NCBI GenBank assembly: GCA_965205485.1
Contig: OZ242180.1
Coordinates: 923,016 to 987,015, forward strand
Direction: 5' to 3'
DNA from: Candidatus Latescibacterota bacterium
Lineage (GTDB): Bacteria > Latescibacterota > UBA2968 > GCA-2709665
Length of the DNA stretch: 64,000 bases
The translations under genes and the position numbers were made by a program. Numbering within the stretch: the stretch's first letter is position 1; every line of letters begins with the position of its first letter. Positions 1 to 64,000 of this stretch are shown piece by piece. The notes under the pieces are model-generated. The model worked only from the letters and a program-made list of their open reading frames with translations, was not told the DNA's origin and did not search any database.

Positions 1-756
1 CGCGTCCTTGAGATCGACAACGGGATATTGGCCGCGAAGGTCGCGCCGGCTTTCATGGGATCCGTTATCTCGCTCAGGTACGACGGTATGGAGTATCTCA
101 ACTGTCCGTATCCCAACGTGGAACCGCGCGCGTGGATGAATCCATGGTACGGCGGCCTTTCACCCGAATACGACAGGCTCGAGGATACGCTCTACAAGGA
201 ACGGTTCCGGTACCGGGTGATCGAAAGGAAGGGTCGCCAGGGCCTGGTCTGGCGCGGGGTGCGCGTCCACTGTCGGATCGCTCAGGAGCACGCCCGCGGT
301 CAGTCGATCGCGTGGGAATACCTGCTCGCACCCGGCGCGGACGTTCTGGCCATTCGCGTGACGTGCCGCGACGAACTCGGAATCGGCGCTGAAGGGGACC
401 TGGGCTTCGGCGTGTGGCCCGCGTTTGCCGCGTCACCGGGGACCGCGACCTTCTACAATACGACCGAAACGTCCGTTTCGACACTAGCGGCGCCCCACTG
501 GACCAGCGGCGGCAACTGGAACTGGGGCGGGATCGTCGGGAAGAACGGAGAGGCGTTGTTTCTGAGCGCGGCCGGGGAGGGCGCGCGCGCCGGCGGGTTC
601 GCCCTGGGCGAGGTCGGATGCTTCCTGCTGGGCAACCTGGACAGGTGGATGAAGGCGGGGGAGCGGATCGAGGCGCTGTTCTTCCTCCTGCCAACCACCA
701 GCCTGGAAGAAGGAAAGGCGGGCGCGATCTGGAGTGAGTTTGACGCGCTGCCGTAG
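1..756 (+). CDS. hypothetical protein, 3' part (ORF open to the window start; 5' end truncated)
   Basis: Frame is open from nt 1 with no stop until 754-756. Gly/Trp-rich C-terminus (GGNWNWGG). No recognisable domain. Confidence 0.4.
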   Translation, partial: RVLEIDNGILAAKVAPAFMGSVISLRYDGMEYLNCPYPNVEPRAWMNPWYGGLSPEYDRLEDTLYKERFRYRVIERKGRQGLVWRGVRVHCRIAQEHARGQSIAWEYLLAPGADVLAIRVTCRDELGIGAEGDLGFGVWPAFAASPGTATFYNTTETSVSTLAAPHWTSGGNWNWGGIVGKNGEALFLSAAGEGARAGGFALGEVGCFLLGNLDRWMKAGERIEALFFLLPTTSLEEGKAGAIWSEFDALP

Positions 757-794
757 CGGGGGAAGAAGGCGATCCCCGCGAGGAACCAAATCGA

Positions 795-2117
795 TCAAAC
801 GAGATCGCCAGTCTTGAAATACCTGTTCACTTTGTAACGGAAGAGGACTTGGGACAGGAGGATCAGACTCGCAAGTGCCCCAAACTCAAAGTGATCGGGT
901 ATTCGTGGAGCCGCTTTGAGCGAGTACCAACACAATATTGTAATGCCTATAAGGAGACCGAAAGTGATCACATACCCCCTGACACTCGGAGAAAGCAGAG
1001 GGCCAGATCGCAGGCGAAGCCACAAGAAGAAGGGAGTCAATATAGACATCAGGGATACAGGACGGATAAAGTCGTAACCTGCGAATTGTTCCATCAGGAC
1101 GTCCCTGAGCAGAAAGGCAAGTATCAGGGTACCAAAAAAGACGACGCTATATAGGAGCCCACTCCAATAGATCAGTCTTGAGAATTGCATCCGTGAGATG
1201 GGATAGACCCAACCCTTCTGGAGGAATAGACATTCATCCAGGCAATAGATCAAAGCGCAAGTCGCGGGAACAACGGTTACGATTATGTTTAGTACGCGCT
1301 GGAAGGCTACGGAGTTCTGTTGCAAGGCTTTACCGGGCACGTCCGTCAGGACAAACATGCACGCTGACGCGCCAAGAACGGCTATGGCCGGGATGAAGGG
1401 CGCTCTGGCCGGCCATCCTATTCGTTTGAAGCCAAAGTTTTCGTACTCGCCGGCACGAATCCAGTCAAACAGTCCCGTGAACGGCCCCGTATGTTGCCAT
1501 TGACGACGGGATTCACCCTTCAAGCTCTGCGCGTGCGTCACTGGGCCAAGTGCGTTTGCTCTGGCAACATTGACGTCAAAGAAACGATGAAGGCACAGCG
1601 ACGCGCCAGTCAATGCCAGGAGGACGCACAGAACGGGATGAACTGCGTAAACTTCGACGATGCGATCGACCGTATACATCGCGGTGAACAACAGGATCCA
1701 AATGAGAAAACCAAGACCATATCGACGGATGTCCCTGAACAGTGTGGGCCAAACGGGATTCATTCCCAAAATCAGCCCCACACTGTACCAGAGAAGTACG
1801 GATGAGAAGATGGTGTGCCAGGGGGCAATACCACCAGCGGATGTGTAAATCCACGTTTGGAAAAACGCCGTGACAACACCGGCAAGGAGCAGCGAAAAGA
1901 AGAGTCGCCGACGCAGGTTTGGCAAAGTCCATGAAAACAGCGTATTCCGGAGTTCTTGTACGATTCTCCCAAGCAATACGCCGCAAATTACCGGCGACAA
2001 CAATACAAGAAAGTTGTCATCTAATCCAATCTGGACTAAAAAGTACGCGACTATAACCACAGACATCGCGATGTGCAATGGACGCAACAGCAATCCGAAT
2101 AATGCATGGATGCCCAT
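795..2117 (-). CDS. polytopic membrane protein, probable permease subunit of the YtrA-type ABC export system (paralogue 1)
   Basis: 440 aa and strongly hydrophobic. Shares the termini MGI(H/Y)AL...FGDLV and the motif DWIRAGEYEN(F/Y)G with the adjacent paralogue. Last gene of the gntR-ABC operon. Confidence 0.6.
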   Translation of the reverse strand: MGIHALFGLLLRPLHIAMSVVIVAYFLVQIGLDDNFLVLLSPVICGVLLGRIVQELRNTLFSWTLPNLRRRLFFSLLLAGVVTAFFQTWIYTSAGGIAPWHTIFSSVLLWYSVGLILGMNPVWPTLFRDIRRYGLGFLIWILLFTAMYTVDRIVEVYAVHPVLCVLLALTGASLCLHRFFDVNVARANALGPVTHAQSLKGESRRQWQHTGPFTGLFDWIRAGEYENFGFKRIGWPARAPFIPAIAVLGASACMFVLTDVPGKALQQNSVAFQRVLNIIVTVVPATCALIYCLDECLFLQKGWVYPISRMQFSRLIYWSGLLYSVVFFGTLILAFLLRDVLMEQFAGYDFIRPVSLMSILTPFFLWLRLRSGPLLSPSVRGYVITFGLLIGITILCWYSLKAAPRIPDHFEFGALASLILLSQVLFRYKVNRYFKTGDLV

Positions 2118-2153
2118 GAGACGATCACCTTAAGAGCAAGGCTGATATGCGGA

Positions 2154-3470
2154 TTAGACGAGATCGCCGAATTTGAAGTGTTGTCGGATTTTGCAACGAA
2201 AGAGGTACTGGGACAGGAGGATTAGACTCGCGACGGTTGCGGCCTCGTAGGCGAACGAAATGCAGCAGCCAAACTCAAGCCATATCGTAATCAGGATCGA
2301 ATAGCAGATGATGAAAACAGCCAGAATTACGTATGAAAGTACTTTGAATTGTTCGTTCCGAAAGCGTACCCATTGGATGACAGGGTTACAGATGAACATC
2401 AGCAGGACAGGACGCGCGAGGTCGAGCCCGGTGAAGATTCCGGTCAGGCCATCCAGCAGAAGAAACATCAATAACATGACCCCGCAATGTAGAGCGTTAT
2501 GTAGAAGGCTACACCAGTACGCGAGCCTCGCCAGTTCAAGTCTCGAAAGAGGATAGAGCCATCCGGTTTTCACGTACAAGGACAGTTGCAGCATCCAAAG
2601 ACCCAGGGTGATAGGAACGATAACGGCTTCTGCATGGCCGAATAACTGAATCAGGACCGCCACGGTAGCCAGAATGACAGTTGAGTACAGGAACGCGCTG
2701 CCCAGCCATCCCGCCCATGCGGTACCGTAATTCTCGTATTCACCGGCCCGGATCCAGTCGCCCAGACCGTTGAGCGGAGCCGCGCGTGTCCATTTCCGCC
2801 GGGAGTCGCGTCGTGCCGTCTGGTGAGGTCCGAACGTGTACCGATGGAACACCGGCATCGAGACGAGCGATTTTTCTCTTGTGACTCCGACGCCGGAAGT
2901 GCGTTTCAGGTAGAGTATCGCGATAATAAGCGTAACAAGGGTACATAGGAGGGGTTGGGCTATGTAATAGTCGGTAACGTTATTGATCGAGAGGATGCCG
3001 AATACAAGGATAAGAATCGTAATATACGTGACGACCGAACTGCGGTACCGGAGTGTTCGGGCGTCGACGAATTCGTAGGTCCCGATCGTAAATGCCAGGC
3101 TGTGCCACATGAAACAAGAAGCAAGAATCGGGATCACAGGCGCAGGACCGCCCAACCAATCGTAAGTCCAGGTTGTCAGGGCGGCGAGTCCGATTCCCGT
3201 GATACATACCGAGGAAGAGAGCAGCCTGCGAAGACGGGGAAGCGACCAGGAAATGGGCGTGTGCTGGAGCTCGCCAATACTCTGGCCGATGAAGAAGCCT
3301 GCGATTGAAGGCAGTGCCATCGTGATCAGAATGAGGCGTCCCGGTTCTGACAGGGCGGGGAGTCTCGTGCCCGCGGCCCAGAGCAGACCCAGAATCAGCC
3401 CGGCGAATATCAGGTAGAATGCAAGAATCACCGGCCGCCAGAGCAGGCGGTACAGCGCGTAGATTCCCAT
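2154..3470 (-). CDS. polytopic membrane protein, probable permease subunit (paralogue 2 of 795-2117)
   Basis: 438 aa with the same conserved termini and DWIRAGEYENYG motif. Its start overlaps the stop of the upstream ABC ATPase, suggesting translational coupling. Confidence 0.6.
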   Translation of the reverse strand: MGIYALYRLLWRPVILAFYLIFAGLILGLLWAAGTRLPALSEPGRLILITMALPSIAGFFIGQSIGELQHTPISWSLPRLRRLLSSSVCITGIGLAALTTWTYDWLGGPAPVIPILASCFMWHSLAFTIGTYEFVDARTLRYRSSVVTYITILILVFGILSINNVTDYYIAQPLLCTLVTLIIAILYLKRTSGVGVTREKSLVSMPVFHRYTFGPHQTARRDSRRKWTRAAPLNGLGDWIRAGEYENYGTAWAGWLGSAFLYSTVILATVAVLIQLFGHAEAVIVPITLGLWMLQLSLYVKTGWLYPLSRLELARLAYWCSLLHNALHCGVMLLMFLLLDGLTGIFTGLDLARPVLLMFICNPVIQWVRFRNEQFKVLSYVILAVFIICYSILITIWLEFGCCISFAYEAATVASLILLSQYLFRCKIRQHFKFGDLV

Positions 3471-4354
3471 CAGCAGGTCTCGTCCAGGAGGAGCGGGAAC
3501 ATCTGCTCCAGGTTCAGCGGGCGGCTGGACACGTCAACGGCGTATTTCGCCTTGAAAGCGTCCAGGTTTTTGGAAGCGCCGTTCACGAGCAGACGCGCCT
3601 GGCTGCTGTCACCCTCCCGGGATACGACGAAGTCCTCTTCAAATTGCGCGGGGAGCCTGCCGTTCCGGGCGGTCACCCGCCATTCGGCGAAGCGTTCCTG
3701 GAGATCGTCCAGCGATGCGTCGGCCCTGATCCGGCCCCGGTCGAGACAGATTACGCGGTCGATGACCTTTTCGATGTCGTGCAGGACGTGTGACGAAATC
3801 ACGATCGTATTGGCGTCCTGCTGCAGGAGCTCGAGGAGAAATTTCAGGAACTGCTCGCGCGTGATGGGGTCCAGGCCGCTGACGGGCTCGTCGAGGATCA
3901 GCAGGTCGGGCCGGTGACATACGGCCAGAATGATGCCCAGTTTCTGGGCGTTCCCCGGAGAGAGGGTCCCGACCCGGGCAGTGGACTCCAGTTCCAGTTC
4001 GTCCAGCAGGCGTTCCTCGAGGTCACGGTCCCAGTGTTTGTAGAAGGTGGAGACATAGCGCAGTTGCTGCTCCACTTTCATCCATTCCAGGAACCGGTTC
4101 TCCTGGTGCACCACACCGATGCGGGAGAGTTCATCCGGACCCAGTTTGTCGCTGGGGCAACCAAGGGTGGTGCATGTCCCGCTGGTCGGCAGATACAGGC
4201 CGATGACGTGCCGGAGCATCGTGGTCTTTCCGCTTCCGTTTCTGCCGATGAGACCCACAACAGCCGGCTTCGGGACGGACACGCTCACGTTGTCCAGCGC
4301 GGTGACGTCGCCGAAGGACTTGGTGAGATTCTTGACTTCGAACGCGGATTCCAT
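3470..4354 (-). CDS. ABC transporter ATP-binding protein
   Basis: Walker A GRNGSGKTT, ABC signature LSPGNAQK, Walker B LLILDEP. I place the start at the internal ATG (MESAFEVKNLTKSF), which has an AGGAGG Shine-Dalgarno 9 nt upstream; the 5' ORF extension is not used. Confidence 0.85.
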   Translation of the reverse strand: MESAFEVKNLTKSFGDVTALDNVSVSVPKPAVVGLIGRNGSGKTTMLRHVIGLYLPTSGTCTTLGCPSDKLGPDELSRIGVVHQENRFLEWMKVEQQLRYVSTFYKHWDRDLEERLLDELELESTARVGTLSPGNAQKLGIILAVCHRPDLLILDEPVSGLDPITREQFLKFLLELLQQDANTIVISSHVLHDIEKVIDRVICLDRGRIRADASLDDLQERFAEWRVTARNGRLPAQFEEDFVVSREGDSSQARLLVNGASKNLDAFKAKYAVDVSSRPLNLEQMFPLLLDETC

Positions 4355-4355
4355 A

Positions 4356-4748
4356 TTATGGCTCCTCCTGATTGCCGGCGTCGTCCAGCATCCGGCCGAA
4401 GATTTCCAGGGCCCGCGACTTTTCAATGCCAAGCTGTCTTGCGATGGCGACAATTGGCGCGAGGCTCTGACGGAGCCGGTTGAGCTTGTGGACCTCGACC
4501 GTCTCCGGCTCCAGGTGACTGACGGTCAACGGCCGCCCGCGCCGACGCTCCACGATGCCCTCGGCCTCCAGGTACCCGTAAGCCTTGCTCACGGTCATCG
4601 GATTGACGCCGAGTTGCGCGGAAAGCGAGCGCGTGGCCGGCAGTTTTTCACCAGGCTTCAACAGGCCGCTGGCGATATGAAACTTGATCTGGTCCATCAA
4701 CTGCCGGTAGACCGGCACGCCGCTGTGGTGATCGATCGCGATCAGCAC
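4356..4748 (-). CDS. GntR-family transcriptional regulator, YtrA-like short subfamily
   Basis: N-terminal winged HTH (VPVYRQLMDQIKFHIASGLLKPGEKLPATRSLSAQLGVNPMTVSKAYGYLEAEGIV) plus a ~55-aa C-terminal extension. GTG start with a GAGGAG Shine-Dalgarno. Lies 1 nt upstream of the ABC ATPase. Confidence 0.8.
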   Translation of the reverse strand: MLIAIDHHSGVPVYRQLMDQIKFHIASGLLKPGEKLPATRSLSAQLGVNPMTVSKAYGYLEAEGIVERRRGRPLTVSHLEPETVEVHKLNRLRQSLAPIVAIARQLGIEKSRALEIFGRMLDDAGNQEEP

Positions 4749-4762
4749 TGAGGATTCTCCTC

Positions 4763-4795
4763 TGTGTATTAGTGTATTACTATAAATATACAGTA
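4763..4795. promoter_or_regulatory. candidate operator in the divergent gntR/MR-MLE intergenic region (GTATTA direct repeat plus an AT-rich near-palindrome)
   Basis: GTATTAGTGTATTACTATAAATATACAGTAT sits in an AT-rich gap between divergent genes, which is unusual in this GC-rich genome. Confidence 0.2.
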
Positions 4796-4853
4796 TGGCA
4801 GTGTGAATGTCAAACATATTTCTTTAAGAAACCCCAAAACCGAGGAGCGTACA

Positions 4854-5966
4854 ATGAAGATGACGTCGATGGACCTGTGGACCGTGGGGGTGCCGAGTCT
4901 TCCGGGGCGCGTGAACAGCCCGGAATGGGTCCCGGATGTCGGATGGGACGTGGTGCCCAAGCATATCCTACGGATCAACACGGATACCGAGCATTACGGG
5001 CTTGGAGAGTCCGGCCGCGGCGTGCCCATAGAGGACGTGCGCGCGGGGGCGGCCGTGGTATTGGGACGGGATCCCGAGGCGGTGACGCTGCAGAATATCT
5101 ACGAGCCTCGAACCGACGGTACGGAGACGATGCTGACCGTTGGAACGGGTCCCGCGTATCACGCGCTCGAGATGGCGGTCTTCGACCTGGTGGGCCGTGC
5201 GCGCGGGATTCCCGTACATGCGCTGATGGGCGGCGCGGTGCGCGACCGGGTGCGCGCGGACTACTGGATGGGGTCCCAGACGCCCGAAGACGGAAAGCGG
5301 ACCGTCGCGCGGGCGCTCGAGCACGGCTTCAAGGGCATCAAGATCAAGTGCAAGATCGAGGAGCCGATGGTGGAACGGCTGCGGGCGATCCGGGACGTGG
5401 CGGGTCCGGATTTCAAGGTCACGGTGGACCCGAACGAGCGGTTTCGCACGGCGGCGCAGACGATCGAACTCGCCCGCGAACTCGAGGTCCTGGGCAACGT
5501 GGAAGTATTTGAAGACCCGATTCCCAAATCGGATCTGGAGGGCTACGTTAAAATATACGAGGCCACCGATATCCCTATCGCAATGCACCTCGGGAGCGGC
5601 GATGGGGTGCTCCGTGCGGTGAAGGCCGGCGTGGTGGACTGCGTGAACCTGGGCGGGAGCATGGTGGGCTTTGCGAAGAGCGCCGCCGTCGCGGAGGCGG
5701 CCGGGCTGCGCTGCTGGCACGGTTCTGGCGTCGACCTGGGAATTATGGAGGCTTCGTTCGTGCACGCGATATCTGTTGTGCCGAACTGCACGATGGCGTC
5801 GGACATCGTTGGAAGCTGGGTGAGGGAGCACAGCCTGATCCGCGAGTCGAGAGAATTCGCCGACGGATTCACGCCGGTCCCCATGGCGCCGGGGCTGGGA
5901 TGCGAGCTGGATGTGTCGGCGGTGGAACGGTACAGCCGCGCCTTCGAGTCCGTTCAGGCGCCCTAG
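4854..5966 (+). CDS. enolase-superfamily enzyme, mandelate racemase/muconate lactonizing enzyme family (probable sugar-acid dehydratase)
   Basis: Shows the KIKCKIEEP...RLRAIRDVAGPDFKVTVDPNERF pattern typical of the MR/MLE barrel domain. ATG at 4854 has a GAGGAG Shine-Dalgarno 6 nt upstream. Confidence 0.75.
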   Translation: MKMTSMDLWTVGVPSLPGRVNSPEWVPDVGWDVVPKHILRINTDTEHYGLGESGRGVPIEDVRAGAAVVLGRDPEAVTLQNIYEPRTDGTETMLTVGTGPAYHALEMAVFDLVGRARGIPVHALMGGAVRDRVRADYWMGSQTPEDGKRTVARALEHGFKGIKIKCKIEEPMVERLRAIRDVAGPDFKVTVDPNERFRTAAQTIELARELEVLGNVEVFEDPIPKSDLEGYVKIYEATDIPIAMHLGSGDGVLRAVKAGVVDCVNLGGSMVGFAKSAAVAEAAGLRCWHGSGVDLGIMEASFVHAISVVPNCTMASDIVGSWVREHSLIRESREFADGFTPVPMAPGLGCELDVSAVERYSRAFESVQAP

Positions 5967-6032
5967 CGTCTCCTGTATGATCTCTATTGGAGTCGTGAAA
6001 CAGAAAATCCCGCCGGGTTTTCGGAGATACGG

Positions 6033-8144
6033 ATGATCGCATTGATCCTGAATTGCCTGCTGTCGTTGACGACACCGGCGCTGGCCGCGTCTGACATCCC
6101 CGCGAAGGTGGACTCCCTGATTCAGGTATCCGCTGACACCTCCCTTGGGCTGGACGGACGCAGGGACATCCTGAAGGAGGCGGCGAAGCTCGACCGGACC
6201 GGAAAGGCCCTGCACGCGCTGGCGCGATTGAGGCTGGAAAAAGGCACCACGTATTCGCGCCAGCAGGCGAGGTCCCTGCTGACGCGGGCGATGGAACGGG
6301 AACCCGAGAATGGGGACTATGTCGCGACCTTCGCGGAGCTGCTCTGGCGCACCGGGCCCAGGTCCGGCTCATACAAGAGAGCACGGGAGGCCATCTCGCT
6401 CGACCCGAAGAATGTCCGCGCGTACTACTGGGCGGGACGGTTCGTGGTCTGGTCGTGGGAAATGACGTTCTTCACCCGGGAGGACGAAAGTGACGCCATG
6501 CGCGTGGCCGGGGACGGTGACGTGACGACAGGGCGCACGTTCGCGCAGCGCGGTTACGCGGACATGGACGTGGACGTGGGGATCGACTATTTGAGCCGCG
6601 CCCTGTGGCTGGACGCGGACCACTGGCCGTCCCGCGTGCATCTCGGGCTGGCATACTATATGGCGCGGAAGCCTGACGATCTGATTTCCCTCTTTCAGGT
6701 CGATATCGAACGCCATCCGGGCCGTGCGGACGCCTACTTTTTCATGGGACTCGGCTATCAGGCAAAGGGACACCCCGAAGCCGCGTACCGCGCCTACGTG
6801 GACGGCCTGGCGCGTCTTTCCGACCGGCAACGCCGCTTCATGCAATCGGTCTTCCTGATGCGTGACAAGAAATCGTGGAAGAACGAGGAACCCCCTCCGG
6901 ACGTGGAGGCGATCCGGAAATTCTGGTTCGGGAAGGACCCGTTGTATCTGAGCAAAATCAACGAGCGGATGCTGGAGCAGTGCAGGCGCGTGGCGTTTGC
7001 GAATCTGCGTTTTGGCGACCCCATCAACGGGTACGCCGGATGGGAGACCGACCGGGGACAGGCCTATATCCGATACGGCGACCCTGTGGCGCGGCACATG
7101 ACGCCCGCGGACATCGATATGGGCCTGACGAAAACCCTTGAGGAAGAACAGCGGATGAGGAGGGGTCCGTCCGGCGGAATTTTCGAATTCCACCCTCGCA
7201 AGGATACATGGACGTACGACGGGTTCGAAGTTTCATTCCTGAATACGAATTCCTGGGACTCCTGGCGGTTCGGCGAGTCGAAGCTGGGGGGGCAGACACT
7301 GAGCTTCAGCGAACTGGTGAAGTCGGTACCGGATTACTACCGCTATCCCTATCAGTACAGCGTGCCGTATCAGGTCGCGCAGTTCCGGCGTGAAGAGGGA
7401 AAGACGAGCGTGGAAGTGTACTATGCGCTGTCCGGTGATCAGGTCACGCACGAAGAGGTCGGTCCAGGGGTCCGGGAGGTGGACGTAGTACAGGCGCTGT
7501 TCCTGTTCGACACGGCCTGGGATACGCTCCGGCGGGAGGTCGGCCGCGTGCGGCGGATGCCCTGGCTGCACTACGTCTCGACCAAACGGGGATACCTGAT
7601 TGCGAGCGAGCAGTTGACGCTTGCGCCCGGGAATTATTACCTGGCGGGGGAGGCGGAGGACCAGCCGAGCAAGAAGGTTGGGACGTTCAGGGAACCGTTG
7701 GAGGTGAGGCGGTTCAACCCCGATTCGCTGGAGATCAGCAGCCTGCTGATGGCGCGCCGGATCGTGGAACGCGATGAATGGCCGGTGGAACGCGGCAGGT
7801 ACATCGTGCTGCCCAACCCATTGCATGAGTGCTCGCGCGATGGAAGCGCGTGGTTTTATTTCGAGGTGTACAACCTGGCGCGAGACACTTTCGGCGCCAC
7901 GCATTACAGGATCGGCTATCAGACGCAGGTGCTTCCGGAGAGGCGGCGGCTGGAGGACCCGGAGCCTGAATGGACGACGGCGGTGTCCTACACGTACCGG
8001 GGCGTCCGGGACTGGGAACCCCGGTATCTGCGGGTGGACATGGACGGTACGTCGCCGGGTCTGCGCACGTTCCGGGTGGTCGTCGAGGACTTGCTGGCCG
8101 GCGCCGAGACCGAATCCACAACACGTTTTCGCGTAAGGTGGTAA
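6033..8144 (+). CDS. GWxTD domain-containing secreted protein (paralogue 1)
   Basis: Signal peptide MIALILNCLLSLTTPALAAS. Core motif NGYAGWETDRGQAYIRYGDP. N-terminal TPR-like region. Confidence 0.75.
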   Translation: MIALILNCLLSLTTPALAASDIPAKVDSLIQVSADTSLGLDGRRDILKEAAKLDRTGKALHALARLRLEKGTTYSRQQARSLLTRAMEREPENGDYVATFAELLWRTGPRSGSYKRAREAISLDPKNVRAYYWAGRFVVWSWEMTFFTREDESDAMRVAGDGDVTTGRTFAQRGYADMDVDVGIDYLSRALWLDADHWPSRVHLGLAYYMARKPDDLISLFQVDIERHPGRADAYFFMGLGYQAKGHPEAAYRAYVDGLARLSDRQRRFMQSVFLMRDKKSWKNEEPPPDVEAIRKFWFGKDPLYLSKINERMLEQCRRVAFANLRFGDPINGYAGWETDRGQAYIRYGDPVARHMTPADIDMGLTKTLEEEQRMRRGPSGGIFEFHPRKDTWTYDGFEVSFLNTNSWDSWRFGESKLGGQTLSFSELVKSVPDYYRYPYQYSVPYQVAQFRREEGKTSVEVYYALSGDQVTHEEVGPGVREVDVVQALFLFDTAWDTLRREVGRVRRMPWLHYVSTKRGYLIASEQLTLAPGNYYLAGEAEDQPSKKVGTFREPLEVRRFNPDSLEISSLLMARRIVERDEWPVERGRYIVLPNPLHECSRDGSAWFYFEVYNLARDTFGATHYRIGYQTQVLPERRRLEDPEPEWTTAVSYTYRGVRDWEPRYLRVDMDGTSPGLRTFRVVVEDLLAGAETESTTRFRVRW

Positions 8145-8328
8145 CCGGCGAAGAACCCGCCCTTCTGTCGAAGACACAACGTCAATGCCAGGGGAACCAT
8201 TCTCTCCTCCGGCGGGTCTACAATATGACACGGAATCCGCTGAGGACTTCCCGGAACCGGCTGCCGCTCGCGCTGTCGTCCGGCGCTTTGACGGTTGACT
8301 CTCGTCGCCCGATCAATTGGAAATCCTG

Positions 8329-10362
8329 ATGTTGAGACTCGCCCTGCTGATCACGATCATTCTCTGCGTCTCCAGCCCGACGGCGGCCGCAAAGCGGGAC
8401 GCGTACAAGGTGGCGGCCCTGTTGGCCTCCGCGGCGGATACCTCACTGTCGCACATGAAGCGAGTGTCGCTGATGGAGCGGGCGGCCCGGTATGATCCAT
8501 CGGGAAGGGCGATGCACGCGCTGGCCAGGCACTATCTGAGCCGTGGCACGGTGTTGTCCAGACGGTTTGCGAGGCAGTGGGTGCACAGGGCGATGAAGCG
8601 CGAACCGGAGAACGCCGCATACGTCAAGACGTACGCGGAGATCTACTGGCAGGCGGGTTCGCGCGATGAATTCTACGAGCAGATCCGCCGGGCGATCGCG
8701 CTGTCGCCGAATGACGCGGACGCCCTCTATCAGGCCGGAAGATACGCCGCCCGTGAAATGATGTACAATCTCGAACGGGAAACCCTGAAATCGGGCCCGG
8801 AACGGAAGCGAAGGTTTAATTACGGGAATTACGGCGAAGCAATGCGGGAGCAGGCAATCGGCTATCTGAGCCGCGTTCTGGAAGTGGACCCGAAACATCG
8901 TCCCGCACGGATTCTGCTGGGCCAGGTCTACCTCGAGGGCCATATGGCCGTTCGGCTCGTGGAACTGTTCGAGGATTACGCGGAGCGCAACCCGGAAGAC
9001 TGGGATGCGTTTTTTTTCACCGGGCTGGGTTACCAGACACGAGAAGAACTGGACAAGGCATTCGCCGCCTATTCGGAAGGCCTGAAACAGATGTCAGGAT
9101 TGAAACAGCAATTCATCAGGTCGGTGGTGGTTTTGACGGACCGGGAGGCGTTGAGGGACGGGGGCGAACTTCCTGACGAAGAGACCCTGCGCCGGTTCTG
9201 GACAGGCCGGGACCCCTTGTTCCTGACACCGGGAAACGAGCGGATGCTTGAACACTGCAGGCGGGTGGCGTATGCCAATCTGAGGTTTGCCGATCCGGAC
9301 CGCGGCGTCGAAGGCTGGGAGACGGACCGCGGCCAGGTATACATAAGGTATGGACAACCGGGCGCGCGAAACATCTATCTGGACCGGATGAATTACGTGC
9401 TGCTCCGCGAGACGTGGCGCTATCCGGGGTTCAGCATAACGTTCGAACGCCTGGGTGAAAACAACTGGGACGTGCTGCAGGTTTCGATTCGGGGATCGGT
9501 ACGAAGCAAATACAAGGACCTCGTGGAGCGGGTTCCCGAGTACTACAGCGACCCGTACTGGCTGAAACGGTACGACGCGCCCTTCGAGATCGCGAGGTTT
9601 CGCGGCGAGGACGGCAAGACCCGGGTGGAGCTGTACTATGCGCTTTACGGCGAACACGTCGCGCACCGGGAGGTCAGTTCGGGATTGCAGGCGGTGGATC
9701 TCAGGCAGGGCCTGTTCCTGTTTGACGAAGGATGGCAGGAAGTCAGGAAGACCATTTCACCCATTCATCGAATGCCGTGGATCGAAGGCAATGCCGTGCG
9801 GGATGGATACCTTTTCTGGGGCGAGCGCCTTTCCATGGATCCGGGGACGTACCACCTGGCGGTCGAAACGGAGGACCTGAACAAACACAGCCTGGGGACC
9901 CTTCGCGATTCGTTGCAGATCAGGCGGTACGGCCGGGACAGGCTGGCAATCAGCGACCTGCTCCTGGCTCAGCGGGTGGTCGAACAGGACGATCGACCGT
10001 TCGGCCGGGACAGGTTTATGGTGTTGCCCAACCCGTTGAAGCAATGCCAGCGGGACGCCAGCATGTCGTTCTACTTCGAGGTCTACAATCTGAAGCGGGA
10101 CGAGTTCGGCGCCACCCGTTACCGGATCACTTACCAGACCCGCCTGCTTCCGGAAAAGTGGAAGGAAGAGGACGTGGTCATTCCCGAGTGGACAACGGCC
10201 GTGACCAACTCGTACAGAGAGACGAGGGATTGGCAGCCGCATTATCTCACCCTGGATATGGAGGGGTCCACGCCGGGACCATGGGCATTCAGGGTGATCG
10301 TGGAGGACCGGCAGGCGGAAAGCAGGGCGACGAGTTCGGCGGTGTTCCGCGTGATGCCGTGA
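8329..10362 (+). CDS. GWxTD domain-containing secreted protein (paralogue 2)
   Basis: Signal peptide MLRLALLITIILCVSSPTAAA. Core motif GVEGWETDRGQVYIRYGQP. Colinear similarity to 6033-8144 along the whole length. An in-frame TTG at 8317 is an alternative start. Confidence 0.75.
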   Translation: MLRLALLITIILCVSSPTAAAKRDAYKVAALLASAADTSLSHMKRVSLMERAARYDPSGRAMHALARHYLSRGTVLSRRFARQWVHRAMKREPENAAYVKTYAEIYWQAGSRDEFYEQIRRAIALSPNDADALYQAGRYAAREMMYNLERETLKSGPERKRRFNYGNYGEAMREQAIGYLSRVLEVDPKHRPARILLGQVYLEGHMAVRLVELFEDYAERNPEDWDAFFFTGLGYQTREELDKAFAAYSEGLKQMSGLKQQFIRSVVVLTDREALRDGGELPDEETLRRFWTGRDPLFLTPGNERMLEHCRRVAYANLRFADPDRGVEGWETDRGQVYIRYGQPGARNIYLDRMNYVLLRETWRYPGFSITFERLGENNWDVLQVSIRGSVRSKYKDLVERVPEYYSDPYWLKRYDAPFEIARFRGEDGKTRVELYYALYGEHVAHREVSSGLQAVDLRQGLFLFDEGWQEVRKTISPIHRMPWIEGNAVRDGYLFWGERLSMDPGTYHLAVETEDLNKHSLGTLRDSLQIRRYGRDRLAISDLLLAQRVVEQDDRPFGRDRFMVLPNPLKQCQRDASMSFYFEVYNLKRDEFGATRYRITYQTRLLPEKWKEEDVVIPEWTTAVTNSYRETRDWQPHYLTLDMEGSTPGPWAFRVIVEDRQAESRATSSAVFRVMP

Positions 10363-10393
10363 GCCTCGATCGAGACTCGGGCAAATAGGTAGG

Positions 10394-10421
10394 GCCGACG
10401 GAAATATCGTCGGTTTTTTTT
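10394..10421 (+). terminator. rho-independent terminator after the second GWxTD gene
   Basis: Hairpin CCGACG-gaaatat-CGTCGG followed by a T9 run. Confidence 0.5.
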
Positions 10422-10452
10422 GTGGCGGCAGGATTTCGGGTATGCAACACGC

Positions 10453-12432
10453 TCAGTAATTATGCACGCCGTGCCCCTGGCCCGGAAACCAGATCGCGTC
10501 AACGAGGAAGGAGAGTGTGATGGCCAGCACATAGCCGGTCAGGAGTCCCAGAAAGGCCGGCTGCCATTTTCTGTAGAGATTGACGCCGCCAACCTTGAGC
10601 AGGATGGCCTTGATCGCCCAGACGACGAAGATCGAAAAGAACGTGAGTTGGGTGTTCCATGAGAAGGCAATGGGAAATGCGATGGGGTGAAACGGCCACC
10701 ATGGCAGCCGGTAGTGCAGAAAGGTCAGCAGTGACATCGCGGCGGCGCCCACGCAGAACACGGCCAGACGCTCCCAACTGGTATCGAAGGGGCTTCTCAT
10801 CTGGGTAACGGTGAGGTCGTACGCGAAGCGTCCGGCGCTGGAGAAGGGCCAGGCGTTGAAATTGAAAGCGCCGGTCCGATAGCCCAGGAAGATGGTGAGG
10901 GCGAAGTCGGCCGCGAGGCCCACGACCACGACCAGTGCCAGGGCAGGCACAAGCCGCCGCCGGTTCCGGCGGATGAGGTCCGCGAGTCGGACCACGTGCA
11001 TGAAGGGCGCCATAAAGGTGCCCTTGCCCTGGCAGACGAGGCTGTACGTGAGGCTGATGCCGGACATGCTCGAGGGCGAAAGCGCACTGGTGCCGATCGT
11101 GTACAGGGCGGCGTACTGTTCGGTCAATGTAGTACGCATATAGGCCAGACCCGTCTCGCAGACGATTCGGGCGATGGATAGGTAGTTGACGATCAGGGCG
11201 GGCACGAGAAGCGCGACGAGTTTCCCCTGCATGCCCAGTTGGGAAAAGAAGGCGCAGACAAAGCTGAGGCTGCCGATGAGTCCGAACACGGCAAACCGGT
11301 ACGAGAGCAGTTCACCGGCGTCGTCGGCGTCCCCTTTCCCGAATGCCCTGGCGAAGACGGCCCTGATGTGGGTGCGGGCGGTCCAGAGATTCCACAGCAC
11401 CAGCACGGTCAGCGCGCCGAATCCCTGCCAGGCCGTGACCTCGGTTTCGGCGGAAAAGTTGAGCGGCTTGCGCGGGATCACGTATCCGATGCGGTTGATG
11501 ATGCCGTTTTCGAACCAGAAAAACAGCACGAAGAAGACCCAGATAGAGAACAGGATATTCAGGTTGGCGAAGTACGCGAATCCCGCTGTCAGAAAGTTGA
11601 TGCGGGTGTTGACCCGAGGAAAGCCTTTTGCAAAGACGACCCACTTGCCCTGCAAGGGGATCTTGGGCACGACCGGCCAGAAATAGTTGAGGATATTCCA
11701 GGAAATGGCGCCGAATCCCACGCCGAAACCGCCCCAGAAAAGCCCCCCACGAAGGGCATCCGGAAGAAAACCGCCACGGCTCCCGCGCGTGAGGGTAGCC
11801 CCCACGGATGCAAGCGGAAAGACCAGGCGCTCGTTCCGCACCCACTGCTTGCGGAGGATTACCGAGATACAGAACAGGAGCGTGCATAGGGCCAACAGGA
11901 AGAAGATCCAACTGATCAAAGGAGCAATCCAGGCGTGATAAGGCGCCTGCTGCCCCTCGGGCAGCCCCTCGTAGAACCATTTCATCGCGTGATTCTCGTT
12001 CGAGGGCACAGCCCACTCGGGAATATTTGGATGGAGATAGTTGGCCCACTGATTCTCAGGCGTGGCGAAATAGTAGACGCCGGAGAGAATGCCCAGAAGA
12101 AAGCCCGTGATGCCCGACGTCGGTACCACGGCGCCGACGAACCCCATCGCCAGGATGGTGAGCAGTTCGGACGACTGCAGGGCGCTGTGCGGACGGAGGC
12201 GGCGGACGAAGCCGTTGACGATGACCAGCACGAGGAAGGCGGCGAAGAGGGCGAGGGGGAAAAAGGAGAGCTGCATCCGCGAGGCGTGGATGACGTATTC
12301 GGTGGTTGAAATCCAGAAATTCACGACGAGCACGAGCAGCAGGCCGATGCCGACGGCGCGAAGCGTCACCGCGTCGGTCTTCAGTGCCGTTTGGGATTCG
12401 GACTCCGCTCGAGTTGCGGAACTCTGCGCCAT
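10453..12432 (-). CDS. large polytopic membrane protein of unknown family (M1; paralogue of 27922-29892 and 30012-31997)
   Basis: 659 aa with about 12 or more hydrophobic segments. Conserved block ATPENQW...P(S)N...FEGLP and a C-terminal FPGQGHGVH shared with the two paralogues. Confidence 0.7.
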   Translation of the reverse strand: MAQSSATRAESESQTALKTDAVTLRAVGIGLLLVLVVNFWISTTEYVIHASRMQLSFFPLALFAAFLVLVIVNGFVRRLRPHSALQSSELLTILAMGFVGAVVPTSGITGFLLGILSGVYYFATPENQWANYLHPNIPEWAVPSNENHAMKWFYEGLPEGQQAPYHAWIAPLISWIFFLLALCTLLFCISVILRKQWVRNERLVFPLASVGATLTRGSRGGFLPDALRGGLFWGGFGVGFGAISWNILNYFWPVVPKIPLQGKWVVFAKGFPRVNTRINFLTAGFAYFANLNILFSIWVFFVLFFWFENGIINRIGYVIPRKPLNFSAETEVTAWQGFGALTVLVLWNLWTARTHIRAVFARAFGKGDADDAGELLSYRFAVFGLIGSLSFVCAFFSQLGMQGKLVALLVPALIVNYLSIARIVCETGLAYMRTTLTEQYAALYTIGTSALSPSSMSGISLTYSLVCQGKGTFMAPFMHVVRLADLIRRNRRRLVPALALVVVVGLAADFALTIFLGYRTGAFNFNAWPFSSAGRFAYDLTVTQMRSPFDTSWERLAVFCVGAAAMSLLTFLHYRLPWWPFHPIAFPIAFSWNTQLTFFSIFVVWAIKAILLKVGGVNLYRKWQPAFLGLLTGYVLAITLSFLVDAIWFPGQGHGVHNY

Positions 12433-12462
12433 CTTTCCCTTTCAGTGGATCCCACCGCAAGA

Positions 12463-12487
12463 GGACGGGCGCCCACAAGGGACGCCC
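12463..12487. repeat. 25-bp exact repeat CGGGCGCCCACAAGGGACGCCCCTAC (second copy at 56527-56551)
   Basis: Identical string at two intergenic sites. Contains a GGGCG/CGCCC stem-forming inverted repeat. Confidence 0.5.
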
Positions 12488-12604
12488 CTACGATGCGAGG
12501 TAGTGGGAATTTTCACCAATACATAGAATCGAGAGCATATATTCTGCTCCCGCCTTTACCCTGTTTATCCTGTCCAACCCTGTTTGTCTCGTCTTCTAAA
12601 TTGC

Positions 12605-13573
12605 CTAAGTATCCTCCGGTTCCTTCAGCTTCCAGCCCGGATTCGTGCCGCCCTGCATGTCTGGCGGAAGGGGTTCCGCCAGATTGCCGTAGAGGCCGGG
12701 GCGGCGCGCGCGCAGATAGCGGTACCCGGAGGAGACCGGTATCTTATCGGGCGTGAGCAACCCCACCACGACGTCGTCCTCCAGCGCCTCCGACTCGACC
12801 AGGACTTCGCCGAACGGGTCCAGGATCATCGCATTGCCATTCTTGACGGTATCGTGATCCACGCCTATGGGATTCGTATAAACGGCGTAGACGCCGTTCT
12901 CATAGGCGCGCGCCGGCAGCCAGCGCATGAGCCAGCCACGACCCTTCGGTCCGTTAAATTCCTGCCGGAGCGATACCGGGTCGCGATGACGGTTCTCCCA
13001 GAGGGCGCGGTCGATGACGCCCCGGCCGGGCATGGCGGAGGGCAACCCGCAGGTAACGTGAGGCATGAAGATGATTTCCGCGCCCATCATCGCCGTCAGG
13101 CGCACGTTTTCAGGCAGGTTGTTGTCGTAGCAGATCAGGATGCCCAACCGGCAGCCGCGGAGGTCGAAGACGGTGAACGCGTCGCCGGAGTCGATGAACT
13201 TGCTGATGAAGGCGTGCAGCTTGCGATGCTTCGCGACGTAGCCCTCCGGACCCACGGCGACATAGGTGTTGTAGAGTGCATCGCGTTCCGCTTCCACAAG
13301 GCCGGCCAGTACGGCGACGTTGTATTCCCTTGCGATGTCGATAAGGCGATTCGTGGATGGACCGCCCGGAACGGGCTCGGCCAGTTCGGCGATCAGGGAA
13401 CGTGGGAGGGTCTGCAGAAAAGTGTAGCCCGGAATGCAGCATTCGTGGAAGGAGACGATTTCGGCGCCCGCGTCGACGGCCCGCCTCGTAAGGGCGTCGA
13501 TGCGGGAGAGGTTGTAGGGTTTGTCGGCATCCCGCGCTTCGAACTGTGCGGCGCCGACTCTGATGTCGCGCAT
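12605..13573 (-). CDS. carbon-nitrogen hydrolase (nitrilase superfamily)
   Basis: Catalytic triad context E (SFHECC), K (KHRKLH), C (ILICYD). 322 aa. Confidence 0.8.
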   Translation of the reverse strand: MRDIRVGAAQFEARDADKPYNLSRIDALTRRAVDAGAEIVSFHECCIPGYTFLQTLPRSLIAELAEPVPGGPSTNRLIDIAREYNVAVLAGLVEAERDALYNTYVAVGPEGYVAKHRKLHAFISKFIDSGDAFTVFDLRGCRLGILICYDNNLPENVRLTAMMGAEIIFMPHVTCGLPSAMPGRGVIDRALWENRHRDPVSLRQEFNGPKGRGWLMRWLPARAYENGVYAVYTNPIGVDHDTVKNGNAMILDPFGEVLVESEALEDDVVVGLLTPDKIPVSSGYRYLRARRPGLYGNLAEPLPPDMQGGTNPGWKLKEPEDT

Positions 13574-13664
13574 GAAATTCCGATCTTGCCGTCCGCGATC
13601 GGGCTGAAGGCAATCTAAAGGACTGGACTTCTCGGGCGTCTCCGCGGGAATTGGGGAAAGGACG

Positions 13665-14606
13665 TCAGGCCGTTCCGTCCACCAGCCCCTTCATGTAGCC
13701 GATGGCGTAGAGCCTTCCCATCAGGGTGTAGCCCGGCGGGTCGTTGGCTTCGCCGGAAAGCACCGGGACGTGGTCCGGCCGTATGGGTCCGGTGAAACCG
13801 ATGTCCCGGTACGCCCGGATGCACTCGGCCATGTCCGTGTCGCCCTCGTCATGGAAGGTCTCCTCGAAGCTGGGTACGGTTCCTCTCACGTCGCGGAAGT
13901 GGGAGAAATGGATCCTGTCCCCGAACCGGCGGATGGCTGCCGGCACGTCCGCGCCCATTGCTGCGAAGTTGCCCTGGCAGAAGGTAATGCCGTTGTATTC
14001 GCTGGGAACCATGTCGATGACGCGCTGGAACGCGTCTACGCTGGTGATGATGCGGCCGATTCCCCGGACGGGCGAGAGGGGCGGATCGTCAGGGTGCAGC
14101 GCCTGCCTTACGCCGGCCTCTTCGGCCACGGGAATGACACGCTCGAGAAAGTATTCCAGGGATTCCCAGAGCAGTGCTTCGCTCACTTCCCCATATTTCG
14201 TAGGGGGCGCGTCCTGCATCAGCGTGTCATCGTAACTGCTCACAAACGCATCTCCCCGGCCGCGCGTTGTGAAAGAGGTACGCATCCAGTTGAATACCGC
14301 CATCCAGTTCCAGCACATGATCCCGATACCGGCCGCGCCCAGGTTGCGGATGGTCTGGCAGTACGCGTCGATATCCGCGTCACGGCCATCCAGACCCAGC
14401 GTGATGCGGTTCGAGATCAGTACGGACTCCACCACGGACCACGTGAGACCCGCGTCCGCGATGCGTTGCTTGTGATGTACGATGGCGTCAAAGTCCCAGA
14501 TCGGCCCGCCGTTGGGAAGTGTCGTTACAAGGTCGGTCACGCCGATCTGGCGGGCGAGGGCCATCCGTTCTTCGTCGAGGGGCGACAGGACCAGTGCGAA
14601 TCTCAT
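13665..14606 (-). CDS. uxuA: mannonate dehydratase
   Basis: Blocks shared with E. coli UxuA: GLTWSVVESV, VIPVAEEAGVRQALHPDDPP, IRPDH, PPGYTLMGRL. Confidence 0.8.
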   Translation of the reverse strand: MRFALVLSPLDEERMALARQIGVTDLVTTLPNGGPIWDFDAIVHHKQRIADAGLTWSVVESVLISNRITLGLDGRDADIDAYCQTIRNLGAAGIGIMCWNWMAVFNWMRTSFTTRGRGDAFVSSYDDTLMQDAPPTKYGEVSEALLWESLEYFLERVIPVAEEAGVRQALHPDDPPLSPVRGIGRIITSVDAFQRVIDMVPSEYNGITFCQGNFAAMGADVPAAIRRFGDRIHFSHFRDVRGTVPSFEETFHDEGDTDMAECIRAYRDIGFTGPIRPDHVPVLSGEANDPPGYTLMGRLYAIGYMKGLVDGTA

Positions 14607-14976
14607 TGGATTGGTCTCCTAATCGGGTGTATGGACGGCGTGATGACATGTCGATCGTGCCACGGTTGAAAGGCCTACCAATTTATGCGATCAGGGATTG
14701 ATGCGCAAATCGAAAGGCGCCCTGAATAACGCATATCACGACAACCTGTGTACATTTAGATGCGCCCACAGCCCAACGCGTTTGGAATGCTGGGACGGAC
14801 TCAAACAGGTTCTACCCGAGGCGGTCCATACATTCCCCCCAAACGCGTTCAGTAAATACAAATGATGCCTCAGCCAAAAACAGGATTCGAGGCGTGAGGC
14901 ATCAGGTGTGCTGAGTAATAATACTTCTGTCGTAGAACGAATTGATCTGCGAGCACGTGAACGGATAGGGCTTATT

Positions 14977-15372
14977 TCAGTCCGGATCGATCTCGAATCC
15001 TTCGCTCCATCGCGCGATGCGCTGCAGAGTGATCCGGATCTTCGGCTGAATTCCGCAAATCGCACTGTGTGCGCGATTGTGTTCAGATGGAACGTGACGC
15101 ACTTCGTGACGTTCTCTTCGTACATCTGCTACTTTGAGCTCGACAATGCCGTTATCATCGGGAACTCTCGCTCGATTCTGCGACTGCCGGGGAGTTGAAT
15201 ATTTCGACCAATCTACAGACAGATAGCTACCTGCGAAGCTGAACAATCCGACCGGGAACTCGTGCGCCTTGTTTACCCTTTTTGATTTTCTGATCTCGTA
15301 GTACTTCTTCTTGTTTACGCGGTAATACAGCAAGTCGGAATTCGGTATGTACTCAATGTCCCACCTATGCAT
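14977..15372 (-). CDS. hypothetical basic (K/R-rich) protein, distal gene of a two-gene cassette in a low-GC islet
   Basis: 131 aa. Its start overlaps the stop of the upstream acidic ORF by 8 nt (ATGCATAG). Low-GC context. No recognisable domain. Confidence 0.35.
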   Translation of the reverse strand: MHRWDIEYIPNSDLLYYRVNKKKYYEIRKSKRVNKAHEFPVGLFSFAGSYLSVDWSKYSTPRQSQNRARVPDDNGIVELKVADVRRERHEVRHVPSEHNRAHSAICGIQPKIRITLQRIARWSEGFEIDPD

Positions 15373-15814
15373 TCAATTCCTCCATCCAGTGCGCGATCTC
15401 TTCTGGATCGGGTCTTTGTTCGCCCTGGATAGATCGTTCGCCGTTACAGTTGTCCCCGTAAAATGAAGATGAACCGTCAGCATTAAAGACAATCAATAGC
15501 TCGAAAAGAGGTGTTCGCCAATGAACGTCGACGCTTCCCCCGCTCGCCGGCAAGATCTCGACTTCTCTGGCGAGGCTTTCGCCATTTCCTTGCGAGCACA
15601 ACTCATTTACGAAATCGCTGGCGGACTTGACGGTAATTTCATCGAAAACGGGTGACCCTTCGCCATCCCAATCGGCTTCCAGACTAAATAGCCGTTGCTT
15701 CGCATTCTCGACTATGGCAGCGACGTCGCCTCCATTGCCTGCTGATGACTCATCAACTACAACAGCCTTCTCGTCTTGCCCGCGATATCTTACGTCTCTG
15801 TATTCCATCTGCAA
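15365..15814 (-). CDS. hypothetical acidic (D/E-rich) protein, proximal gene of the two-gene cassette
   Basis: 149 aa. No recognisable domain. Lies in the same low-GC islet. Confidence 0.4.
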   Translation of the reverse strand: MQMEYRDVRYRGQDEKAVVVDESSAGNGGDVAAIVENAKQRLFSLEADWDGEGSPVFDEITVKSASDFVNELCSQGNGESLAREVEILPASGGSVDVHWRTPLFELLIVFNADGSSSFYGDNCNGERSIQGEQRPDPEEIAHWMEELNA

Positions 15815-16168
15815 TACTCATCCAAAGGAGGTAGATGTCTTGCCAGAATTCCAGCGAGTCACCCACAAGGAACATCTCAAAGGTGTCGCCAATGAGAAAA
15901 TGCGTACGTCGGCCAGATCCTCTCAGATCTCGCATGCACAGATTGCAACAGATCAAACTCATCCAGGACGCATCCAAGTCCTGTACATGACCGGATAATC
16001 CGCAATGCAAGCGCAAAAGCCTGGAGATTGCGCGTCAGAAACCTGACGAAATACCGGCTCGGGAAAATATAGCCGAATCTTGAAATCTGTCAACGGTATT
16101 TCACCTTGAGACGATTTCAGAAACGTCGGCTTTGTTTGCTCTTGAAGGCAACTCCCAGGATTTCCACT

Positions 16169-19100
16169 TCAATTGGTTATGGTAGACGGCCTCTTCTGTC
16201 TAAGGCCTGGACTGACGGCGCTCACGCTGCCGCCGTCCGTCCCAACAAGAAGGGCGGACTCTCCATACACTGTCAGGGACTTTATAACGGTAACGCCGGC
16301 TTCCATGCGGTGGCTGCCCACGACCTCTCCGTCGAGAGAAAGAAACACAACCCACCCCTCGGAGGTCCCTGCAACGATTGTCTCCACTTCGTCTTCCTTG
16401 AGATGGACCAGACCGGTCACCCCGCCATCGAGGTCCCGGCGCCAGCGCTTCTTCCCCGTACCGCTCAACAGCGCCACGTGCCCGCTTTCGCTTCCCGCCG
16501 CGAATCCGTGTCCCGGAACCGTCACACCGTACCGGACGTCGTCTCCCAGGTTGGCCGTCCAGAGGATCTCTCCCGAAGTCGAATCCACCGTGTAGACATT
16601 TCCGTCCATGGCGCCGTAGACCGATTCCTTCACGCCGTCGCCATTCAGGTCCGCCAGGGCCAAAGCCGAGAAACAGGGGCCCCCGTTAACCGTCCACCGG
16701 ATCCTCCCGTCGGCCTCCAGCAGATTCGACGTGTAATATTCAGCGCCCACCAGGATTTCCTGCCTGCCGTCTCCCTCCACGTCGCCGACGACCATCGTCC
16801 GCGCGGCGTGGTGTTCGATCTGCCGCTGCCAGACTTCCTCTCCGTCCGACGCCAGCGCCCACACCAGCCACCCGTCCGTGGCTGTCAGGATCACCTGATT
16901 TCCGTCACCGGTCAGATCTGCCGTCGTCACCGCGTTCACATTCTGATCCACCCCGTGCGAATCTGAAAACCGGCGCTTCCAGCAGACCCCGCCTCCGGAA
17001 TCGAACAGCGTCAGCGCGCGGTCCCTTCCACCGGCCAGAAGTCTTCCTTCCTTAAGATCCGCGAGATGCACGGCGCGCACTTCGGCGCGTGTCTCGCGCG
17101 TCCAGCGAATCCGCCCTTCGGGGTCCAGCACGAGTACCTGCCCGCTGCCCGTCCCAACCGCAATCGAGTCAGCCTTCGCATCGGCGCATCGGACCGGTCC
17201 CCGGACCTGCGCCTCCCACAAACGCCTGAGGGACGTATCTTTCGGCACGAAACCGTATTTTCCCGGCGCCCTGCGATGCTCGTAAGGCGTGCCGGACCGG
17301 ACGGCCTCGCGCAGGACGTCCTCAAGACCGGCTTCCAGCGTGATCCGATGGGTTCCGGCCGTGAGTTTGTCCGCCTCTGGTTCCACCACCCCGTCAATAC
17401 AGATGCCCTCGGTCCGAGCCCGGGTCTCCTTGCTTGCGCGGACCTCACCCGCTCTCTCGCCCGGATACAGTACGATGTGCACCGGCACGTCGCATTCAAA
17501 CACCACGCCATTCGCCCACAGACCCGTCGCGTCAAGCAGTATCAGGTTTGATTCGGTCAACGCGAAAGCGGCGGCGGCGACCCTGAGCCCGCCTATTCGC
17601 GCTTCCCCGCCGTCAACGCCGAATACGGTCAGGCCGTCCGGGTGCGCCACCCTGACCCTGCCCTCTCCGATGCGCTCGATCCGCCAGGCATCGATCTCCG
17701 CTTCCGACCCCGCCACCATCAGGTTGAAATACCTTTCAACGTGTCCGGGCCGCCCGTGGAGCGCCTTGTGCTGGTTGAAGATCCGGATCGGGCCGTCCGC
17801 GAACGGATACAGTTCGTAGGGGTCGGTCCCTGCAACGCGGGCTTCCTCCGTCAGAAGCGACTTTTCCGAATCATCCGCATTCAGGAGCCGGAAATACACG
17901 CCCTCCTGTTCCACCGTCAGTTCGCATCCGTCCTGCCTGACCTCGCCCAGCGTCCGCCACAGGCACCTCAGATCGTAATCCGCGTCCCTGAGCAGCCTCA
18001 GCGAGTCCGCGATCAGAAAGAACCCGCCCCTCACCCAGAAGATATCCCGTGTCCAGTCCAGTCCGTTGTATTCCGGCACGACCGTACGCGTGAAGGCGGT
18101 CTTTCCGAAGGCCTCAGCCCACTTCAACGCCACCAGGGGCGGCATCTCCACGGTTTCACCGTCACAGATGGACACGACGGACGAGTGGTGTCGGGGCCGC
18201 TTCCAGATATAATCCAGATCCGCCAGCCACATCCGCCCCTTCCACGTGAGCCGCCCGATCGAGTTGCCGTCCTCGTGTCCGTGGGCGAAGGTTGACGTCC
18301 CGTCCAACAGGAGGTATTCGTCCCCGCTGTCGAAACCTCCGCGCAGAACCAGCTTGTCGAACGCTTCCTCGATCGCCACGTTCGCTCCGCCCTTTGCGTG
18401 CCGCTCCACCCAATCGTAAAGCGAACAGTTAAACGGCGCCACAGAGACCCCTGCCAGCCGATCGGGCGTGCGTTTCGGAAGCGCGCGGTAATAACAGCCG
18501 GGAAACGGCGCGCCGCCCATCCAGTCCAGCGCCCAGAGGTAGCTCGCGTCCTCATAGTACCAGGCCGCTGTGCAGAGCGCCATCGCGAGCTCGAGCGATA
18601 TCGTCTTGTTCTTGAGCGCCACGGCGTACCGCCCCTGCTCGATGTAGGACCACATGTCGCCGAAGCTCACCGGAACGCCGAGATTGTCCGTCACCTGTAT
18701 GCCGTAGTCGGCAAAAGTCCGGAGTTGCCCGTTCTCCAGGAAGCGGAAATCGTCCCGCTTCAAATCGTAGATCACCTGGTGATACGGCGCCAGCCAGCAG
18801 TAGCCCCACCACCCTCCGCCCGCATCGTCGTTCGGCTTGTAGCTGTTCGCCTGTCCGTCGAAAATCGCCCTGGAGTACCGGATCTGCTTCTCGAATCCCG
18901 TGATCCCGTAATAGTTCTGGAAATACTCCGTGCAAATCGAACCGCTCAGCCCCGCGAACGTCCAGTGGTTCTGCCGGATTTCCAGAGGCGGCGGCGTTTC
19001 GGCCTTGAAATAACGGGTGCCGGCCACGTAATTCGCGAGCCCCCACAGCACATTGGTGATCCGGAGGCGTTCCGCGTCGGTAAACGCATCGCTCTCCTCG

Positions 19101-19843
19101 ATCAGGTCCCAGACCAGGAACAGCCGCCACGCCCAGGAATAGATGAACAGCATATGCTCGAACAGCCAGTTCCCGGCATAGCGATTCCTGACCAGGTCCT
19201 CGTAGTAGAAGAGCGCGTCCCGGAACATCCGCGCGCAGCCGGGATCGTGGGTCAGGTGGTGGGCCAGACCCAGGAAGGTGCCCTGCTCGACAGGATAGTA
19301 GCTGAGATTGTCCCGGTACATCTCGGCCACCCAATCGCGGAAGGCCTCGGGCGTCATTTCCGGCAGCAGCGTCTCGTGAACCTCTGTCCGGGACAGATTC
19401 GTATACCCCAATCGCCCCCCGGTTTCTTCCAGTACGCGCTCCAGCACCTCGACCGCGTTGGCCGCGCCATCCAGCGTGCTGGCCCCCACCAGCAACGCGT
19501 TATAGCCGCAGTTCTCCGGATTGTGCACAGTCCTGATTGCATACCCGTCCCCGCCTGGATACCAGTCGTCCAGGAACGCGTATTGCCGCCGGTAAAGCGC
19601 CATGATCGAACCGTTGACCATCGCGTTGCCCAGCAGCACGCGGTGCCGGCCTTCCGGCAGGGGCGCCAGGCTTTCAGGATCTACGATCGGCAGGTCCACT
19701 CCCGCACGCGCGCGGATCATCTCACGCAGCCGCCGACCGAGACGCGCCCATTCCGGCTCTACCGGCGCCACGATCTCCGCCCCCTCCCGGAGGTCCGTGG
19801 TCAGGTGCATATCCTTCAACGTTTCAATGCGATCCTCGGCCAT
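16169..19843 (-). CDS. giant paralogue 1: heparinase II/III-like core with a C-terminal FG-GAP-type beta-propeller, no signal peptide
   Basis: 1224 aa. N-terminal block GRHRVLLGNAM...LYRRQYAFLDDWYPGGDGYAIRT. Central heparinase II/III-like motif LLLDGTSTFAHGHEDGNSI. C-terminal repeats of the DL(T/N)GDG..(E/Q)ILVG type. Intact frame. Confidence 0.8.
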   Translation of the reverse strand: MAEDRIETLKDMHLTTDLREGAEIVAPVEPEWARLGRRLREMIRARAGVDLPIVDPESLAPLPEGRHRVLLGNAMVNGSIMALYRRQYAFLDDWYPGGDGYAIRTVHNPENCGYNALLVGASTLDGAANAVEVLERVLEETGGRLGYTNLSRTEVHETLLPEMTPEAFRDWVAEMYRDNLSYYPVEQGTFLGLAHHLTHDPGCARMFRDALFYYEDLVRNRYAGNWLFEHMLFIYSWAWRLFLVWDLIEESDAFTDAERLRITNVLWGLANYVAGTRYFKAETPPPLEIRQNHWTFAGLSGSICTEYFQNYYGITGFEKQIRYSRAIFDGQANSYKPNDDAGGGWWGYCWLAPYHQVIYDLKRDDFRFLENGQLRTFADYGIQVTDNLGVPVSFGDMWSYIEQGRYAVALKNKTISLELAMALCTAAWYYEDASYLWALDWMGGAPFPGCYYRALPKRTPDRLAGVSVAPFNCSLYDWVERHAKGGANVAIEEAFDKLVLRGGFDSGDEYLLLDGTSTFAHGHEDGNSIGRLTWKGRMWLADLDYIWKRPRHHSSVVSICDGETVEMPPLVALKWAEAFGKTAFTRTVVPEYNGLDWTRDIFWVRGGFFLIADSLRLLRDADYDLRCLWRTLGEVRQDGCELTVEQEGVYFRLLNADDSEKSLLTEEARVAGTDPYELYPFADGPIRIFNQHKALHGRPGHVERYFNLMVAGSEAEIDAWRIERIGEGRVRVAHPDGLTVFGVDGGEARIGGLRVAAAAFALTESNLILLDATGLWANGVVFECDVPVHIVLYPGERAGEVRASKETRARTEGICIDGVVEPEADKLTAGTHRITLEAGLEDVLREAVRSGTPYEHRRAPGKYGFVPKDTSLRRLWEAQVRGPVRCADAKADSIAVGTGSGQVLVLDPEGRIRWTRETRAEVRAVHLADLKEGRLLAGGRDRALTLFDSGGGVCWKRRFSDSHGVDQNVNAVTTADLTGDGNQVILTATDGWLVWALASDGEEVWQRQIEHHAARTMVVGDVEGDGRQEILVGAEYYTSNLLEADGRIRWTVNGGPCFSALALADLNGDGVKESVYGAMDGNVYTVDSTSGEILWTANLGDDVRYGVTVPGHGFAAGSESGHVALLSGTGKKRWRRDLDGGVTGLVHLKEDEVETIVAGTSEGWVVFLSLDGEVVGSHRMEAGVTVIKSLTVYGESALLVGTDGGSVSAVSPGLRQKRPSTITN

Positions 19844-20069
19844 CGCGCATCCCTTGTAAAGGCAGTCACAAACTTGAAGCCTCTCAGTTTCACTTCCCGC
19901 ATTTCAATGGGCAGGCACCCACCGGGCGTGGCCACCGACTTCCGGCGACAAGAGCTCACCGACGTTCTGAGCGTAAACAGCCATCCTGCAGGACAAACTG
20001 CAGCAAGAACGACAACACAGGCTTTCCGACCGGATTTCTGGTCTGTGTTCATGGAATGTAGGTGACAGT

Positions 20070-20429
20070 TTGCCTCGATTCGCGTATCTTTCAGGTAGTC
20101 GCATAATCATCGATGTTCGGAGAATACTGACCGTGACAATAGAGACAATAAAAGAAATCGCAATTCCTGCATGTCGGGAATTCAGGGTAAAAAGATTGGA
20201 TCTGTTCGGATCATTGAGCCGGGGCCAGGGAACTGCTGTCAGCGACGTGGATCTGATCGTGGAGTTCGAGGATCCTACTATGTTTCCTTCGAAGAGGTTT
20301 TTCGGGCTTCTACACCATCTCGAGGACAACCTGAATTGCAAAGTTGATTTGCTTACGTTCAATGGACTCAAGAACCCCTACTTTCGTCGCAGCATCCTTG
20401 ACGAAAGGGTGAACATCTATGGACGATGA
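20070..20429 (+). CDS. minimal nucleotidyltransferase (MNT) antitoxin of an MNT/HepT pair
   Basis: Motif LFGSLSRGQGTAVSDVDLIVEF. The likely start is a GTG about 60 nt inside the ORF, preceded by GGAGAA. Low-GC islet. Confidence 0.8.
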   Translation: MPRFAYLSGSRIIIDVRRILTVTIETIKEIAIPACREFRVKRLDLFGSLSRGQGTAVSDVDLIVEFEDPTMFPSKRFFGLLHHLEDNLNCKVDLLTFNGLKNPYFRRSILDERVNIYGR

Positions 20430-20781
20430 GATACTCAAATACCTCTACGACATCAAGGATGCGGCCTCGGCAATCCTCAAGTTTGTTCAGGACAAGACCT
20501 ATGATGATTATCGAGAAGACGAACTGCTCAAGAGTGGCGTCGAACGAAAATTCGAAATAATCGGTGAAGCACTGAATAGATTGAAACGAGATAATCCGAA
20601 GTTACTCGATAGAATACGGGATCATCGCAGTATCATTTCATTCAGAAATATACTCGCGCATGATTACAACAGTATTGATCACACAATCGTATGGGGGATT
20701 ATTGAAGAAAACCTGGACAATCTCTATTCGGACGTGGGTAAATTACTCATCGATAATGAACCTGAATCGCCTGACGGATGA
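20419..20781 (+). CDS. HepT-like (DUF86/HEPN) toxin
   Basis: HEPN Rx4HxY motif FRNILAHDY. Overlaps the MNT gene by 11 nt. Confidence 0.8.
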   Translation: MDDEILKYLYDIKDAASAILKFVQDKTYDDYREDELLKSGVERKFEIIGEALNRLKRDNPKLLDRIRDHRSIISFRNILAHDYNSIDHTIVWGIIEENLDNLYSDVGKLLIDNEPESPDG

Positions 20782-20853
20782 CCCGCATCATACCTGACTC
20801 AATTCTGTGATCACGCCCCTGTCCGTGCCCGCCACACGAATTCCCTCTATTGC

Positions 20854-23607
20854 TTACTCAACCGGTAGCTCGACCAGAACGCTCGTTTGATCCTCGGAAC
20901 TGAAGACGCGTCTCCCGTCCAGTTCGGCAAACGTCCCGCCGTGCAAGACCACCGACCCGGCACCGTCAGGTCCCCGGCGCACCAGAATGGCGAGGGCGTC
21001 CGTGGTCAGCCCGCCCGCAGTAACTGTTTCATCTCCCGTTCTGAAGACAGCCAGAGCGGATCCATCCGGGCCGCTTACCCGGATGCCGATCCCGCCATGC
21101 CCCGTCACCCGCATCGCCGTAACCGGTTCAGCCTCAGCGGAACGCAGCGGCTGAAGCAGGTGAAGGTAATGCACGCTCTCCACCGGCCCCGGCGTCGGAA
21201 ACCGCAGATAGGGCCGCCGATCCGCATCCCGTGCGGCGGGCGTGGAATCGATCCTGACGGTCGACGCATCGGGCCATAGGTGCCTGATGTGCATCCATGC
21301 CGCGCGTCCCTCGATTCTGGACGTCTCTCCGGCGACTGCCACCTTGCCGTACGGGCTCAGCAGCCGCCACTCGATCTGTCTGGGTTGCTTTCCGGCGGTT
21401 TCGATCTCATCGAACAGCACCAGGTACCGCAGGTCCGGGTCGCCCTGCGGCTTCAGGAACATCAGATGGCGGCGATAGGTATCCAGCAGGGGCCGGTACG
21501 CGTGCGCCGCCTCCCCCCTTACGTAATCGTAGTCCCTTGAGAAATAGGTCTCCTCGATCCGGCCGCTCTTCGAAATTTCCTCTGGTCCCAGCCATTGCAA
21601 TTCGTACTCACGCGGCACAGGGCTTTCCTCGTGCACCGTCGGCTGTCCCCGTCCATCCACCAGAATCGTGTTTCGCCCCGGTGTGCCCTGGTACCAGGCC
21701 GTCAGATCGTACTGCGCCTGCGTCAGCGCCGCCTCCCCCGTCTTCGGTGTCCGCGGCGGCGACAATAGACGCTCCCCGAACGCGGTGAGCGTAAACGCAT
21801 TCTTGTCCCCCTGTTCCTTACTCACTTCCGGTCCGGACGTGAACGTGACGTGTACCCCTTCCGTGTGAAGCGTGTCGTATAACTTGACCAGCCCCAGGTC
21901 CCGGAAGTGAAACCCGGCCACGTCTTTCTTCGGAGCCGCCGGCGGCAGGCTCTCGTCGTAGAACAGGAACTCCCAGGGCCCGTGGAAATAGAGCCCCGTC
22001 GCCGCCGCAACTCCCAGCGTATACGTTCCGTCCATCTCCTCAACCGCCTTGGCGATCTCGTGTTCACCTGTAAATGCGATGCCCCTCACACGCCGCCCTC
22101 CGGACATCAGCATCAGCATTGCCTGCCCGGTATCCGACCGGTACTTACGCAGGGATGCCCGGATCTGGCCGGCGCGCAAGCTGGCGAATTCGAGGGCCGT
22201 CTCCCCCCGTTCTTCCGTCAGCGCCACCGGTCCAGCCAGGCGATCCACGATGTCCCCGCCGGCGTCGAAGACCTCCATAGAAAGGACCTCGACCCGGTCG
22301 CCCTCAACCCGAAGCGTGACCCTGTCGATCCCTTCCACGCGTTCGATATTCTGCCGATCCCGCAGGAGGCCATTCACTTCGATCTGCATCCCGCCGGTCC
22401 CGGCATCCCATCGCAGGGAGACCGTATAAAGGGTTTCAGGATGGTAGTGGACTTTGTCCCGGTTATACCAGTACGCCGGGTAACCCTTCATATCGGGCCG
22501 CAGGTCGTGCTTCAGGGCCAGCCACTGAAGCGCCGGGTCCCGCAGTCTGCCGGCGTGCGCCAGAAGGCCCGCCCGATCGTTATAATGCCCGCGCGACCTG
22601 AACATCTCCATCCCGAAAATCAGAAAGTGCGACAACTGGCGCAGCGGCCCGGTATCGAACAGGTCCGGCCCTCCGTTTCGGGCAAGCGCCTCCATAAACC
22701 GACCCCCGTCGCTCAGGCAGACCCCCAGCCAGCCGCGCCCCTCCATCCGCTCTCCGTCTCTCCCATAGGCCGCCGGCAGCAGGTAATCCCGCGTGAGCAC
22801 CAGACCCATATCCAGCCAGTCCCGCGCCTCTTCGACCTCGTACAGCAGCCCCAGACCCGCCAGTCCCTCAAGCGGTATGCTCCGCCACCTGTGGTTATTC
22901 GCAAGGGACCCCCGACGCGCCGCCGGGTCCTGCGTCAGCCAGTACGCATCCTTCTCGCACAGTTTCCGCCCCTTCTCGCGCAGTCCCGCAAGCAGACGTT
23001 CGCGTTCCTCCCGGGAGAATCGACCGGGAATCCAGTCGTAGACAATCACCGCTCCCGACAGAATCATGGCCGCCTCCATATCCCAGGGATCGGCAGCCGG
23101 ACCCCAGTTCTCCCAGCCCGCGTACGCCAGCGCCCAGGCCTTGGCGCGCCTGGCGAAGACCTCCTCTCCCGTCAGCAGGTATGCGAACGCGTACAACGGG
23201 CCATAGTATTGCATCGCGTATGCGTAAGACAGAAAATCGTAGGTCGCCTTCAGAAACGACCCGTCGTAACTGCCATCGGGTAAGCGGCTGTTGGACGCTC
23301 CCGCAGGCGGGTCCTTCGGGATCGGGTTTCTCAACGTCAGCCTGGCCGCCCGGACGATTCCCTCGGCGCACTCCCGGTACGGTTCCCGCCGGGCCATTTC
23401 GCGCAGACGCGGCACGTCTTCAGCCGTGAAGAAAAGGTAGGGATGCGTGCGTTCGGCCTCCAGCAACGCCCCGCTGATCCCCCGGTTTCCCAGCAGGTCC
23501 CTGATGTTCACAGGCTCACCCCCGAAAACCGAACTCCATGAAACCGCCATTGAGGCAACGAGTGGGCAGACCCCCGCCCATTCTGGTTTCGAAATGAAAC
23601 GCATCAT
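20854..23607 (-). CDS. secreted heparinase II/III-like polysaccharide lyase family protein
   Basis: 917 aa with an N-terminal signal-like region. Alpha/alpha-toroid-like N-terminal half and a beta-sandwich C-terminal half. The family assignment rests on overall architecture and is moderately certain. Confidence 0.65.
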   Translation of the reverse strand: MMRFISKPEWAGVCPLVASMAVSWSSVFGGEPVNIRDLLGNRGISGALLEAERTHPYLFFTAEDVPRLREMARREPYRECAEGIVRAARLTLRNPIPKDPPAGASNSRLPDGSYDGSFLKATYDFLSYAYAMQYYGPLYAFAYLLTGEEVFARRAKAWALAYAGWENWGPAADPWDMEAAMILSGAVIVYDWIPGRFSREERERLLAGLREKGRKLCEKDAYWLTQDPAARRGSLANNHRWRSIPLEGLAGLGLLYEVEEARDWLDMGLVLTRDYLLPAAYGRDGERMEGRGWLGVCLSDGGRFMEALARNGGPDLFDTGPLRQLSHFLIFGMEMFRSRGHYNDRAGLLAHAGRLRDPALQWLALKHDLRPDMKGYPAYWYNRDKVHYHPETLYTVSLRWDAGTGGMQIEVNGLLRDRQNIERVEGIDRVTLRVEGDRVEVLSMEVFDAGGDIVDRLAGPVALTEERGETALEFASLRAGQIRASLRKYRSDTGQAMLMLMSGGRRVRGIAFTGEHEIAKAVEEMDGTYTLGVAAATGLYFHGPWEFLFYDESLPPAAPKKDVAGFHFRDLGLVKLYDTLHTEGVHVTFTSGPEVSKEQGDKNAFTLTAFGERLLSPPRTPKTGEAALTQAQYDLTAWYQGTPGRNTILVDGRGQPTVHEESPVPREYELQWLGPEEISKSGRIEETYFSRDYDYVRGEAAHAYRPLLDTYRRHLMFLKPQGDPDLRYLVLFDEIETAGKQPRQIEWRLLSPYGKVAVAGETSRIEGRAAWMHIRHLWPDASTVRIDSTPAARDADRRPYLRFPTPGPVESVHYLHLLQPLRSAEAEPVTAMRVTGHGGIGIRVSGPDGSALAVFRTGDETVTAGGLTTDALAILVRRGPDGAGSVVLHGGTFAELDGRRVFSSEDQTSVLVELPVE

Positions 23608-23767
23608 GTCCGACTCAATGCGGTGATCCCACCCCGGTCCGTGCCTGCCAAAAGGGCCGGACCATCGGCGAGATCCAGGCCGGCAGGAAGCCCGGGGAGC
23701 TTGTTATTCCGATAGGATATGCTTACTTTAACCGGTCGATCGCGTCACACGCCGGGGAAGGACCAGG

Positions 23768-24902
23768 ATGGCAGCCGTAGTCCTAAAAGACGTCCGAAAG
23801 ATCTATAACGGAAACACCGTCGCGGTAGACGACTTCAGCCTTCGCGTCGAGGACGGCGAGTTCGTGGTGCTGGTGGGGCCCTCCGGATGCGGAAAATCGA
23901 CCACCCTCCGGCTGATTGCCGGCCTGGAGGAGGTGGACGGGGGCGAAATCCACATCGACGGATGCCTGACGAACGACCTTCCGCCCAAGGACAGGAATAT
24001 CGCGATGGTCTTCCAGAACTACGCCCTCTACCCCCACATGGACGCCTACCGGAATATGGCCTTCGGGCTGAAACTGAGAAAATATCCCAGGGAGGAGATC
24101 GACGACCGGGTGCGTGAGGCGGCGGACATCCTGGGAATCCGGGACCTGCTGCACCGAAAGCCGAAGGAACTCTCAGGCGGACAGCGTCAGCGGGTAGCCC
24201 TTGGCCGTGCTATCGTTCGGAAGCCGAAGGTCTTCCTATTCGACGAGCCCCTGTCCAACCTGGACGCCAGACTGCGGGTTCAGATGCGAACGGAACTCAG
24301 CAAGCTGCATGCACGGCTCAACGCGACCATGATTTACGTCACCCACGACCAGGTCGAAGCGATGACCATGGGCGACCGCCTCGTCGTCATGCAAGACGGA
24401 CGGATCCAGCAGGTCGGAGCCCCGGTCCACCTGTACCGGAGACCCGCGAACCGTTTCGTCGCCGGCTTTATCGGCAGCCCGGCAATGAATTTCCTCGAGG
24501 GCGAACTCGTCCGGGATGCCGGCCTGGCCTTCCGGGGAGACGGCCTCCGCCTCCCTGTACCGGACCGGCACCGGGACAGCCTGTCAGGATACATCGGCCG
24601 CCGCGTCATCCTTGGAATCCGCCCCGAGCACATCCACTACGCGTCTTCAGCCCTCGGACCCGGGGAGTCAGAAGACGTTTCCGCGAAGAGTCGACCTCGT
24701 CGAACCGATGGGACATGAGACCTTGCTCTACCTGACCGTCGGACGCGCCTCCTGCGTGGCCAGGGTGACCGCGGATCCCGCACCCGCGGTGGACAGCGAG
24801 GTCCGGCTCGCATTCGACCTCTCCGCCGTCCACTTCTTCGACCGGGAGACCGAAGCCGCGCTGCTCCGGATACACCCGAATAGCAAACCGACGCGGGGCT
24901 GA
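23768..24902 (+). pseudogene. sugar ABC transporter ATP-binding protein (MalK/UgpC-like), frameshifted near 24656-24665
   Basis: Walker [10 protein letters not shown], signature [10 protein letters not shown], Walker B VFLFDEP. The TOBE-domain tail ([15 protein letters not shown]) continues in the +1 frame after the homopolymer tract GGACCCGGGG. Most likely a single-base sequencing indel, otherwise a true frameshift. Confidence 0.7.
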
Positions 24903-24908
24903 AGGCGC

Positions 24909-25778
24909 TCAGGACTTCACCGCTCCCGACATCAGACCCGACGTCAACCGTTTCCTGACCAGCAGAAACAGCAGCACGGTGGGAACCGTCGCCACCACCG
25001 CGGTCGCCATCAGCAGGTTCCATTCCACCACGTTGTTCTTTTCCCACGCATAGAGCGCCATCGTGATCGGCTGCATTTCCCTCCGGGAAACGAGCACCAG
25101 CGCGAAGATGAACTCGTTCCAGGCGGTCACGAACGCAAAGATCGCGGTCGTCGCCAGCCCGGGTCCGGTCAGCGGCAGGGCGATCCTGAAGAGCATGCCC
25201 GTCCGGGACAGGCCGTCGATCATCGCGGCATCTTCCAGCTCTTCGGGAATGTGCCTGAAAAACCCCGCCAGTATCCAGATTGAAAAAGGCAGGGTAACGG
25301 CGGTATTCACCAGAATCAGGCCGCTGTAGGTGTCGAGAAGGTGGAGTGCCTTCATCACCTTGAACAGGGGAATCAGAACGATCACGGGGGAAAACATCTG
25401 CATCACGAGGATGCCCAGACCGAACACCCCGCGCCCGCGGAACCTGATGCGCGCCATCGCGTAGGCCGCCGGAGTCGCCAACGCAATGTTCAGAACCGTG
25501 GTTCCCGTGGCGATAATCATACTGTTCACCAGATGGCGCGCCATTGGAATCCGGACGAAGACGTCCACGTAATTCTGCCACGCAAACAGCCTGGGCACCA
25601 GCGTCGCCGGCGATTGGAACACTTCGCCCAGCGTCTTCAGGGAGGTCCCCGCAACCACCAGAAACGGAAACAGCGCGAAGGCGGCGACGCCCGCTATCAG
25701 GAGCGCCCGCAATACTTCGGCTGGCCGTACGCGGAACGGTCCCAACACTATACCTCCCGCCTGTAGAACACCCGCCAC
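24909..25778 (-). CDS. sugar ABC transporter permease (MalG/UgpE-like)
   Basis: EAA loop EAAMIDGLSRTGMLFRIALPL. Six TM segments. Confidence 0.8.
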   Translation of the reverse strand: MAGVLQAGGIVLGPFRVRPAEVLRALLIAGVAAFALFPFLVVAGTSLKTLGEVFQSPATLVPRLFAWQNYVDVFVRIPMARHLVNSMIIATGTTVLNIALATPAAYAMARIRFRGRGVFGLGILVMQMFSPVIVLIPLFKVMKALHLLDTYSGLILVNTAVTLPFSIWILAGFFRHIPEELEDAAMIDGLSRTGMLFRIALPLTGPGLATTAIFAFVTAWNEFIFALVLVSRREMQPITMALYAWEKNNVVEWNLLMATAVVATVPTVLLFLLVRKRLTSGLMSGAVKS

Positions 25779-26615
25779 TGAAGAAGACTGATCCCAAGCA
25801 GCAGGAAGAACGCCAGAACGGTGAGGGCGCCGGCCTGGCCGAAATTGAAATAGCCGAACGCGCGCCGGTAGATTTCGGTGACCATGATCTGGGTCTGGTT
25901 TGCCGGGCCTCCCCCCGTAATAACGTAGATGAAGACAAAGCTGTTGAAGGACCAGATCACGCTGACCAGCAGAACCGCCAGCGTAACCGGACGCAGGAGC
26001 GGCAGGGTGATATGGCGGAACTGGCGGAATTCCGTAGCCCCGTCAATCCTGGAAGCCTCGTACAGATCGCCGGGGATCGACTGCAGCGCCGACAGGAATG
26101 CGAACGTGGTGAACGGCAGGGCCGTCCACAACCGGGCAACCAGCGCACCCGGCAAAGGCCGTTGAAGCGTCCGTCAGCCACTGAACCGGCGTATCGATGA
26201 GTTGCAGGCCCAGCAGAAGCGAATTCAGGTGCCCGTACTCGCCGTTGTACATCCACTTCCAGGTGATCGCCGCCACCACCAGCGGCATGGCCCAGGCCAG
26301 GATCAGCATGCCCCGGACCCATTCGCTCAAAACCGACTCCCGGCTCAACAACAGCGCCACGCCCAGACCCAATCCCACGTTCATCGCGACCGCCAGGGCC
26401 GTCCACAAGGCCGTGTTCTTCAGCACCAGCAGAAACAGATCGTCCTGCAGGAGTCCGAGGTAATTCCCAATCCCGGCAAACGTCTCTCCCTTGTAGGACG
26501 TGTGATAGAGACTCGTCTCCATCACGTCAAGAATGGGATATCCCATAAACAGAAACAACCACACCGCCGCGGGGGCAACGTAGAGGTACGCCAGCCGTCG
26601 TTTCTCCCGCTCCAT
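25748..26615 (-). pseudogene. sugar ABC transporter permease (MalF/UgpA-like), frameshifted near 26154-26156
   Basis: The N-terminal ORF (MEREKRRLAYLYVAPAAVW...QWLTD) and the C-terminal ORF (PGALVARLWTALPF...EASRIDGATEFRQF, which carries the EAA loop) are in different frames, joined at an A/T homopolymer. A single-base indel restores a normal MalF-type protein. Confidence 0.65.
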
Positions 26616-26636
26616 GCGGCCTCCTTAAAAGCTGTC

Positions 26637-27903
26637 TTAAAATTCCCTGCGATCCTCGCGCGGAAGCGTCGGGTCTTCCAGTTCTCTCATCAGACGCGCA
26701 TAAACCTTGTCCAGCGCCTCACGCGGAGACGCCGTACCCGCCAGAACCATCTGAATCGCCTCTCCCCATCCATCCTGGATCTTCGTCCATTCCGGGTGCT
26801 TCGGCGTCAGTTTGATCAGGTCCGCCTGCGCCAGGTAATTCCGGATCGGCAGGGTCCTGTAATACGCGTGCTCTGACACCGTCCCGGTCACCGGCACGCC
26901 CCCGTTTTCCACGTCCATCAACTCCCGATTTTCCGGCCGCTGCGTAAAGCGGATGAAGTCATACGCCAGGTCTTTCTGCTTCGACGTGGAGAACACGGAG
27001 AGAATGTCCAGAATCAGCAGCATCTTCCGGTCCCGACCCGCCGGCGTCATCAGCGGCTCGCACGCGACTCCGGCATCCCTGCAGCGCCCGTACTGCCAGG
27101 GTCCGCTGAACGTGAGACCTGCCTTTCCCGCATCCATGACCGCATAGCAGTCATCCGCGTTCAGATTCAGGATGCCCGGCGGCATGGCCCTGTCCACGAG
27201 GTGCAGATCCGTGAGAAACGTCACGTACGCCACCGCCTCGGCGCTGTTGATGGCAAGCCGGCCGTCGCCGTCGAAGAAGTCGGCGCCGAAGCCCCACATC
27301 ATCGCGATCTGTTCCTGCATCAGGTGTTTCGGCCTTCCCGCTCCCACACAGATCCCGTAGCGTTCGGGCGGGCTGTTCAGCTTGATTGCCAGGTCCCGGA
27401 CCGCCTCCCACGTTTCGGGGTGTCCGCTTATCCCTTCCTCTTCCATCCAGTCCCTGCGCGCGTAGAGAACCCGGTTGGCGCCCCACAGCGGCACCCCGTA
27501 CGTCTTTCCCCTGTATTCGCCCGCGCTCAGAGCCGTGGAAATCCACGCGTTGCGTTCGTCAGCCGACATGTAGTCGTCCAGAGGCTCCAGCACCCCGCGC
27601 TCCGCGTACTCCGAAATCATCCCCATGAACAGATACCCGAGGTCCGGAAGCGTTCCTCCCTGTATCATGGTATTGTAGACCGTCGGACCCTGATCGTACG
27701 GGATGAACCTCTGCTCGATCCGCACGCCCGGATGTTCCGCTTCGAATCCCTCCTTCCACGCCCGGAACGCTTCCCGTTGCGGGCCCATCCAGGCGATTCT
27801 GAGCGTCGTCTTCTCACCGGGCGATCCATCGTCGGACCCGCCGCAGGCGGCAAGCGCGTAAACGAATAACCAGCCCACCGATAGCCATCGACCCATCTGC
27901 ATG
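26637..27903 (-). CDS. extracellular solute-binding lipoprotein, family 1 (sugar ABC substrate-binding protein)
   Basis: Lipobox LAACGG. ATG at 27903 has an AGGAGAAG Shine-Dalgarno. Sequence features are typical of a family-1 sugar-binding SBP. Confidence 0.8.
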
Positions 27904-27921
27904 TTACGCTTCTCCTGTCTT

Positions 27922-29892
27922 TCAATACGCATGTACACCGTGCCCCTCACCGCCGAACCAGGTGATGTCCAGCACGAACGAAACCCCGACGTTTAGCGCA
28001 TATCCGACCATCAGTCCCAGGAAAAAGGGAATGGAACGCCGGTAGAGAAAAACGCCGCCCGCCTTCAGCACGATCGCCTTTACCGACCAGGCGAGAAACA
28101 CCGACAGCACCGAATGCACCGTCATTCCCGACCAGGTAACGGCCAGGCCCAGCGGGTGCAGCGGCCACCAGGGTACCCGGTAACGCAGAAACGTCAGCGC
28201 GAGCATAGCGATGCAGCCGGCGCCGAAATACCCGAAAACCTCCGGCTTTACCGGATCCGGGCTGGACATCATGCTCACGAATGAATTAAAGGTTGGAACC
28301 GTCCGCCGGAGCAGGGCGATGCTCCCGAAATTGTACGCGCCGATCGTATAACCCCAGTAGAGCGTCAGGCCGACCGCCGTCGCCACGGCCCCGACCAGGC
28401 CCAGCGCGACGGCAAGGCCCAGCCTCCGCCGGTTTCCCCCGATCAGGTCGCCGATCTTCGCCACGTGCGCCAGAGCGGGCATGAAGAGCCCGCGGCCGTC
28501 GTTGCGCAGGGCGAAGGTAAAGGCGAGCGCCGTCATCGCGCGCCCGGGAATCGCGGCCGGGCCGACGGTGCGCAGGATGGCGGTCTGCGGGAACATGGGC
28601 GAGCTGACGTACAGCAGGCCGGACTGCGCCACCACCCGCGCGATGCCCAGGTAGGTAATGAAAAAGAGAAGCACCAGTACCGTAGAAAGGAGCAGTCCCA
28701 TGCCCGAATTGTAGAACCAGGCGATGATGAAAACCAGACTCAACGCCGCGCCGCTCACGGCCGTCCGGTAGGACAGGATCTCATCGGCATCGTCGCCGGA
28801 CGGACGGAGCGCACCTCTGAGGACCTGTCGCAGGTGTTTCCGGGCGGTCCACAGCCCCCACACCACCAGCGTACACAACGCGCCGATGCTCTGCCACGAC
28901 ACGGCCGCCCCGCCCGAGATCCCGCCAACGCCCAGCCTCCCGAAGGCGAATACCTCCCACATCGCCATGAAGTGGAAGAACCAGATGCTGAAGAGCACGT
29001 CCAGATTGGCCAGATACGCGAAGCCGATCGTATAGAAATTGATGGTCGTGTGGAGCGGCGGGAATCCCTTGAAGAAGGTCGTCCATCGCGACGGGATGCC
29101 GAGCGGAATCTCGGGAAACCCCGGCGCGAAGTGCGACATCATGTTCCAGGTCATCACCAGGGTGGCGGCCCCGAATCCGAACTTGAACGCGCGGGTGCGC
29201 ATGAAACCCGGAAACAGGACTCCGTCCCGCACATCTCCGGCCATGTCCGCGGCCACCTGCGCGAGCGGGTACACCAGGCGTTCGTACTCCACCCACTGCC
29301 GGCGCAGAATCACCATCATACACATCGAAGCAAAGGCGAAAGCGCCCACGAGGGCCATCCACCAGCTCAGCGGTCCGGCCCAGGCGCCCACGGGTATCGG
29401 AGCATCCTTCGAGGGGAGGCCTTCGAACAGCATCCTCATGGTGCCGCCGCGGTTCGAAGGTGCGATCCAGTCCGGCATATGGATATGAAAAAAGGCGCTC
29501 CACTGGTTTTCCGGGGTTGCCAGGTAGTACGGAACCGAGATCGTTCCCAGGAGCGTGGTCATCAGACTGAATCCGGGTATCATCGCACCGGTCAGGCCCA
29601 TCGCGACCACCACCAGAATCTCCGACCGGGACAGCCCCCAGCCGTGCCGCAGCGCCCTGAGCGCGGGATTGACGAACAGCGCCAGGAGCATGAACGGCAC
29701 GAACAGCCCCATCGGAAAGTGCGTCACCTGCAGCCAGGAAGCCCGGATCAGATAGAGCGAGTAGAGGATCCAGAAGTTGACGAAGACCACCATCAACAGA
29801 CCGATCCCGACGGACCTCGCCGTGACTCCGCTTCGCATATCCCGAGGGGCTTCTTTCAGTGGCACCGCGGTTTGTATTTGCGATGATTCCAT
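27922..29892 (-). CDS. large polytopic membrane protein of unknown family (M2)
   Basis: 656 aa. Block YYLATPENQWSAFFHIHMPDWIAPSN...FEGLP. C-terminus FGGEGHGVHAY. Paralogue of M1 and M3. Confidence 0.7.
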   Translation of the reverse strand: MESSQIQTAVPLKEAPRDMRSGVTARSVGIGLLMVVFVNFWILYSLYLIRASWLQVTHFPMGLFVPFMLLALFVNPALRALRHGWGLSRSEILVVVAMGLTGAMIPGFSLMTTLLGTISVPYYLATPENQWSAFFHIHMPDWIAPSNRGGTMRMLFEGLPSKDAPIPVGAWAGPLSWWMALVGAFAFASMCMMVILRRQWVEYERLVYPLAQVAADMAGDVRDGVLFPGFMRTRAFKFGFGAATLVMTWNMMSHFAPGFPEIPLGIPSRWTTFFKGFPPLHTTINFYTIGFAYLANLDVLFSIWFFHFMAMWEVFAFGRLGVGGISGGAAVSWQSIGALCTLVVWGLWTARKHLRQVLRGALRPSGDDADEILSYRTAVSGAALSLVFIIAWFYNSGMGLLLSTVLVLLFFITYLGIARVVAQSGLLYVSSPMFPQTAILRTVGPAAIPGRAMTALAFTFALRNDGRGLFMPALAHVAKIGDLIGGNRRRLGLAVALGLVGAVATAVGLTLYWGYTIGAYNFGSIALLRRTVPTFNSFVSMMSSPDPVKPEVFGYFGAGCIAMLALTFLRYRVPWWPLHPLGLAVTWSGMTVHSVLSVFLAWSVKAIVLKAGGVFLYRRSIPFFLGLMVGYALNVGVSFVLDITWFGGEGHGVHAY

Positions 29893-30011
29893 GAATATCG
29901 TACCGAGCCTATCTCAGTCGGAAGATTCCGCAGTGGGTGTCACTGCGTTCCGCACGCGGGGCGGCGGAACATCGGCAGGATCTGCCAGGGGAACTTGGCG
30001 AACGTTGCCAA

Positions 30012-31997
30012 CTACCACCAGTGCACCTGGTGTCCCTGCCCGGGAAACCAGATGGCATCGACGGTAAAGGCCAACACAACGCCCGCCGTGTATCCCACCA
30101 GCAGACCCAGGAACAAGGGCTTGGACCGGCGGTAGAGGGCGACACCGCCTACACGCATGACAACCGCTTTGGCAGCCCACGCCATGAATACCGGCATCGC
30201 CAGGCTGTATACGTTGTCCGCGGCGGCCACGGCCAGCCCGATGGGGTGGATCGGCCACCAGGAAAAGCGATACCGCAGGAACGTGAGTACCGCCATCAGA
30301 CCCGCGCCGATCCCGAAGAACAACACCCGGCTCAACTCGGGCGCACCCGGCGTACGCATCTGTCCCAGGGTGGTGGAGAAGACCGCCTTGGGATTCCCGT
30401 TGAAGAACAGCCGGGAGAAGTTGTAGGCGCCGTGCGTATGGCCCAGATGAAGCGTAAACCAGATTGATGAGACGAGCCCCGCGAAGACGCCCACCGTGAC
30501 GCACAACAGCAGGAGGCGCCGGTTTCCGCGGATCCGGTCCGCCAGGCGCACGGCCTGCGCCAGCCCGGGCGTGAAGAGTCCCCGCATATAGTCGATCAGC
30601 GCGTAGGAAAGCGCGATGGACGTCAGACACGCGCCGGAGAGTCCGTAGGTGCCCCGCAGGTCCATCACGAAGGCCTGCGGCGTCACCGTACCCTGCGCGT
30701 ACGCCACACCGGCCTCGGACACGACCCGGGCCAGTCCGATATAGATGATGCCCAGCGCGAACAGGAACATCGCCGCCGAAATCGCGTCCATGCCGGATCG
30801 ATGGAGCCAGAACAGCGTGAAAATTACGCTCAGCAGCAGGCCCAGGACCGATGCCCGGTACGACAGGACCTCCCTGCCGTCGTCCAGCGGATGGTCCGGC
30901 CGCAGCGCCTTGAGGAACACTCCCCTCAGGTGGGTTCGGGCGACCCACAGGCGCCACGCGACGAGGCATGCAAGCGCGCCGAAGCACTGCCACGCCTCGG
31001 TGGGCGGATCCGCGCTGAAGGTATCCGTGGACCGTTCGATCTGGTACCCGAGCCGGTTGAAGATGCCCCCCTCAACCACGTGTACCAGGAAGAAGAACCA
31101 GATGCTGAACAGCACCTGCAGGTTGGCGAAATACGCGAACCCGATGGTGTAGAACTGCAGGGGCTGGATATAGACGCCTGGAGAGTAGCGCGTAAAGCGG
31201 AAGTAGCCCGCGTGGGGAAAGAACCGGATGCCGGGCATCCCGTGGAAGAACCAGGATGTGGCGTGCCAGGCGAACAGCGCAAATGCGAATACGGCGCCGA
31301 ACCAGAAGAGCCGGCCCTTCATGAAGTCCGGTAGCGTACTCCGGGACGACGCGCCTTCCGCCATTTCCATCGGCACGGCGGCAAGAGGATAGACCAGCTT
31401 CTCGTTTTCGGCCCACTGTCGTCGCAGAATGACCATCGCGCAGGCCGAACCGACCAGGAGCGCCGCGACCAGGCTGCCCCACCACGCCAGGGGCGCGAGC
31501 CACGCATTCCAGGCATCGACCCCGGCCGCGCCGCCTTCGAAGAACGCCCGAAGCGCATCTCTGTCTGACGGGACCATCCATGCCTGAAGATGCGGGTGGT
31601 AGTATTCCGCCCACCCGTTCTCCGGCGTTGCGAAGTAGATCGGGCTGCCGATCACCCCCACCAGGAACCCGGTGACACCGGACGTCGGCACCACCGAGCC
31701 CACCATCCCGATCGCCGCCACCGTCAACAGCTCGGAAGGCGACAGAACTGCGCGCGGCCTGATCCGCCGGAGCAGCGGGTTCACGCCGCCCACCAGGGCG
31801 ATGAAAATGCTCAGCAGCGTCAGCTGAAAGAAACTCAGGTTGAGCCGGGAGGAGCGTACGACTGTCTCCGCGTAGGTCACCCAGAGGTTGATCGCGACCA
31901 CGGCCAGCACGCCGATGAACACTGCCCGGAGGGTGATCCCTTCTTTTGACCTCGAGTGCTGCTCAACCGAAAGGGATTTCTCTCCGGATCGATCCAT
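30012..31997 (-). CDS. large polytopic membrane protein of unknown family (M3)
   Basis: 661 aa. Block YFATPENGWAEYYHPHLQAWMVPSD. C-terminus FPGQGHQVHWW. Paralogue of M1 and M2. Confidence 0.7.
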   Translation of the reverse strand: MDRSGEKSLSVEQHSRSKEGITLRAVFIGVLAVVAINLWVTYAETVVRSSRLNLSFFQLTLLSIFIALVGGVNPLLRRIRPRAVLSPSELLTVAAIGMVGSVVPTSGVTGFLVGVIGSPIYFATPENGWAEYYHPHLQAWMVPSDRDALRAFFEGGAAGVDAWNAWLAPLAWWGSLVAALLVGSACAMVILRRQWAENEKLVYPLAAVPMEMAEGASSRSTLPDFMKGRLFWFGAVFAFALFAWHATSWFFHGMPGIRFFPHAGYFRFTRYSPGVYIQPLQFYTIGFAYFANLQVLFSIWFFFLVHVVEGGIFNRLGYQIERSTDTFSADPPTEAWQCFGALACLVAWRLWVARTHLRGVFLKALRPDHPLDDGREVLSYRASVLGLLLSVIFTLFWLHRSGMDAISAAMFLFALGIIYIGLARVVSEAGVAYAQGTVTPQAFVMDLRGTYGLSGACLTSIALSYALIDYMRGLFTPGLAQAVRLADRIRGNRRLLLLCVTVGVFAGLVSSIWFTLHLGHTHGAYNFSRLFFNGNPKAVFSTTLGQMRTPGAPELSRVLFFGIGAGLMAVLTFLRYRFSWWPIHPIGLAVAAADNVYSLAMPVFMAWAAKAVVMRVGGVALYRRSKPLFLGLLVGYTAGVVLAFTVDAIWFPGQGHQVHWW

Positions 31998-32029
31998 ATC
32001 CGCCTTTTTCCGTGTCTCTCAGCAGAACC

Positions 32030-34384
32030 TCATCCTTCAGCTGGTAGAATCGCGAACTCGTCGAACCAGAAGTGCTGTCCTTCTCTTGCGTTCCCGTGCG
32101 TATAGAATCGGAAGCGCCGCAAATGACGGACTTCCTCGATGTGTTCGCGAATCGTCCGCGCATCCAGTTCCGCAATGTGCCATCGGCCGTCATCCAGCAA
32201 AGCGCATGAATCCGTATAGGGGTATGGACCGCAATCGCGGGACGACGTCCCCCCGACAATTACAACCCCCTCCCCATATGCTTCGGCGGGAAATGCCTGG
32301 AGCCACAGACCCACCGGGATCCCCTCGGGTATCCGATAGGCAAACCGCACTATCGGATAGGCGTCGATATCCCATTCCCCGGGAGCGAGACTGCAGCCCA
32401 GGTCGGACCCGTCGGTCTCAGCAAAGAGCCGAACGCACCTGCTTCCCCCGAAACCACCGGTAACGAATTCATGACCTGTCAGCCGGTTTCCGCGATAGAT
32501 CTTGAACAGGTACCCCCAATCCAGCGTTGTCTCTTCTTCGAAATCGACCACGAGCATCGGCGCGGCAGGATCGACAGGCTGTTCCACCTTAACAAACGCC
32601 ACGTCGACGTCCTCGTCGCCGTCCGCGTACCTCACGCGGACCCGAGACGGATAGTGGCCGGGATCCGAATACACGTGTACGGCTTCGCGCGCCTCCATCG
32701 AGTCGCCGTCGCCGAAGTCCCACCGGACAGAAACGATGTCATTTCCCGCCGGCACGACTTGAAACCTGACTTCATCTCCGGGTTCCGCCCTGACCGGCTC
32801 GGCCTTCGCGATCAGGCTCCCTTGACTCCCCGGTCCACGCTGGTATGCGCCGATATCCGGCGCCGCGCCAGACCAGGGCAGGCTTACCGGATCGCCAGCC
32901 TCCCATTCCATCTCCCGGTCCAGAAGGAGCAGGTCCGGCTGATAGTAGTTGAGTACGACTTTCTCGATGTGGGCGGTCCGATCGCTTTGCCCTATGGCTA
33001 CCCGGTCTCCCTTCTCGCCTTCGATGCCGAACCCGTCGTAGAAGTATCTGCCGTCGTCAACGGGGACCTCCCGGCCATGCCCGGCGCGTCTCGTGAGCGT
33101 CAGCGCCCGTCCCGCGTCGATACACGGACTGTCCGGTCGCAGGCGAAAATCGCGGTTTGACGCGTCCACGAAGCCGGGGTCCACGTCGAGGTTATCCTCG
33201 AATTCCCGCCAGTGTCCCCGGACCACCGAGTTCCGATTGGCTTCGTCCACCGTCAGGAAACGGTCTCCGTACCGCACCACGCGCTGCCCGGCATCCGTGC
33301 CCCGGAACACGTTGCTCAGAAACAGGTTGTCGCCTGCTATTTCCGCCCCCCTCACAATCTGGACGCTGCCGCCGTACTTGTCATTCCAGGAGAAGATATT
33401 GTTGACGAAAACGTTCGAGCTTACGTTGATCCCGGTCAGTTCCCACCCGTACCCGAGGTTGTCCGCGATCGTATTGTGGTACACCCTGGAATTGACGAAG
33501 CGGAACGGATCACGCACGTGGTAGTTGACCGGCACGTAACTCAATGAGTTGAGCGGCGTATGCCGGTTTCCGTAGACCCGGTTGAAGCGGATGATACCGT
33601 CAATCAACAGATTCTTCGCCCGGCTGTCGGCCGAATGCGCGCTGTCGAGCGCCTCGGTAACGATGTTCCCCTCGACAAGGGCCCTTCCGGAAGCCCAGAA
33701 TTCATAGTTGCGCCCCCACGGGTTGTGAAAGCAGTTCGACCGTACCACCAGATTGTTCGTCATGGAAATCTGCAGCGGACAATGCCCGACCCGCGCGAAC
33801 GCGTTTCCCTCGATCAGCACGTACGTGCACTCGACCACCTGGCACATATTGCCGCCGACGCGATCCTTCCGGAAACCGTTGTCGACGAGCCGGACATGCT
33901 CGCATCCGGTGAGCACCAGCGGTGTCGAATGCCCGGCTTTCTCCATATAACAACCCGATACGGAAAGGCGGTGGCATTCATCGGCGCGCATCCACGGCCC
34001 GTCGCCGGGCGCAATCCGGAAGTCTTCGATTCTGATGTTCCGCTTATGCTGCAGATCCACGGCCGGCTGTTTCCCGCCCGCGCCCGAAAGCACCGCCGCG
34101 TGCCTCGCCTCCGACCGGAATCGGATGGGCGCATCCGGTGTTCCCGAGGATTCCGGCGCGATCGTACCGTGGTAGGTCCCCGGAAGAAAGACCACGGTGT
34201 CCCCCGCCTCCGCGCCGGCATTCGCGCGATCGATGCTTCTCCAGGGAGACTCGCGTCCGCCCGGGCCCGAGTCGTCGCCATCCGGCGAGAGGTAGAACAC
34301 CGCGCCCAGGCAGGGTACGGCGAGGGTCGCCAATAAGACGAACAGATCCATGGACACGAGGGCTGTTTCGGACGCAAGCAGCAT
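32030..34384 (-). CDS. secreted right-handed beta-helix (pectate-lyase-like) protein with a PKD domain
   Basis: N/G/S-rich repeats typical of a parallel beta-helix. PKD motif VSVRWDFGDGDSMEAREAVHVYSDPGHY. I prefer the start at the internal Met after a GGAGAAGG Shine-Dalgarno; the full ORF runs to 34438. Confidence 0.6.
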   Translation of the reverse strand: MLLASETALVSMDLFVLLATLAVPCLGAVFYLSPDGDDSGPGGRESPWRSIDRANAGAEAGDTVVFLPGTYHGTIAPESSGTPDAPIRFRSEARHAAVLSGAGGKQPAVDLQHKRNIRIEDFRIAPGDGPWMRADECHRLSVSGCYMEKAGHSTPLVLTGCEHVRLVDNGFRKDRVGGNMCQVVECTYVLIEGNAFARVGHCPLQISMTNNLVVRSNCFHNPWGRNYEFWASGRALVEGNIVTEALDSAHSADSRAKNLLIDGIIRFNRVYGNRHTPLNSLSYVPVNYHVRDPFRFVNSRVYHNTIADNLGYGWELTGINVSSNVFVNNIFSWNDKYGGSVQIVRGAEIAGDNLFLSNVFRGTDAGQRVVRYGDRFLTVDEANRNSVVRGHWREFEDNLDVDPGFVDASNRDFRLRPDSPCIDAGRALTLTRRAGHGREVPVDDGRYFYDGFGIEGEKGDRVAIGQSDRTAHIEKVVLNYYQPDLLLLDREMEWEAGDPVSLPWSGAAPDIGAYQRGPGSQGSLIAKAEPVRAEPGDEVRFQVVPAGNDIVSVRWDFGDGDSMEAREAVHVYSDPGHYPSRVRVRYADGDEDVDVAFVKVEQPVDPAAPMLVVDFEEETTLDWGYLFKIYRGNRLTGHEFVTGGFGGSRCVRLFAETDGSDLGCSLAPGEWDIDAYPIVRFAYRIPEGIPVGLWLQAFPAEAYGEGVVIVGGTSSRDCGPYPYTDSCALLDDGRWHIAELDARTIREHIEEVRHLRRFRFYTHGNAREGQHFWFDEFAILPAEG

Positions 34385-34415
34385 TTCCTTCTCCAAATGA
34401 TGTCCGCGGCGCGAC

Positions 34416-35300
34416 TCAGGCGGAATTTCCGGACGCACGCGCCTGGCATGCTTCCTCGTCTTCGATCAGCGGCACGAGGCTCGGCCGTCTGCTGGCGAAG
34501 GGCGGGTTCATCAATGCGCGCTGCAGCGGCGTCAGTTCATCCTTGAAGGACTCGTATCCGTCAGGGTGGATAGCCGGCCCTGACCCGAACACCATATCAC
34601 CCGCGCCGTATCGATAAAGCAGCGTTCGGCGCTCGTGCGACGCCGTCCAGGGAAACGTGCCGTGGGTGAGCGCTTCGGTGAAGATCAGCGCCGAGCCCGC
34701 CTTCATCGGAAGGTGTTTGAACCACTCCGGGTGCGTATCCAGGCGGCGCACGTTCCCCGGTAAGGGATAGTTCGCCCTGTGGCTGCCCGGAATGCACGCG
34801 AATCCGCCGTCCCCCGGGTTTATGTCCGTAAGCTGGTAACAGACCGCCATCAGCCCGTTCCACATCCGTCCGTCCTGGAATTCGTAATAATAAGGGCCCC
34901 TCGGCGTACCTCCCCCGTGAAACAGGAACCCCTCGGCGCCGGCCGTCATGCTGATTCCGTTCGCGTTTCCATAGCGAAACCCGTCGCCGATCAGTTCCAG
35001 CATGTAGCGCATGGTCCGAGGCTGGGTCAGCAGGTCCCGGAACGGCTGGCACCAGGGTTTGGGCCAGTTCAGGATATTCATGATATCCCCGCGGCCGTGG
35101 GAACCCTTCAACAGGGGCGCGGCCTTGCCCCCATGCTGTTTGGCGGCGCCGGACAACCGCAGCTCGCCCTCCCGGATGTGGACCTGGTCCGGGTTGTTGT
35201 CGATCGCCTCGTTCAGCGCCGCCACTTCGTCGGTTGTCAGGATATCCTTGACAACAATATAGCCGTTCACGTCGAAATGATATCGCTCATAGTTGTCCAT
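34416..35300 (-). CDS. phytanoyl-CoA dioxygenase (PhyH)-like Fe(II)/2-oxoglutarate oxygenase
   Basis: 294 aa. Putative iron-binding histidines in GFACIPGSHRANYPL and in TEALTHGTFPW. The assignment rests on overall pattern and is moderately certain. Confidence 0.55.
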   Translation of the reverse strand: MDNYERYHFDVNGYIVVKDILTTDEVAALNEAIDNNPDQVHIREGELRLSGAAKQHGGKAAPLLKGSHGRGDIMNILNWPKPWCQPFRDLLTQPRTMRYMLELIGDGFRYGNANGISMTAGAEGFLFHGGGTPRGPYYYEFQDGRMWNGLMAVCYQLTDINPGDGGFACIPGSHRANYPLPGNVRRLDTHPEWFKHLPMKAGSALIFTEALTHGTFPWTASHERRTLLYRYGAGDMVFGSGPAIHPDGYESFKDELTPLQRALMNPPFASRRPSLVPLIEDEEACQARASGNSA

Positions 35301-35400
35301 CGGCCCCTCCGTGTTTTTGCGGATGCTGTTTTCGTGTTCGTTTGGAATTCACACCTGTCCAGGACCGAAACCGACCTGGGACCGTGTGGCTGGCGTTCCC

Positions 35401-35424
35401 TGGAGCGAGGGCATCCTGCCCTCG
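35401..35424. repeat. REP-like palindromic element GGAGCGAGGGCATCCTGCCCTCGA (copy 1)
   Basis: Perfect inverted repeat GAGGGCA/TGCCCTC. Related copies at 35741-35766, 35794-35814, 51876-51907, 52049-52080 and 52759-52782. Confidence 0.7.
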
Positions 35425-35554
35425 ACGGCCAAATCGCAAAGCTCTGGCGCCGATATTTTCAAGTTGATCTCGGATACAAAGGAAACACTAAGCCCTTGAT
35501 TCAAAATTATCCGAGGATCTGAACGTCGAGTATATGCAGAAGAACAAAGGCAAA

Positions 35555-35595
35555 TTGACGTCAAGGATCCCGGACACTTGACGTCACTGGACGTG
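35555..35595. promoter_or_regulatory. pair of TTGACGTCA(A) palindromes, candidate operator
   Basis: A 10-bp perfect palindrome TTGACGTCAA at 35555-35564 and TTGACGTCA at 35578-35586, upstream of the PhyH-like gene. A similar pair occurs at 48324-48364. Confidence 0.3.
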
Positions 35596-35740
35596 TAGGG
35601 GAGTTTAATCCATGTGAACGACCTCCATGCCGCGTTTTCGCACCGTCACCTTCTGTGCCTTTTGTGCTTTTTGTGGTAAATTGACGGATGTCTTTTTTCG
35701 AATTAAGATAAGCCTTGATTCCGGTATTGATGGGGCACAG

Positions 35741-35814
35741 GAAGTTCGAGGGCAGGATGCCCTCGCACCGAATGTTTGTGGACCATGCCGTGGAAGAGGG
35801 CAAAATGCCTTCGG
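35741..35814. repeat. two tandem REP-like copies in inverted orientation (GAAGTTCGAGGGCAGGATGCCCTCGC and the degenerate GAAGAGGGCAAAATGCCTTCG)
   Basis: Same palindrome core as 35401-35424. Intergenic between the PhyH-like gene and giant paralogue 2. Confidence 0.6.
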
Positions 35815-35844
35815 TCCACAGGGTGTTTGTGTCCGGTATAGCGA

Positions 35845-38800
35845 CTACAGAGCCTTACCCGGTCCTGCGGCGACTCGCCACACTTCGCTGCCGCATGCCA
35901 TCAGGGTTGCCGTACCGGAGGGTTCCGCGATCGCGCATGGTCCCGGCAACCCGCCCAGAGTCCGGACGTTCCCTGTCCCCGCGACCGCGCTGAGCTGTCC
36001 CTGATCGTCGATAACGAGCGTCTCGTTTCCGAACGGCGCCAGGTGACGGATGCCCTGCTCGAAGAGACGATGCCGGAGCGGACTCCCATCCGGATTGTAA
36101 CAAATCAGGAATCCCTGGCTCGTACCCGCGATCACGCGCTGGTCGGACCCAAGGAACCGGATGCCCGTGACGCGTCCGCCCAGCCGTTTCACCCAGCGCC
36201 TCTCCCATTCCCCGCCCGCATCCAGTTCGAAAATGTGCAGGTTTCGGCCGCGGTTTGCGCCGCAGCCGAGGAAATGCCGGCCTGCGGTTTCGTGAAACGC
36301 CAGCGCCGTGAGGATGCTGGTCCATCCCTCCACGTCCAGGTGCGCCTGAAAATTCCCGCGTGGGTCCAGGATGCGGCATTTCGACGTATCGCTGAGCACC
36401 TCGCCCCCGACCACGATCTCCGGCTCGCCGCACCCATTCACGTCGGCCACACGGATACGGCCGGGCACCCCCTCGTTGTAACGCTGGCGCCACCGTTCCC
36501 GGCCCGCCCCGTCGAAACCCCGGATCTGGATGTCACCGCAGCCAACGGCAAAGAAGGCCGCCCCGTCGAACATTCCGCCTTCCACCTGTACGGGGGCCGG
36601 TGTGGGCAGTTCCCACCAGGGCCATGGACAGGGCTCCCGCTCGATGTCCGTCTGCCAGATCCGACGTCCCCGGATATCCAGGCCGGTCAGCCTGCTCGCG
36701 CCGTGACCGACCGCCAGGATTGTGGCCTCGCCCTCCGCCGCGCCGATATCGTACACGGGACCGTCCAGATCCACGGACCAGACCGGCCCCCGTGCCGGAT
36801 CGAGAAGGGTAACCAGGCCGCCCTCTGTTCCCACAACCAGCGATCCATCGCAAAGCGGGCGCATCGCGCGGATTCGATCGCCGGCGTCAAACACGCGGTT
36901 GGCACCCGTTTGCTCCGAACGGCCGTCAACGGTGAATCGCATCTTCGAGGACAGTCGCACAGGCAACACGTCGAGGCGCCGCGACGTTTCGCATTGTATC
37001 AGGCTGATGTCGTCGCCGGACTCGCGAAGGTGGACCGGGGATTCTCCCGGCCCGCACGCCTGCGCGACGTGTGTCAGGCGCACGCCCTCGCCGGGATCCA
37101 GTCGCACGGCGCGGCGCGCCACAAACGTCGATAATACGACATCGTCCGTATGGTAGCGCTCCTTCCACAGTTCCTGATCCCGGGGATCCTTGTAACGCAG
37201 ATGGACGGGCTCTTCGACGACCGCCAGCGAAACGGCCTCACAAGGGTTCTCGATCCGAAACGTCACGTCACCGGCGGACGGGCTCCGCCTCTCGCAACGC
37301 GCCTCGCAGCCGTCCAGGTCCAGCCGGGCGGGGGTTCGGAAGCGGGCCTCGACGGCATAGTCCCCCGCCTGGTTCGCGATGACGGTATCGTTGAATACCA
37401 CGCAGCTTTCCGGAAGCAGGTGGACTTCGCGCACCCAGTCCGCTCCCGCGTAGTCCTTCAACCGGATCCGCAGGTACACCTTTCCGTCTGCATCCGTCTC
37501 GTTCGCCTCCAATATCGCGAATCCCGGTATCTCACCGGACTCCCCGTCCAGGACGACCGTGACGGCCGACATGTGCTCGGGGGCGGAGTGCACGAAACTG
37601 TCCTCCTGCACGATGAGCGAGAGACCCAGCCTGGCGTAGTCCAGAATGCCGCCCGCGTCGTCGTACGAATGGCTTCCTCCGCCCAGGCCGTCGATCAGGA
37701 GAAAATCGTCATCGGGCTCCCATCCCGTACGCACCGAGAGCTTGTCGAAACACCGTTCGATCGGGGCCGATGGGGGCGTGGTCACAACGCCCGGTGCGCC
37801 CTGGGGGTCCCGTTCCCACGCGTGATAGAGGAGCGGGTCCACCGGAACGACGGTCACCCCCACCCGATCGTCCGGCACTTTCGGAGCCGTCCCTGCGTCG
37901 AACGCTCGCGGCAGCGACGTCAGGTTCACCAGGCGGCGTTCCGGCGGCGCGAGGTCGTGGACGAACCGGTACCGCCCGTCGTCGAAATAGGCTGCGGCCG
38001 TCCGCAGGCTGGGTCCGGGAAACTGGCGGTTCAGATCGCTGTCTCCGGCCGAAGGAAGCCATCCCTCGTTGTTCACCACGGCCAACGCGGCGTCCGCCGC
38101 CTGTCTGGCGCCGCCCTGCTCGAAGTACCCGTGCGAGGGGTCGTTGAGCCCGTATTCCACCATCACCGGTTGCGACATCCACCAGCCGTGGCAGAGACCG
38201 TCGCACAACGGCTTCCATGACGGCCCGTACGGCGCGTATGCCCGCCGGGCGACCTCCTCCCACCGCTCCGGACCGGTCAGTTCGGGGAAATGCGTCCGGA
38301 AATAGGCGGCCGCACAGGCCAACGCCAGGGCCGGGATGAGTTCGTGGTTCTGCCTGGGGACGTGCATGCTCACCACCCTGGGACAGCGCCCTACATGATG
38401 CCATCCTTCGGCGCTTTCGGCCCAGCCGTAGATGAACCGGGTGATGGCAAGCCGTTCCTCCTCGCTGAAGAGGTCCATGTGCTCAACCAGCCGCCAGGGC
38501 TGCAGGCGGCTGAGGCTGTAGAGGTGCGCCTGGACGATTTTCTCCGACTTCACGTATCCGCTTTCGACAACCGCTTCCCACGCCCGGCGGTATTCCTCTC
38601 CGAGTTCGGGGTCTCCCGTCAGATAGTAGAGATATCCCTTCAGGTCTCCCTGCATCGTATTCGCGATTTGCCACGCGGCAGGAAGAAGCGGCTCCGCCCG
38701 GACTTGAGCCGCCTCGCGTGACGACAGCGGCAGCCGCGTGACGTCCAGCACCGCAAAATGGGGAATCGGATCGTCCAGGCGCGAACTAAACGCGTCCGTG

Positions 38801-39186
38801 ACCGACGCGGCGCCCGCGGCGTCGCTGTACCCCGCGTGGATGACGTTGCAGCCGGTTCCGAAAGGGTTGCAGAGCGTCCGAAGTTCGAATCCCCCCGGGC
38901 CCGGATACCACAGGTCCGTCGCGCTAAGGAACCGGAAGTAGAGTTCGCGCACGCAACGGCTGTCCGCCAGATTGCCGACGACGATTACCGGGCGGTCAGC
39001 CGCCGTCAGCGCGTCGCCGGGCGGATCATCCAGAAGCTCGGCGTGAGCGTTTATATCCCGCAACGCCCGGTGGATGCGCCGGGCCGCCGTCCGGCCATGT
39101 CCGGACCGGGGCGCCGCCACCAGGACGCCATTCGGGCCGCGAAGAGGCGTTTCCGGTTCCAGCGGACGCGGACGTTCGATTTTCAT
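35845..39186 (-). CDS. giant paralogue 2: heparinase II/III-like core with a C-terminal beta-propeller, no signal peptide
   Basis: 1113 aa. N-terminal block RPVIVVGNLADSRCVRELYFRFLSATDLWYPGPGGFELRT. Central motif LLIDGLGGGSHSYDDAGGI. Intact frame. Confidence 0.8.
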   Translation of the reverse strand: MKIERPRPLEPETPLRGPNGVLVAAPRSGHGRTAARRIHRALRDINAHAELLDDPPGDALTAADRPVIVVGNLADSRCVRELYFRFLSATDLWYPGPGGFELRTLCNPFGTGCNVIHAGYSDAAGAASVTDAFSSRLDDPIPHFAVLDVTRLPLSSREAAQVRAEPLLPAAWQIANTMQGDLKGYLYYLTGDPELGEEYRRAWEAVVESGYVKSEKIVQAHLYSLSRLQPWRLVEHMDLFSEEERLAITRFIYGWAESAEGWHHVGRCPRVVSMHVPRQNHELIPALALACAAAYFRTHFPELTGPERWEEVARRAYAPYGPSWKPLCDGLCHGWWMSQPVMVEYGLNDPSHGYFEQGGARQAADAALAVVNNEGWLPSAGDSDLNRQFPGPSLRTAAAYFDDGRYRFVHDLAPPERRLVNLTSLPRAFDAGTAPKVPDDRVGVTVVPVDPLLYHAWERDPQGAPGVVTTPPSAPIERCFDKLSVRTGWEPDDDFLLIDGLGGGSHSYDDAGGILDYARLGLSLIVQEDSFVHSAPEHMSAVTVVLDGESGEIPGFAILEANETDADGKVYLRIRLKDYAGADWVREVHLLPESCVVFNDTVIANQAGDYAVEARFRTPARLDLDGCEARCERRSPSAGDVTFRIENPCEAVSLAVVEEPVHLRYKDPRDQELWKERYHTDDVVLSTFVARRAVRLDPGEGVRLTHVAQACGPGESPVHLRESGDDISLIQCETSRRLDVLPVRLSSKMRFTVDGRSEQTGANRVFDAGDRIRAMRPLCDGSLVVGTEGGLVTLLDPARGPVWSVDLDGPVYDIGAAEGEATILAVGHGASRLTGLDIRGRRIWQTDIEREPCPWPWWELPTPAPVQVEGGMFDGAAFFAVGCGDIQIRGFDGAGRERWRQRYNEGVPGRIRVADVNGCGEPEIVVGGEVLSDTSKCRILDPRGNFQAHLDVEGWTSILTALAFHETAGRHFLGCGANRGRNLHIFELDAGGEWERRWVKRLGGRVTGIRFLGSDQRVIAGTSQGFLICYNPDGSPLRHRLFEQGIRHLAPFGNETLVIDDQGQLSAVAGTGNVRTLGGLPGPCAIAEPSGTATLMACGSEVWRVAAGPGKAL

Positions 39187-39336
39187 GATCGTCGCCCTCC
39201 TGCAGCTTCGGTCCCCGCATCAGGACCGCCGCAAACAAGATCCGAGGTCTTCAATCCCGGTTCCAATTGAATTCCCGCCAACTCGATCTGCATTCCAGCG
39301 CCTGGTATCGTCCACGGCTCCTGGTTTTGTCGCAAT

Positions 39337-42300
39337 TTATGCGACATATTCCACCACGCCGTCGCGCCTGCCCACCAGCAGCCCGCCCCCGGGAAACGCA
39401 GCCGCCGCAGTGATGGCATTCCCGCCACTCGACCAGCCAACCTCGCCGCTGCCGTCCAGGCCCACCGTCCTTCCATCTCCAAGCGCCACCAGGCAACCGC
39501 CTCCCTCTCCCGGCGACAGGCCGAACACCGGCGCTGCCAGAAAACGATGCCACAGCCTATCGCCACCAGTTTCGAAACACTGTACGTAACCGTTCGAGGC
39601 GCCCGCGAATATGCGCCCTTCAGCATACGCCACTGACAGCACGGCGCCGCCCGCGTCCGCATCCCACAACACCTCGCCGTCCCCGCCATAGACGATCAAC
39701 TGTCTGTGATTCGTATCGACGCCGCTGAGCACTTCGTCGACGCCATCTCCGTTCAGGTCCGCCGCGCGAAGACACTTCGACCACGAGGGGATTGACCAGC
39801 TCATGATATCGGGCCGCGAGAGCGTCTTCACGCACGCGCCCCTGGCATCGAACACACGGACGCACCCGTGAATCGACGGGTCCGCCATCCCCGCGAGCAC
39901 GTGAAGGCCGTCCCCGTCACGCAGCCGCGCCACCGCGAGGCAGGTAGGCGGACCCCACTGGCAGGCGGAACGCCACAACAGCGCGCCGCCCTCATCGAAC
40001 GCGTAAACGTGACGGTCGGCGCAGCCGGCCAGGATCTCGTCTCTGCCGTCGCCGTCGATATCTCCGGACGCCAGGCTCAGGACTTTGCAGTTCAGCCACG
40101 TCCAGTAGTCCCAGTTCATCGGCTGCCACTCGAGTTGATGCGTCCACACCTCCTGTCCCGATGCGTCCAGCCGGCGCACGGCTTCGCCATCCCCGCCGGC
40201 GACCACCCCGCCGTCGGCAAGGGCGAGAACCGTTCGTACGCGTCCTGACAGACGATGGGTCCATCGCCTTTCACCGTTTCGGTCGAACGCCGTAACGCCG
40301 CCGTCATCGTCGCCCGCGAAGCAGCCCCCTTCCCACACGTCCATCGCCGTAACCGGTGCGCCGCACGATCCTCGCCAGGCCGGCTTCGCGTCACCTTTTT
40401 CGGCGACGAACGGTCCCGCATCGGAGCCGTCCAGGGCGGCGCCCCACGTGGGAAGGACCGCCGCGTCTTCGCCAATCCTGACTTCGTCGCACCCGGCTGA
40501 AAGGGAGACCGTGGCGACCGTCCCCTCGCCTTCAACCCGATAGCCGGACGCTTCGGCAGACATCGCAAACGTCCTTGCTGCGTCCCTTCGTCGCTCCAGA
40601 ACAGGGTGGCCAATCTCACCCCTTCATCGGGCTTGAGGGATTTCAGCGAGCGCTGCGCCCACCGCGTTCCACCTTCTGCCAGAGCCGACGTCACCGGGGC
40701 AAGTTCCCGGGCGCCGCTACCCGAATGCCGCATCTCCAGCCGGGCATCTTCCTGGATTGCTCGAAGCCCCCCGTCGGAGGATTCCACGTCCCCATACACG
40801 TGCCAGCGACACTCGATCAGGTACTCGCCTTCGGCCTTCGCCCGGACTTCGTCGATGACCATAAACCAACCGTCCCGGCTGTTCACGATATGGCGATTCC
40901 AGTCCGCCTGGCCGGGATACCCCATCGACGTCCCCGCGGCGGAGAGTCGGTCTCCCTCCGAGACGTATCGCAGGGCCGCATACCGGGACTCGCAGCCGGG
41001 CCCCGCGCCGTCAACCGCGACGCTCACCCCGTTGTGGTCCCGGATCGATGCCGGACCCACGCGACCCCCGAACCAGTTCTTTCCGCGTCCGGTGTACCGG
41101 ACGATACAGTTTCCGTCCTGATAGGAATGGGAGCCTCCCGAGATACCGCAAAGCAGCAGATAGTCGTCGTCATCCGTCCATCCGGAACGGAAGTAGACCT
41201 TGTCGAACGTCTGTTCGAAAGGCACGTCACGCAGGTAAACACCCTCCGGCGCGAATCCACCGATGTCCTCCAGAGAATCGTAGAACAACCTTGAAAGCGG
41301 AGCCACGCCCACACGGCCCATCCGCTCCGGCGTTGCGGCGCCTCGTCCCGTCACCCAGGTCCGGAACGGCTCCACGTTCGCACGAACAGCCTTCCCGGCC
41401 AGGCCGCCCTCGTCCGACGTTCCGCAAAGCTGCAGGTATTCGTCGTTTCCCGTCACGGCCGCGGCCATCAACATGTACTGTTGCGGCCCGCCTTCGAGAT
41501 TGCTGTGTGCGACCAGCGCCCTGTCCACGCCCTCCAGATAGGGTTTGCTGGTAAAGTAGTCCGTCTTTCCGGAAGCCAATGCATAGTCGGCGGTATTGAA
41601 GAGTGAAAACGACCACTGGTGCCCCCACGAATCGCACACGGGCTTGTTCGACGTCATCTGCGGCGCGAAGAACACCTCCGCCAGTTTCATCCATGCCCGC
41701 CCTTCAGCCAACCCGTGCACCTGGTGGAAATACCGGCCACCATAAAACAGATCGAGACCGGACATGGTCTGATGGTTCTGCCGCACGCGGTCCACACCCA
41801 CGTGGTTGAGGAATCCGGCATTACCGGCGCCTTCCGTGGACCGGTACAGCCCCAGGAATGCTTCAAGCGTCTCCTCCCGCTGGTCTCCGGGAAGGCCCGG
41901 ATGATTCTCGAGAACGGTGAACGGCAGCAGCATGGTCCTCAGGAACCCGTGAATCTGCGGCGGATCGGGCAGGTGGCGTTCGAACCACCGCGTGCGCGCG
42001 AAGTTGCGGACCTGCCGGCAGAACATCGGGATGAGTTCCTCCAGGCCGGTCTGCACCGCCAGCATCCCGATTTCGGAAATGGCCCACATGTAGGTCCAGT
42101 CCCCCGGTCCGCTCGTAAACTCCCGCTCCAAAGCCTCGTCGCCCTGGTTCAGCCGCTCCTGTGCAGGCTTCAGGTACAGGTCGGCCCATCTCCCCAGGTT
42201 CACGTGGTACTGAAATGGAAGTTCCGCACCCGACACCCGGATCGTACGGGAAAGCGCTCCTGCCGCATCCTCGACGTCATCCGCCTGGCTTACTCCCACA

Positions 42301-42629
42301 ACGATCACGTGCCCCGCGTCTTCCAGAGAATCCGGTGCCGTGCGGATTACCCAGCCGCCGGGCCCGGGCCAGATCCGGTCCGTCAGATCGTATGCGCGGA
42401 AGTACATCGTCCTCACAAACGCGCTGTTCATCATGTTTCCCAGCGCGATCACGTGGCGTCCGCCCGCGTCGAGGAGCGCGTCGGGCAGGATCTCCACGCC
42501 GGCCGAAAGCACATCCTTCAGGGCGGATTGAAGACGCTTCGCCGCGGCCTGATACGGCTCGGAATCGGGCGCCGAAATACAGACGCCGGCAGCGAGATCC
42601 GTCTCGTGAACGGGTTTGCGGAAGTTCAT
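39337..42629 (-). pseudogene. giant paralogue 3, frameshifted near 40575-40582
   Basis: The N-terminal ORF (42629 down to about 40580) ends at ...VRLATLFWSDEGTQQ and then becomes garbage. The propeller part continues in the ORF 39337-40563 (ARTFAMSAEASGYRVEGEG...). One missing base restores colinearity with paralogues 4 and 5. Confidence 0.7.
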
Positions 42630-42711
42630 ATCGCAATCCTTTCTCCGTGTGCAACTTTGATACCACAGAGCGGGAATTCAAATGAATGGGCGGGATGGAG
42701 ACTTGCGACGC

Positions 42712-45700
42712 CTACCGGTAGCATTCCAGCGCGCCATCGTTCCGTCCCACCAGCAGGCCGCCGTCCGGCCACGCGGATGCCCAGCCAGCCGCCGTTGCGT
42801 CCGGATTCCCGGTGTGCGTCGTACGAATCTCTCCCGATCCGCCCAGACCGACGACCGTTCCGCCTCCCAGGGCCGCCAGAGACCCACCATCTCCACGCGG
42901 GGCCAGCCCGACCACCGGTTCGGCCAGAAACCGGCTCCACAGGCGTGTGCCGTCCGCCGCGAAACACTGCGCAAATCCGTTGGATGCGCCCGCGTACACC
43001 CGACCCTCACTGGCGTTGACCGACACGACAGCACCACCGACGTCCGCATCCCACAACACCTTCCCATCCCTGCGATACACGATCAACTGACGGTGGTTGG
43101 TATCCACGCCACTGAGCACCTCCTCCCATCCATCCCCGTCCACGTCGCCACGTCGACGCACTTCGACCACGACGGAATCGACCAGCTCATGATATCCGGC
43201 CGCGACAGCGTCTGCTCACACGCCCCGTCCGATTCGAATACCCGGATACATCCGTGAATCGACGGGTCCGCCATCCCCGCCAGCACCTGACGTCGGTCCC
43301 CTTGCCGCAGCCGCGCCACCGCCAGGCACGTGGGCGGACCCCACTGGCAGGCGGAACGCCACAACAGATTGCCCTCGTCGTCAAACGCGTAGACGTGGCG
43401 GTCCGCGCATCCGGCCAGAATCTCGTCTTTCCCGTCGCCGTCGATATCGCCGGCCGCCAGGCTGAGGACTTTACAGTTCAGCCACGTCCAGTAGTCCCAG
43501 TTCATCGGTTGCCACTCGAGTTGACAGGACCATACCTCGCGGCCCGACCCGTCCAGCCGGTGTACGGCTTCCGCCTCCCCGCCAGCCACGACCCCGCCGT
43601 CTGCAAGGGCGAGTATCGTGCGTATGCCTCCGGATATTGAATGGGTCCATCGTATCCCGCCGTTCAGGTCGAACGCCGTGATGGCTCCGCTGTCGTCGCC
43701 CGCGAAGCAGCCCCCCTCCCATGCATCGACCGACGCCACCCTTCCGCCGCATGTGCCGCTCCACACCGGCTTCGACTCGCCCCCTGCGATGACAAACGGC
43801 CCCGGCTCGGTTGCTTCGACGATGCGGCCGGCCATTGGAAGTACGACTGCATCGGCTACCAGGTTCACGCCCTCGCTTTCCGCCGCGAACGAGACCGTCA
43901 CCGCCCTGCCCTGCCCCTCGATACGATAGCCGGACCCCTCCGGTTCAAGCGTATACGAACGAGCCTGCTCCAGATCGTCGCTCCAGAAAAGAGTAGCGTA
44001 CCGCATCCCTTCGCCCGGCTGAAGCGGCTTCAATGAGCGCTGGATCCAACGCATGCCGCCCTTTTCCAGGGCTGCTGTCACCGGTATCAGGTCCTGCGAC
44101 GCGCAGCCCGCGTGCCGCATATTCAGTGTCGCATTACCCTGAACCGAGCGCAGGGACCCATCCGACAGCGTTACGTCTCCGAGCACGTGCCAGCGGCCCT
44201 CAACCAGGAATTCACCTGCCACCTGCGCCTGGACCTCGTCCACCACGAGAAACCACCCCGCCTTGCCGTATACGATATGGCGATACCAGTCGCCCTGACC
44301 GGGATATCGCATCGAAGTGCCCGCCACCGAAAACGCCTCACCCTCCTCCACGTATTTCAAGGTGGCGTATCGGGACTCACGTCCCGGGCCCGCTCCGTCC
44401 ACTGCGATGTTCACTCCGTTGTGGTCGCGCACCGAGGCCGGACCCACGCGATCTCCGAACCAGTTCCGTCCCCGCGCCGTATACCGCACAATGCAGTTGC
44501 CGTCCTGATACGAATGAGACCCGCCCGATATGCCGTCCAACAGCAGATAGTCGTCGTCGTCCGACCATCCGGACCGGAAGAAGACCTTATCGAATGCCTG
44601 CTCGAACGGCACGTCGCGCAGGTACACGCCCTCGGGCGCAAACCCGCTGGAACCCTCGAGCGAATCGTAGAACAGCCGCGAGAGCGGCGCCACGCCCACC
44701 CGTCCCAGCCTCTCCGGCGCTATCGCCCGGCGTCCCGTCACCCATGATCGAAGCGGCTCTTCCGGTCCCTTTATGGATCGTCCGGCCAGGGCATCTTCGT
44801 CAGAGACGCCGCAGGGGTGCAGGTATTCATCGTTCCCCGTGGCCGTCGCGGCCATCAGAAAGTACTGCTGCGGGCCTCGTTCCAGGTTGCTGTGCGCAAT
44901 CAGCGCCCTGTCCACACCCTCCAGGAACGGTTTGCTCGAAACGTAATCCGAGCGCCCCGACGCCAGCGCAAAATCCGCAGTGTTGAACAGTGAAGCGGCC
45001 CACTGATGGCCCCACGAGTCGCACACCGGCTTGTTGGACGTCATCTGCGGCGCAAAAAAGACCTCCGCAAGCTTCATCCACGCCCTGCCCTCGGCCAACC
45101 CATGCACCTGGTGGAAATACCGTCCCCCATAAAAGAGGTCAAGCGCCGACCGGGTCTGGTGGTTCTGCCGAACCCTGTTCACGCCGACGTGGCTCAGAAA
45201 TCCGTTGTTCCCGGCCCCTTCTCCCGATCGGTATAGCGCCAGGAGGGCGTCCAGGGTCTCCTCTCGCATTTCTGTCGGGACGGACGGATGGTTTTCCAGG
45301 ATCGTGAACGGAAGCAGCATGGTCCTCAGGAACCCGTGAATCTGCGGAGGGTCCGGCAGATGGCGCTCAAACCACCGCGTACGCGCAAATTGGCAGACCT
45401 GCCTGCAGAACATCTCCATCAACGCTTCATCCCCGGTCCGGACCGCCAGCATCCCGATGTCTCCGATCGCGCGCATATAGGTCCAGTCGCCCGCCCCGCT
45501 GGTATATTCCCGCTCCAGGTGGGCGTCGCCGGCCTCCAGCCGCTCCCGCGCCGGCCTCAGATACAGATCCGACCACCTCCCCGGCTGCACGCGGTACTGG
45601 AACGGTAGCGTGATACCCGTCTCGGCGATGGTGTTGCTGAGGGCATCCGCCGCCCCGGTAACGTCCTCCGCGCTGCTCACGCCCACGACCACCACGTGAC

Positions 45701-46016
45701 CTACCTCGTCCAGGGAGTGCGGCGCGGTACGGACCGCCCACCCGCCGGGGCCCGGCCAGACCCGGTCCGTCAGATCGAATGCCCGGAAATACAGCGCCTT
45801 CAGGAACGCGCTGTCCATCATGTTCCCAAACGCGATCACATGGCGCCCGCCCGCATCGAGCCGCGCGTCCGGCAGGATTTCAACGCTATCCGAAAGCGCA
45901 CCGTGCAGGGCCGCCTGAAGCCGCTTCGCAGCGGCCTGATACGGCTCGTCACCGGGCGACGAAATACAGACGCCGCCAGTGAGATCCGTCGCGTGAACAG
46001 GTTTGCGGAATGTCAT
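42712..46016 (-). pseudogene. giant paralogue 4, frameshifted near 43145-43150
   Basis: The main ORF 43083-46016 ends at ...SWSKCVDVATWTGMDG. The tail (VEVRRRGDVDGDGWEEVLSGVDTNHRQLIVY...) is in the ORF 42712-43170. Adding one G (GCGAC to GCGGAC) gives CVDVADVDGDGWEEV, which matches paralogue 5. Confidence 0.7.
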
Positions 46017-46268
46017 TTCACATTCCTTTCTCCGTGCCGGCTTGGACGCAAGGGGGTAGTCGGGTTCGGCGCGCCTGAGTCGAACGCGGTTTCTTCCTGA
46101 TTGCCTGAAAGACTTGCGATCGAAGCCCTGTAACGGTTATCTTGTAATTTCACGGGTGTATCGGTCTATTTCATCGCGTCAGGGTGATTTTGTACAATCA
46201 AAATACAATGACCCGGGCATAGAAACCACCTCAAACCGTACTACAGGTCCACAGATAAGGAGAGCGTT

Positions 46269-48245
46269 GTGTCGCAAAGGATTCGCAGTGTCATGATGGT
46301 CGCACTTGCCGCAGGTCTTGCATGGAGTTGCGGCCGCGAACGCGTTTTGGAGTCTTCCGGGTCGGATGACCGGATTGGCCGCGCGCTGAGCAAGGTGGCG
46401 GCAGCGGGCGATGGTCGTGCATCTGGGGCGCTGGTGGAGGCGTCTGTGTCGCGAGATGGCGCGCCCGCGGCACATGTGATGGTCGAATTTGCGCGTTCCA
46501 TTGCCGGGCGGAAGCCGGACTATCGGTGGTCGGGAACGACCGATGCCAAGGGGCGCGTTACAGTGGAGATATCCAGTCCGGCGACGGGTTATTTTCAAGC
46601 GCGCGCGTCTCAGGATGGCGCCGTGACGGGCCACTGGTCCAGCATCCCGGTCAATGATGGTTACAGGACATTGGTCGCGTTGCCCGTTGGCGGAAAGGCG
46701 CGGGTGGCGCGATCATCCAGGATAGGTGTGATTGCCATCGGTCTTGTTCCGCATCTGAGCGGTGTGTTCAGTTCGCCCCGTCCGCCAATGAGAAACGCGT
46801 CTGAAATGGCTCTTGAAGAGATCAATAACGCGCACGGTGAGCCGAGATTCGAGTTCATCATTGAAGATAGCCGCAGCACGATAGATGGTGCCGTTGAGGC
46901 TTTTAAGAAGCTGATTCATCGAGATGGCGTCCTCGCCATTCTCGGTCCTCGTACTTCAAGTCAGGCCGTGGCGGCCTTTCCCATCGCGCAAGAAAACCGT
47001 GTTGTGGCACTCGGTCCGACTTCTGCCGCACGAGGTATCAGTGAGATGGGGGACTTTCTCTTTCGCGCGAGTCTCACCGTAGATCGGTACGTGCCCGGCG
47101 GCATCGAGAAGACGCGGGAGGCGCTCGGCTACAAGCAGGTGGCGACGATATTCGATGACGCGGATGTTTTTTCCCGAAGCAGCGACGAGGTCATTCGGAA
47201 CGCGCTCACGGAAGGCGGCGTTGACATTGTGACGACAGAGACTTTCCAGACCGCCGATGCCGATGTTTCCGCGCAACTGACTCGGATAAAAGCGTTGAAT
47301 CCGGATGCCGTCTTTATTTCTTCTCAAGCTGTAGACATGGCTGATATTCTGATTCAGGGACGGCAAGTCGGTATTCCTGCCGAGGTTCCCTTTATCACGT
47401 CTTCGGTGCTGACGTTAGACGGCATAAAGCGTGCAGGCGTCGCTGCCGAGGGTGTTATTGCGTTTACGGCCTGGAGCAGCATGGCCGATACACCTGGTAA
47501 TCGCGCCTTCGTCGAGAATTATACGTCAAGATACGGGGTTGAACCCAATGTGATTGCCGCACAATCCTACGCCAGTGTTTATATCTTGACGCAAGCAATT
47601 TCAGATGCCCGCTCTGCATCGGGATCTGAGACTCCGGAATCCGAAAATATTCGGGATGCGTTGCGCAATGTTCGGAATTTCGACACGGTGCTGGGTCCGT
47701 TTTCTTTCGATAACGTTGGCGACGGGGTCTACAACCCGACGGTATTGACTGTCAAGAACGGCGCACTTGCTGTTTTCGATCCAACGCCTGCCGCGGTTGC
47801 GACCGCGATAATCGGCGAGACGAATGACAGCGGTTTGACCGGAAAAGCGACTTTCGCACAGTTCGGCGATAATATCAAACTGGTCGTCTCGCTGGCGAAT
47901 GCGTCCGCAGGCGAACACGCCGTCCATATCCATGCAAAGGGCGATTGCAGTGCGTCAGACGGGACATCGGCCGGCGGGCATTGGAATCCCACGGGCGTAG
48001 CGCACGGCAAATGGGGAGAAGGTGAATTTCACCTCGGCGACATCGGCAATGCGAGCGTCGATGACCAGGGCACAGGAAGTATTGAATTGACGACGAATCT
48101 CTGGGAGATCAATACGGGTTCAGCAATTGATATCGTTGGCAAGGCGATCGTCGTCCATGCGCGCGCTGATGATTTCGTCTCGCAACCTTCGGGCAATGCC
48201 GGCGCGCGTATCGGTTGCGGTGTGATTGTGTTGGACCAGCAATAG
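46269..48245 (+). CDS. secreted three-domain fusion: leader, a carboxypeptidase-regulatory-like beta-sandwich, a LivK-type periplasmic binding domain (PBP1), and a C-terminal Cu,Zn superoxide dismutase
   Basis: GTG start with an AAGGAGAG Shine-Dalgarno. PBP1 blocks IGVIAIGLVPHLSGVFSSP...ALEEINNAHG...LAILGPRTSSQAVA. SodC signatures HAVHIHAKGDC, GGHWNP, HLGDIGN, AIVVHARADD, GNAGARIGCGVI. Confidence 0.8.
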   Translation: MSQRIRSVMMVALAAGLAWSCGRERVLESSGSDDRIGRALSKVAAAGDGRASGALVEASVSRDGAPAAHVMVEFARSIAGRKPDYRWSGTTDAKGRVTVEISSPATGYFQARASQDGAVTGHWSSIPVNDGYRTLVALPVGGKARVARSSRIGVIAIGLVPHLSGVFSSPRPPMRNASEMALEEINNAHGEPRFEFIIEDSRSTIDGAVEAFKKLIHRDGVLAILGPRTSSQAVAAFPIAQENRVVALGPTSAARGISEMGDFLFRASLTVDRYVPGGIEKTREALGYKQVATIFDDADVFSRSSDEVIRNALTEGGVDIVTTETFQTADADVSAQLTRIKALNPDAVFISSQAVDMADILIQGRQVGIPAEVPFITSSVLTLDGIKRAGVAAEGVIAFTAWSSMADTPGNRAFVENYTSRYGVEPNVIAAQSYASVYILTQAISDARSASGSETPESENIRDALRNVRNFDTVLGPFSFDNVGDGVYNPTVLTVKNGALAVFDPTPAAVATAIIGETNDSGLTGKATFAQFGDNIKLVVSLANASAGEHAVHIHAKGDCSASDGTSAGGHWNPTGVAHGKWGEGEFHLGDIGNASVDDQGTGSIELTTNLWEINTGSAIDIVGKAIVVHARADDFVSQPSGNAGARIGCGVIVLDQQ

Positions 48246-48323
48246 GAGGTCGAGTCTGACAACCTTGATTCGTCACTTCTTCCGGGACGCAAAGTCGAAT
48301 ACAGGCAAGCGGATAGAGGCGAT

Positions 48324-48364
48324 TTGACGTCGGATTGCCAGGAAACTTCAGGTGACTTGACGTG
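48324..48364. promoter_or_regulatory. second pair of TTGACGT(C) motifs
   Basis: GATTTGACGTCGG and GACTTGACGTGAA lie in the convergent gap between the SOD fusion and giant paralogue 5. They resemble the pair at 35555-35595. Confidence 0.25.
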
Positions 48365-48452
48365 AACGGAAGATACATCCTTCCGGACGACCTTTTCGGC
48401 CCGTTCTGGATGGATTCCCGGCGGCGCGGCGTTGCTTTTTCTGGAATTGCGT

Positions 48453-51400
48453 CTAACGGAAGAGTTCGAGCGCGCCGTCCTTTCGGCCCACCAGCAGGCC
48501 GCCTTCCGGCCATCCGGATGGCCATCCGTAACCGTCACTTCCGAATCCCCTGCGTCCGTCGTCCGGATCTCTCCCGAGCCGTCGAGGCTCACCACGCGCC
48601 CGCCTCTCAGTGCCGCCAGGCATCCTCCATCTCCCGCGGGCGCCAGACCGGCCACGGGCTCGACGAGAAGCCGTCGCCACAAGCGGCTGCCGGCGGCGTC
48701 GAAGCACTGCACGAAACCGTTGGACGCCCCGGCATACAGGCGCCCATCGTGGACCTCCGCGGCGAGCACGGCCGCGCCCATATCTGCGTCCCAGATCACC
48801 TCGCCGTCCCGCCCGTAGACGATCAACTGCCGGTGATTGGTATCCACCCCGCTGATCACCTCGTCCCGGCCGTCCCCGTCCACGTCCGCTACGCGCAGGC
48901 AGCGCGACCAGGAGGGAATCGACCAGTTGACAATATCCGGGCGCCGAAGGGGCTTCCCGAGCGTTCCGTCCTTCGCGAAGACCAGCGTGTGCGCGTGAAT
49001 GGCCGGGTCCGCCAGGCCGGCGAGCGTCTGACGCTCCGGACCATCCTCCAACCGCACGGTATCCAGACACACCGGCGGTCCCCACTGGCAGGGGGAACGC
49101 CATAGTTGGCTGCCGGCGGCGTCGAGCGCGTAGACATGACGGTCCGCGCATCCGACCAGTATCTCTTCACGTCCGTCGCCGTCGATATCGCCCGCCGCGA
49201 GGCTCAATACCACGCAGTTCTTCCTGGACCAGCTATCCCAGTTCATGGGCTGCCATTCGATCCGATAGGACCAGACGGTTTCGCCCGTTGCATCCAGCCT
49301 GTACACGGTCTCTTCGTCCCCTCCCGCTGCGGCGCCCCCATCGGCCAGGGCAGCAAGCGCCCGTACGCCGCCTTCGATCTCCCGTTTCCAGAGAACGTCG
49401 CCGTCGGAGTTGAACGCGGTCACTCCGCCGTCGTCGCCCGCGAATCCTCTATCCTTCCCGATATCCAGCGCCCTCACGGCATCCGCGCACCGCGTTCGCC
49501 AGACGGGTTTCGCCTCGCCGCCGGCGATCTGAAATGGCGAGGAATCGGTCGCTTCCACAGCCCGACCGGCCGTGGGCAGCGTTGCGCCGGATGCAGAGAC
49601 CTCCGGGGTTTCAGCGGTTTCCATGAGTGCAACCGTGACGGGCTCGCGGCCCCCCTCGATTCGAAAACCAGTCTTCTGTTCGACCAGCCTGAAATCCCTG
49701 CCATCGCCGACCGCGTCGGTCCAGAAAAGCGTCGCCATCCGGGTCCCCGTTCCCGGCCGGAGCGCCGCCAGGGAACGTTGGACCCACCGCGAGTGGTCTT
49801 CCGCGCACCAATAGTCCGAAGGGACAAGCTCCTGGCATCCGCTCCCCGCGTGCCGCATGTTCAACTGCGCGTCACCCTGAACCGACTGCAACAGGCCGTC
49901 TGAAAGGGACGCTTCACCCAGGAGGTGCCACCGGCACTCCACGAGAAACTCTCCCGCGACCACGGGCCAGACCTCGTCGATCACCAGAAACCATCCTTCA
50001 CGGCTGTACACGATATGCCGGTACCAGTCGCCCTGCTCAGGATAGGTCATCGACGTGCCCGCCACGGCAAGGTTCTCCCCTTCATGCAGGTACCGCAGCG
50101 CCACGTACCTGGACTCGCACCCCGGGCCGGCGCCGTCTACGGACACGCTCACGCCCGTGTAGTCCCGGACCGTCGCCGGCTGGTGGCCTCCGGCAAACCT
50201 GAACCAGGAGGCGCCGCGGCTGGTGTAACGCACGATGCAGTTGCCGTCCTGATAGGAGTGCGAGCCCCCCGAGATCCCGTCCAGCAGAAGATAGTCGTCC
50301 TGGTCCGTCCATCCGGAACGGAAGAACACCTTGTCGAACGTCTGTTCGTAGGGCAGATTCCTCAGATAGACGCCGTTTACCGGCGCAAACGTCGTGTATT
50401 CTTCGAGAGAGTCGTAGAACAACCGCGACAGGGGGGCCACACCGACCCGGCCCAACCGTTCCGGCACCGCCGCCGGCCGCCCCGTCACCCAGGTCCGCAG
50501 GGGCTCTTCGGCGCCTCGAATGGTCCGTTCCGCCGCCGCGCCTTCGTCAATGGATTCACAAAGCTGCAGGTATTCGTCATTGCCCGTTACCGCCGCGGCC
50601 ATACGGCAGTATTGTTCGGGGCCTCGTTCCAGGTTGCTGTGCGCCATGAGCGCACGGTCCACGCCCTCCAGGTAGGGCGGGCTCGAAAAGTAGTCCATCT
50701 TCCCTGCCGCCAGCGCGTAGTCCGCCGTGTTGAACAGCGAGGCCCCCCATTGATGGCCCCACGAGTCGCACACCGGCTTGTTCGATCCCATCTGCGGCGC
50801 AAAGAAGACCTCCGCCAGCTTCATCCACGCCAACCCCTCCGCGAGCCCGTGTACCTGGTGGAAATACCGGCCTCCGTAAAACAGATCGAGCGCGGAACGG
50901 GTCTGATGGTTCTGGCGCACCCGGTCCACGCCCACGCAACTGAGCAGCCCCGAATTGCCGGCACCCTCCGCGGACCTGAAGAGTCCCAGCAGCGCTTCGA
51001 GCGTCTCCTCCCGCTGTTCGGCGGGAAGCGAGGGATGGTTTTCAAGAATCGTGAACGGCAGCAGAAGCACGCGGATGAACCCGTGGATCAACGTGGGGTC
51101 CTCCAGCGTCCGCTCGAACCAGCGCGTACGGGCGAAGTGGCGGATCTGATGGCAGAACATCGACATCAACCTGTCGTTTCCCGTCTGCACCGCGAGCATC
51201 CCGATATCGGCGATAACCATCATATAGGTCCAGTCACCCGATCCTCCGCCGATGGATTCCTGCTCGATGTCCCGGTTGCTCTTGGCCAGCAACTCTTGCG
51301 CCGGCTCCACGTACAGATCGGACCATGTGCCCGGATGTACCTGGTATTGGAACGGCAGTACGGGACCGTTTTCAGTCTATCGCACCGGCCAGCGCCCCGG

Positions 51401-51766
51401 CCGCATCGCCAATGTCCTCCGCGCTGCTCACGCCCGCCACCACAACGTGCCCCACTTCTGCCAACGAATGGGGCATTGTGCGCACCACCCGCCCGCCGGG
51501 ACCCGGCCAGACGCGGTCGGTCAGGTCGTAAGCCCGGAAGTAGAGGGTTCGCAGGAACGCGCTGTCCATCATGTTCCCCAGCGCGATCACGTGCCGGCCG
51601 TCTGCATCCAGCTTATCGTCCGGCAGCACGTCCACGCGCCCGAAAGGGTCTCCTCGAGGACCGCCTTCAGACTGCCGGCCGCATCCTGGTAGGAATCCCC
51701 CGCCGGCGCCGAAATACAGACGCCTTGCCCAAGATCCGTTTCATGAATCGCAGGTGAGAATGCCAT
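48453..51766 (-). pseudogene. giant paralogue 5, with three single-base frameshifts (about 51638-51648, 51369-51376 and 48520-48535)
   Basis: The true N-terminus MAFSPAIHETDLGQGVCISAP...EETLSG lies at 51766 downward. It continues in the 87-aa ORF (VDVLPDDKLDADGRHVIALGNMM...) and then in the long ORF 48029-51310. The C-terminal tail (GWPSGWPEGGLLVGRKDGALELFR) is in the ORF ending at 48453. Each junction lies at a short homopolymer. Confidence 0.65.
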
Positions 51767-51861
51767 GGTTCATTCCTCCGTTTGATTCGAAAACCGAATA
51801 TTAATAAGAGACGGCCCTTCGCGTACCTCGACCGCCCCCATTCCGCCCTCCATCACGACAA

Positions 51862-52112
51862 GATCAACCACTATCCGGAGCGAGGGCATCCCTGCCCTCG
51901 AACTTCGCGTGACCAATCAATCCCTGAATCAGGTTCCTACGGCTTCCATTGTATCCGACGCCGGTTGTAGAAGGCGGCGCATTGCCGGACGCGAGAGCCC
52001 AGCGCCCGAAGGCAATATGCCCTCTATCAGTAGATAATCCACCATTTTCCGGAGCGAGGGCATCCTGCCCTCGAACTTCGAGTCACCCACCAAGTTCCGC
52101 ATCAGGGGCCTG
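51862..52112. repeat. tandem pair of ~75-bp units, each containing a REP-like palindrome
   Basis: atcaaccactatCCGGAGCGAGGGCATCCCTGCCCTCGAACTTCGcgtgacc... at 51862 onward and aatccaccattttCCGGAGCGAGGGCATCCTGCCCTCGAACTTCGagtcacc... at 52036 onward, about 80% identical. ORFs called here translate the repeat and are rejected. Confidence 0.6.
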
Positions 52113-52363
52113 TAGTTTTCCACGGATCCGAGACTTGATTGGAAATGTAGGCACGTAACGCAATATGACCAATGGCGAAATCCATATGCGTCCACGCTCC
52201 AAAACGAAAAAAGGGGCACCCCGCAGCGCCCCCCACCCCACGGGCCTCCCGCCCGCATCGTCCCTGTTTCTTTCTAAACCGCGAACCCCGCAGCGAATAG
52301 TCGCGTTGGGCGACCACATCGACCAGCGCCTCTATCACAGGCCGCCTGGCGAACTTCGGGCAT

Positions 52364-52594
52364 TCAACCCGTGCCGCTCGCAGGAAGTGGATTTTCCGGC
52401 GGCTTCCACTTTGCGGCGTCGAGAATCGACCAAAGATGAATCAGCCACCCCAACAGGAAAAACCACAGTACAGCGGCCAGGCAAAACTGGATGAGGGCGA
52501 TCAGGAATCGTCCCTGAAGCAACTGACCCAGGCCAGGTATAAGTAAGCTACACAAAGCCGCAAGGACGTTGCCGGCCGAACCTTGTCCGGGCAT
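52364..52594 (-). CDS. small membrane protein (76 aa), possibly TM2/NINE-like
   Basis: Start at the internal ATG with a strong AAGGAGG Shine-Dalgarno. Two hydrophobic helices around the motif LIPGLGQLLQGRF. Family assignment is tentative. Confidence 0.5.
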   Translation of the reverse strand: MPGQGSAGNVLAALCSLLIPGLGQLLQGRFLIALIQFCLAAVLWFFLLGWLIHLWSILDAAKWKPPENPLPASGTG

Positions 52595-52758
52595 GACGTT
52601 TCCTCCTTTTTGTGACGCATCGCGACGGTACTGCCCGACAGCGATCATCCGGGCGCGTTGTAGTAACACGATCGCCATGAATCCAGCTTCATTCTCCCCT
52701 AAGACTCCTAGAAGCCGTGACTCTCAAACTTAAGTGTCTGGCTACCCCCGCCTACCCA

Positions 52759-52782
52759 TCGAGGGCAGGATGCCCTCGCTCC
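52759..52782. repeat. REP-like palindromic element (inverted-orientation copy)
   Basis: TCGAGGGCAGGATGCCCTCGCTCC, immediately 3' of the PhyH gene. Confidence 0.65.
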
Positions 52783-52795
52783 CGGGAACGGCGGA

Positions 52796-53575
52796 TTACG
52801 CCCAGGCCTCGCATCCGGCGAATTGCATGTGTTTTCCTTCGACGTATTTCGGCCGCGGCACATAGTGGTTTCCGACCTCGGGAACCACCTCCCCGCAGCA
52901 CAGGATGGACCGCTGTGTTTTCCGTGTCACGCGAGTGCTGGTGGGAATGTAGCGAAGGGTGAGTCCCACGCGCCAGTGGTCCGATGTATTGTAGTTGGAG
53001 CCGTGGATGATATTGGGGTGGTGGATGGAAATATCCCCCGCCTGGAGTTCCACGTCCACGGCGTCGGCTTCATCGATCTGATCGGGGCGCATTCCGATGC
53101 CGAGTACGTACTTATCGGGATCCAGCTCGACCATCTCCGAGCGTTTGAGTAGACGCCGGGTGTGTGACCCCGGCAAGACCCGCATGCACCCGTTTTCCAC
53201 GGTGGAGTCCGTGCCGGCGACCCACAGCGTCGTCACCTCCATTGGCTCCAGCGGCCAGTAGGATCCGTCCTGGTGCCAGCGCACGGCCTGTCCGGTCTCG
53301 GGCTTCTTGGCGATATAGTGCGCGCCGAACATCGCCAGGTTGGGTCCGATGAACTGTGCCGCGATATCCAGCAGCCGGTCGTCACAGACCACGCGGTGCA
53401 TGAACGGATCGTCGACAAGCAGGCTATGGTGCAATTTCTCGGGCCGCGTGTCGGGATGCCTTTCGACCAGCCACTGCACGTGCTCGACCGTTTCCGCCGC
53501 CAAACCAGCGTCGATGGCCCCGCGAGCGATGCAGAAGCCCGTCTCGTCATATTCCTTCCGCAAAGTCGATTCCAT
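52796..53575 (-). CDS. phytanoyl-CoA dioxygenase (PhyH) family Fe(II)/2-oxoglutarate oxygenase
   Basis: 259 aa. HxD iron motif in WHQDGSYW and a distal His in IHHPNIIHGS. Confidence 0.75.
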   Translation of the reverse strand: MESTLRKEYDETGFCIARGAIDAGLAAETVEHVQWLVERHPDTRPEKLHHSLLVDDPFMHRVVCDDRLLDIAAQFIGPNLAMFGAHYIAKKPETGQAVRWHQDGSYWPLEPMEVTTLWVAGTDSTVENGCMRVLPGSHTRRLLKRSEMVELDPDKYVLGIGMRPDQIDEADAVDVELQAGDISIHHPNIIHGSNYNTSDHWRVGLTLRYIPTSTRVTRKTQRSILCCGEVVPEVGNHYVPRPKYVEGKHMQFAGCEAWA

Positions 53576-53853
53576 TCACACTCTCCTGTTATCGTGCATT
53601 ATTCCCGAAATTGTGATTTCGGGATGCGCTCAGGCGGCTCGTTGCGGCGGTTGTGCCGCCGTGTTCTGATGCCCATACAGATCGAAAACTTGCGCGACCT
53701 ATCTTCTACTCTGAGCCATGATCCAACCATGATTAAAATTCCTTATGATGTCAATCGGTATCCTGACACATACCCACGATTCTGACAGATCCGCGGGTTA
53801 TGTTGTTCGAATATCTCTCCTCACCAGAAAATAGCAGTCTTCCACGCCGCCAC

Positions 53854-53879
53854 AGAACTTTTCAGCCGATTTCGTCGTC
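53854..53879 (+). promoter_or_regulatory. candidate ECF-type autoregulatory promoter (GAACTT-N15-CGTCT)
   Basis: An AGAACTT ... CGTCT arrangement lies about 50 nt upstream of the ECF sigma gene. Weak. Confidence 0.2.
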
Positions 53880-53929
53880 TCACAAGCAGAAGCCTGCAGT
53901 AAATCCCGACTGTTCGCACCGGAGGATGA

Positions 53930-54520
53930 ATGACGGACGCCGAGTTGATCAGGCGCTTCCGCGACGGCGAGTCGCATGCCTTCAATGGTCTGGCAAGGCG
54001 CTGGCACCGCAGGTTGTACAACTTCATCCTGCGCCAGGTCGGAGACCGCGAGGAAGCGCACGATCTGTGCCAGAAGGTGCTGATCAAGGCCCACCGAAAT
54101 CTCCGCCGGCTTCGGGACTCCGGAAAGTTTTCCACGTGGATCTATCAGATCGCAGTCAACACCTGCCGGGACGAGTTGCGGAGAAGAAGGCGTCATCCCA
54201 CAATCTCGCTGGAAAGCCTGGAACACGGCGACGACTCGCGGCCGGAGGACAGATTGAAGATTTCAGCACAGACAGATGCCGCGATTCAAGTGTGCGAGCT
54301 TCGCGATTTACTAAACAGGGCGCTGCAGTGCATTCCGCACGAACAACGGATTGTCGTCGTGATGAAGGAATACGAGCAACTGAAATTCACGGAAATCGCC
54401 GCCATCCTGAACCTGTCCGTCAATACGGTAAAATCCCGGCTCTACTACGGGCTGAACAACCTTCGAAAACTGCTGGATCAATGGAACGTAAACCGGGAGA
54501 CCATCGATTATGAAATGTGA
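53930..54520 (+). CDS. ECF (group 4) RNA polymerase sigma-70 factor
   Basis: Region 2 (FNGLARRWHRRLYNFILRQVGDREEAHDLCQKVLIKAHRNL) and region 4 (FTEIAAILNLSVNTVKSRLYYGLNNLRKLL). Confidence 0.85.
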   Translation: MTDAELIRRFRDGESHAFNGLARRWHRRLYNFILRQVGDREEAHDLCQKVLIKAHRNLRRLRDSGKFSTWIYQIAVNTCRDELRRRRRHPTISLESLEHGDDSRPEDRLKISAQTDAAIQVCELRDLLNRALQCIPHEQRIVVVMKEYEQLKFTEIAAILNLSVNTVKSRLYYGLNNLRKLLDQWNVNRETIDYEM

Positions 54521-55220
54521 TCTGCCAAAAGAGGAGCTAGTCGGCTATCTCTACGACGACGTCGATGTGGACAAGAAGGCCGGCATCGAATCCCACCTGA
54601 ACACCTGTCCTTCCTGCACACAGGCGCTGGAGGAACTCAAGAGGACCGGCAACCTGCTGCGCGCATGGGCGGACGAAAACCCCCCTGCGAGCCTGGTCTT
54701 CGTGCCTGACAGACGCACCTGGTGGAATGGCATCATACCTGACTGCCTGTCCACGGGCAACCGGCGCTGGCTGGCGCCGGGGCTTTCAATGGGACTGGCC
54801 GCCGTCATCTTGATCTTGGCGGCGTTCAACCTTGAGGCACGATTCGACGGTCAGGGGGGAGTTCTCGTGAAGCTTCGGCTCCCCATGGGCGTGGGGCCAG
54901 AACGGACTGACGCGGCCAACGATGTCCCGCTTTCACGGTCGGAGTTTGTGCAGGTGCAGCAACAGTCGCTCGCCGTGATCCAGGACTGGATCGATGAAGG
55001 ACACCAACGGCAGCGCGTAGAACTCGGACTCATCCTGGACGATTTCGCCCGGGACCTGGAAGCCCAGCGCCGCCGGGACCTGCTGCTGGTAGGCCAGGGT
55101 CTACGAGAAATCGACGGGGCAACGGAAAGCCGATTCATGCAGACCGAAGACCTTCTGCACCACCTGCTGGCAGTATCATACGCACAGGCGAATCCGATCA
55201 GACCTCCCACCGTTGAATGA
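54510..55220 (+). CDS. anti-sigma factor with a zf-HC2 zinc-binding motif and one TM segment
   Basis: Motif HLNTCPSCTQALEEL. A TM segment LSMGLAAVILILAAF. Overlaps the sigma gene by 11 nt. Confidence 0.75.
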   Translation: MKCDLPKEELVGYLYDDVDVDKKAGIESHLNTCPSCTQALEELKRTGNLLRAWADENPPASLVFVPDRRTWWNGIIPDCLSTGNRRWLAPGLSMGLAAVILILAAFNLEARFDGQGGVLVKLRLPMGVGPERTDAANDVPLSRSEFVQVQQQSLAVIQDWIDEGHQRQRVELGLILDDFARDLEAQRRRDLLLVGQGLREIDGATESRFMQTEDLLHHLLAVSYAQANPIRPPTVE

Positions 55221-55241
55221 CATACAAAAGGAGCATGAATT

Positions 55242-56497
55242 ATGAAATCCTATCACGTTTTCGCCATCGCAATGGCCTTCTGCCTGGTTCTTCCGGCCCT
55301 TCCCTGCGAAGCCGAAATCGACAGGGAGCGCATGCGGCAGGACCTGGACATCATGGAAGGCATCCTGCAGAACCTCCACGCCAGACGACGTCCAGGCTGG
55401 CCGGAATCCAACGAGAGCCACACGTTAGGGGATTGTACTTCGGAGATTATGGGGTCGTATTCCTGATTGAAGAACCCGGTTCGTCACGATTTTTTTTCCC
55501 TGGTCCCAGATCCTCGCACCGTGTCACGAGGGTGTACAGAATGCAAGCTGATGGCGCTGATACGACTGACTTGAAGGCTCAACGTGAAAAGAAACTCATT
55601 GGAGTTAAGAATCAGCTAGCGGATTTTCTGGGCACGTACGCTGATGCGGTCCGGCAACTGACAGACGACGACCGTATTTCCATCCTGGTCTTTTTGAAAC
55701 GCAATTCTCCTATGCGTTCTAAACTGAAGGCTGCGTCCGCTAGTGAATCAAATTTAAGATCAGCATTGCAGGTAGTATCAAAAGACCGCCCCTTGGAATT
55801 GAAGGGAACCATTGATCCTGAAAGACAAAACAACGACACTTCTCGAAACAAGAAAGACCGGGAACGGAAGACGCAGCACTACACTGTGACGACCGAACAG
55901 TTCTACCTTGAGGCGACAACAAAAAAAAGCGATATCGTGGCATACCGCCGTGAGCGAATTAACGAGGCTCAGTTCAGGAAGAGAATTGATTATCGTGAGC
56001 ACAGAACGGACGGGACTACGATGAAAAAGATCGGAGTTATGGCTGCCATCCTCGATATGACACTAAACCAGCCCGCCCATCTGGTCCCAAACTCCAACAG
56101 AACCGCAGGCATATACCAGGAAGGGCTGGGGGCAATCTTCTTTGTGAAAGAGCACGGCGGGTATCGTAGAGAAATCAATCGAGCCATTATCAGAGAGCTT
56201 AGATCCCCTACTTATCGCCACAGCCATGGGAATGTCATCAAATCAGAAAAGCAGCTTCAGAACCGGCTAAAGGGAGACCTGATTGAGGTGGTGGGGGACT
56301 ACGGATATTCCCTGCGCACCCTCAAGCCTAGCGAATCCATCGTCGTGGACGTGCGGTTTCCGAAGAGAATGCGGAGAAAGCCATCCGATCCTCGAGGCCT
56401 TGTACTAATGGTAAAGAAGCAGGACGTAGATGCCTACACCCGGAAGGACATCGACCTGGCAGCTTTTCGCGAGAAAGTGGATATCCAGGAGTATTAG
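55242..56497 (+). CDS. hypothetical secreted protein with internal repeats, likely one gene with a frameshift near 55400-55440
   Basis: Signal peptide MKSYHVFAIAMAFCLVLPALPCEA in a 74-aa ORF. The long ORF 55217-56497 overlaps it in the -1 frame. Internal duplication RGLYFGDYGVVFLIEEPG / AGIYQEGLGAIFFVKEHGG. Lower-GC region. Confidence 0.4.
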
Positions 56498-56526
56498 ACC
56501 CGCGGAGAACTGTCCCCGGAGGCGGG

Positions 56527-56551
56527 CGGGCGCCCACAAGGGACGCCCCTA
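56527..56551. repeat. second copy of the 25-bp repeat CGGGCGCCCACAAGGGACGCCCCTAC
   Basis: Exact match to 12463-12487. Confidence 0.5.
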
Positions 56552-56680
56552 CATGCGATGAGGAGTGAATCAGGATTGCGGGCGCAGGATCGGTACGGCC
56601 AACCGTGTATCTTGCGGTACGGTCGCCGGACCAGCGCCTCCAACGTTTCAGGCGAACTGCATTGTACCGAAATCGGCGCC

Positions 56681-56722
56681 GTTATTTGAAACGCACGGCG
56701 CCGGGTTTTTTTTGCCCTATGG
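56681..56722 (+). terminator. rho-independent terminator
   Basis: CGGCGCC-gttatttgaaacgca-CGGCGCCG followed by a T8 run. A second, weaker hairpin with a T6 run follows at about 56731-56750. Confidence 0.55.
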
Positions 56723-56849
56723 CGGGCGGCTTTTTTGTATTTCGGAATGCAAGCCGTCCGGGTACCGGTTATTCCACGTGCTTTGAATGGGCTTTTTAGC
56801 TGGATCTGATCTGAGGACAGCGTGTTGAACGGGGATTTTATAAAAAACC

Positions 56850-56919
56850 TTGACAAGCCGACTTGATTGTTTTATATATAAAACAAATTATTGACTATAC
56901 AAAATAACGTTTATATTAT
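56850..56919 (+). promoter_or_regulatory. two tandem near-consensus sigma-70 promoters upstream of the outer-membrane protein gene
   Basis: TTGACA-N17-TATATA at 56850-56878 and TTGACT-N17-TATTAT at 56891-56919, in an AT-rich spacer about 75 nt upstream of the ATG at 56994. Confidence 0.45.
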
Positions 56920-56993
56920 ATCCCATTTGTTTTAAACAGAGTATTCATCCGATCCCGATTGGCAGATCAGGTACAGGGAGGGAGTAAAAAAGC

Positions 56994-58370
56994 ATGAAAA
57001 GAGATCGACTTATAGCAGGCTCCGCCGCGTCGTGGAAGTTCATTCTACTTACGCTGATTCCCGGCTTCCTCGTGTTCTCTCTCGAAACCGCCGCCGCGCA
57101 GGACGGCGCAGCCTCCGGAACGGACAGTGATGTAGCGAGCGCAGAGGTCGAGATGGCCAAGGTCGAGGCGGAGGAGCAGGATACCAGGGTGGATGAGGTC
57201 GACATCAAGGAGCTCGAGCGTCGGATCGAGTTGCTCGCCGAGGAACTCGAACGGCTGCGCAGCGGCGAGCCCGAGTACGAGATGACGCTCGACCAGGTCC
57301 GCGCGCTCGGGCTGGCGCCGTCGGCGGCCGCGACCTACAAGATCAAATCGGGCGTATCGATTGCCGGGTACGGCGAAGCGCTCTATGAGAACCACGCCTC
57401 GGACAAGACCGACCAGTTTGACTACCTGCGGGCGATCCTGTACGCCGGCTACCGGTTCAATGACCGGTTCCTGTTCAATTCGGAGATCGAGGTCGAGCAC
57501 GCCAAGGAGATTTTCGTCGAGTTCGCGTACGTCGACTTCCTCGCAAACGAGAATATCGGCGTTCGGGCCGGCATGCTGCTGGTCCCGATGGGACTGGTCA
57601 ACGAGTTCCACGAGCCGACCGTCTTCCTCGGAGCCGAACGACCGGTGACCGAGAACAAGATCATCCCGTCGACCTGGCGGGAAAACGGGGGCGGCGTCTA
57701 CGGCGCGTACGAAAAGTTCGCCTTCCGCGCCTACGTCGTCAATGGCTTCAACGGTTCCGCCTTCTCGTCGAGCGGCGTTCGAGGCGGCCGGCAGAAAGGT
57801 GGAAAGGCCAAGGCGAACGATTTCGCATTGACCGGTCGCCTCGATTTCACGCCGACTCCCGGCGTGTTCCTCGGCGCCAGCTTCTACACCGGAAATTCCG
57901 GACAGGGGGACATCGTTGTCGACGGCAGGAATTACGGCGTCCGTACGAACATCTTCGACGTCCACGCGCAGGTTCAGATGCGCGGCTTCGACCTCCGGGG
58001 TCTCTTCGCACAGGCGCAGATCGAGGACACGCCCCAGCTGAATCATGTGCTCGCGCTGTCCGGCTCGAGCGGCGTCGGCAAGAAGCTGCAGGGCGGCTAC
58101 GTGCAGATCGGCTATGACCTGCTGTCGCAGGCGTCGGGGACCGGCGACGTGGCGCTCACTCCCTACATCCGCTACGAGAAGGTCGACACACACGCGGCCG
58201 TCACGACCGGATTCACACGGAGCGCCTCCAGGGACAATACGTACACGACGTTCGGACTCGATCTGAAGCCAACACCGGGCGTCGTCGTCAAGGTGGACCA
58301 CATGTGGGTGAACAACCCCGCCGACAGCGGCGTCAACCAGTTCAACGTCAACGTCGGGTACGCGTTCTAG
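56994..58370 (+). CDS. outer-membrane beta-barrel (porin-like) protein with an N-terminal coiled-coil region
   Basis: Signal peptide. An acidic coiled-coil segment. Alternating amphipathic beta-strands. C-terminal ...VNVGYAF ending in a terminal Phe. Confidence 0.6.
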   Translation: MKRDRLIAGSAASWKFILLTLIPGFLVFSLETAAAQDGAASGTDSDVASAEVEMAKVEAEEQDTRVDEVDIKELERRIELLAEELERLRSGEPEYEMTLDQVRALGLAPSAAATYKIKSGVSIAGYGEALYENHASDKTDQFDYLRAILYAGYRFNDRFLFNSEIEVEHAKEIFVEFAYVDFLANENIGVRAGMLLVPMGLVNEFHEPTVFLGAERPVTENKIIPSTWRENGGGVYGAYEKFAFRAYVVNGFNGSAFSSSGVRGGRQKGGKAKANDFALTGRLDFTPTPGVFLGASFYTGNSGQGDIVVDGRNYGVRTNIFDVHAQVQMRGFDLRGLFAQAQIEDTPQLNHVLALSGSSGVGKKLQGGYVQIGYDLLSQASGTGDVALTPYIRYEKVDTHAAVTTGFTRSASRDNTYTTFGLDLKPTPGVVVKVDHMWVNNPADSGVNQFNVNVGYAF

Positions 58371-58583
58371 TCCTGTCGCGTTGATTCCTCTCCAATCGCC
58401 CGCCGATTCATCCCGTCTCACGGCGTTGGGCCGACTTTGCGCAGGTCGTCTGCGTTAAGTCGCCGGTTCCGGAGCGATGCCCTGATCCTGTCGAAGGGCC
58501 TGTCGAAGGATGCGAGACGGTTGACTCGACGGGCGAATTTTGGCAACTTATTTTCCGGACACGACACTGGGAGAAGGCCGATC

Positions 58584-59171
58584 ATGGTGCAGAAGTCGTC
58601 CGCCGGGCGGGCTGCGCACAGGCGCGTTGTGAGCGTTCTGGTCACCTGGCTCGCGCTCGCAGGCGGCGCGGCTTCCGAACAGTCCGGTGTCGTGTCGCGC
58701 CAGGAAGCGCTGAACGCGGTCTTCGCCGGCGCGACAATCACCGGGGATCGCGTCTACCTGACGTTCGAGCAGGTGGAACGGATAGCCGCGCTGGCGGGCG
58801 AGGACGTGCGGACCCGAATCTACGCCCGGTACGTAGTGCGGCGCGATGGCGTCGTCGTCGGCAGAGCGTACGTCGACACGCACGTGGTGCGGACCAAACG
58901 CGAGAGCCTGCTCATCTCGCTCGAACCGGACGGGCGGGTGCGCCGCATCGACGTGACCGCATTTCTCGAGCCGCCCGAGTACATCCCCTCCGAGCGATGG
59001 AAGGGTCAGTACTACGGGAAACCGCTCGTTGACGACGTCGCTCTCCACCGTGCGATCCGACCCATCGCGGGGGCGACGCTGACCGCGCACGCCGTCAACG
59101 CCGCCGTGCGCCGCGTGCTGGCCCTCGACATGGTGCTGGAGGGACGCGAGCCCGGGAGGGAAGGGCAATGA
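58584..59171 (+). CDS. FMN-binding domain (FMN_bind) lipo/periplasmic protein
   Basis: Motif GATLTAHAVNAAVRRVL, which resembles the flavinylation target motif of the RnfG/NqrC type. ATG at 58584 has a GGGAGAAGG Shine-Dalgarno. Confidence 0.6.
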   Translation: MVQKSSAGRAAHRRVVSVLVTWLALAGGAASEQSGVVSRQEALNAVFAGATITGDRVYLTFEQVERIAALAGEDVRTRIYARYVVRRDGVVVGRAYVDTHVVRTKRESLLISLEPDGRVRRIDVTAFLEPPEYIPSERWKGQYYGKPLVDDVALHRAIRPIAGATLTAHAVNAAVRRVLALDMVLEGREPGREGQ

Positions 59172-59632
59172 CCTGGTGGGAACGCTGGGGTTTCAATACT
59201 TTCCACGTCATTGTCACGGGAACCGGGATCGTCTACTTTTACATGAAGTACGCCATGACGACCGATGACCCGTTCGCCGTCGTCAACCATCCGTGGCAAT
59301 CCGCGACGCTGTCGGTTCACATCCTCGTGGCGCCGCTGTTCGTCGCTTTCTTCGGTATGTTGTTCCGCTCGCACTCGTTACGGAAGCTGCGTTCACGAAA
59401 GCCGGCAAACCGACGGTCCGGATGGACCTCGCTTCTGAGCTTCACGGTGATGGCCCTCAGCGGCTATCTGATACAGGTCGTGAACACACCGGCGCTCATC
59501 ACTTTCTTCATCTGGACCCACGTCGCGGCCAGCGCAGTTTTCGTTGTCGGCTACGGCCTCCATCTCGTCAACGGCTGGCGGATCACTCCCCGCAGGGCGA
59601 ATGCCACCGCCTCGCGAATGCCGAGACCATGA
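59168..59632 (+). CDS. 4-TM membrane protein (DUF4405-like) of the flavinylation cluster
   Basis: 154 aa with four hydrophobic helices. The ATGA overlaps couple it to both neighbouring genes. Confidence 0.5.
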   Translation: MTWWERWGFNTFHVIVTGTGIVYFYMKYAMTTDDPFAVVNHPWQSATLSVHILVAPLFVAFFGMLFRSHSLRKLRSRKPANRRSGWTSLLSFTVMALSGYLIQVVNTPALITFFIWTHVAASAVFVVGYGLHLVNGWRITPRRANATASRMPRP

Positions 59633-60717
59633 GGACGCTCACGCTGAACCGACTCGCGGTGCGCCGCGCGGTACCGTGGGTCCTGTGGTTGGGAGTCGCG
59701 GCCTGCGCAACAGGGTCGGCTTCCGCGCGCGACACGGGTGGAAGGTATCCAGTCCGCATCGAGCGCACCGTGTTCCTCATGGGCACGTACGCCACCTTCG
59801 TGGCTGAGACCGAGGATCGTCAGACCGGTCTGGCGAAGCTGGAACGTATGGTCCGCGTCATCGAGGACACCGAAGCTGAGCTCAGCACCTGGCGGGACGA
59901 CAGCGTCCTCAGTGCCGTGAATGGACAGCCTGTGGGAACACCCCTGCCTGTCCCGGCCGCCATCTGCGGGCTCTTCTCCCGCATTGCAAAGTGGCATGCG
60001 GCCACGGACGGCGCGTTCGATCCGGCCGTAGGCAACCTCATCAAGGCGTGGGATCTGCGCGGAGAAGGCAGGGAACCGGATGACGGCGAGGCGCTGGCGG
60101 CGCTGGCCGCTTCAGGCTTCGACAAGCTCGTACTCGATGCCGAGACGTGCGCCGTCACGCGGCGCGCAGCGGTCATTCTGGACGCGGGCGGATTCGGCAA
60201 GGGCGAGGCGCTGGATCGGGTCCGAGAGGCCGAGCGCAACCGGCGCGGCGCATGGTTCATCGATTTCGGCGGGCAGGTGGCAGTGTCCGGCGAAGCGTCC
60301 GATGGCCCGTGGTCAGTCGGGCTTGCACATCCGGCGCAACGCCAAAAGGCGGTTCTCGAGTTATCTCTCGCCGCCGGCTCAATCGCCACAAGCAGCGGGT
60401 CCGATAGGGACCCCGCCACGGCGGACGGCCGCCGCATCGGCCATATCGTCGACCCGCGCAACGGCCGGCCGGTCTACCGAACCGGGTCGGTCACCGTCTG
60501 GCACGAAAACGCATTCGTTGCGGACGTGCTCTCGACGGCGCTGTACGTCATGGGAAAGAAAGAGGGGATCGCCTGGGCCGTGCCGCGCGGCATCGCCGCG
60601 TGCTTCTTTTCCGCTGCCCCGCACGCGGACGATGTCGTGTTCCGCGCCACACCTGCATTCACGGCGCGTTTCCCACTGTCCGATTCACCGCCGGGAGAAG
60701 AAGAAACGAAGGATTGA
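59629..60717 (+). CDS. apbE: FAD:protein FMN transferase
   Basis: Lipoprotein-like leader. ApbE blocks DAGGFGKGEA and SIATSSGSDRD. Start at MRTLTL, 4 nt overlapping the upstream stop. Confidence 0.8.
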   Translation: MRTLTLNRLAVRRAVPWVLWLGVAACATGSASARDTGGRYPVRIERTVFLMGTYATFVAETEDRQTGLAKLERMVRVIEDTEAELSTWRDDSVLSAVNGQPVGTPLPVPAAICGLFSRIAKWHAATDGAFDPAVGNLIKAWDLRGEGREPDDGEALAALAASGFDKLVLDAETCAVTRRAAVILDAGGFGKGEALDRVREAERNRRGAWFIDFGGQVAVSGEASDGPWSVGLAHPAQRQKAVLELSLAAGSIATSSGSDRDPATADGRRIGHIVDPRNGRPVYRTGSVTVWHENAFVADVLSTALYVMGKKEGIAWAVPRGIAACFFSAAPHADDVVFRATPAFTARFPLSDSPPGEEETKD

Positions 60718-60875
60718 GGTCGGGAAAGTTACACATGGCTACACGGATCGGCGCCTCGCGAATTCAACGCACGCCGATTTATCTTGTACTGTGGCGGGCG
60801 CCGTGTTTTTGACTTACATTTCAAAATGGAAGCCTGTCCGGACTCCGGTTGCCGCGCCACCGGCCAGATGACTGA

Positions 60876-61925
60876 ATGAACGCACTCGGGAGCAATTCGA
60901 TGCCGGTCAATCTCTCAAGAGACCTGAAACACAAACAAGACGGTTTCGGCGCCGAGCGAAACATCCACGAATACGAAAAAGGCTTCAGGGTGGCCAGGGA
61001 CGCCGTCGCTGAGAATGAAGACAGCGACGACAGGATGGTCAGCGTTCTGTACTACGATCTGGTTACTGACTTCTACGAATACGGTTGGGGCAGATCATTT
61101 CACTTTGCCCCGCGTGTCCCTGGAGAAAGCTTCGAGGCATCGCTTGTACGCCACGAACGCTATCTGGCGCGGGTACTCGGCCTTGAACCCGGGATGGTCG
61201 TCGCCGACGTGGGCTGCGGCGTCGGGGGCCCGCTAATGGAGATCGCGCGATATTCCGGCGCCAGGATCGTCGGCGTGAACAGCAACGCCTATCAACTCGA
61301 ACGCGCCCGGGAACGTACGGTAGAAGCGGGGCTGACGCACCTGGTCGAGTTCCTGCAGTGCGACTTCCTGAACGTGGATGCCGCGGACGAGTCGTTCGAC
61401 GCCGTATACGATATCGAAGCGACCTGCCATGCGCCGGATAAACTCAGCATCTATAGCGAGATCTTTCGTCTTTTAAAACCTGGCGGACGCTTCGGCGGTT
61501 ACCAATACTGCCTGACCGATCGCTTCGACGCCAACGATCCCCAGCATCTCAGGATCAAGGCCGACATCCAGCTGGGTGGCAGCCTGTTCGTGATCGACGA
61601 CACGCACACGGTCGATCAAGCGCTTCGATCTGTTGGCTTTGAGGTACTGGAAGCACGGGATCTTTCGATCCAGAATGGGCCGTCCATCCCCTGGTTTCAA
61701 CCTCTGATCGGTTCCGGTCTTTCTCTGACCGGCTTCCGCAGATCGAGGATCGGGCGCTGGGTCACGCGGAACTCGCTGAGATCGCTCGAAGCGCTACATA
61801 TCGCGCCACGGGGATCGGCCCGCGTAGCAGCAACTCTGGACCTCTGCGCGGAGGCCCTGGCCGAGGCCGGCCGGCTCGGGATCTTCACGCCGATGTACCT
61901 CGTTCACGCCCGCAAACCAGCGTAA
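60876..61925 (+). CDS. sterol 24-C-methyltransferase (ERG6/SMT)-like SAM-dependent methyltransferase
   Basis: SMT region I YEYGWGRSFHF, SAM motif VADVGCGVGGP, region III YDIEATCHAP, plus KPGG and FTPMYLVHARKP. Near-colinear with yeast ERG6 over about 300 aa. Confidence 0.8.
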   Translation: MNALGSNSMPVNLSRDLKHKQDGFGAERNIHEYEKGFRVARDAVAENEDSDDRMVSVLYYDLVTDFYEYGWGRSFHFAPRVPGESFEASLVRHERYLARVLGLEPGMVVADVGCGVGGPLMEIARYSGARIVGVNSNAYQLERARERTVEAGLTHLVEFLQCDFLNVDAADESFDAVYDIEATCHAPDKLSIYSEIFRLLKPGGRFGGYQYCLTDRFDANDPQHLRIKADIQLGGSLFVIDDTHTVDQALRSVGFEVLEARDLSIQNGPSIPWFQPLIGSGLSLTGFRRSRIGRWVTRNSLRSLEALHIAPRGSARVAATLDLCAEALAEAGRLGIFTPMYLVHARKPA

Positions 61926-61959
61926 AGCAATCCAATCGAGCTTGTTCACATCCTGCCAA

Positions 61960-64000
61960 CTATCTGACGGCGGGCATGAAATCCTGTGAGGCCTGGAACT
62001 CCCCCGCGCCGGGGATGGCTTTGGGTTGAACGGTATATTTCCCCCTGGGAACCACGAAAAAAGCGGTGTTCCTGCGCGCGTCGACCCGGGCGTTGTACCG
62101 GACAATACCGTCCCTGTTGCGGATACTCCAGTCGCCCGGCGCCAGGCCGGTCAGCAATAACTGACAGCTTCCATCCCCACCGACCCCCACCTGCAGCGTC
62201 TGCTCCAGCGGCTTGCCGGTCCGGTTCAAGACCACGACCCGGTCCGCCAGCGTGACAACGAAGGCTTCCGGGAGTTCAACGAGGTCGACCGGCAGCTGCT
62301 CCTCCTGTTCGTCACACATCGTCATCACCGTCAGAAACACATCGTTGCTCCGCTCTTCCACGGGTGAGAACATCACGCGATGGCCGTTCGCTTCAGGACG
62401 GTCCGGTTTTGGCGGCGTAAAGTACTGTCCGAACACGCTATTGGCGTCATTTCCGCTCAGGATCTGCGTATCCCGCTCATCCGCCCCCGGTCGCAGCATT
62501 CGCAGCACGACCTTGCCGCTCCCGTCAGCGTCGCTGTTTCTCAGGATAACGCCGTCGTCCGTCGTTTCGGGCGGGTTGAGGGTGTTGACCTGCCAGTATT
62601 TCCTGAACTCCGGTCTGGCCGTGGTCATATTGTCCAGGACGATCAGCGCCGCGGCAGTCTGCTCGTTGTCGAGGTTCAGGAAGCAGAAGGTCCGGACGTA
62701 GTCCTCGATCTTCTCGCTGTAGGCCGACGTCAGATTGACCGAGAAATAGCTGTAGAACGGCCGCTGAGGGGACGGGCCAAAGCTGGTCGAGACGACGCCA
62801 CCGTTGGCGAACGTCGGATCAGAAAGCGCCTGGTCCGGTGTGGTCGGGCAGGATTGAATGAAACGCACGCCCCCGTCATTGACGGTATTCCGAATGAACT
62901 GCTCTTCAGGATCGACCGCCAGCATCATGCTGTGCGAAATCGAACGTTTACAGAAGTTGAAGTCGTAGGGCGTTCCGTAGAAATGGTACTGCCCCAGGTC
63001 GGCCGCCTGCAGCCCGCGGTAGTAGATCTGGAAGCTGCCCGCGTCGGCGTGCTGGTGATTGCCGAAGTGATACCCGCCGCCCTTCATCTCCACGACCACG
63101 TCGGACGCGCCGGGGCCCATGTTCCATCCGGTCCGGGCGACCATCGAACCGAGGATCGGGCCGAAATCGATGGTGAGCGGCAATGAAGAGAAATCCTCGG
63201 CAGCCTTCAAGTCCGGGTCGTTCAGCAGCAGCACCATGATCGGTTCGGAGGGAAGCCCGCCCTGCCGCTCGAAGTCGTGCTTGATGACCGGATCGTTGCT
63301 GTAGGCGTAGCTGAGCAGTGCTGTAGCGCCGAGACTTGCCGGCCGTCCGTCAGAAAACCCGTCGCCGTCACGTAGCGTCTCTCCGTTCGGCATGCGCATG
63401 TAGAGCCAGAACTTGCAGACATCCGCGATGTTGTCGTCGAAGACCCGCTCGCCGGTCATACGGTTAAACAGCCAGGCCGCGTGCATATCCCATCCGAACC
63501 GGTACGGGCCGTAGCTGACGCCCTGGTTGTGGCGCGGGGACCGGTATTCGAACCGGCGCATCGGAACCAGTTCTTCCAGCATGCGGTAGGCGCAATATCG
63601 ATACGGTACCGGGTCTTCGTCGTAGATGGCGATGGCCATGCAGAGCAGATCGCGGTTGACCTGCGCCTCGTTGCCATGGCCGTTGACGATGATCTGCTTG
63701 AACGGCGGCCAGCCGATTTCCATATCGTCGGCGAGGCGCATCAGGTCGGTGCGAATGCTGTTCCTGTCGCTCGGTGTCATCAACTCGTAGCACCAGTCGT
63801 AAACCAATGCCGCAGAGTAGATGGCCCGGCCGATCTCCCTTGTAATATCAAGCAGATTTCCGAATTCGACCGCGGCGAGATAGTCGCGGATCAGCGCCAC
63901 CGCTTCCCGGCCGGGCGTCTCCTCGCCGTTCATCAGATAAACGAAGGCCCTGGCGACGGCCGCTTTCTCGAGTTTCGGATTGTGGCCGACTTCCGTACCC
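61960..64000 (-). CDS. heparinase II/III-like protein, 5'-truncated at the window end
   Basis: Motif GGGYHFGNHQHADAGSFQIYYRG. The reading frame stays open to nt 64000. Confidence 0.75.
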   Translation of the reverse strand, partial: GTEVGHNPKLEKAAVARAFVYLMNGEETPGREAVALIRDYLAAVEFGNLLDITREIGRAIYSAALVYDWCYELMTPSDRNSIRTDLMRLADDMEIGWPPFKQIIVNGHGNEAQVNRDLLCMAIAIYDEDPVPYRYCAYRMLEELVPMRRFEYRSPRHNQGVSYGPYRFGWDMHAAWLFNRMTGERVFDDNIADVCKFWLYMRMPNGETLRDGDGFSDGRPASLGATALLSYAYSNDPVIKHDFERQGGLPSEPIMVLLLNDPDLKAAEDFSSLPLTIDFGPILGSMVARTGWNMGPGASDVVVEMKGGGYHFGNHQHADAGSFQIYYRGLQAADLGQYHFYGTPYDFNFCKRSISHSMMLAVDPEEQFIRNTVNDGGVRFIQSCPTTPDQALSDPTFANGGVVSTSFGPSPQRPFYSYFSVNLTSAYSEKIEDYVRTFCFLNLDNEQTAAALIVLDNMTTARPEFRKYWQVNTLNPPETTDDGVILRNSDADGSGKVVLRMLRPGADERDTQILSGNDANSVFGQYFTPPKPDRPEANGHRVMFSPVEERSNDVFLTVMTMCDEQEEQLPVDLVELPEAFVVTLADRVVVLNRTGKPLEQTLQVGVGGDGSCQLLLTGLAPGDWSIRNRDGIVRYNARVDARRNTAFFVVPRGKYTVQPKAIPGAGEFQASQDFMPAVR

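Follow-up and report, generated by a model that had tools for sequence, protein, structure and literature searches.

Gene content of the window

The window is the whole stretch of DNA analysed, 64,000 nucleotides on one strand, shown from position 795. It comes from an uncultured bacterium. It is about 95% identical to MAGs labelled Gemmatimonadota or Latescibacterota, and the nearest relatives of its genome are bins from marine sponge metagenomes. The Pfam scan of the window covered 36 long ORFs. Family X is our name for five window paralogs of one unannotated family of about 1100 aa, and the paralogy seen in the window is far above chance, with BLASTP E values between 1e-20 and 0. The features are as follows.

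795-4453, ABC-exporter-like genes, no glycan-related matches
4803..5966, plus strand, enolase-superfamily (MR/MLE) enzyme (Pfam)
6033..10362, plus strand, two paralogous TPR proteins, each with a hydrophobic N-terminus
10453-12432, minus strand, third DUF6785/DUF6784 carrier (Pfam)
12605-13573, minus strand, CN_hydrolase (Pfam)
13665-14606, minus strand, UxuA (NF003027, 266.3 bits, cut-off 191; TIGR00695, 208.2, cut-off 199.55)
16169..19843, minus strand, family X paralog E, 1224 aa, intact, no signal peptide, Tyr variant 'GYCW' at the Tyr-equivalent
20854..23607, minus strand, PL15-like protein (DUF4962 + Hepar_II_III_C, Pfam), hydrophobic N-terminus that is a likely signal peptide
23768..24718, plus strand, MalK-type ABC ATPase (ABC_tran + OB_MalK, Pfam), convergent with the importer genes
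24909..25778, minus strand, MalG-type permease, 289 aa, assigned by reading the translation
25748..26615, minus strand, MalF-type permease, as ORFs of 190 aa and 135 aa with a frameshift near 26100
26637..27950, minus strand, CUT1-type sugar-binding lipoprotein (SBP_bac_1), LAAC lipobox
27922..29892, minus strand, DUF6785+DUF6784 membrane protein, overlaps the SBP gene by 29 nt, fold taken from the modelled paralog
30012..31997, minus strand, DUF6785+DUF6784 membrane protein, the modelled copy, predicted OPT/Yellow-Stripe fold
32030..34438, minus strand, right-handed beta-helix + PKD protein, hydrophobic N-terminus, ortholog matches Pel9A-like_beta_helix
34416..35300, minus strand, PhyH-family Fe(II)/2-oxoglutarate dioxygenase, overlaps the beta-helix gene by 23 nt
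35845..39186, minus strand, family X paralog D, 1113 aa, intact, His variant 'CHGW'
39340..42629, minus strand, family X paralog B, two ORFs, 1-nt deletion at ~40576 (AAA -> AA)
42715..46016, minus strand, family X paralog A, 1-nt deletion at ~43147
48509..51766, minus strand, family X paralog C, frameshifts at ~51641 and ~51376
52796..53575, minus strand, second PhyH-family dioxygenase (Pfam)
53800-61925, sigma/anti-sigma pair, porin-like protein, FMN_bind/ApbE, sterol methyltransferase, no glycan-related matches
61960..64000, minus strand, heparinase II (PL21) homolog by homology to 2fuq (ORF 61960-63933, open to the window end)

The preliminary description read 795-63933 as a single expanded locus for acidic polysaccharides. 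All the genes it listed are present, among them the beta-helix/PKD protein, the nitrilase-family hydrolase and UxuA for uronate catabolism, which scores above the curated NCBIfam cut-offs. The core of that reading holds, with an ABC sugar importer, many lyase-fold proteins and no SusC/SusD, but the span is not one demonstrated unit. There is evidence of glycan processing for about 40 kb of 63 kb, and roughly a third of the window (the stretches 795-4453 and 53800-61925) has no glycan link. The claimed lack of a SusC/SusD pair was borne out. The 36 long ORFs gave zero Pfam matches to a SusC/SusD or TonB-receptor family, and the adjacent SusC TonB-dependent receptor and SusD of a Bacteroidota-type PUL are not found here. 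The "acidic" label rests on the lyase folds, the heparinase II gene and UxuA. The window has no GH88/GH105, KduI/KduD, KdgK/KdgA, UxaC/UxuB or sulfatase, and the SBP looks like proteins that bind neutral oligosaccharides. We agree that the target glycan is not deducible from the sequence.

UxuA, the CN_hydrolase and the third DUF6785/DUF6784 carrier form a same-strand array (10453..14606, minus strand). The UxuA protein is short, at 313 aa, and its match comes in two stretches. A UxuA gene also sits next to three DUF6785 genes in L066. An MR/MLE enzyme was claimed as a sugar-acid dehydratase; the enzyme at 4803-5966 is there, but all of its NCBIfam equivalog scores are far below the cut-offs and do not back that specificity. 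The second TPR protein has a weak match to the GWxTD domain, below the Pfam cut-off. TPR proteins stand beside DUF6785 genes in other loci too.

Three kinds of heparinase-fold protein

Seven genes, making eight ORFs with one gene split by a frameshift, are assigned a heparinase II/III-type fold. This agrees with the earlier count of 7 or 8 heparinase II/III-like proteins, but they are not one homogeneous set. There are three different kinds: one canonical PL21 gene, one PL15-like gene and the five family X paralogs. Judged by sequence, the PL21 gene appears to be the only canonical lyase among them. It aligns to 2fuq over 611 residues (E 2e-101, query 6-616 on 2fuq 97-725) and has a HepII_C domain (Pfam, 38.2 bits against a cut-off of 26.1). 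We take 2fuq chain numbering plus 25 to be the native numbering, which puts His, Glu, Tyr and His where they are expected. The motifs GHgnE, QGvSY..RF and NHQHaDAG align on 2fuq residues, and the equivalents of H202, E205, Y257, R261, N405 and H406 are kept. In heparinase II His202, Tyr257 and His406 are catalytic and Glu205 is the neutraliser (PMC12088678, Table 4). The window gene, whose N-terminus lies beyond the window end, is like Pedobacter heparinus heparinase II (2FUQ) in length of alignment, catalytic residues and HepII_C domain. It differs in that its host is not a Bacteroidota and no sulfatase or GH88 is nearby. We regard 61960-64000 as a putative heparin/heparan-sulfate lyase of PL21.

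The gene at 20854-23607 is a sequence-level relative of Atu3025 (3A0O/3AFL, E 3e-33). A profile built from 9 homologs matches 3a0o in two colinear stretches, toroid and sandwich (E 3.2e-33), followed by PL39 (6.5e-18) and PL35 (1.4e-15). It keeps ANNHRWR, which corresponds to H311/R314 of Atu3025. It does not have the full Atu3025 catalytic set of His311, Tyr365, His531 and Arg314. The Tyr365 equivalent is absent, with W/G in that column (EGRGWL vs EGPHYW). So is the His531 equivalent, where there is a K, with a Q at His533 (EVSKEQGDKNAF vs SLSHSHGDQNAF).

Family X is harder to place by sequence. None of the five window paralogs matches Hepar_II_III_N/C, DUF4962 or Alginate_lyase at E<=1e-3, and the first 740 residues are covered by no Pfam or NCBIfam model. 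A Hepar_II_III_C match was found in 1 of 37 representatives of the wider family (E 5e-4). A domain-only profile searched against the PDB reaches heparinase III at just E 0.006, in two colinear pieces. There is no heparinase Pfam match, and the fold assignment comes from an AlphaFold (AF2) model of P0001, the intact ortholog of paralog A (96% identical), with pLDDT 91.9 and pTM 0.90. The Foldseek matches of this model (4mmi, 3a0o, 5jmd, 6lja, 8khv, 2fut) have E of 2e-15 to 6e-12 over 590-670 columns. The relatives, matched over about 600 columns at E 1e-15 to 1e-12, are heparinase III, Atu3025, exoHep, PL35 GAGases, DS-epimerase and HepII (PL12, PL15, PL35, PL21). The model and these matches thus indicate the toroid plus antiparallel beta-sandwich of PL12/15/17/21/35/39. 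The predicted architecture is an N-terminal alpha/beta domain, an (alpha/alpha) toroid, a beta-sandwich and an FG-GAP propeller, and paralog E has all four. Paralogs B and C also have intact orthologs, P0016 (95% identical) and P0026 (85% identical). Paralog C carries an extra 1-nt deletion at ~48527 relative to L015, which is probably why its ORF continues to 48029.

The nearest comparison is with the PL15 exo-type lyases, the oligo-alginate lyase Atu3025 and Bacteroides exoHep (6LJA). Both groups have a three-part body of small N-terminal domain, (alpha/alpha) toroid and antiparallel beta-sandwich. In both, a toroid helix begins with an Asn/His motif, and the sandwich His lies in an S-H-S-x-x-D-x-N motif. 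From N/H to His, family X has 215 residues and PL15 has 219-220. However, the two are only 12-14% identical, and neither Pfam nor NCBIfam gives family X an assignment. PL15 has a small beta-sheet as its N-terminal domain, where family X has an alpha/beta one. Family X also has the propeller of about 350 aa, and the Tyr position is His in most window copies.

Across 141 divergent representatives R251, N285, H286, D476, K477, R481, H501, D505, R579 and D593 are 96-100% conserved (N285 96%, H286 100%, H501 99%). Conservation of polar residues at this level is an active-site-like pattern, and every key residue is kept in all five window paralogs. hhalign pairs the RQNH of family X (N285-H286) with NNH in the PL15-like protein, a motif that in turn aligns to H311 of Atu3025. 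The family X 'SHSYQDxN' resembles 'SHSHGDQN' around H531 of Atu3025 (residues 530-537). The Asn/His pair and the sandwich His are thus placed by motif and spacing, not by superposition. The spacings fit the catalytic residue sets tabulated for lyases (PMC12088678, Table 4). Position 337 lies +52 from Asn/His, against an expected 53-57. Among the 141 representatives, 68% have Tyr there and 30% have His. Of the window paralogs, the one at 16169-19843 has Tyr and the other four have His. This Tyr-equivalent is placed by spacing and alignment, and another register (H-Q-W vs H-Y-W of Atu3025) would make it Gln. The candidate active site consists of R251, N285, H286, K329, D333, Y/H337, D476, K477, R481, H501, D505, R579 and D593. 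Family X is a candidate lyase or epimerase family.

Public data hold at least 1094 family X clusters at 50% identity, labelled only "PQQ-like propeller" or "hypothetical". The C-terminal propeller is present in 33 of the 37 representatives sampled. In Opitutaceae and other lineages the flanking genes are sulfatase, PhyH, DUF2961, AraC, MR/MLE and sugar-type oxidoreductases. Family X and PhyH genes co-occur in two or three phyla, and homologs of the second window PhyH lie beside family X genes in Opitutaceae and one Phycisphaerales locus. The window clade has no signal peptide and is predicted to be cytoplasmic.

The importer and the DUF6785/DUF6784 carriers

The MalEFGK-type importer with a lipoprotein SBP that had been described is probably a CUT1 set. 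The SBP and MalK were identified by Pfam and MalG by translation, and MalF is present but split in the assembly. Among solved structures, those nearest to the SBP are neutral-sugar binders. On the same strand the order is PhyH, beta-helix, two OPT-like carriers, SBP, MalF and MalG, with gaps of at most 120 nt or overlaps.

The "unknown 660-aa membrane proteins" proposed as transporters are there as three DUF6785+DUF6784 proteins with a predicted OPT/Yellow-Stripe fold. The model of one copy has Foldseek TM-scores of 0.62 and 0.67 to barley HvYS1 (7WSR/7WST), of the OPT/Yellow Stripe-like family (TC 2.A.67). The two are of similar size and share an all-helical membrane architecture, although identity to HvYS1 is just 10-14%. 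The 48 DUF6785/DUF6784 members gave no match to Pfam OPT even at E<=1; all hit DUF6785 and DUF6784 alone. We argue from the model that DUF6785 and DUF6784 together match one transporter fold, that of OPT/Yellow Stripe. The genomic company of DUF6785 is more often sugar-type than peptide-type (SBP, beta-helix enzyme, UxuA, oxidoreductases, sulfatases), and in metagenomes the neighbours are mostly sugar-type oxidoreductases and sulfatases.

A probable glycan utilisation region and its alternatives

We argue that the centre of the window (~16-52 kb, with the UxuA/DUF6785 array at 10-15 kb and the heparinase II gene at 62-64 kb) is probably a glycan utilisation region without SusC/SusD in an uncultured bacterium labelled Gemmatimonadota/Latescibacterota. 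Starting from the folds, motifs, gene order and synteny, we infer enzyme activities, a substrate and a carrier cargo as follows. A uronate-containing polymer would be cut outside the cytoplasm by exported candidates, namely the beta-helix/PKD protein, the PL15-like protein and probably heparinase II. The CUT1 ABC importer (SBP-MalF-MalG-MalK) would take up the fragments, with the OPT-fold DUF6785/DUF6784 carriers as a possible further route. The five family X enzymes would then process the oligosaccharides in the cytoplasm. Their PL15-like active site (Asn-His, Tyr or His, His) could carry out exolytic beta-elimination or C5 proton abstraction. The sugar acids would pass on to UxuA and the enolase-superfamily dehydratase.

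Atu3025 is itself a cytoplasmic enzyme supplied by an ABC importer, and the same logic is proposed here for family X. The alginate system of Sphingomonas sp. A1 uses an SBP and ABC importer in place of SusC/SusD, with final depolymerisation in the cytoplasm. The window locus is like it in having an SBP and a probable ABC importer, no SusC/SusD and a proposed cytoplasmic final step. It differs in its five uncharacterised propeller-fused paralogs, OPT-fold carriers and PhyH dioxygenases, and no unsaturated-uronate pathway is recognisable nearby. Since loci with an ABC importer and lyase folds but no SusC/SusD are already known, our headline reading is an ordinary one.

One can imagine a scenario in which the glycan is remodelled and not consumed. 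Family X proteins, in the cytoplasm or periplasm, would then either epimerise uronyl residues at C5 or act as trimming enzymes. Their substrate would be exopolysaccharide made by the cell itself or a host glycan imported for reuse, with AlgG/AlgL and dermatan-sulfate epimerase as models. Human DS-epimerase 1 does have the highest query-normalised TM-score among the toroid matches (0.38, 708 columns). The lack of a signal peptide in the window clade, the His at the Tyr position in four of five paralogs and the absence of unsaturated-uronate catabolic genes from the window also suit this scenario. However, no glycosyltransferase, Wzx/Wzy, Wza or sugar-nucleotide gene was found among the ORFs scanned. 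The genes accompany an importer-type SBP and no exporter. Distant family X homologs are secreted proteins whose genes have sulfatases and AraC regulators as neighbours, as is usual in catabolic loci. We consider remodelling unlikely. It is about as improbable that the window is a mosaic over-read as a locus, where the OPT-fold carriers, nitrilase and PhyH serve peptides, glycopeptides or small nitrogenous compounds and family X proteins are binding or scaffold proteins. The sole structural relative of DUF6785 belongs to the oligopeptide transporter family and carries metal-phytosiderophore complexes, and one DUF6785 homolog adjoins a gamma-glutamyl transpeptidase (G_glu_transpept) and Peptidase_S15. 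The PL15-like gene has lost catalytic residues, and both stretches without glycan-related matches fit a mosaic. A scaffold role does not sit well with the active-site-like conservation in family X, though, and two carriers are packed between the beta-helix enzyme and the sugar SBP. The mostly sugar-type company of DUF6785 in metagenomes disagrees with a peptide role too.

The frameshifts raise the question of whether the locus is decaying. Three family X genes, MalF and probably one sigma factor are frameshifted, and if these shifts are real the pathway would be non-functional here. There are at least five uncompensated 1-nt indels in coding sequence relative to 95%-identical relatives with intact genes. 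The comparison with related genomes proposed in the preliminary description shows synteny with RHO1_bin_28, where the genes are intact. Each indel is the loss of one base from a short run (G4 -> G3, CC -> C, AAA -> AA, GGG -> GG), a pattern that is consistent with long-read or consensus assembly errors too. Amino-acid identity is still 85-96% on both sides of each shift and stop codons have not accumulated. Decay is very unlikely in our view.

With utilisation as the preferred reading, a broader proposal can be put forward tentatively, though we would not yet bet on it. Family X may be an undescribed polysaccharide-lyase/uronyl-epimerase family with a PL15-like body permanently fused to an FG-GAP propeller, spread across Latescibacterota/Gemmatimonadota, Verrucomicrobiota, Planctomycetota and Armatimonadota. 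The sponge-MAG lineage would have a cytoplasmic subfamily with 4-5 copies per locus in which the catalytic Tyr became His. In bacteria, DUF6785/DUF6784 would represent a branch of the OPT fold recruited for importing glycan fragments or sugar acids. PhyH would be a conserved accessory, for example in the oxidative removal of a sugar substituent.

These genes give a handle on "dark" carbohydrate metabolism. Family X is a large unannotated enzyme family with a confident model, a candidate active site and intact orthologs. Two Pfam DUFs, DUF6785 and DUF6784, gain a fold assignment, and the family X-PhyH association recurs. Should these activities be borne out, the capacity of these lineages to degrade uronate glycans would be undercounted in CAZy-based surveys of sponge and aquatic microbiomes.

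Gene content and extent of the locus

The 36 longest ORFs of the window, which has a G+C content of about 61%, were scanned with Pfam, and part of them also with NCBIfam. All genes named in the preliminary description are there. The absence of a SusC/SusD pair also holds, as Pfam gave no SusC, SusD or TonB-receptor match among those 36 ORFs.

Genes of the locus, with strand and source of assignment
4803-5966, +, MR/MLE enzyme (Pfam)
10453-12432, 27922-29892 and 30012-31997, three DUF6785+DUF6784 membrane proteins of 656-661 aa
12605-13573, -, CN_hydrolase (Pfam)
13665-14606, -, UxuA (above both curated NCBIfam cut-offs)
16169-19843, 35845-39186, 39340-42629, 42715-46016 and 48509-51766, family X paralogs
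23768-24718, +, MalK with OB_MalK domain (Pfam)
24909-25778, -, MalG-type permease
25748-26615, -, MalF-type permease, as two ORFs of 190 aa and 135 aa
26637-27950, -, SBP_bac_1 lipoprotein (Pfam)
32030-34438, -, beta-helix and PKD protein (Pfam)

The beta-helix protein has matches in its N-cap alone, to a GH120 xylosidase and a PL9 rhamnogalacturonan lyase, and its ortholog has a precomputed Pel9A-like match. It could be PL9-like or a hydrolase. The stretch at 14700-16100, which separates UxuA from the first family X gene, has a lower G+C (about 0.54; whole window, about 0.61) and carries nothing but short unannotated ORFs.

The observations behind the preliminary description are confirmed, and its interpretation is borne out in part. 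It treated 795-63933 as one polysaccharide locus. Glycan-processing evidence is found in five stretches (4.8-6.0, 10.4-14.6, 16.2-46.0, 48.5-53.6 and 62.0-64.0 kb) and is lacking in four others. At 795-4453 (-) an ABC ATPase lies beside two multi-pass membrane proteins of 440 aa, which are paralogs with 34% identity and have no Pfam or NCBIfam family. The genes of this stretch have no counterpart near family X elsewhere and almost none near DUF6785 genes. The sigma/anti-sigma region is at 53.8-56.5 kb, where the ORF upstream of the anti-sigma gene (53800-54513) looks like a broken sigma factor. At 57.0-60.7 kb (56994-60717, +) a porin-like outer-membrane protein (458 aa, C-terminal aromatic residue, no Pfam match) precedes an FMN_bind protein and then an ApbE flavin transferase, and no link of this group to glycan genes was found. 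The fourth stretch (60.9-61.9 kb) is a sterol C-24 methyltransferase-like gene (60876-61925, +; Sterol_MT_C 80.9 bits; Methyltransf_11), and the window showed no further sterol genes. The closest relatives of the genome are sponge-derived MAGs. Bacterial sterol methyltransferases found in sponge metagenomes are relevant to the debate over the 24-isopropylcholestane biomarker (PMC10070321); that paper names neither Gemmatimonadota nor Latescibacterota.

Heparinase-type proteins and family X

The window had been said to encode 7 or 8 heparinase II/III-like proteins. That fold call stands, but they are not one set. They divide into a canonical heparinase II (HepII), a PL15-like protein and the five family X paralogs. 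The HepII gene (61960-63933, -) aligns across 611 residues with Pedobacter heparinase II (E 2e-101) and keeps equivalents of H202, E205, Y257, R261, N405 and H406, the catalytic set in PMC12088678 Table 4. N-terminal truncation was ruled out; the reading frame is open up to base 64000, so the gene is cut by the window end.

The PL15-like protein (20854-23607, -) gave only weak matches to DUF4962 and Hepar_II_III_C in a single-sequence Pfam scan. It is labelled elsewhere as 'heparinase II/III family protein'; 12 homologs are detectable, all of the same lineage. Their profile finds Atu3025, an oligo-alginate lyase of PL15, at E 3e-33, followed by PL39, PL35, dermatan-sulfate epimerase, exoHep, HepII and PL17. 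The equivalents of H311 and R314 of Atu3025 are kept (ANNHRWR). The Tyr365 column has W/G, the His531 column K and the His533 column Q, so this is a PL15 relative that fails on its catalytic residues. It is probably not a canonical lyase, and its hydrophobic N-terminus suggests that it is exported.

Pfam matches in family X are confined to a C-terminal propeller of the FG-GAP/PQQ/lambda-carrageenase type, and the first ~740 residues have no Pfam, NCBIfam or PDB sequence match. Comparison with the two recognised heparinase genes by BLASTP and single-sequence hhalign (probability ~1%) gave nothing usable. Pfam does not place the sequences of the window paralogs in a heparinase-type family. We modelled P0001, the intact ortholog of 42715-46016 (96% identical), with pLDDT 91.9 and pTM 0.90.

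Domains of the family X model
Residues 1-145, alpha/beta domain
Residues 150-416, helical toroid
Residues 440-730, beta-sandwich
Residues 750-1101, propeller

Foldseek against the PDB returned designed and BamB-type propellers, and also toroid enzymes over ~600 columns at 12-14% identity (E 1e-15 to 1e-11). These were heparinase III (4mmi, 5jmd, 4fnv), Atu3025 (3a0o, 3afl), exoHep (6lja), PL35 GAGases (8khv, 8khw), human dermatan-sulfate epimerase (6hzn), HepII and a PL17 lyase. Alignment A1 comprised 49 family X homologs. A full-length profile searched against the PDB was swamped by propellers, and a domain-only profile (A3) was used instead. Its match to heparinase III (E 0.006) consists of two colinear pieces. 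The Foldseek and profile matches together mean that the heparinase-type fold had been called correctly for family X.

Conservation across 141 aligned family X representatives
251, R 96%
285, N 96%
286, H 100%
329, K 79%, R a further 17%
333, D 87%
337, Y 68%, H 30%
339, W 70%
476, 477 and 481, D, K and R, 96-100%
501, H 99%
505, D 96%
577, 579 and 593, W, R and D, 99-100%

The key residues are all kept in 5/5 window paralogs. In the PL12, PL15, PL17, PL21, PL35 and PL39 sets the Tyr lies 53-57 residues past the Asn/His, and a distance of 184-220 residues leads from the Asn/His to the sandwich His (PMC12088678 Table 4). The family X spacings from N285 are 52 to position 337 and 216 to H501. By hhalign the family X RQNH falls on the NNH of the PL15-like protein; in the profile match to Atu3025 this NNH lies at H311. 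The family X "SHSYQDxN" resembles "SHSHGDQN" around H531 of Atu3025. Spacing and alignment would put a possible Tyr equivalent at 337; an alternative register, also plausible, sets H-Q-W on H-Y-W. Position 337 is Tyr in 16169-19843 (GYCW) and His in the other four window paralogs (G/C-H-x-W). A claim that the family has no catalytic Tyr and an invariant W339 at +54 is withdrawn, because the 141 wider representatives show Y/H at 337.

Atu3025 is cytoplasmic. The window clade of family X has no hydrophobic N-terminal segment and its model is ordered from residue 9, so the enzymes are most likely cytoplasmic in this lineage. Signal peptides are present in distant homologs from Opitutaceae, Pirellulaceae and Armatimonadota.

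Searching 1.84 billion cluster representatives with a domain profile built from the window paralogs only (A4) gave 1094 clusters at E<=1e-3, 494 of them at E<=1e-30. The propeller is present in 33/37 sampled representatives; a few have added CBM-like domains, and one matches Hepar_II_III_C (E 5e-4). A scan of one genome per species gave 63 loci. The hosts are MAGs labelled Gemmatimonadota and Latescibacterota (closed chromosomes of 5.2-5.9 Mb among them), a Lake Baikal Latescibacterota MAG, many Opitutaceae, and Pirellulaceae, Phycisphaerales, Armatimonadota and Kiritimatiellia.

Gene neighbourhoods and the DUF6785/DUF6784 proteins

The minus-strand order is a PhyH dioxygenase (34416-35300), beta-helix/PKD, two DUF6785+DUF6784 genes, SBP, MalF and MalG, in which neighbours overlap or are no more than 120 nt apart. 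The paralogs at 35845-39186, 39340-42629 and 42715-46016 lie upstream of PhyH, followed by an opposite-strand gene and the paralog at 48509-51766. In MAG RHO1_bin_28 (GCA_028877215.1) the order is the same and the genes, of 1104, 1101, 1097 and 1107 aa, are intact. The opposite-strand gene inside the tandem array (46269-48245, +) fuses a Peripla_BP_6/ANF_receptor domain to a Cu/Zn superoxide dismutase domain, and is kept at the same place in four other loci (L003, L006, L015, L016).

Outside the close clade, neighbours found in 5-10 family X loci were recorded. They are two kinds of PhyH dioxygenase, a sulfatase with an SGSH_C domain, DUF2961, AraC regulators, metallo-beta-lactamase, GFO/IDH/MocA, Zn-ADH and MR/MLE. 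Most of these loci are from Opitutaceae, so the association spans two or three lineages rather than many. PhyH Fe(II)/2-oxoglutarate dioxygenases (34416-35300 and 52796-53575, both -) lie beside family X in the sponge-MAG clade and also in Opitutaceae/Phycisphaerales (L031-L048, L061). This suggests a conserved accessory step, which we speculate might be oxidative removal of a substituent.

The three DUF6785+DUF6784 proteins are 40-43% identical pairwise. The model of 30012-31997 (pLDDT 90.7, pTM 0.92) matches one solved fold, the barley iron-phytosiderophore transporter Yellow Stripe 1 of the OPT family (Foldseek E 7e-8, TM 0.62/0.67). The Pfam OPT model is matched by 0/48 DUF6785 family members, and a literature search found no paper that mentions DUF6785. 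At the level of the predicted structure we consider the OPT fold settled.

The neighbours of DUF6785 elsewhere are mixed in kind. Three tandem copies adjoin a UxuA gene in a 7.4-Mb genome; another adjoins a gamma-glutamyl transpeptidase and an S15 peptidase. Genes that recur around DUF6785 in 80 metagenome loci encode sulfatase, Zn-ADH, aldo-keto reductase, GFO/IDH/MocA and SDR enzymes, TPR and PorV-like proteins, and a 1530-aa FtsX/M28 fusion. The ~1530-aa FtsX/Peptidase_M28 fusion adjoins DUF6785 on seven marine metagenome contigs (L092, L098, L099, L106, L122, L124, L136), together with a second membrane protein of 663 aa without a Pfam family. These loci may be a different transport module with the same carrier family. 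The window encodes two paralogous exported TPR proteins (6033-8144 and 8317-10362, +), one of which matches GWxTD weakly, below the threshold. Similar TPR proteins adjoin DUF6785 genes elsewhere (L057, L067, L068, L073, L086), accompanied by PorV-like and CHU_C (type IX secretion) proteins.

How the locus would work

Beside the observed folds, motifs, gene order and synteny, we infer a four-step mechanism. The best reading, and a reasonably probable one, is that the locus degrades and imports a uronate-containing glycan. Exported enzymes would nick the polymer, the candidates being the beta-helix/PKD protein, the PL15-like protein and HepII. Fragments would enter via the CUT1 importer and possibly also the OPT-fold carriers. 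Several family X isoenzymes would then trim fragment ends by beta-elimination or related C5-proton chemistry, and UxuA and the enolase-superfamily enzyme would handle the sugar acids. This reading has weak points. The window has no unsaturated-uronate pathway and no sulfatase, and among solved structures the SBP is closest to binders of neutral oligosaccharides. One can imagine a locus for remodelling with an epimerase role, which we think unlikely, or a mosaic with peptide-type uptake, which is about as improbable.

A decaying locus could hold together with any of these readings, but we consider it quite doubtful. MalF and three family X genes are split by indels. The MalF shift is at ~26100; at the DNA level three MAG loci share 94.5-95% identity with the window, and comparison with ~95%-identical intact relatives was made at the five family X sites.

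Uncompensated 1-nt indels relative to these relatives
~40576, AAA to AA
~43147, CC to C
~48527, GGG to GG
~51376, 1-nt insertion
~51641, G4 to G3

Long homopolymers were ruled out, as the four deletions lie in runs of only 2-4 bases. Identity is at the same level on both sides of each shift, and we think assembly error is likelier than recent pseudogenes. The RHO bins come from a coral-reef demosponge microbiome study that sampled three Rhopaloeides odorabile individuals, and we take RHO in the bin name to stand for that sponge.

Loci of this general kind are already known. What is new is the propeller-fused PL15-like family, its putative His-for-Tyr and most likely cytoplasmic subfamily expanded here, and the assignment of an OPT fold to DUF6785/6784.

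Follow-up and report, generated by a model that had tools for sequence, protein, structure and literature searches.

Within a 64,000-nucleotide window (the whole stretch of DNA that was analysed) of a Candidatus Latescibacterota contig, OZ242180.1, three genes encode large membrane proteins, here called M1, M2 and M3, in a polysaccharide-related locus. Latescibacterota are an uncultured phylum regarded as polysaccharide degraders. To which family do these proteins belong, and what do they do for their host? The original prediction assigned them to an unrecognised family and left their role between exporter, importer and membrane enzyme.

Three paralogues of a catalogued Pfam family

All three open reading frames are intact, agree exactly with the coordinates first given and lie on the minus strand (Table 1). 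M2 and M3 are each 43–44% identical to M1 and 40% identical to each other, with 190 columns invariant across the three. The description of M1–M3 as paralogous polytopic membrane proteins of about 660 residues is borne out, and with Pfam E-values between 1e-106 and 1e-114 chance can be dismissed.

Table 1. Genes around M1, M2 and M3; positions are those of the window.
Feature	Position	Strand	Description	Location and evidence
TPR + GWxTD-domain protein	6033..8144	+	703 aa	Convergent with M1; TIGR04514 49.7 bits
TPR + GWxTD-domain protein	8317..10362	+	681 aa; 43%-identical paralogue of the 6033..8144 gene	Convergent with M1; TIGR04514 62.2 bits
M1	10453..12432	-	DUF6785+DUF6784 protein, 659 aa; predicted OPT-fold secondary transporter	ORF and translation; PF20581 E 6e-109, PF20580 E 1e-21
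Carbon-nitrogen hydrolase	12605..13573	-	Nitrilase superfamily	Upstream of M1, co-directional; Pfam CN_hydrolase E 1.6e-41
UxuA-like protein	13665..14606	-	Mannonate dehydratase / AP_endonuc_2 TIM-barrel protein	Upstream of M1, co-directional; Pfam UxuA E 4e-91; NCBIfam mannonate dehydratase 266 bits
Heparinase II/III-like protein	20854..23607	-	917 aa	Same locus; Pfam Hepar_II_III_C and DUF4962
ABC ATPase	23768..24718	+	MalK-type (ABC_tran + OB_MalK)	Convergent with permease genes
ABC permease 2	24909..25778	-	BPD_transp_1	Pfam E 1.9e-13
ABC permease 1	25751..26615	-	BPD_transp_1	Broken in the window by a 1-nt insertion near 26147
SBP	26637..27950	-	SBP_bac_1 solute-binding lipoprotein, CUT1-type ABC importer	Directly downstream of M2; Pfam SBP_bac_1 E 1.4e-36; lipobox in translation
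M2	27922..29892	-	DUF6785+DUF6784 protein, 656 aa; downstream member of tandem pair	Pfam E 6e-106 and 1e-19
M3	30012..31997	-	DUF6785+DUF6784 protein, 661 aa; upstream member of tandem pair	Protein chosen for structure model
Beta-helix + PKD protein	32030..34438	-	802 aa	Directly upstream of M3, 32-nt gap; Pfam Beta_helix and PKD; weak N-terminal PelN-like match
PhyH-family protein	34416..35300	-	Fe(II)/2-oxoglutarate dioxygenase	Upstream, same gene string as M3/M2; Pfam PhyH E 3e-16

The family is in fact catalogued. Each of the three proteins scores above the gathering thresholds of two Pfam HMMs, in the order DUF6785 (PF20581; 355–382 bits, cut-off 25, profile positions 1–498) and DUF6784 (PF20580; 71–78 bits, cut-off 26.4), which together cover M1–M3 over their full length (best E 1e-114). 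The same two matches are found in 50 of 50 sampled relatives. No paper in the searchable literature names either domain. With 7312 clusters at 50% identity the family is large, and it has undergone heavy amplification in Latescibacterota; among the retrieved loci, one contig (OZ253501.1) has at least six copies. At this identity level M1 belongs to cluster 16 together with loci L003, L028, L062 and L080, and the cluster of M2 contains only its syntenic relatives (L008–L015).

The conserved blocks reported earlier are present, with two amendments: the first block of M3 reads IYFATPENGW, starting with I rather than Y or F, and M1 carries YEGLP in place of FEGLP. The C-terminal block F(P/G)G(Q/E)GH(G/Q)VH is right for all three proteins, and the invariant residues of this tail are G653, G655, H656 and H659 (M3 numbering).

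Fold and profile links to the OPT/Yellow-Stripe superfamily

The structure model of M3 (pLDDT of 90.4, pTM of 0.91) displays a YS1-type fold with core and scaffold, and YS1 is its closest solved structure. YS1 was described as an elevator-like, proton-coupled protein whose unique fold combines core and scaffold domains and has no other structural homologue, and its dimer interface is formed by a C-terminal strand (PMC9691689). Barley HvYS1 (PDB ids: 7wsr and 7wst) and the plant YSL proteins (TC 2.A.67, PF03169) have a length similar to that of M1–M3 (~660–680 residues) and share with the DUF6785 family a conserved, non-helical extreme C-terminus.

Sequence profiles point in the same direction. 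A profile of 141 DUF6785 sequences is colinear over ~540 columns with two OPT alignments (probabilities of 95.4% and 94.4%, E-values of 1.9e-8 and 9.2e-8), whereas reversed and block-shuffled controls give E-values of 0.016–0.49 over at most 58 columns. This link depends on alignment depth, since a narrower profile of 50 sequences is only marginal against six OPT sequences (hhalign, 61.8%, E 7.7e-5) and insignificant against 22 (2.6%, E 0.018). Both families contain the motif L-R...(E/K)-L-x-Y-P with an R-to-P spacing of 12, such that R192, L201 and P204 of M3 align to the equally spaced R187, L196 and P199 of HvYS1.

As to differences, HvYS1/YSL and DUF6785 proteins are only ~10–14% identical, and the latter are bacterial and encoded in catabolic, TonB-receptor-linked loci instead of serving metal homeostasis. 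The G-T-A part of the OPT signature IPLR...L.YPSG(T/S)A (YPSGTATA) and the acidic residue of QDxKT, D494, are not conserved in the DUF6785 family; in a low-confidence region of the alignment, this proposed proton-site residue of HvYS1 aligns to a non-acidic residue and K496 (QDxKTG motif) to an R/K position. Conversely, DUF6785 proteins carry a conserved insertion of ~45 residues (ATPENxW ... PS(N/D) ... FEGLP ... PW) that is absent from OPT proteins. The OPT model PF03169, carried by HvYS1, its relatives and every true OPT protein, finds no match in the 50-sequence family sample even at E ≤ 10, and searches of PDB sequences with the DUF6785 profile returned no match.

Modelled fold and profile comparison thus place DUF6785/DUF6784 in the OPT/Yellow-Stripe-like superfamily (TC 2.A.67), as a remote and strongly diverged branch. 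The earlier statement that the proteins match no known transporter family no longer holds, as fold and broad profile–profile comparison tie them to OPT/YSL. The outcome named beforehand as a refutation, a clear hit to a family already characterised and of ordinary function, came about only by half: the OPT superfamily is characterised, but the DUF6785 branch lies beyond the reach of its Pfam model.

A further comparison is offered by prokaryotic proteins annotated as 'oligopeptide transporter, OPT family' (among others in Halobacterium, Legionella, Lachnospira eligens and a Pseudomonas plasmid; L083–L087), which are of similar size, belong to the same superfamily by profile comparison and, like the DUF6785 proteins, are presumably secondary importers. 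Unlike DUF6785 proteins, they bear the OPT annotation and match HvYS1 directly (tblastn, 23–29% identity). Their haloarchaeal and Lachnospira copies adjoin PqqD-family genes, not degradative or TonB-receptor modules.

A degradative locus with a complete ABC importer

M2 and M3 are a tandem pair separated by 119 nt, with the SBP gene directly downstream of M2, as originally described. They belong to a gene string in the order PhyH, beta-helix/PKD, M3, M2, SBP, permease, permease. The longest ORF of the SBP overlaps the M2 stop, and the true start of the lipoprotein (MQMGRW...LAAC) is probably near 27902, ~20 nt past that stop. Permease 1 has an extra G compared to L009 and L011, and the tblastn match of an intact 288-residue relative is split over frames -3 and -1. 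M1 adjoins both TPR/GWxTD genes, as had been noted, but is transcribed towards them rather than following them.

Besides the genes listed in Table 1, the locus holds lambda-carrageenase-like beta-propellers and an enolase-superfamily gene. The heparinase II/III-like, beta-helix/PKD, carrageenase-like, UxuA, enolase-superfamily and CUT1 ABC importer genes make the locus degradative, not biosynthetic. The beta-helix/PKD protein, whose gene is syntenic in L009–L015, is probably a secreted glycan-active protein.

This setting bears on the direction of transport. It is most improbable that M1–M3 export or flip polysaccharides or oligosaccharides, are enzymes embedded in the membrane, or serve the neighbouring ABC system as sensors or accessory subunits, even though their locus is related to polysaccharides, the M2 and SBP genes are closely coupled and the DUF6785 family is experimentally uncharacterised. 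Pfam searches of the proteins gave no match to Wzx/MOP, Wzy, GT-C or ABC membrane domains, even at E ≤ 10, and PF00528 (BPD_transp_1) is likewise unmatched in M1–M3; nor was a flippase, polymerase or GT-C fold found. The locus is catabolic and contains neither glycosyltransferases nor export machinery. The complete ABC set next to M2/M3 (SBP, two BPD_transp_1 permeases and MalK) indicates that the M proteins are not missing ABC membrane domains. Finally, 41 of 80 related loci have just one DUF6785 gene, and genes of the SBP family lie near DUF6785 genes in only 11 loci. Of the roles first offered, a transporter, specifically an importer, is therefore favoured, and the exporter and membrane enzyme are left without support.

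Neighbourhoods of relatives across genomes

The genes around 80 DUF6785 loci, which fall into 21 identity clusters, were counted; these are raw counts at DUF6785 loci only. A recurrent companion is an outer-membrane module of a TonB-dependent receptor, a ~770-residue protein and a PorV/PorQ-family barrel. At least two of its three genes lie on the DUF6785 strand, typically directly upstream, in 22 loci (7 of 21 identity clusters); no such module is found within the window. Heparinase II/III-like and GWxTD genes, whose co-occurrence was suggested at the outset as a check, do accompany the family across genomes: the former are near DUF6785 genes in 10 loci (7 identity clusters), and homologues of the latter lie within 10 kb in ~25 loci. 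FG-GAP/ASPIC or TPR-GWxTD proteins are near 10 identity clusters and GFO_IDH_MocA near 7. PhyH genes are found in 12 loci (4 identity clusters), and their combination with SBP/ABC genes recurs in an independent clade (L042, L047). A UxuA-like gene is found not only at M1 but also next to DUF6785 trios in L004 and L090.

The frequent linkage to TonB-dependent receptors raises the question of whether M1–M3 import metal chelates of the siderophore or nicotianamine type, like Yellow-Stripe proteins, downstream of these receptors as in classical iron uptake. The nearest solved structure belongs to an importer of Fe(III)-phytosiderophores, and the invariant C-terminal GxGHxVH motif is His-rich. This function is nevertheless very unlikely. 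The linked receptors, ~1020 residues long with an N-terminal CarboxypepD_reg domain and accompanied by the ~770-residue protein and PorV-like barrel, are closer to SusC-type nutrient systems than to siderophore receptors of 650–750 residues, and NCBIfam siderophore models score far below cut-offs on them. Genes for siderophore biosynthesis or ferric reductases and Fur-type genes are all absent from the neighbourhoods examined, and the presence of several paralogues per genome, in differing catabolic settings, suits a diversity of nutrients better than metal uptake.

Other neighbours point to peptides. M1–M3 could be canonical-type OPT importers of peptides (oligopeptides, gamma-glutamyl peptides, glutathione) or of glycopeptide or muropeptide fragments, their glycan-locus setting being either incidental or due to glycoprotein or proteoglycan degradation. 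This would fit the known substrates of the OPT superfamily, namely oligopeptides, glutathione and metal chelates. Folate has since been added to these (PMC12687453). A gamma-glutamyl transpeptidase gene is directly upstream of DUF6785 in four loci (L005, L006, L054, L082), with a peptidase S15 nearby; a PA + peptidase M28 + FtsX protein is encoded between two DUF6785 genes in five loci, P0209 is a fusion of a DUF6785 domain with a related protein of the MacB_PCD/FtsX type, and a peptidase M55 (D-aminopeptidase) gene overlaps the DUF6785 gene start in L088. A peptide substrate is thus possible for DUF6785 transporters, but for M1–M3 it is rather unlikely: no such peptidase genes are near any of them, their neighbours being lyase-like beta-helix, heparinase-like, UxuA-like and enolase-superfamily genes and a sugar-type SBP, and OPT proteins offer no equivalent of the conserved loop insertion or of the many invariant Trp residues.

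Proposed role

The reading that we favour, and consider likely, is that M1–M3 are OPT-superfamily inner-membrane secondary transporters that import small breakdown products, here preferably carbohydrate-derived. They would act as elevator-type, proton-coupled importers, a transport mechanism that we infer in its entirety, and would carry small products, set free as secreted enzymes encoded in the locus degrade their targets, from the periplasm to the cytoplasm. In many relatives, these products would enter through the dedicated TonB-dependent outer-membrane module. M2 and M3 would work beside the canonical CUT1 ABC importer, not in its place. The substrate is the weakest step and comes from gene context; it is most likely carbohydrate-derived, for example a uronate-containing oligosaccharide or a sugar acid. 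Because ATPENxW, PS(N/D) and FEGLP sit in the loop insertion that OPT proteins lack, this loop may define a new substrate site.

To our knowledge, the OPT superfamily has only one solved structure. The link to it would give DUF6785 a testable mechanism, that of an elevator-type proton symporter, extend the superfamily into new sequence space and possibly to a new substrate class, and fill the missing inner-membrane step of TonB-receptor-linked uptake loci in Latescibacterota. For annotation, 'hypothetical protein' could become 'OPT-superfamily transporter, DUF6785 type'. A bolder and more doubtful proposal is that DUF6785 is the first branch of the OPT/YSL fold to transport carbohydrates, with the ATPENxW/FEGLP loop as the site for oligosaccharides or sugar acids, tandem copies differing in specificity, and the family as a whole serving as the dedicated inner-membrane partner of an undescribed PUL-like outer-membrane module (TonB receptor, ~770-residue surface protein, PorV-like barrel) in Latescibacterota and related phyla.

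The polysaccharide utilisation loci of Bacteroidota, in which SusC/SusD are followed by a permease of the MFS or a similar type, are a functional analogue only. Both kinds of loci place an inner-membrane permease gene in an operon-like string with genes of a TonB-dependent receptor, a surface protein and degradative enzymes. The permeases are unrelated, that of the Latescibacterota loci having an OPT-like rather than an MFS fold, and where Bacteroidota have SusD, the outer-membrane partners of DUF6785 are the ~770-residue protein, which has no Pfam match, and the PorV/PorQ-family barrel.

The three ~660-residue polytopic membrane proteins are members of the DUF6785/DUF6784 family

The ORFs of M1, M2 and M3 lie exactly where the original prediction had placed them, and all three are encoded on the minus strand. 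Their sequences show them to be clear paralogues. Identity to M1 is 43% for M2 and 44% for M3, that between M2 and M3 is 40%, and 190 columns are invariant across all three. The conserved blocks quoted for them are present with two small deviations, IYFATPENGW in M3 and YEGLP in M1. The family had been called unrecognised, which did not survive the HMM search proposed as a check: all three have a match to Pfam DUF6785 that spans the whole profile (PF20581, positions 1–498 of 498, E 6e-106 to 7e-114) and, after it, one to DUF6784 (PF20580, E about 1e-20). M1–M3 are members of a catalogued but unstudied DUF family. No NCBIfam model was found for them, and the literature searched gave no mention of DUF6785, DUF6784, their Pfam accessions or InterPro ids. 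Profile searches of PDB sequences with two family profiles and a tblastn search of plasmids with M3 returned no match.

The DUF6785 family is large: among 1.84 billion representative proteins searched with a profile, 7312 clusters match at E ≤ 1e-3, and 2675 still do so at E ≤ 1e-30. Species-representative genomes contain at least 588 confirmed relatives. Of the best 80, most belong to Latescibacterota MAGs, and some carry the label Gemmatimonadota, Planctomycetota, Desulfobacterales or Handelsmanbacteria. The closest relative among the matches listed is on contig JAPPFJ010000033.1 ('Gemmatimonadota bacterium RHO1_bin_28'), at ~94–95% nucleotide identity.

DUF6785 proteins are very probably distant members of the OPT superfamily

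The AlphaFold2 model of M3, calculated on a 50-sequence alignment, is of high confidence, with a mean pLDDT of 90.4 and a pTM of 0.91. A Foldseek search of the PDB with this model gives two significant matches, both to barley Yellow Stripe 1 (HvYS1; 7wst, E 4.5e-8, and 7wsr, E 9.7e-8; probability 1.0, TM 0.61/0.66), and no others, the rest having E ≥ 0.036. To our knowledge, HvYS1 is the sole solved member of the OPT superfamily (TC 2.A.67, Pfam PF03169). It consists of a substrate-binding core and a scaffold domain with inverted repeats, its dimer is held through the scaffold and a C-terminal strand, its mechanism is elevator-like and proton-coupled, and its authors found no structural homologue (PMC9691689).

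For sequence comparison, we assembled OPT proteins that all carry PF03169: the HvYS1 sequence from the PDB search output, five annotated prokaryotic plasmid OPT genes and further OPT proteins. The Pfam OPT model finds no match among 50 DUF6785 proteins, even at E ≤ 10. By hhalign, the 50-sequence DUF6785 profile gives 2.5% against HvYS1 alone, 61.8% (E 7.7e-5) against six OPT sequences and 2.6% against 22, which is weak, unstable and insufficient for an OPT link. A deeper profile of 141 sequences (Neff 5.5), which includes representatives of the 50%-identity clusters, aligns to the six-sequence OPT alignment with a probability of 95.4% (E 1.9e-8, 541 columns) and to the 22-sequence alignment with 94.4% (E 9.2e-8, 539 columns). 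The alignment is colinear and nearly full length, and significance is reached with this deeper profile only; reversed and block-shuffled OPT alignments used as controls give E 0.016–0.49 over at most 58 columns.

The best-conserved element common to both families is L-R-x(8)-L-x-Y-P, in which the R-to-P spacing is 12 in both (R192–P204 in M3, R187–P199 in HvYS1). Unlike the OPT proteins, DUF6785 proteins have an extra conserved loop, which holds the hallmark motifs of the original prediction: YFATPENxW, PS(N/D) and FEGLP (M3 residues ~118–165) form an insertion that aligns to gaps in the OPT proteins. An internal repeat of the N- and C-terminal halves is not detected by hhalign (E 0.062), the sole suggestive pairing being that of TxRAVxxGL with LSYRxAVxGL. 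A crude hydropathy count of at least 11 strongly hydrophobic segments adds nothing to the model.

Structure comparison with the M3 model and the alignment of the deeper profile make it very probable that M1–M3 adopt the OPT/YS1 fold and are distantly related to OPT transporters; the original prediction could match them to no known transporter family. Because of these results, DUF6785/DUF6784 is treated as one fold, not two domains, and as a remote OPT branch that fails the Pfam sequence test and passes the fold and deep-profile tests. The family is thereby newly assigned to the superfamily as a divergent variant with its own conserved loop. The assignment offers a useful lead to the function of a large family from an uncultured phylum, and the system is not of a new kind.

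M2 and M3 lie in a degradative locus with a complete ABC importer

M3 and M2 are in tandem, as predicted, with a gap of 119 nt, and the adjoining gene of the solute-binding lipoprotein (SBP) starts within ~20 nt after M2 if the lipoprotein-like start MQMGRW...LAAC is taken. On the minus strand, the order is PhyH, beta-helix/PKD, M3, M2, SBP, permease, permease, neighbouring genes overlapping or lying a short distance apart. Promoter and terminator scans gave no information on operon boundaries.

Features of the window discussed in the text
Feature	Position	Strand	Remark
M1	10453-12432	minus	659 aa
M2	27922-29892	minus	656 aa
M3	30012-31997	minus	661 aa
PhyH	34416-35300	minus	start of gene string, upstream of beta-helix/PKD
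Beta-helix/PKD protein	32030-34438	minus	between PhyH and M3
SBP_bac_1	26637-27950	minus	directly after M2
BPD_transp_1 permease, first	25751-26615	minus	after SBP
BPD_transp_1 permease, second	24909-25778	minus	end of string
MalK-type ATPase	23768-24718		convergent with permease genes
Heparinase II/III-like gene	20854-23607		same locus
Beta-propeller	16169-19843	minus
Beta-propeller	35845-39186	minus
Beta-propeller	39337-42629	minus	two overlapping ORFs
Beta-propeller	43083-46016	minus
Beta-propeller	48029-51310	minus
ABC ATPase	3470-4453	minus
~440-aa protein	2154-3470	minus
~440-aa protein	795-2117	minus
Binding-protein/superoxide dismutase ORF	46269-48245	plus	658 aa
FMN_bind protein	58437-59171
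ApbE	59293-60717
Sterol-24-C-methyltransferase-like gene	60876-61925	plus	349 aa

M2 and M3 might be taken for replacements of the ABC permeases or for SBP-dependent secondary transporters. Both roles are rejected because of the presence of the two BPD_transp_1 genes and MalK: the importer has all its own parts, and M2 and M3 are therefore no substitute for its membrane domains. The locus is degradative, not biosynthetic, because it carries five lambda-carrageenase-like/FG-GAP beta-propellers, a second heparinase-related protein, an enolase-superfamily gene and UxuA. The order beta-propeller genes, M3, M2, SBP is syntenic in eight related loci (L008–L015), and those of the eight that reach far enough also include the permeases, MalK and the heparinase-like gene.

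M1 does adjoin the two TPR/GWxTD genes beside which it had been placed, and their GWxTD domains match TIGR04514 at 50 and 62 bits. These genes are convergent with M1. Upstream of M1, and in its own direction, lie a gene of the nitrilase superfamily and one that is UxuA-like.

Tandem copies point to repeated duplication

ORFs were called in 82 related loci, DUF6785 genes were identified by HMM, and neighbours were clustered and named by Pfam and NCBIfam. A DUF6785 gene is present in 80 of the 82 loci, as one copy in 41, two in 34 and three in 5. Tandem pairs and trios usually fall inside one 50%-identity cluster (L001, L004, L017–L021, L045, L054), M2's cluster is confined to the window lineage, and M3 clusters with both pair members of L001 and L017–L021. 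Taken together, these sequence clusters point to repeated lineage-specific duplication, probably for diversified specificity, and not to an ancient two-subunit design. The pairs as ancient A/B heterodimer subunits are likewise unsupported, half of the loci (41/80) being single-copy; heterodimers are possible.

DUF6785 genes are linked to outer-membrane modules and glycan degradation

The dominant co-directional string is an OMP beta-barrel, a TonB-dependent receptor (CarboxypepD_reg and Plug, about 1020 aa), a ~770-aa protein with no Pfam or NCBIfam match, a PorV/PorQ-family barrel (165 bits) and one or two DUF6785 genes, with an optional TPR-GWxTD or FG-GAP/ASPIC gene preceding the latter. 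At least two of three module genes (receptor, ~770-aa protein, PorV/PorQ-family barrel) are on the DUF6785 strand in 22 loci, representing 7 of 21 identity clusters including that of M3. The module (small OMP barrel, receptor, ~770-aa protein, PorV/PorQ-family barrel) is widespread in Latescibacterota (L001, L002, L005–L007, L016–L021, L024, L026, L031, L033, L035, L037, L042, L047, L054, L056, L058, L061, L070) and looks like an undescribed PUL-like uptake system.

Both proposed co-occurrences are borne out, since heparinase II/III-like genes are found near 7 identity clusters (10 loci) and in ~25 loci a DUF6785 gene has a homologue of the window TPR-GWxTD proteins within 10 kb, immediately adjacent in L024, L032, L058 and L061. 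GFO_IDH_MocA is near 7 clusters, PhyH near 4 and RGL11/3-keto-disaccharide-hydrolase-like genes near 3. The DUF6785 trios of L004 and L090 are flanked by UxuA-like genes, as at M1, and the PhyH and SBP/ABC combination is seen again in L042 and L047, there with DUF6785 genes of another clade. This genomic context, with its TonB-dependent receptors and glycan degradation, is distinctive.

The behaviour of the OPT superfamily and the conserved gene order suggest that M1–M3 probably are importers, acting together with uptake modules of the outer membrane and with degradative enzymes that are secreted. The original prediction, whose observation is confirmed and whose interpretation is partly supported, had left open an exporter, an importer or a membrane enzyme; a non-import role has no positive support, and we consider it the least likely reading of all. 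By analogy only with HvYS1, import would be proton-coupled and would involve an elevator-type motion, and dimers might form via the invariant C-terminal tail. DUF6785 proteins show no obvious counterpart of Asp494, the proton site of HvYS1.

As to what M1–M3 import, gene context favours a carbohydrate-derived substrate, the weakest step of the reading; a metal chelate is very unlikely. A peptide substrate would fit several loci: gamma-glutamyl transpeptidase and peptidase S15 are directly upstream of DUF6785 in L005, L006, L054 and L082, and a peptidase M55 gene overlaps the DUF6785 start in a Handelsmanbacteria contig. Peptide-related neighbours are a minority among the contexts, and such a substrate is unlikely. 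Carbohydrate transport by DUF6785 proteins, if true, would be notable. The peptide-related minority also takes in five loci (L063, L065, L072, L074, L075) in which a ~1570-aa PA, peptidase M28 and FtsX membrane protein is encoded between two DUF6785 genes, and the 2120-aa protein P0209, which joins a related MacB_PCD/FtsX-type protein and a DUF6785/6784 domain in one chain; both suggest a physical or functional partnership.

Other features of the window

One additional G near 26147 (GCCGGGTG versus GCC-GGTG) breaks the first ABC permease gene into two frames, which makes it either a pseudogene or the product of a sequencing indel; seven close relatives have an intact copy of 288 aa. A second frameshift relative to relatives is near 40575, where overlapping ORFs of 408 and 837 aa correspond to one ~910-aa beta-propeller gene in L009 and L011. 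The five paralogous beta-propellers (~900–1220 aa) match lambda-carrageenase-like, FG-GAP or PQQ_2 models, and their N-terminal 600–800 residues have no Pfam match.

At 795-4453, an ABC ATPase is followed by two proteins with no Pfam match, which may be an uncharacterised ABC-2-type permease pair. Within a local GC dip (0.565 versus ~0.64), a single ORF encodes a Peripla_BP_6/ANF_receptor binding-protein domain and, at its C-terminal end, a Cu/Zn superoxide dismutase domain (E 3.6e-36). Finally, a methyltransferase with Sterol_MT_C (PF08498, E 7e-23) and Methyltransf_11 domains, encoded beside ApbE and an FMN_bind protein, resembles sterol-24-C-methyltransferase, although the genome is bacterial and its lineage Latescibacterota-like.

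Follow-up and report, generated by a model that had tools for sequence, protein, structure and literature searches.

Five diverged paralogues of a probable new lyase family on the heparinase/alginate-lyase fold in a sponge-associated Latescibacterota bacterium

What do five large paralogous genes of a sponge-associated Latescibacterota bacterium encode, and in which compartment would their products act? The genes lie in a 64,000-nucleotide stretch of DNA (the window) and were first described, in what we call the original prediction, as a local amplification of proteins that join a heparinase II/III-like core to an FG-GAP β-propeller and lack signal peptides. Five homologous genes do lie at the predicted coordinates, all on the minus strand, and c1 and c2 are intact, but the frameshifts that interrupt the open reading frames of c3, c4 and c5 had been missed:

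16169-19843, minus strand: c1, intact, 1224 aa (open reading frame and translation)
35845-39186, minus strand: c2, intact, 1113 aa; leads the direct tandem c2-c3-c4
39337-42629, minus strand: c3, split by a 1-bp deletion; repaired product 1097 aa
42712-46016, minus strand: c4, split by a 1-bp deletion; repaired product 1101 aa
48453-51766, minus strand: c5, three 1-bp indels; repaired product 1104 aa

The paralogues are anciently diverged: tblastn E-values between their subfamilies range from 1e-20 to 1e-49, c1 is 25% identical to c2, either of the two is 25-26% identical to c3-c5, and c3-c5 are 64-72% identical among themselves. The direct tandem of c2, c3 and c4 is as predicted, with a divergent Peripla_BP_6-SodC gene standing between it and c5. 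The amplification, by contrast, proved neither local nor recent, the array being conserved and intact in related genomes that carry up to eight copies. The c1 orthologue (P0001) is intact and 92% identical, the c4 orthologue (P0055) is intact at 1101 aa and 94% identity, and the relative L001 has a c2 orthologue of 1107 aa and intact c3 and c5 orthologues of 1097 and 1104 aa. All five copies are under purifying selection, with dN/dS of 0.16-0.22 (c1 0.215, c2 0.158, c3 0.172, c4 0.177, c5 0.180). Clustering at 50% identity divides the wider family into about 1,160 groups, and a search of the literature found no characterised member. From sequence and model together, the five genes probably represent a new lyase family, large and unnamed, on the heparinase/alginate-lyase fold; what would be new is a lyase-type enzyme family, not a kind of biology.

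The common three-module architecture is borne out by Pfam and by an AlphaFold (AF2) model of c2 (pLDDT 87.5, pTM 0.90), in which a disordered linker (aa 733-761) forms the junction between core and propeller:

38737-39186, minus strand: N-terminal α/β domain of c2 (aa 1-150), folded like the N-terminal domain of GH115, GH20, GH84 and GH67
36967-38727, minus strand: catalytic-type core of c2, a helical toroid (aa 154-420) plus a β-sandwich (aa 440-740)
35869-36879, minus strand: eight-bladed β-propeller of c2 (aa 770-1106)

Neither the N-domain nor the core has a model in Pfam or NCBIfam. The core is heparinase II/III-like, as proposed, by its fold and by weak profile matches, but not by ordinary Pfam hits: no window copy yielded a Hepar_II_III domain at E ≤ 0.01, nor did the c2 core at E ≤ 10. 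Hepar_II_III_C (PF07940) matches 3 of 16 diverse family cores (best E 9.3e-5); the family profile matches heparinase III at E of about 7e-4, in the β-sandwich, and aligns RQNHxT to the PL17 motif HNHGTW at an E of only 0.31. In Foldseek searches with the c2 model, the top core matches were heparinase III (4mmi, 4.8e-15) and Atu3025 (3a0o, 5.7e-15), together with BT4657, GAGase II, heparinase II, exoHep, Alg17c and dermatan-sulfate (DS) epimerase 1; the model thus resembles the epimerase and lyases of families PL12, PL15, PL17, PL21 and PL35, whose (α/α) toroid followed by an antiparallel β-sandwich it shares.

The propeller is real and has FG-GAP elements, but the run of DxDGDG repeats attributed to it comes down to one or two motifs per protein, the remaining blades being BamB/PQQ-like. 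Pfam matches in c1 (PQQ_2, Beta-prop_CGLA, FG-GAP) are confined to the C-terminal part; PQQ_2 scores 57.3, 28.5, 53.8, 28.2 and 51.0 bits in c1-c5 (cut-off 27.6), and FG-GAP scores exceed the 22.1 cut-off in c1, c3 and c5 but fall short of it in c2 and c4. Only Trp and Gly are invariant in the propeller across the family, which fits a non-catalytic role. The sequence motifs listed for all five are present in part but not uniform: c1 has RHRVL and LYRR without WPGPGG, and c3 has C for D in DGISGG, a replacement common to c3 orthologues.

Does the core carry a lyase active site? Conservation was counted over 184 distinct family members, some as little as 25% identical, and catalytic residues were mapped by motif spacing and weak HMM alignments rather than by superposition on solved lyases. 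In c2 numbering, 170-184 of the 184 keep each of R245, N280, H281, K325, D329, D481, K482, R486, H506, D510, N512, W584, R586 and D600; H333 and Y508 also count among the conserved core residues of c2. N280 (180/184), the first residue of helix 280-299 in the c2 model, and H281 (183/184) correspond to the Asn or Asn-His neutraliser of the lyase clan. H506 (184/184) and D510 (181/184) correspond to the catalytic His of the sandwich in an HxHxD-type motif, at whose second position the c1 type has His and c2-c5 have Tyr or Phe. Position 333, the putative canonical Tyr position, is occupied by Tyr in 48 members (c1 type) and by His in 130 (c2-c5 type). The c1 signature is RQNH ... GYCW ... AHGHEDGN, with the Tyr, matched by spacing and the weak alignments, following the Asn by 56 residues; published distances from Asn/His to Tyr are 53-57 residues in PL12, PL15, PL17, PL21 and PL35 (PMC12088678, Table 4). 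From Asn to sandwich His the distance is 226 residues, and in those five families it is 184-220 (PMC12088678). In c2-c5, His stands at the Tyr position and a Tyr follows the sandwich His by two residues. As read from the sequence, c1 keeps the canonical Asn-His...Tyr...His set and c2-c5 have a variant active site.

The neighbouring genes form the context:

10453-12432: a third DUF6785+DUF6784 protein (Pfam)
12605-14606, minus strand: UxuA mannonate dehydratase and a CN_hydrolase protein, downstream of c1 (Pfam; synteny in L003)
20854-23607, minus strand: an ordinary DSE-like_N (DUF4962) plus Hepar_II_III_C protein (Pfam)
23768-27950: sugar ABC importer, with a MalK-type ATPase (plus strand) and two BPD_transp_1 permeases and SBP_bac_1 (minus strand) (Pfam; L003 gene set)
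27922-31997, minus strand: two DUF6785+DUF6784 polytopic membrane proteins with 10-11 predicted TM segments (Pfam, hydropathy)
32030-35300, minus strand: a β-helix (Pel9A-like) plus PKD protein and a PhyH-family dioxygenase (Pfam; also in L001)
61960-63933: a HepB-like gene that extends past the window end, its N-terminus lying outside the window

The order along the minus strand is c4, c3, c2, PhyH, β-helix/PKD, the last two directly downstream of c2; the N-terminus of the β-helix/PKD protein is hydrophobic. Of the two ordinary heparinase genes, both credited with signal peptides in the original prediction, the DSE-like one encodes a conserved, weakly hydrophobic N-terminus, and that of the HepB-like one falls beyond the window. 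The locus also holds an MR_MLE protein (enolase-superfamily dehydratase) and is syntenic in relatives; in distant phyla the gene context is uninformative. Judged by gene content, the genes are best read as lying within a polysaccharide-utilisation locus. UxuA points to the catabolism of saturated glucuronate, and neither KduI nor KduD was seen within the window, both of which weigh against a lyase reading.

From motifs, model and context, we lean slightly beyond even chances towards cytoplasmic lyase-type enzymes that act on uronate-containing oligosaccharides. The original prediction had offered an intracellular oligosaccharide-processing enzyme or a structural or sensor protein; the former is favoured because 14 polar residues are near-invariant at lyase-type motif positions, even in such distant members, and because the locus is catabolic. 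A carbohydrate-binding, scaffold or sensor role on a dead lyase fold, to which the loss of the canonical Tyr in most members, the large propeller of a kind often used for binding and the lack of a Pfam catalytic family would all be congenial, is highly improbable given those residues, the absence of any signalling, DNA-binding or membrane domain, and the presence of copies under purifying selection in catabolic loci. The lack of Tyr at the canonical position in most members, c2-c5 included, does count against the lyase reading, and the same fold might support other chemistry, that of a uronate C5-epimerase or another non-eliminating enzyme, especially in the c2-c5 type. Such chemistry is conceivable because DS-epimerase 1 uses the same catalytic residue set, and His at position 333 and a UxuA that fits saturated uronate release speak for it; we nevertheless think it unlikely, since lyase families slightly outscore DS-epimerase 1, the c1 type retains the full residue set, and a cytoplasmic catabolic epimerase would be less economical, its product having no obvious downstream use.

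The assignment to the cytoplasm draws on both protein ends and on cysteine content. The predicted absence of signal peptides was upheld: no copy has an N-terminal hydrophobic segment, a TM segment or an upstream in-frame extension (a stop codon lies just 5' of every start in c1-c5), and over the first 45 aa the hydropathy of 10-residue segments peaks at 0.6-1.8 in c1-c5 vs 2.5-3.7 in members with signal peptides, as called by a hydropathy heuristic rather than a trained predictor. A check for secretion signals returned no cleavable signal or sorting tag on the window copies, in which Pfam and sequence inspection likewise found no T9SS or PEP-CTERM sorting domain and no Tat motif; the propeller of the c2 model ends 7 residues before the C-terminus, and in all orthologues the N-terminus leads straight into the folded domain's first strand. 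Window copies have 15-23 Cys per protein, and median cysteine content is 1.78% in members without a signal peptide vs 1.01% in those with one (P = 1.6e-8), a difference confounded by taxonomy. The family is not, as had been suggested, intrinsically intracellular: about 20 of the 184 members, from Paenibacillus, Armatimonadota, Lentisphaerae and Pirellulaceae, carry classical signal peptides. Ca-binding motifs of the FG-GAP type are usually a feature of extracytoplasmic proteins, and their presence in the window copies counts against a cytoplasmic reading. Along with the clearly secreted relatives in these four other lineages and the DUF6785 membrane proteins that adjoin family genes here and recur near them elsewhere (L058 and L059), these motifs could indicate that the window copies leave the cytoplasm with no classical signal, whether along a non-classical route or carried as a partner's cargo, and work like secreted lyases on the cell surface or in the periplasm. 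We regard such export as quite unlikely in view of the missing signal peptide, Tat motif, TM segment and sorting domains, the first strand at the very N-terminus and a cysteine content above that of signal-peptide members.

We propose that the cytoplasmic lyase-type enzymes would work as follows. In the fixed three-module build (GH115-type N-terminal α/β domain, lyase-clan toroid-sandwich, C-terminal eight-bladed BamB/FG-GAP-type propeller), the toroid-sandwich cleft would take up a uronate-containing oligosaccharide; the conserved Asn of RQNH would neutralise the carboxylate, and the His/Tyr pair would abstract the C5 proton and protonate the leaving O4, completing β-elimination. The propeller, packed on the core, may be a lid or substrate platform, not a second catalytic site. 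Outside the cell, secreted enzymes (the ordinary proteins of heparinase II/III type and the β-helix/PKD protein) would free oligosaccharides, which the ABC system, and perhaps the DUF6785 membrane proteins as well, would then bring in. The family proteins would stay in the cytoplasm in this lineage and trim the imported material, passing products to hexuronate catabolism through UxuA and the enolase-superfamily dehydratase. Five paralogues could plausibly handle between them the linkages or decorations that vary within a complex acidic glycan.

Is this pathway intact in the strain at hand? c3 has lost one base (CC to C) at about 40577-40585 and, once repaired, has no other stop; c4 has lost one (GGG to GG) at about 43146-43149; and c5 lacks one base at about 51637 and another at about 48525 and has gained one at about 51375, which leads to a TGA. 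The ABC importer has 1-bp indels at 24688 and 24867 (MalK) and 26148 (one permease gene), and a further one, at 24898, sits between the genes for MalK and the second permease. The c3-c5 frameshifts most probably reflect indel errors in the assembly or lesions of very recent date rather than old pseudogenes. That they are genuine, very recent pseudogenes of this strain rather than assembly errors is suggested by their distribution: over the roughly 41 kb compared with relatives, the nine 1-bp indels without compensation are all in c3-c5, the ABC permease gene, MalK and the MalK-permease site, and none in c1, c2, the DSE-like gene, the SBP, UxuA or the two aligned DUF6785 genes (10453-12432 and 27922-29892). 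If so, c3-c5 would, with the damaged importer, be part of a pathway being lost. We consider this possible but doubtful, because repaired c3, c4 and c5 have no further stop codon in 3.3 kb each, their dN/dS equals that of the intact copies, their active-site residues are intact, 4 of their 5 indels are one-base contractions of short homopolymers, the source is a single-contig metagenome assembly of 5.1 Mb, and their orthologues are intact in all relatives examined.

Each module has counterparts among known systems. The N-domain has the fold of the GH115 α-glucuronidase N-domain (4ZMH, 6NPS, 7PXQ, 5BY3; 14-16% identity), which also occurs in GH84, GH20, GH67 and GH138, but in this family its fusion partner is a lyase-type toroid rather than a TIM-barrel hydrolase. 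Identity as a GH115 α-glucuronidase was rejected, since a toroid follows the N-domain and no GH115 Pfam hit was obtained. The propeller shares its fold with eight-bladed BamB/PQQ-type propellers (BamB 4IMM, 4HDJ; Pfam PQQ_2 and FG-GAP hits), its Ca-type loops with FG-GAP propellers, and its Beta-prop_CGLA hits with the λ-carrageenase propeller; no polar residue is invariant in it across the family, and its match to the propeller lyase PL11 (4cag) is a single 22-residue Ca-loop (E 0.003).

For the core, DS-epimerase 1 (6HZN) has the same C5-proton-abstracting residue types but catalyses epimerisation instead of elimination; of the window's DSE-like protein, the C-terminal sandwich is the only part that hhalign aligns to the family (probability 79%). 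PL35 GAGases (8KHV, 8KHW) and PL21 heparinase II (2FUT) use an Asn/Tyr/His scheme with an Asn-to-Tyr spacing of 54-55, but they are two-domain secreted enzymes, 11-12% identical and not found by sequence. PL12 heparinase III (HepC 4MMH/4MMI; BT4657 5JMD/5JMF/4FNV) is the only solved family reached by sequence profile and likewise has an Asn in a toroid helix and a His in the sandwich; it differs in its 10-13% identity, in lacking the GH115-type N-domain and propeller, and in being secreted, and its canonical Tyr294 corresponds to Tyr in the c1 type only and to His in c2-c5. With PL15 (Atu3025 3A0O; exoHep 6LJA) and PL17 (Alg17c 4OJZ, AlgL17 9IRQ), which have other accessory domains and no significant sequence similarity, the family shares an N-H motif that aligns to the PL17 HNHGTW and a sandwich His-x-His-x-Asp motif, kept in c1 as AHGHED; c2-c5 have HSY for HxH, so the metal site may be missing there. 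PL15 exo-type and PL17 oligoalginate lyases are exo-acting on oligosaccharides, and in them an extra domain closes the cleft.

The best-supported reading of c1-c5, five paralogues of a large three-module family, makes them a new family of lyase-type enzymes of the PL12/15/17/21/35 clan, and it builds on established homology, fold, conserved residues, missing export signals, synteny and selection. All five homologous genes lie on the minus strand where the original prediction placed them, and c2, c3 and c4 do form the direct tandem that it described, with c5 set apart from them by a divergent gene:

16169-19843, minus strand: c1, intact, 1224 aa
35845-39186, minus strand: c2, intact, 1113 aa
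39337-42629, minus strand: c3, broken by a 1-base deletion at about 40577-40585; 1097 aa when repaired
42712-46016, minus strand: c4, broken by a 1-base deletion at about 43146-43149; 1101 aa when repaired
48453-51766, minus strand: c5, three 1-base indels (-1 at about 51637, +1 at about 51375, which makes a TGA, and -1 at about 48525); 1104 aa when repaired

The repaired frames contain no further stop. At the amino-acid level c1 and c2 are 25% identical, each of them shares 25-26% with c3-c5, and c3-c5 share 64-72% with one another. The divergent gene within the array (46269-48245, plus strand) encodes a Peripla_BP_6-Cu/Zn superoxide dismutase fusion with a signal-like N-terminus and is 98% conserved in the related locus L001.

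The indels are probably assembly errors, with very recent lesions as the less probable alternative. The source of the window is a single 5.13-Mb contig. In a related MAG (GCA_028877215.1, loci L001/L002, 91-94% DNA identity) the array has the same genes, all intact, and four of the five lesions in c3-c5 are one-base shrinkages of short homopolymers relative to it (GGG to GG, CC to C, GGGG to GGG, TT to T). The active-site residues of c3-c5 are unaltered despite the frameshifts, and comparison with orthologues gives these three a dN/dS of 0.17-0.18, next to 0.16-0.22 in the intact c1 and c2. The indels are concentrated in two gene sets, c3-c5 and the ABC importer at 23768-27950 (SBP_bac_1/BPD_transp_1/MalK), where comparison with a second relative, L003, places them in an ABC permease gene (26148), in MalK (24688, 24867) and between MalK and the second permease (24898). 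The MalK ORF is shortened (316 aa versus 371 aa) and the first permease is a 190-aa ORF without a Pfam match; one-base indels in both thus mean that the importer beside the family genes is also damaged in this assembly. No indels relative to relatives were found in c1, the DSE-like gene (20854-23607, minus strand), the two alignable DUF6785 genes, SBP or UxuA. Programmed frameshifting was rejected, since the five sites share no motif and the orthologues are in frame.

Pfam matches are confined to the C-terminal part of the proteins (PQQ_2/BamB-like, Beta-prop_CGLA, FG-GAP); Pfam has nothing in the first ~740 residues of any of the five copies, and NCBIfam has no model for the family. An AlphaFold2 model of c2, computed from an 82-sequence alignment (pLDDT 87.5, pTM 0.90), divides the protein as follows:

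aa 1-150: alpha/beta domain
aa 154-420: helical toroid
aa 440-740: beta-sandwich
aa 733-761: disordered linker
aa 770-1106: eight-bladed propeller

Against the PDB, the best Foldseek matches of the c2 core are PL12 heparinase III (4mmi, 4.8e-15) and PL15 Atu3025 (3a0o, 5.7e-15), followed by BT4657, GAGase II (PL35), heparinase II (PL21), exoHep, Alg17c (PL17) and dermatan-sulfate epimerase 1. The heparinase-like core proposed earlier is thus borne out by fold and, weakly, by the family profile (heparinase III, E about 7e-4), but not by Pfam, which has no match to it in the window copies; Hepar_II_III_C is matched by 3 of 16 diverse family cores. A weak sequence-level link also comes from the family profile, which aligns RQNHxT with the PL17 motif HNHGTW. 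In hhalign, the family core aligns with the DSE-like protein (DSE-like_N plus Hepar_II_III_C) over the C-terminal sandwich only (probability 79%), which did not help to place the toroid residues, and a homologue search with that gene gave 12 matches, 10 of them at 64-91% identity, too narrow a set for a bridging profile to be built. The propeller is less repetitive than had been claimed: instead of a run of DxDGDG-type repeats, each copy has just one or two DxDGDG loops. A PL11-like catalytic role for it was rejected, since the sole match is to a single Ca-loop and the propeller lacks invariant polar residues.

Conservation speaks against a non-catalytic role, a rival reading in which the lyase fold would persist without chemistry. 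The invariants of the propeller are Trp and Gly only. In the core, R245, N280, H281, K325, D329, D481, K482, R486, H506, D510, N512, W584, R586 and D600 (c2 numbering) are each kept in 170-184 of 184 distinct members; in c3 and its orthologues Cys replaces the usually conserved Asp of YLLLDG. Published catalytic sets in the clan start with Asn (or Asn-His); Tyr follows 53-57 residues on, and the sandwich supplies a His (PMC12088678, Table 4). Mapped onto lyase active sites by spacing and motifs rather than by superposed structures, the c1 signature, N-H with Tyr at +56 from Asn (GYCW) and AHGHED in the sandwich, is the canonical set, whereas in c2-c5 the Tyr position is occupied by His (GHQW or CHGW) and the sandwich motif reads SHSY. 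Residues 333 in the toroid and 508, two after the sandwich His, covary across the 184 members (H/Y 121, Y/H 47, H/F 7, H/H 2, Y/Y 0), a pattern that may reflect few evolutionary events. An epimerase or some other chemistry is a rival to elimination; dermatan-sulfate epimerase 1 is among the structural matches. Against this rival, c1 retains the canonical lyase set. It is conceivable but rather unlikely, judging from sequence, that the c2-c5 type, the family majority, forms a mechanistically distinct class in which the catalytic Tyr and His are swapped between toroid helix and sandwich loop and the obligatory propeller contributes to the substrate site. Such a class would amount to a new polysaccharide-lyase family whose dyad has been rearranged, or else to cytoplasmic enzymes that act on acidic oligosaccharides by a non-lyase chemistry, the latter specific to host-associated and polysaccharide-degrading bacteria.

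As predicted, none of c1-c5 has a signal peptide: all lack a hydrophobic N-terminus, a TM segment and an upstream in-frame extension. In the c2 model folded structure sets in near residue 20 and just 7 residues follow the propeller at the C-terminus; Pfam detects no sorting domain in any copy. An intracellular location accordingly fits the window copies but does not extend to the whole family, about 20 of whose 184 members carry clear signal peptides. Their sources are Paenibacillus (1562 and 1573 aa), Armatimonadota, Lentisphaerae and Pirellulaceae, and many of these proteins are extended at the N-terminus by a further 200-400 aa. Median cysteine content is 1.01% in signal-peptide members (Paenibacillus 0-0.06%) versus 1.78% in the others (P = 1.6e-8), which fits a truly cytoplasmic location of the latter but is confounded by taxonomy. 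Non-classical export, the rival reading, would accommodate the missing signal peptides and the existence of exported relatives; the cysteine content and the lack of a sorting domain point to the cytoplasm.

The neighbourhood also encodes a beta-helix/PKD protein with a hydrophobic N-terminus, the DSE-like protein, whose N-terminus is weakly hydrophobic, two PhyH dioxygenases, UxuA, an enolase-superfamily enzyme, and the following:

10453-12432, 27922-29892 and 30012-31997, minus strand: three DUF6785+DUF6784 paralogues, ~660 aa, 10-11 predicted TM segments
61960-64000, minus strand: HepB-like gene (heparinase II, PL21; NCBIfam HepB positions 119-772, E 3e-127)

The HepB-like reading frame stays open up to the edge of the window, beyond which its N-terminus must lie. 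The DUF6785+DUF6784 proteins, on which we found no literature, may be pathway transporters. Their dN/dS is very low (0.03-0.08 in the two genes measured), and such genes are close neighbours of family genes in a Latescibacterota MAG from Lake Baikal (L058) and an Armatimonadota MAG (L059). An apparent fusion in L058 was rejected as an ORF-extension artefact, the genes being separate and nearby. Loci from distant phyla (Paenibacillus L061, Anaerolineae L032) showed no consistent partner genes. The PhyH-family Fe/2OG dioxygenases (34416-35300 and 52796-53575, minus strand) flank the c2-c5 array, and homologues occur near family genes at L039, L043, L049 and L053. Between c1 and the DSE-like gene, where L003 has just 96 bp, is inserted a toxin-antitoxin pair (20070-20781, plus strand) of an MntA-type nucleotidyltransferase (NTP_transf_2, E 7e-12) and a HepT-like RNase (E 4e-20) with an 11-nt overlap. 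A 1.48-kb insertion of lower GC (0.54) between UxuA and c1 (14722-16205), also missing in L003, holds two ORFs without Pfam matches (15365-15814 and 14977-15372, minus strand). At 60876-61925 (plus strand) lies a SAM methyltransferase with a Sterol_MT_C domain (E 7e-23), unusual for bacteria, with an ApbE flavin transferase and an FMN_bind protein upstream (58437-60717).

When 50%-identity representatives were searched exhaustively with a profile of the N-domain plus core, 1,425 of them matched at E<=1e-3, 1,161 at E<=1e-10 and 728 at E<=1e-30; among the 150 matches listed, the majority measure 1,100-1,800 aa. Genomes with matches belong to Latescibacterota, Gemmatimonadota, Verrucomicrobiota, Planctomycetota, Lentisphaerota, Armatimonadota, Chloroflexota and Paenibacillus. 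MAGs from sponges (Rhopaloeides), together with Latescibacterota assemblies at chromosome level, are the closest relatives. Robbins et al. 2021 (PMC8163846) report an enrichment of carbohydrate-active enzymes in the Latescibacterota of sponges. Related sponge-associated chromosomes carry up to eight paralogues: besides the c1-c5 set there is another c1-like copy and, set apart, a tandem pair. About 100 kb separate this pair (L020-L023, e.g. OZ244744.1, 1978582-2003267) from the main locus; TPR/GWxTD-like genes flank it, and its two members, one of the Y/H and one of the H/Y type, show 28-29% identity to c1 and c2.

We posit that in the window lineage the family enzymes would act in the cytoplasm, cutting imported uronate-containing oligosaccharides by beta-elimination, with paralogues that may differ in specificity and a propeller that probably works as a lid or as a platform for binding. 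In the searched literature we found no characterised member, nothing on FG-GAP with heparinase or lyase, and no description of the family's size, its multi-copy expansion or the Tyr/His exchange; the fixed three-module architecture is likewise absent from the searched literature and profile libraries, and two of the three modules lack a Pfam or NCBIfam model, a gap that we did not find described. If these are lyases, the heparinase/alginate-lyase clan gains a new family and architecture, the acidic glycans eaten by sponge symbionts gain a handle, and the Tyr/His exchange becomes a natural experiment on the clan's catalytic dyad. The family overturns no concept: its fold, its type of chemistry and the idea of a cytoplasmic exo-lyase are already known, and PL15 and PL17 include cytoplasmic exo-lyases with the same fold.

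Follow-up and report, generated by a model that had tools for sequence, protein, structure and literature searches.

Introduction

In Deinococcus radiodurans, a Cu/Zn superoxide dismutase (SOD) is naturally fused to a beta-propeller lactonase in DrSOD (DRA0202), both domains of which are independently active (PMC12362111). The protein analysed here resembles DrSOD in being a natural, exported multidomain SodC that is joined to an unrelated domain for handling small molecules, and independent activity is also the model that we propose for it, but here a binding protein takes the place of the partner enzyme, the two domains come in the opposite order (SOD being C-terminal) and the lineage is another one. 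Its SOD part can also be set beside bacterial periplasmic SodC, including lipid-anchored forms such as DrSodC of Deinococcus, a predicted lipoprotein (PMC12362111), and the Poribacteria SodC with its lipoprotein-type leader; fold, metal ligands, arginine, disulfide and Cys-ended leader are the same, whereas ~490 extra residues (tether, beta-sandwich and binding domain) lie here between anchor and enzyme. YojM of Bacillus subtilis (1xtm, 1s4i; PDB match with E~5e-18) likewise has a lipid-anchored Sod_Cu fold, but this lipoprotein is described as 'SOD-like', whereas the present protein keeps every ligand.

The binding part falls among HAAT proteins such as E. coli LivJ and LivK, Thermotoga LivK (3td9) and the substrate-binding protein of Anabaena variabilis, with which it shares the Peripla_BP_6 match and a two-lobe fold. 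It differs from them in the lack of livHMGF-type neighbouring genes, in a presumed lipid anchor, in being fused at both ends and in two ligand-binding positions discussed below. In overall layout ('anchor-PBP-X', PBP being the periplasmic binding domain) it matches tandem solute-binding lipoproteins of Poribacteria (740 aa, PBP-PBP) and Latescibacterota (845 aa, Ig-PBP-PBP, Ig being the Ig-like beta-sandwich), which have the same leader and first PBP (47–57% identity), except that X is here an enzyme (SOD) and not a second binding domain. GlnPQ-type tandem SBDs are a textbook analogue of these tandem lipoproteins.

Here we analyse this gene in a 64,000-nucleotide stretch of the genome of a Candidatus Latescibacterota bacterium (contig OZ242180.1), hereafter the window. 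A preliminary description, made from the letters of the window, knew of no described fusion between a type-1 PBP and SOD, and we too found no paper describing a PBP–SodC fusion in the literature; such a protein may be among the 276 architectures listed in InterPro.

Results and discussion

One ORF encodes leader, beta-sandwich, binding domain and SOD

The ORF list and Pfam bore out the preliminary description of a single 658-residue ORF with a leader, a beta-sandwich, a PBP and a SodC domain (Table 1). Its start codon is GTG, and both the Peripla_BP_6 and Sod_Cu profiles score far above their gathering thresholds. Promoter and terminator scans around the ORF gave counts no better than those in shuffled sequence.

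Table 1. Features of the fusion gene and its two flanking genes. Positions are those of the window.
Feature	Position	Strand	Basis or remark
Whole ORF, 658 aa + stop (lipoprotein leader, beta-sandwich, PBP, Cu,Zn-SOD)	46269..48245	+	ORF list, Pfam
Shine-Dalgarno-like AAGGAG	46257..46262	+	6 nt 5' of GTG start; read directly off the sequence
Predicted signal peptide ending in lipobox-like LAWSC; Cys21 presumed lipidated	46269..46331	+	C21 conservation in relatives
Flexible tether, residues 22–51	46332..46421	+	AF2 pLDDT <50 over residues 1–51
Transthyretin-like (Ig-like) beta-sandwich, residues 52–151	46422..46721	+	AF2, Foldseek, weak Pfam
Type-1 periplasmic binding domain (Peripla_BP_6, HAAT family), residues 153–503	46725..47777	+	Pfam, PDB sequence, AF2/Foldseek
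Short interdomain linker DPTPAAV, residues 504–510	47778..47798	+	Family alignment; SOD-less relatives end here (...KFEVFE*)
Cu,Zn-SOD domain, residues 511–658	47799..48242	+	Pfam Sod_Cu, PDB match, human SOD1 alignment
Active-site codon span: H553, H555, H630 (Cu); H571 (bridging); H579, H588, D591 (Zn); R647; C560–C650 (disulfide)	47925..48218	+	
Upstream flanking giant paralogue (context only)	43083..46016	-	1200–1249 bits vs other flank; PQQ_2 and lambda-carrageenase-type beta-propeller matches
Downstream flanking giant paralogue (context only)	48029..51310	-	Last ~165 codons a frameshift run-on, antisense to and overlapping the 3' end of sod

The cysteine at the end of the leader, C21, does not vary among 94 aligned relatives; in Poribacteria relatives, canonical LSGC or LAGC boxes fall on this column. 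Throughout the Latescibacterota family, position −2 of the lipobox is Trp, which we take to be non-canonical by the PROSITE rule. The invariance of C21 suggests that the secretion leader first noted is that of a putative lipoprotein. The protein is probably lipidated and located in the envelope, most likely in the periplasm.

For the beta-sandwich, AlphaFold (AF2) predicts eight strands, with pLDDT 81–91 when the whole protein is modelled and 90.7 when the domain is modelled by itself. Its top Foldseek matches are transthyretins (TM ~0.5, E ~2e-4), Pfam gave only weak matches (DUF4198, Big_1) and one paralogue has a precomputed PF13620 match. The initial label, 'carboxypeptidase-regulatory-like', therefore holds at the level of a transthyretin-like fold class and not as a closer family assignment, the Pfam matches being weak. 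The PBP was also well modelled, but the SOD domain was not (pLDDT only 27–68 in the full-length model), because the alignment is shallow over that part; the SOD active site may therefore touch the PBP cleft, the model being silent on such contacts.

The fusion is genuine and hidden by its annotation

In a database search for the same architecture, Ig-PBP-SOD turned up in sponge-associated Latescibacterota, in 57 or more protein clusters and in more than 20 genomes. At least five assemblies made independently from near-identical strains (L001/L010, L002, L007, L008 and L009, the last a closed chromosome) carry the ORF unbroken, as do dozens of assemblies from more distant strains; SPAdes, MEGAHIT and closed long-read data are all represented among the intact homologues, and the domain junction is kept in frame across the 49-member family alignment. 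An assembly or frameshift error that merged two adjacent genes could be suspected from a neighbouring gene that has one or more 1-nt indels (the window is 1 nt short after position 48524 relative to L007–L009, and the corrected frame of the downstream giant ends ...GRKDGALELFR*) and from other paralogues that appear split. Against this stand the number and diversity of the uninterrupted homologues, for which we rejected it, along with the conserved in-frame junction and purifying selection along the entire ORF. The probability of such an artefact is close to nil, and the fusion is, as first read, genuine and complete.

Whether this is a common annotated family has a divided answer: relatives exist in NCBI, but they are named only 'ABC transporter substrate-binding protein'. 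The family is unnoticed rather than absent from the databases, and its current name hides the Cu,Zn-SOD. Because of this, and because a genome-resolved study of sponge Latescibacterota reported only sodA and katG (PMC12993501), oxidative-stress inventories of sponge symbionts probably under-count envelope SOD.

The SOD domain keeps all active-site residues

Sod_Cu (PF00080) matches residues 524–653 over profile positions 2–133 of 133 (E=3.6e-36, 124.9 bits versus a cutoff of 28.9), and the domain has a PDB match in 7b4o (E=7e-34). Mapping on human SOD1 confirmed that all the SodC metal-ligand motifs listed beforehand are present: H553, H555, H571, H630, H579, H588, D591, R647 and C650 align to human H46, H48, H63, H120, H71, H80, D83, R143 and C146 respectively. 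Nine of ten active-site positions are thereby mapped, the exception being C560, which does not align to human C57 and which we take to occupy the position of the disulfide cysteine in bacterial SodC. All ten residues, C560 included, are invariant among the 49 aligned family members, and the domain is predicted to be catalytically competent, with putative dismutase activity. YojM, by comparison, is not known to have copper ligands or activity.

Curated SodC equivalogs of NCBIfam all scored below their cutoffs, with 77 versus 250 for the Caulobacter type (NF047632), 46.5 versus 165 for the E. coli type (NF007628) and 34.8 versus 230 for the mycobacterial type (NF047631). As judged from profile scores, the domain is a distinct SodC clade and not an orthologue of the proteins that these models describe. 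Its nearest relatives are stand-alone Poribacteria SodC proteins (~59–71% pairwise identity), ~58 of 60 of which have a Cys-ended, lipoprotein-type leader when the sequences are read, 43 of them matching a strict pattern. The premise that SodC is normally a stand-alone enzyme proved too strong, since many multi-SOD and fused proteins occur among the 50% cluster representatives searched.

The binding domain has a HAAT fold and an atypical pocket

Peripla_BP_6 (PF13458) matches residues 155–492 (E=2.7e-58, 198.7 bits versus a cutoff of 31.7), and PDB sequence searches returned 4obb and 4nqr (E~5e-39). The AF2 model of the domain (pLDDT 85–97) has the two-lobe fold of type-1 periplasmic binding proteins, with LivK/LivJ-type structures among its matches (Foldseek: 3td9, 4nv3 and 4gnr, target-normalised TM 0.88–0.90). 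Assignment to the Leu/Ile/Val-binding class thus stands for fold and family, but not for specificity: the LivJ/LivK model PRK15404 scored 71.7 versus a cutoff of 477, and the UrtA model of NCBIfam was also far below its cutoff.

We take LivJ S79, T102 and E226 to be the contacts for the alpha-carboxylate and alpha-ammonium groups of the bound amino acid. In alignments of only 21–27% identity, S79 is conserved as S230, a serine shared with the HAAT proteins named above, whereas T102 is replaced by Ala, E226 by S379 and, in addition, LivJ Tyr18 by Pro. The column of E226 is that of N280 in the Anabaena variabilis protein, which the PDB titles pair with a 2-oxo acid for the wild type (4obb) and with amino acids for the N280D variant (4nv3/4nqr). 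With the acidic residue that binds the ligand amino group apparently missing, Leu/Ile/Val specificity is only putative, and the ligand may be some carboxylate-type solute, whether or not an amino acid.

Neither ABC permease nor ATPase genes adjoin the fusion gene, be it in the window or in the neighbourhoods of L001–L006, L022, L026, L028, L087, L088 and L092, and a liv-type transporter operon, found in none of the annotated neighbourhoods, was rejected. A transport role of the PBP is therefore only putative; since SBP genes of this family often stand as orphans, a transporter may be encoded elsewhere.

Genomic context

The gene lies, as initially described, on the strand opposite to the two giant paralogues that flank it. 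Only in the lineage of the window does it occupy this site; most relatives use another, conserved slot (aminotransferase-sulfatase-NHL-1000 aa-Omp85-[X]-PIG-L-MFS-MerR). There, 14 or more genomes have a BamA/TamA-like Omp85 gene ~77 bp ahead of it on the same strand, together with the gene of a ~1000-aa protein that has no Pfam match and no PDB sequence match and contains only a weak SprA-like stretch.

Such neighbours, and an anchor and Ig domain that stay constant while the cargo varies, would fit surface export, in which the lipid anchor and an Ig 'handle' would be recognised by the Omp85-family and ~1000-aa proteins, and PBP and SOD would be interchangeable cargo facing the sponge host. 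We hold this to be highly improbable: the synteny covers nine genes and may be merely inherited, the slot is not used in the window's lineage or in L006, the Omp85 and SprA matches lie far below their family cutoffs, and the phylum has no defined signal for lipoprotein surface export.

PBP and SOD behave as separable cassettes

At least 13 genomes have Ig-PBP-SOD as the occupant X of the conserved slot; L031 has Ig-SOD there, and L088 and L090 have Ig-PBP. A segment of exactly 1041 nt (347 codons), with a CGG microhomology at its junction and flanks 92–95% identical, sets L006 apart from L032 and L033, and the SOD-less relatives stop at the PBP–SOD boundary. An array in L022 comprises Ig-PBP-PBP, Ig-PBP and Ig-PBP-SBP_bac_3. 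The locus is thus an unusually clean natural case of domain-cassette gain and loss, with three architectures in one syntenic slot, flanks 90–95% identical, one cassette junction resolved to a 3-nt microhomology and modules that differ in synonymous divergence.

Within the same gene, dS is 1.45–2.2 for the PBP as against 0.5–0.85 for the flanking Ig and SOD modules, and pairwise identity tables place the fusion PBPs at 83–97% identity to those of SOD-less Ig-PBP proteins; modules of one gene have different histories. All of them are under purifying selection (omega ~0.13–0.5), with values of 0.16–0.24 for the PBP, 0.13–0.20 for SOD and 0.3–0.5 for Ig.

Could the PBP be a rigid scaffold that binds nothing and only holds SOD off the membrane? 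It is the least conserved module in sequence, it is cleanly deleted with SOD kept (L006 versus L032/L033), the acidic residue for the amino group and the equivalent of LivJ Tyr18 are lost, and no transporter genes adjoin. Its omega is nonetheless as low as that of SOD, and S230, S252, R266 and D299, placed at or near the cleft, are invariant in 94 relatives that include non-fused paralogues. Retention of SOD-less Ig-PBP at the same locus in other genomes implies that the PBP has value of its own, and the Ig domain by itself acts as spacer in Ig-SOD forms. An inert spacer is, on balance, unlikely.

Recurrence of the PBP–SOD pairing

A second family of PBP–SOD proteins (P0116 and P0292) lacks Ig and has both modules of the Poribacteria type; two phyla of sponge symbionts have joined this pair of modules independently. 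A third arrangement has them as neighbours: at seven Poribacteria loci, SodC and a related PBP gene adjoin on one strand, five of the loci with gaps of 64–315 bp, a number subject to ascertainment bias as the seven loci were chosen for matching both query halves; no PBP gene was found within 10 kb of the remaining 53 of 60 Poribacteria SodC loci. We rejected the PBP-adjacent SodC proteins as closest kin of the fusion SOD, for they score slightly below the non-adjacent ones. Because of the second family and the gene adjacency, the association of PBP and SOD seems non-random to some degree.

The preliminary description had proposed that ligand binding is coupled to detoxification or sensing of ROS, whether by a PBP ligand that would gate or target SOD or by a SOD that would protect or process an oxidation-prone ligand. 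Independent fusion of the same pair in a second lineage and the neighbouring genes at the seven loci argue for this, as do a linker of only ~7 residues and a pocket that is atypical for amino acids and, at the N280 position, resembles the 2-oxo-acid-binding wild-type Anabaena protein. The proposal is not supported, however: against it stand close relatives at the same locus that have Ig-SOD without PBP or Ig-PBP without SOD as clean in-frame cassettes, module histories in which the PBP cassette was swapped among paralogues while SOD stayed, pocket positions that vary between fusion subgroups and the many Poribacteria SodC loci with no PBP nearby, and we regard mechanistic coupling as distinctly unlikely.

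We favour, with fair though not high confidence, a co-anchored bifunctional envelope lipoprotein of separable modules (anchor, tether, transthyretin-like spacer, HAAT PBP and Cu,Zn-SOD) with no allosteric coupling. Since close relatives lack one or the other, PBP and SOD probably work side by side and not as one coupled machine, and we infer that the modules are functionally independent. On a single tether formed by the lipidated cysteine and flexible linker, most likely in the periplasm, SOD would remove superoxide near the membrane, of sponge-host or own-envelope origin, while the PBP would keep a separate task, capturing a carboxylate-type solute on behalf of a transporter or receptor whose gene lies elsewhere. 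A common anchor, common expression and co-localisation are what the fusion would provide. It probably arose, and is probably still remodelled, through recombination and in-frame indels within a symbiont-specific family of 'anchor-(Ig)-PBP-X' lipoproteins, where X is nothing, a second PBP, SBP_bac_3 or SOD.

Co-anchoring of separable modules explains only loosely why fusion occurred independently in two lineages and why the genes adjoin, which together hint at a real functional link. A more speculative and rather improbable reading is that PBP and SOD recur together because they are true chemical partners at the envelope of the symbiont, for example with the PBP capturing a host-derived 2-oxo acid or other redox-active carboxylate and SOD handling linked superoxide, or else that lipid anchor and Ig handle form, with the Omp85/SprA-like pair, a cargo-swapping surface display facing host ROS. 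Fusion in two lineages and gene adjacency amount, in any case, to a 'Rosetta-stone' hint that links an orphan HAAT-type PBP to envelope superoxide defence in host-associated bacteria.

A conserved PBP-SOD fusion

The proposal that a periplasmic binding protein and SodC share one ORF was borne out, with Peripla_BP_6 (PBP; residues 155-492, E=2.7e-58) and Sod_Cu (SOD; residues 524-653, E=3.6e-36) both scoring far over the Pfam gathering scores. For the middle domain, the nearest solved structure is 4obb/4nqr, an Anabaena binding protein of the HAAT family (E ~5e-39); for the C-terminal one, Cu,Zn-SODs are nearest, e.g. 7b4o (E=7e-34). On alignment to human SOD1, H553, H555, H571, H579, H588, D591, H630, R647 and C650 map to the ligands of copper and zinc, the catalytic Arg and Cys146. 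C560 comes a few residues before the column aligned to human Cys57, at a position which we take to be where bacterial SodC carries its disulfide Cys. Because segment 52-151 (hereafter Ig) has weak Pfam matches only and is modelled as an eight-strand beta-sandwich (pLDDT 90.7) whose top fold matches are transthyretins (TM ~0.5, E ~2e-4), its earlier label, 'carboxypeptidase-regulatory-like', is acceptable at fold-class level only.

The fusion is not an artefact of assembly or frameshifting. Among 5.8 billion clustered proteins searched, at least 57 clusters share the Ig-PBP-SOD architecture (59-96% identity), many of them on closed 5-6 Mb chromosomes. When one genome for each GTDB species was scanned, the intact gene was present in four MAGs or chromosomes that are nearly identical (96-99%) and in ~15 more distant ones, from assemblies made by different programs. 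Moreover, all 49 aligned members keep the reading frame across the junction ...KDGKFEVFD-(linker)-ATxIGETN..., with the SOD ligands, Arg and both Cys invariant. The matches come from sponge-associated MAGs that bear the label Candidatus Latescibacterota or, in some cases, Gemmatimonadota; RHO/ROBB21 names trace the nearest of them to metagenomes of Rhopaloeides odorabile (Robbins et al. 2021, PMC8163846).

Our literature search found no published description of a PBP-SodC fusion, and NCBI names the family just ABC-transporter substrate-binding protein. Multidomain Cu,Zn-SODs are a recognised phenomenon, with 276 InterPro architectures cited in a 2025 paper, and our search of cluster representatives yielded numerous SOD proteins that are tandem or fused. 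Proteins P0121-P0132 (490-1900 aa), which rank with the best matches to the fusion SOD domain, have 3-10 tandem Cu,Zn-SOD-like stretches, so metagenomes do encode multi-SOD repeat proteins. The main interest of the fusion lies in clean cassette evolution and in repeated PBP-SodC association among sponge symbionts.

Separable modules with mosaic histories

Module separability is the key result for interpreting the fusion. In most Latescibacterota the surrounding gene order is conserved, aminotransferase-sulfatase-NHL-(~1000 aa)-Omp85-[X]-PIG-L-MFS-MerR, and the variable slot X takes three forms: Ig-PBP-SOD (at least 13 genomes), Ig-SOD (a 327-codon open frame; locus L031) and Ig-PBP (487-489 aa; L088 and L090), the last ending exactly on the domain boundary with the downstream terminator hairpin unchanged. 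Locus L006 (Ig-PBP-SOD) is collinear with L032/L033 (Ig-SOD), with 92-95% identity either side of 1041 nt (347 codons) that L006 has and L032/L033 lack; the junction is at a CGG microhomology. Since, in addition, L031 Ig-SOD retains 'EVIAI', the first PBP strand, ahead of SOD, we favour a probable origin of the Ig-SOD forms by in-frame PBP deletion from a fused ancestor.

Synonymous divergence is likewise mosaic. Between the window gene and those of L004, L013, L017 and L024, dS is 1.45-2.2 in the PBP versus 0.5-0.85 in Ig and SOD on either side of it; against the near-identical L001/L009, it is 0.27-0.31 in the SOD segment versus 0.01-0.05 in the PBP. PBPs of the fusion proteins are 83-97% identical to those of SOD-less Ig-PBP proteins, and the wider family also includes Ig-PBP-PBP and Ig-PBP-SBP_bac_3, in places as tandem arrays such as that at L022 (see table), near which no ABC transporter genes were seen. 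An McrBC system adjoins this array. Three architectures in one slot, clean boundaries, mosaic dS and the wider-family variants together show that this lipoprotein family is cassette-like, with SOD as one among several C-terminal passengers. All modules are predicted to be functional: omega is 0.16-0.24 for PBP, 0.13-0.20 for SOD and 0.3-0.5 for Ig, and S230 (LivJ S79), S252, R266 and D299, all assigned by us to the PBP cleft or its vicinity, do not vary among 94 relatives.

Putative lipid anchor and PBP-SodC association in Poribacteria

The nearest stand-alone relatives of the fusion SOD are Poribacteria SodC proteins (~59-71% identity), of which ~58/60, read by eye, have a Cys-ended lipoprotein-type leader and then a ~20-residue linker (43/60 match the strict lipobox pattern). 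The leader-terminal Cys of the fusion protein, invariant across 94 relatives, occupies the same column as the canonical LSGC/LAGC lipoboxes of Poribacteria homologues. In the simplest picture, the fusion protein would be a lipid-anchored SodC with a lengthened tether.

A second small family (clusters P0116 and P0292; 549-559 aa) is PBP-SOD without Ig. Its PBP is nearest to a Poribacteria tandem-PBP family (57%), and its SOD resembles Poribacteria SodC (70-82%) more than the fusion SOD of Latescibacterota (62-69%). With both modules of Poribacteria type, PBP and SOD were joined independently in this family. Furthermore, Poribacteria have seven loci at which the gene for a lipoprotein SodC shares a strand with that for a PBP ~50% identical to the fusion PBP; gene order varies, and the gap is 64-315 bp in 5/7. 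No such PBP occurs within 10 kb at the other 53 Poribacteria SodC loci; the association involves a minority of SodC genes and is biased by the way in which loci were retrieved. These data give some sign of a functional PBP-SOD link, possibly a looser partnership; an obligate one is not supported.

We infer SOD activity, lipidation, location and module independence, all four: the product would be a bifunctional protein, lipid-anchored and most likely periplasmic, with one tether holding an active Cu,Zn-SOD and an independently working solute-binding domain, and fusion would provide a common anchor, common expression and co-localisation. This would match another natural SodC fusion, Deinococcus DrSOD, in which both the SOD and the lactonase fused to it have activity (PMC12362111); we found no other characterised natural SodC fusion.

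The PBP ligand

Assignment to the Leu/Ile/Val-binding class holds for fold and HMM family (HAAT), but scores fall far short of the LivJ/K and UrtA family cutoffs. In alignments at 21-27% identity, the LivJ E226 column is N280 in the Anabaena protein, for which PDB titles record the wild type crystallised with a 2-oxo acid and an N280D mutant with amino acids. As this column is Ser379 in the window protein and deleted or hydrophobic in other fusion subgroups, a plausible ligand, tentatively, is some carboxylate that is not a standard alpha-amino acid. No ABC permease or ATPase gene adjoins the fusion gene or its relatives in any neighbourhood examined.

Genomic context

In the ancestral slot (L003 5125-9922; likewise L004, L005, L011, L013-L021, L024, L031, L088 and L090), genes for a ~1000-aa protein, without Pfam domain but with a weak SprA-like stretch, and for a BamA/TamA-like Omp85 protein (555-577 aa; ~77 bp from the fusion gene) lie 5' of the fusion gene on the same strand; this pair is possibly linked functionally to lipoprotein export. 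In the lineage of the window itself (L001, L007-L010), the fusion gene has left this slot and lies within an array of giant beta-propeller paralogues, opposite to them in strand, as the preliminary description had it. Its GC3 of 0.60, versus 0.76-0.79 in these neighbours, and a gene GC of ~0.52 in relatives (52-53% GC genomes) are consistent with relocation or transfer. At two Poribacteria loci (L026 8957-18195 and L028 9881-19479), a lipoprotein SodC clusters with one or two PBP genes, and a WD40 beta-propeller protein of ~750 aa comes next, which at L026 also has Big_1 matches. The likeness to the window, where beta-propeller proteins likewise flank the fusion gene, may well be coincidental, such repeat proteins being common in sponge symbionts.

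A 1-nt deficit relative to L007, L008 and L009 at 48524-48525, in ORF 48029..51310(-), gives a run-on of ~165 surplus codons antisense across the sod 3' end and hence an apparent convergent overlap of 216 nt; with the frame corrected, the protein ends ...GRKDGALELFR (stop), as in relatives. The deficit may reflect either a genuine frameshift or an indel introduced in assembly, and two further paralogues in the array that look disrupted suggest several indel errors or pseudogenisation.

Features of the window and of the L022 array
Feature	Position	Strand	Remarks
Fusion ORF	46269..48245	+	658 aa, uninterrupted; GTG start, AAGGAG 6 nt upstream
Apparently disrupted giant paralogue	39337-40563 + 40116-42629	-	Overlapping ORFs jointly match single ~1100-aa gene in L001
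Apparently disrupted giant paralogue	43083-46016	-	977 aa versus 1101-aa counterpart; C-terminal piece in another frame, 42715-43215
DUF6785/DUF6784 paralogues	10453-12432, 27922-29892, 30012-31997	-	
SBP_bac_1, MalK-like ATPase, heparinase II/III-like proteins, UxuA, PhyH dioxygenases	Around DUF6785/DUF6784 paralogues, incl. 20854-27950, 61960-63933		
Sterol-methyltransferase-like gene	60876-61925	+	Sterol_MT_C (E=7e-23) and SAM-methyltransferase domains
L022 tandem array, three paralogous lipoprotein genes	10001-16525 (L022)		Ig-PBP-PBP 844 aa, Ig-PBP 506 aa, Ig-PBP-SBP_bac_3 823 aa

Apart from the fusion gene, the window encodes heparinase-like proteins, UxuA, SBP_bac_1, a MalK-type ATPase, three DUF6785 paralogues and the giant beta-propeller array, and looks like a glycan degradation region, a glycosaminoglycan or sulfated-glycan utilisation locus. 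Its sterol-methyltransferase-like gene, being in a sponge symbiont, may touch on the sponge sterol biomarker debate.
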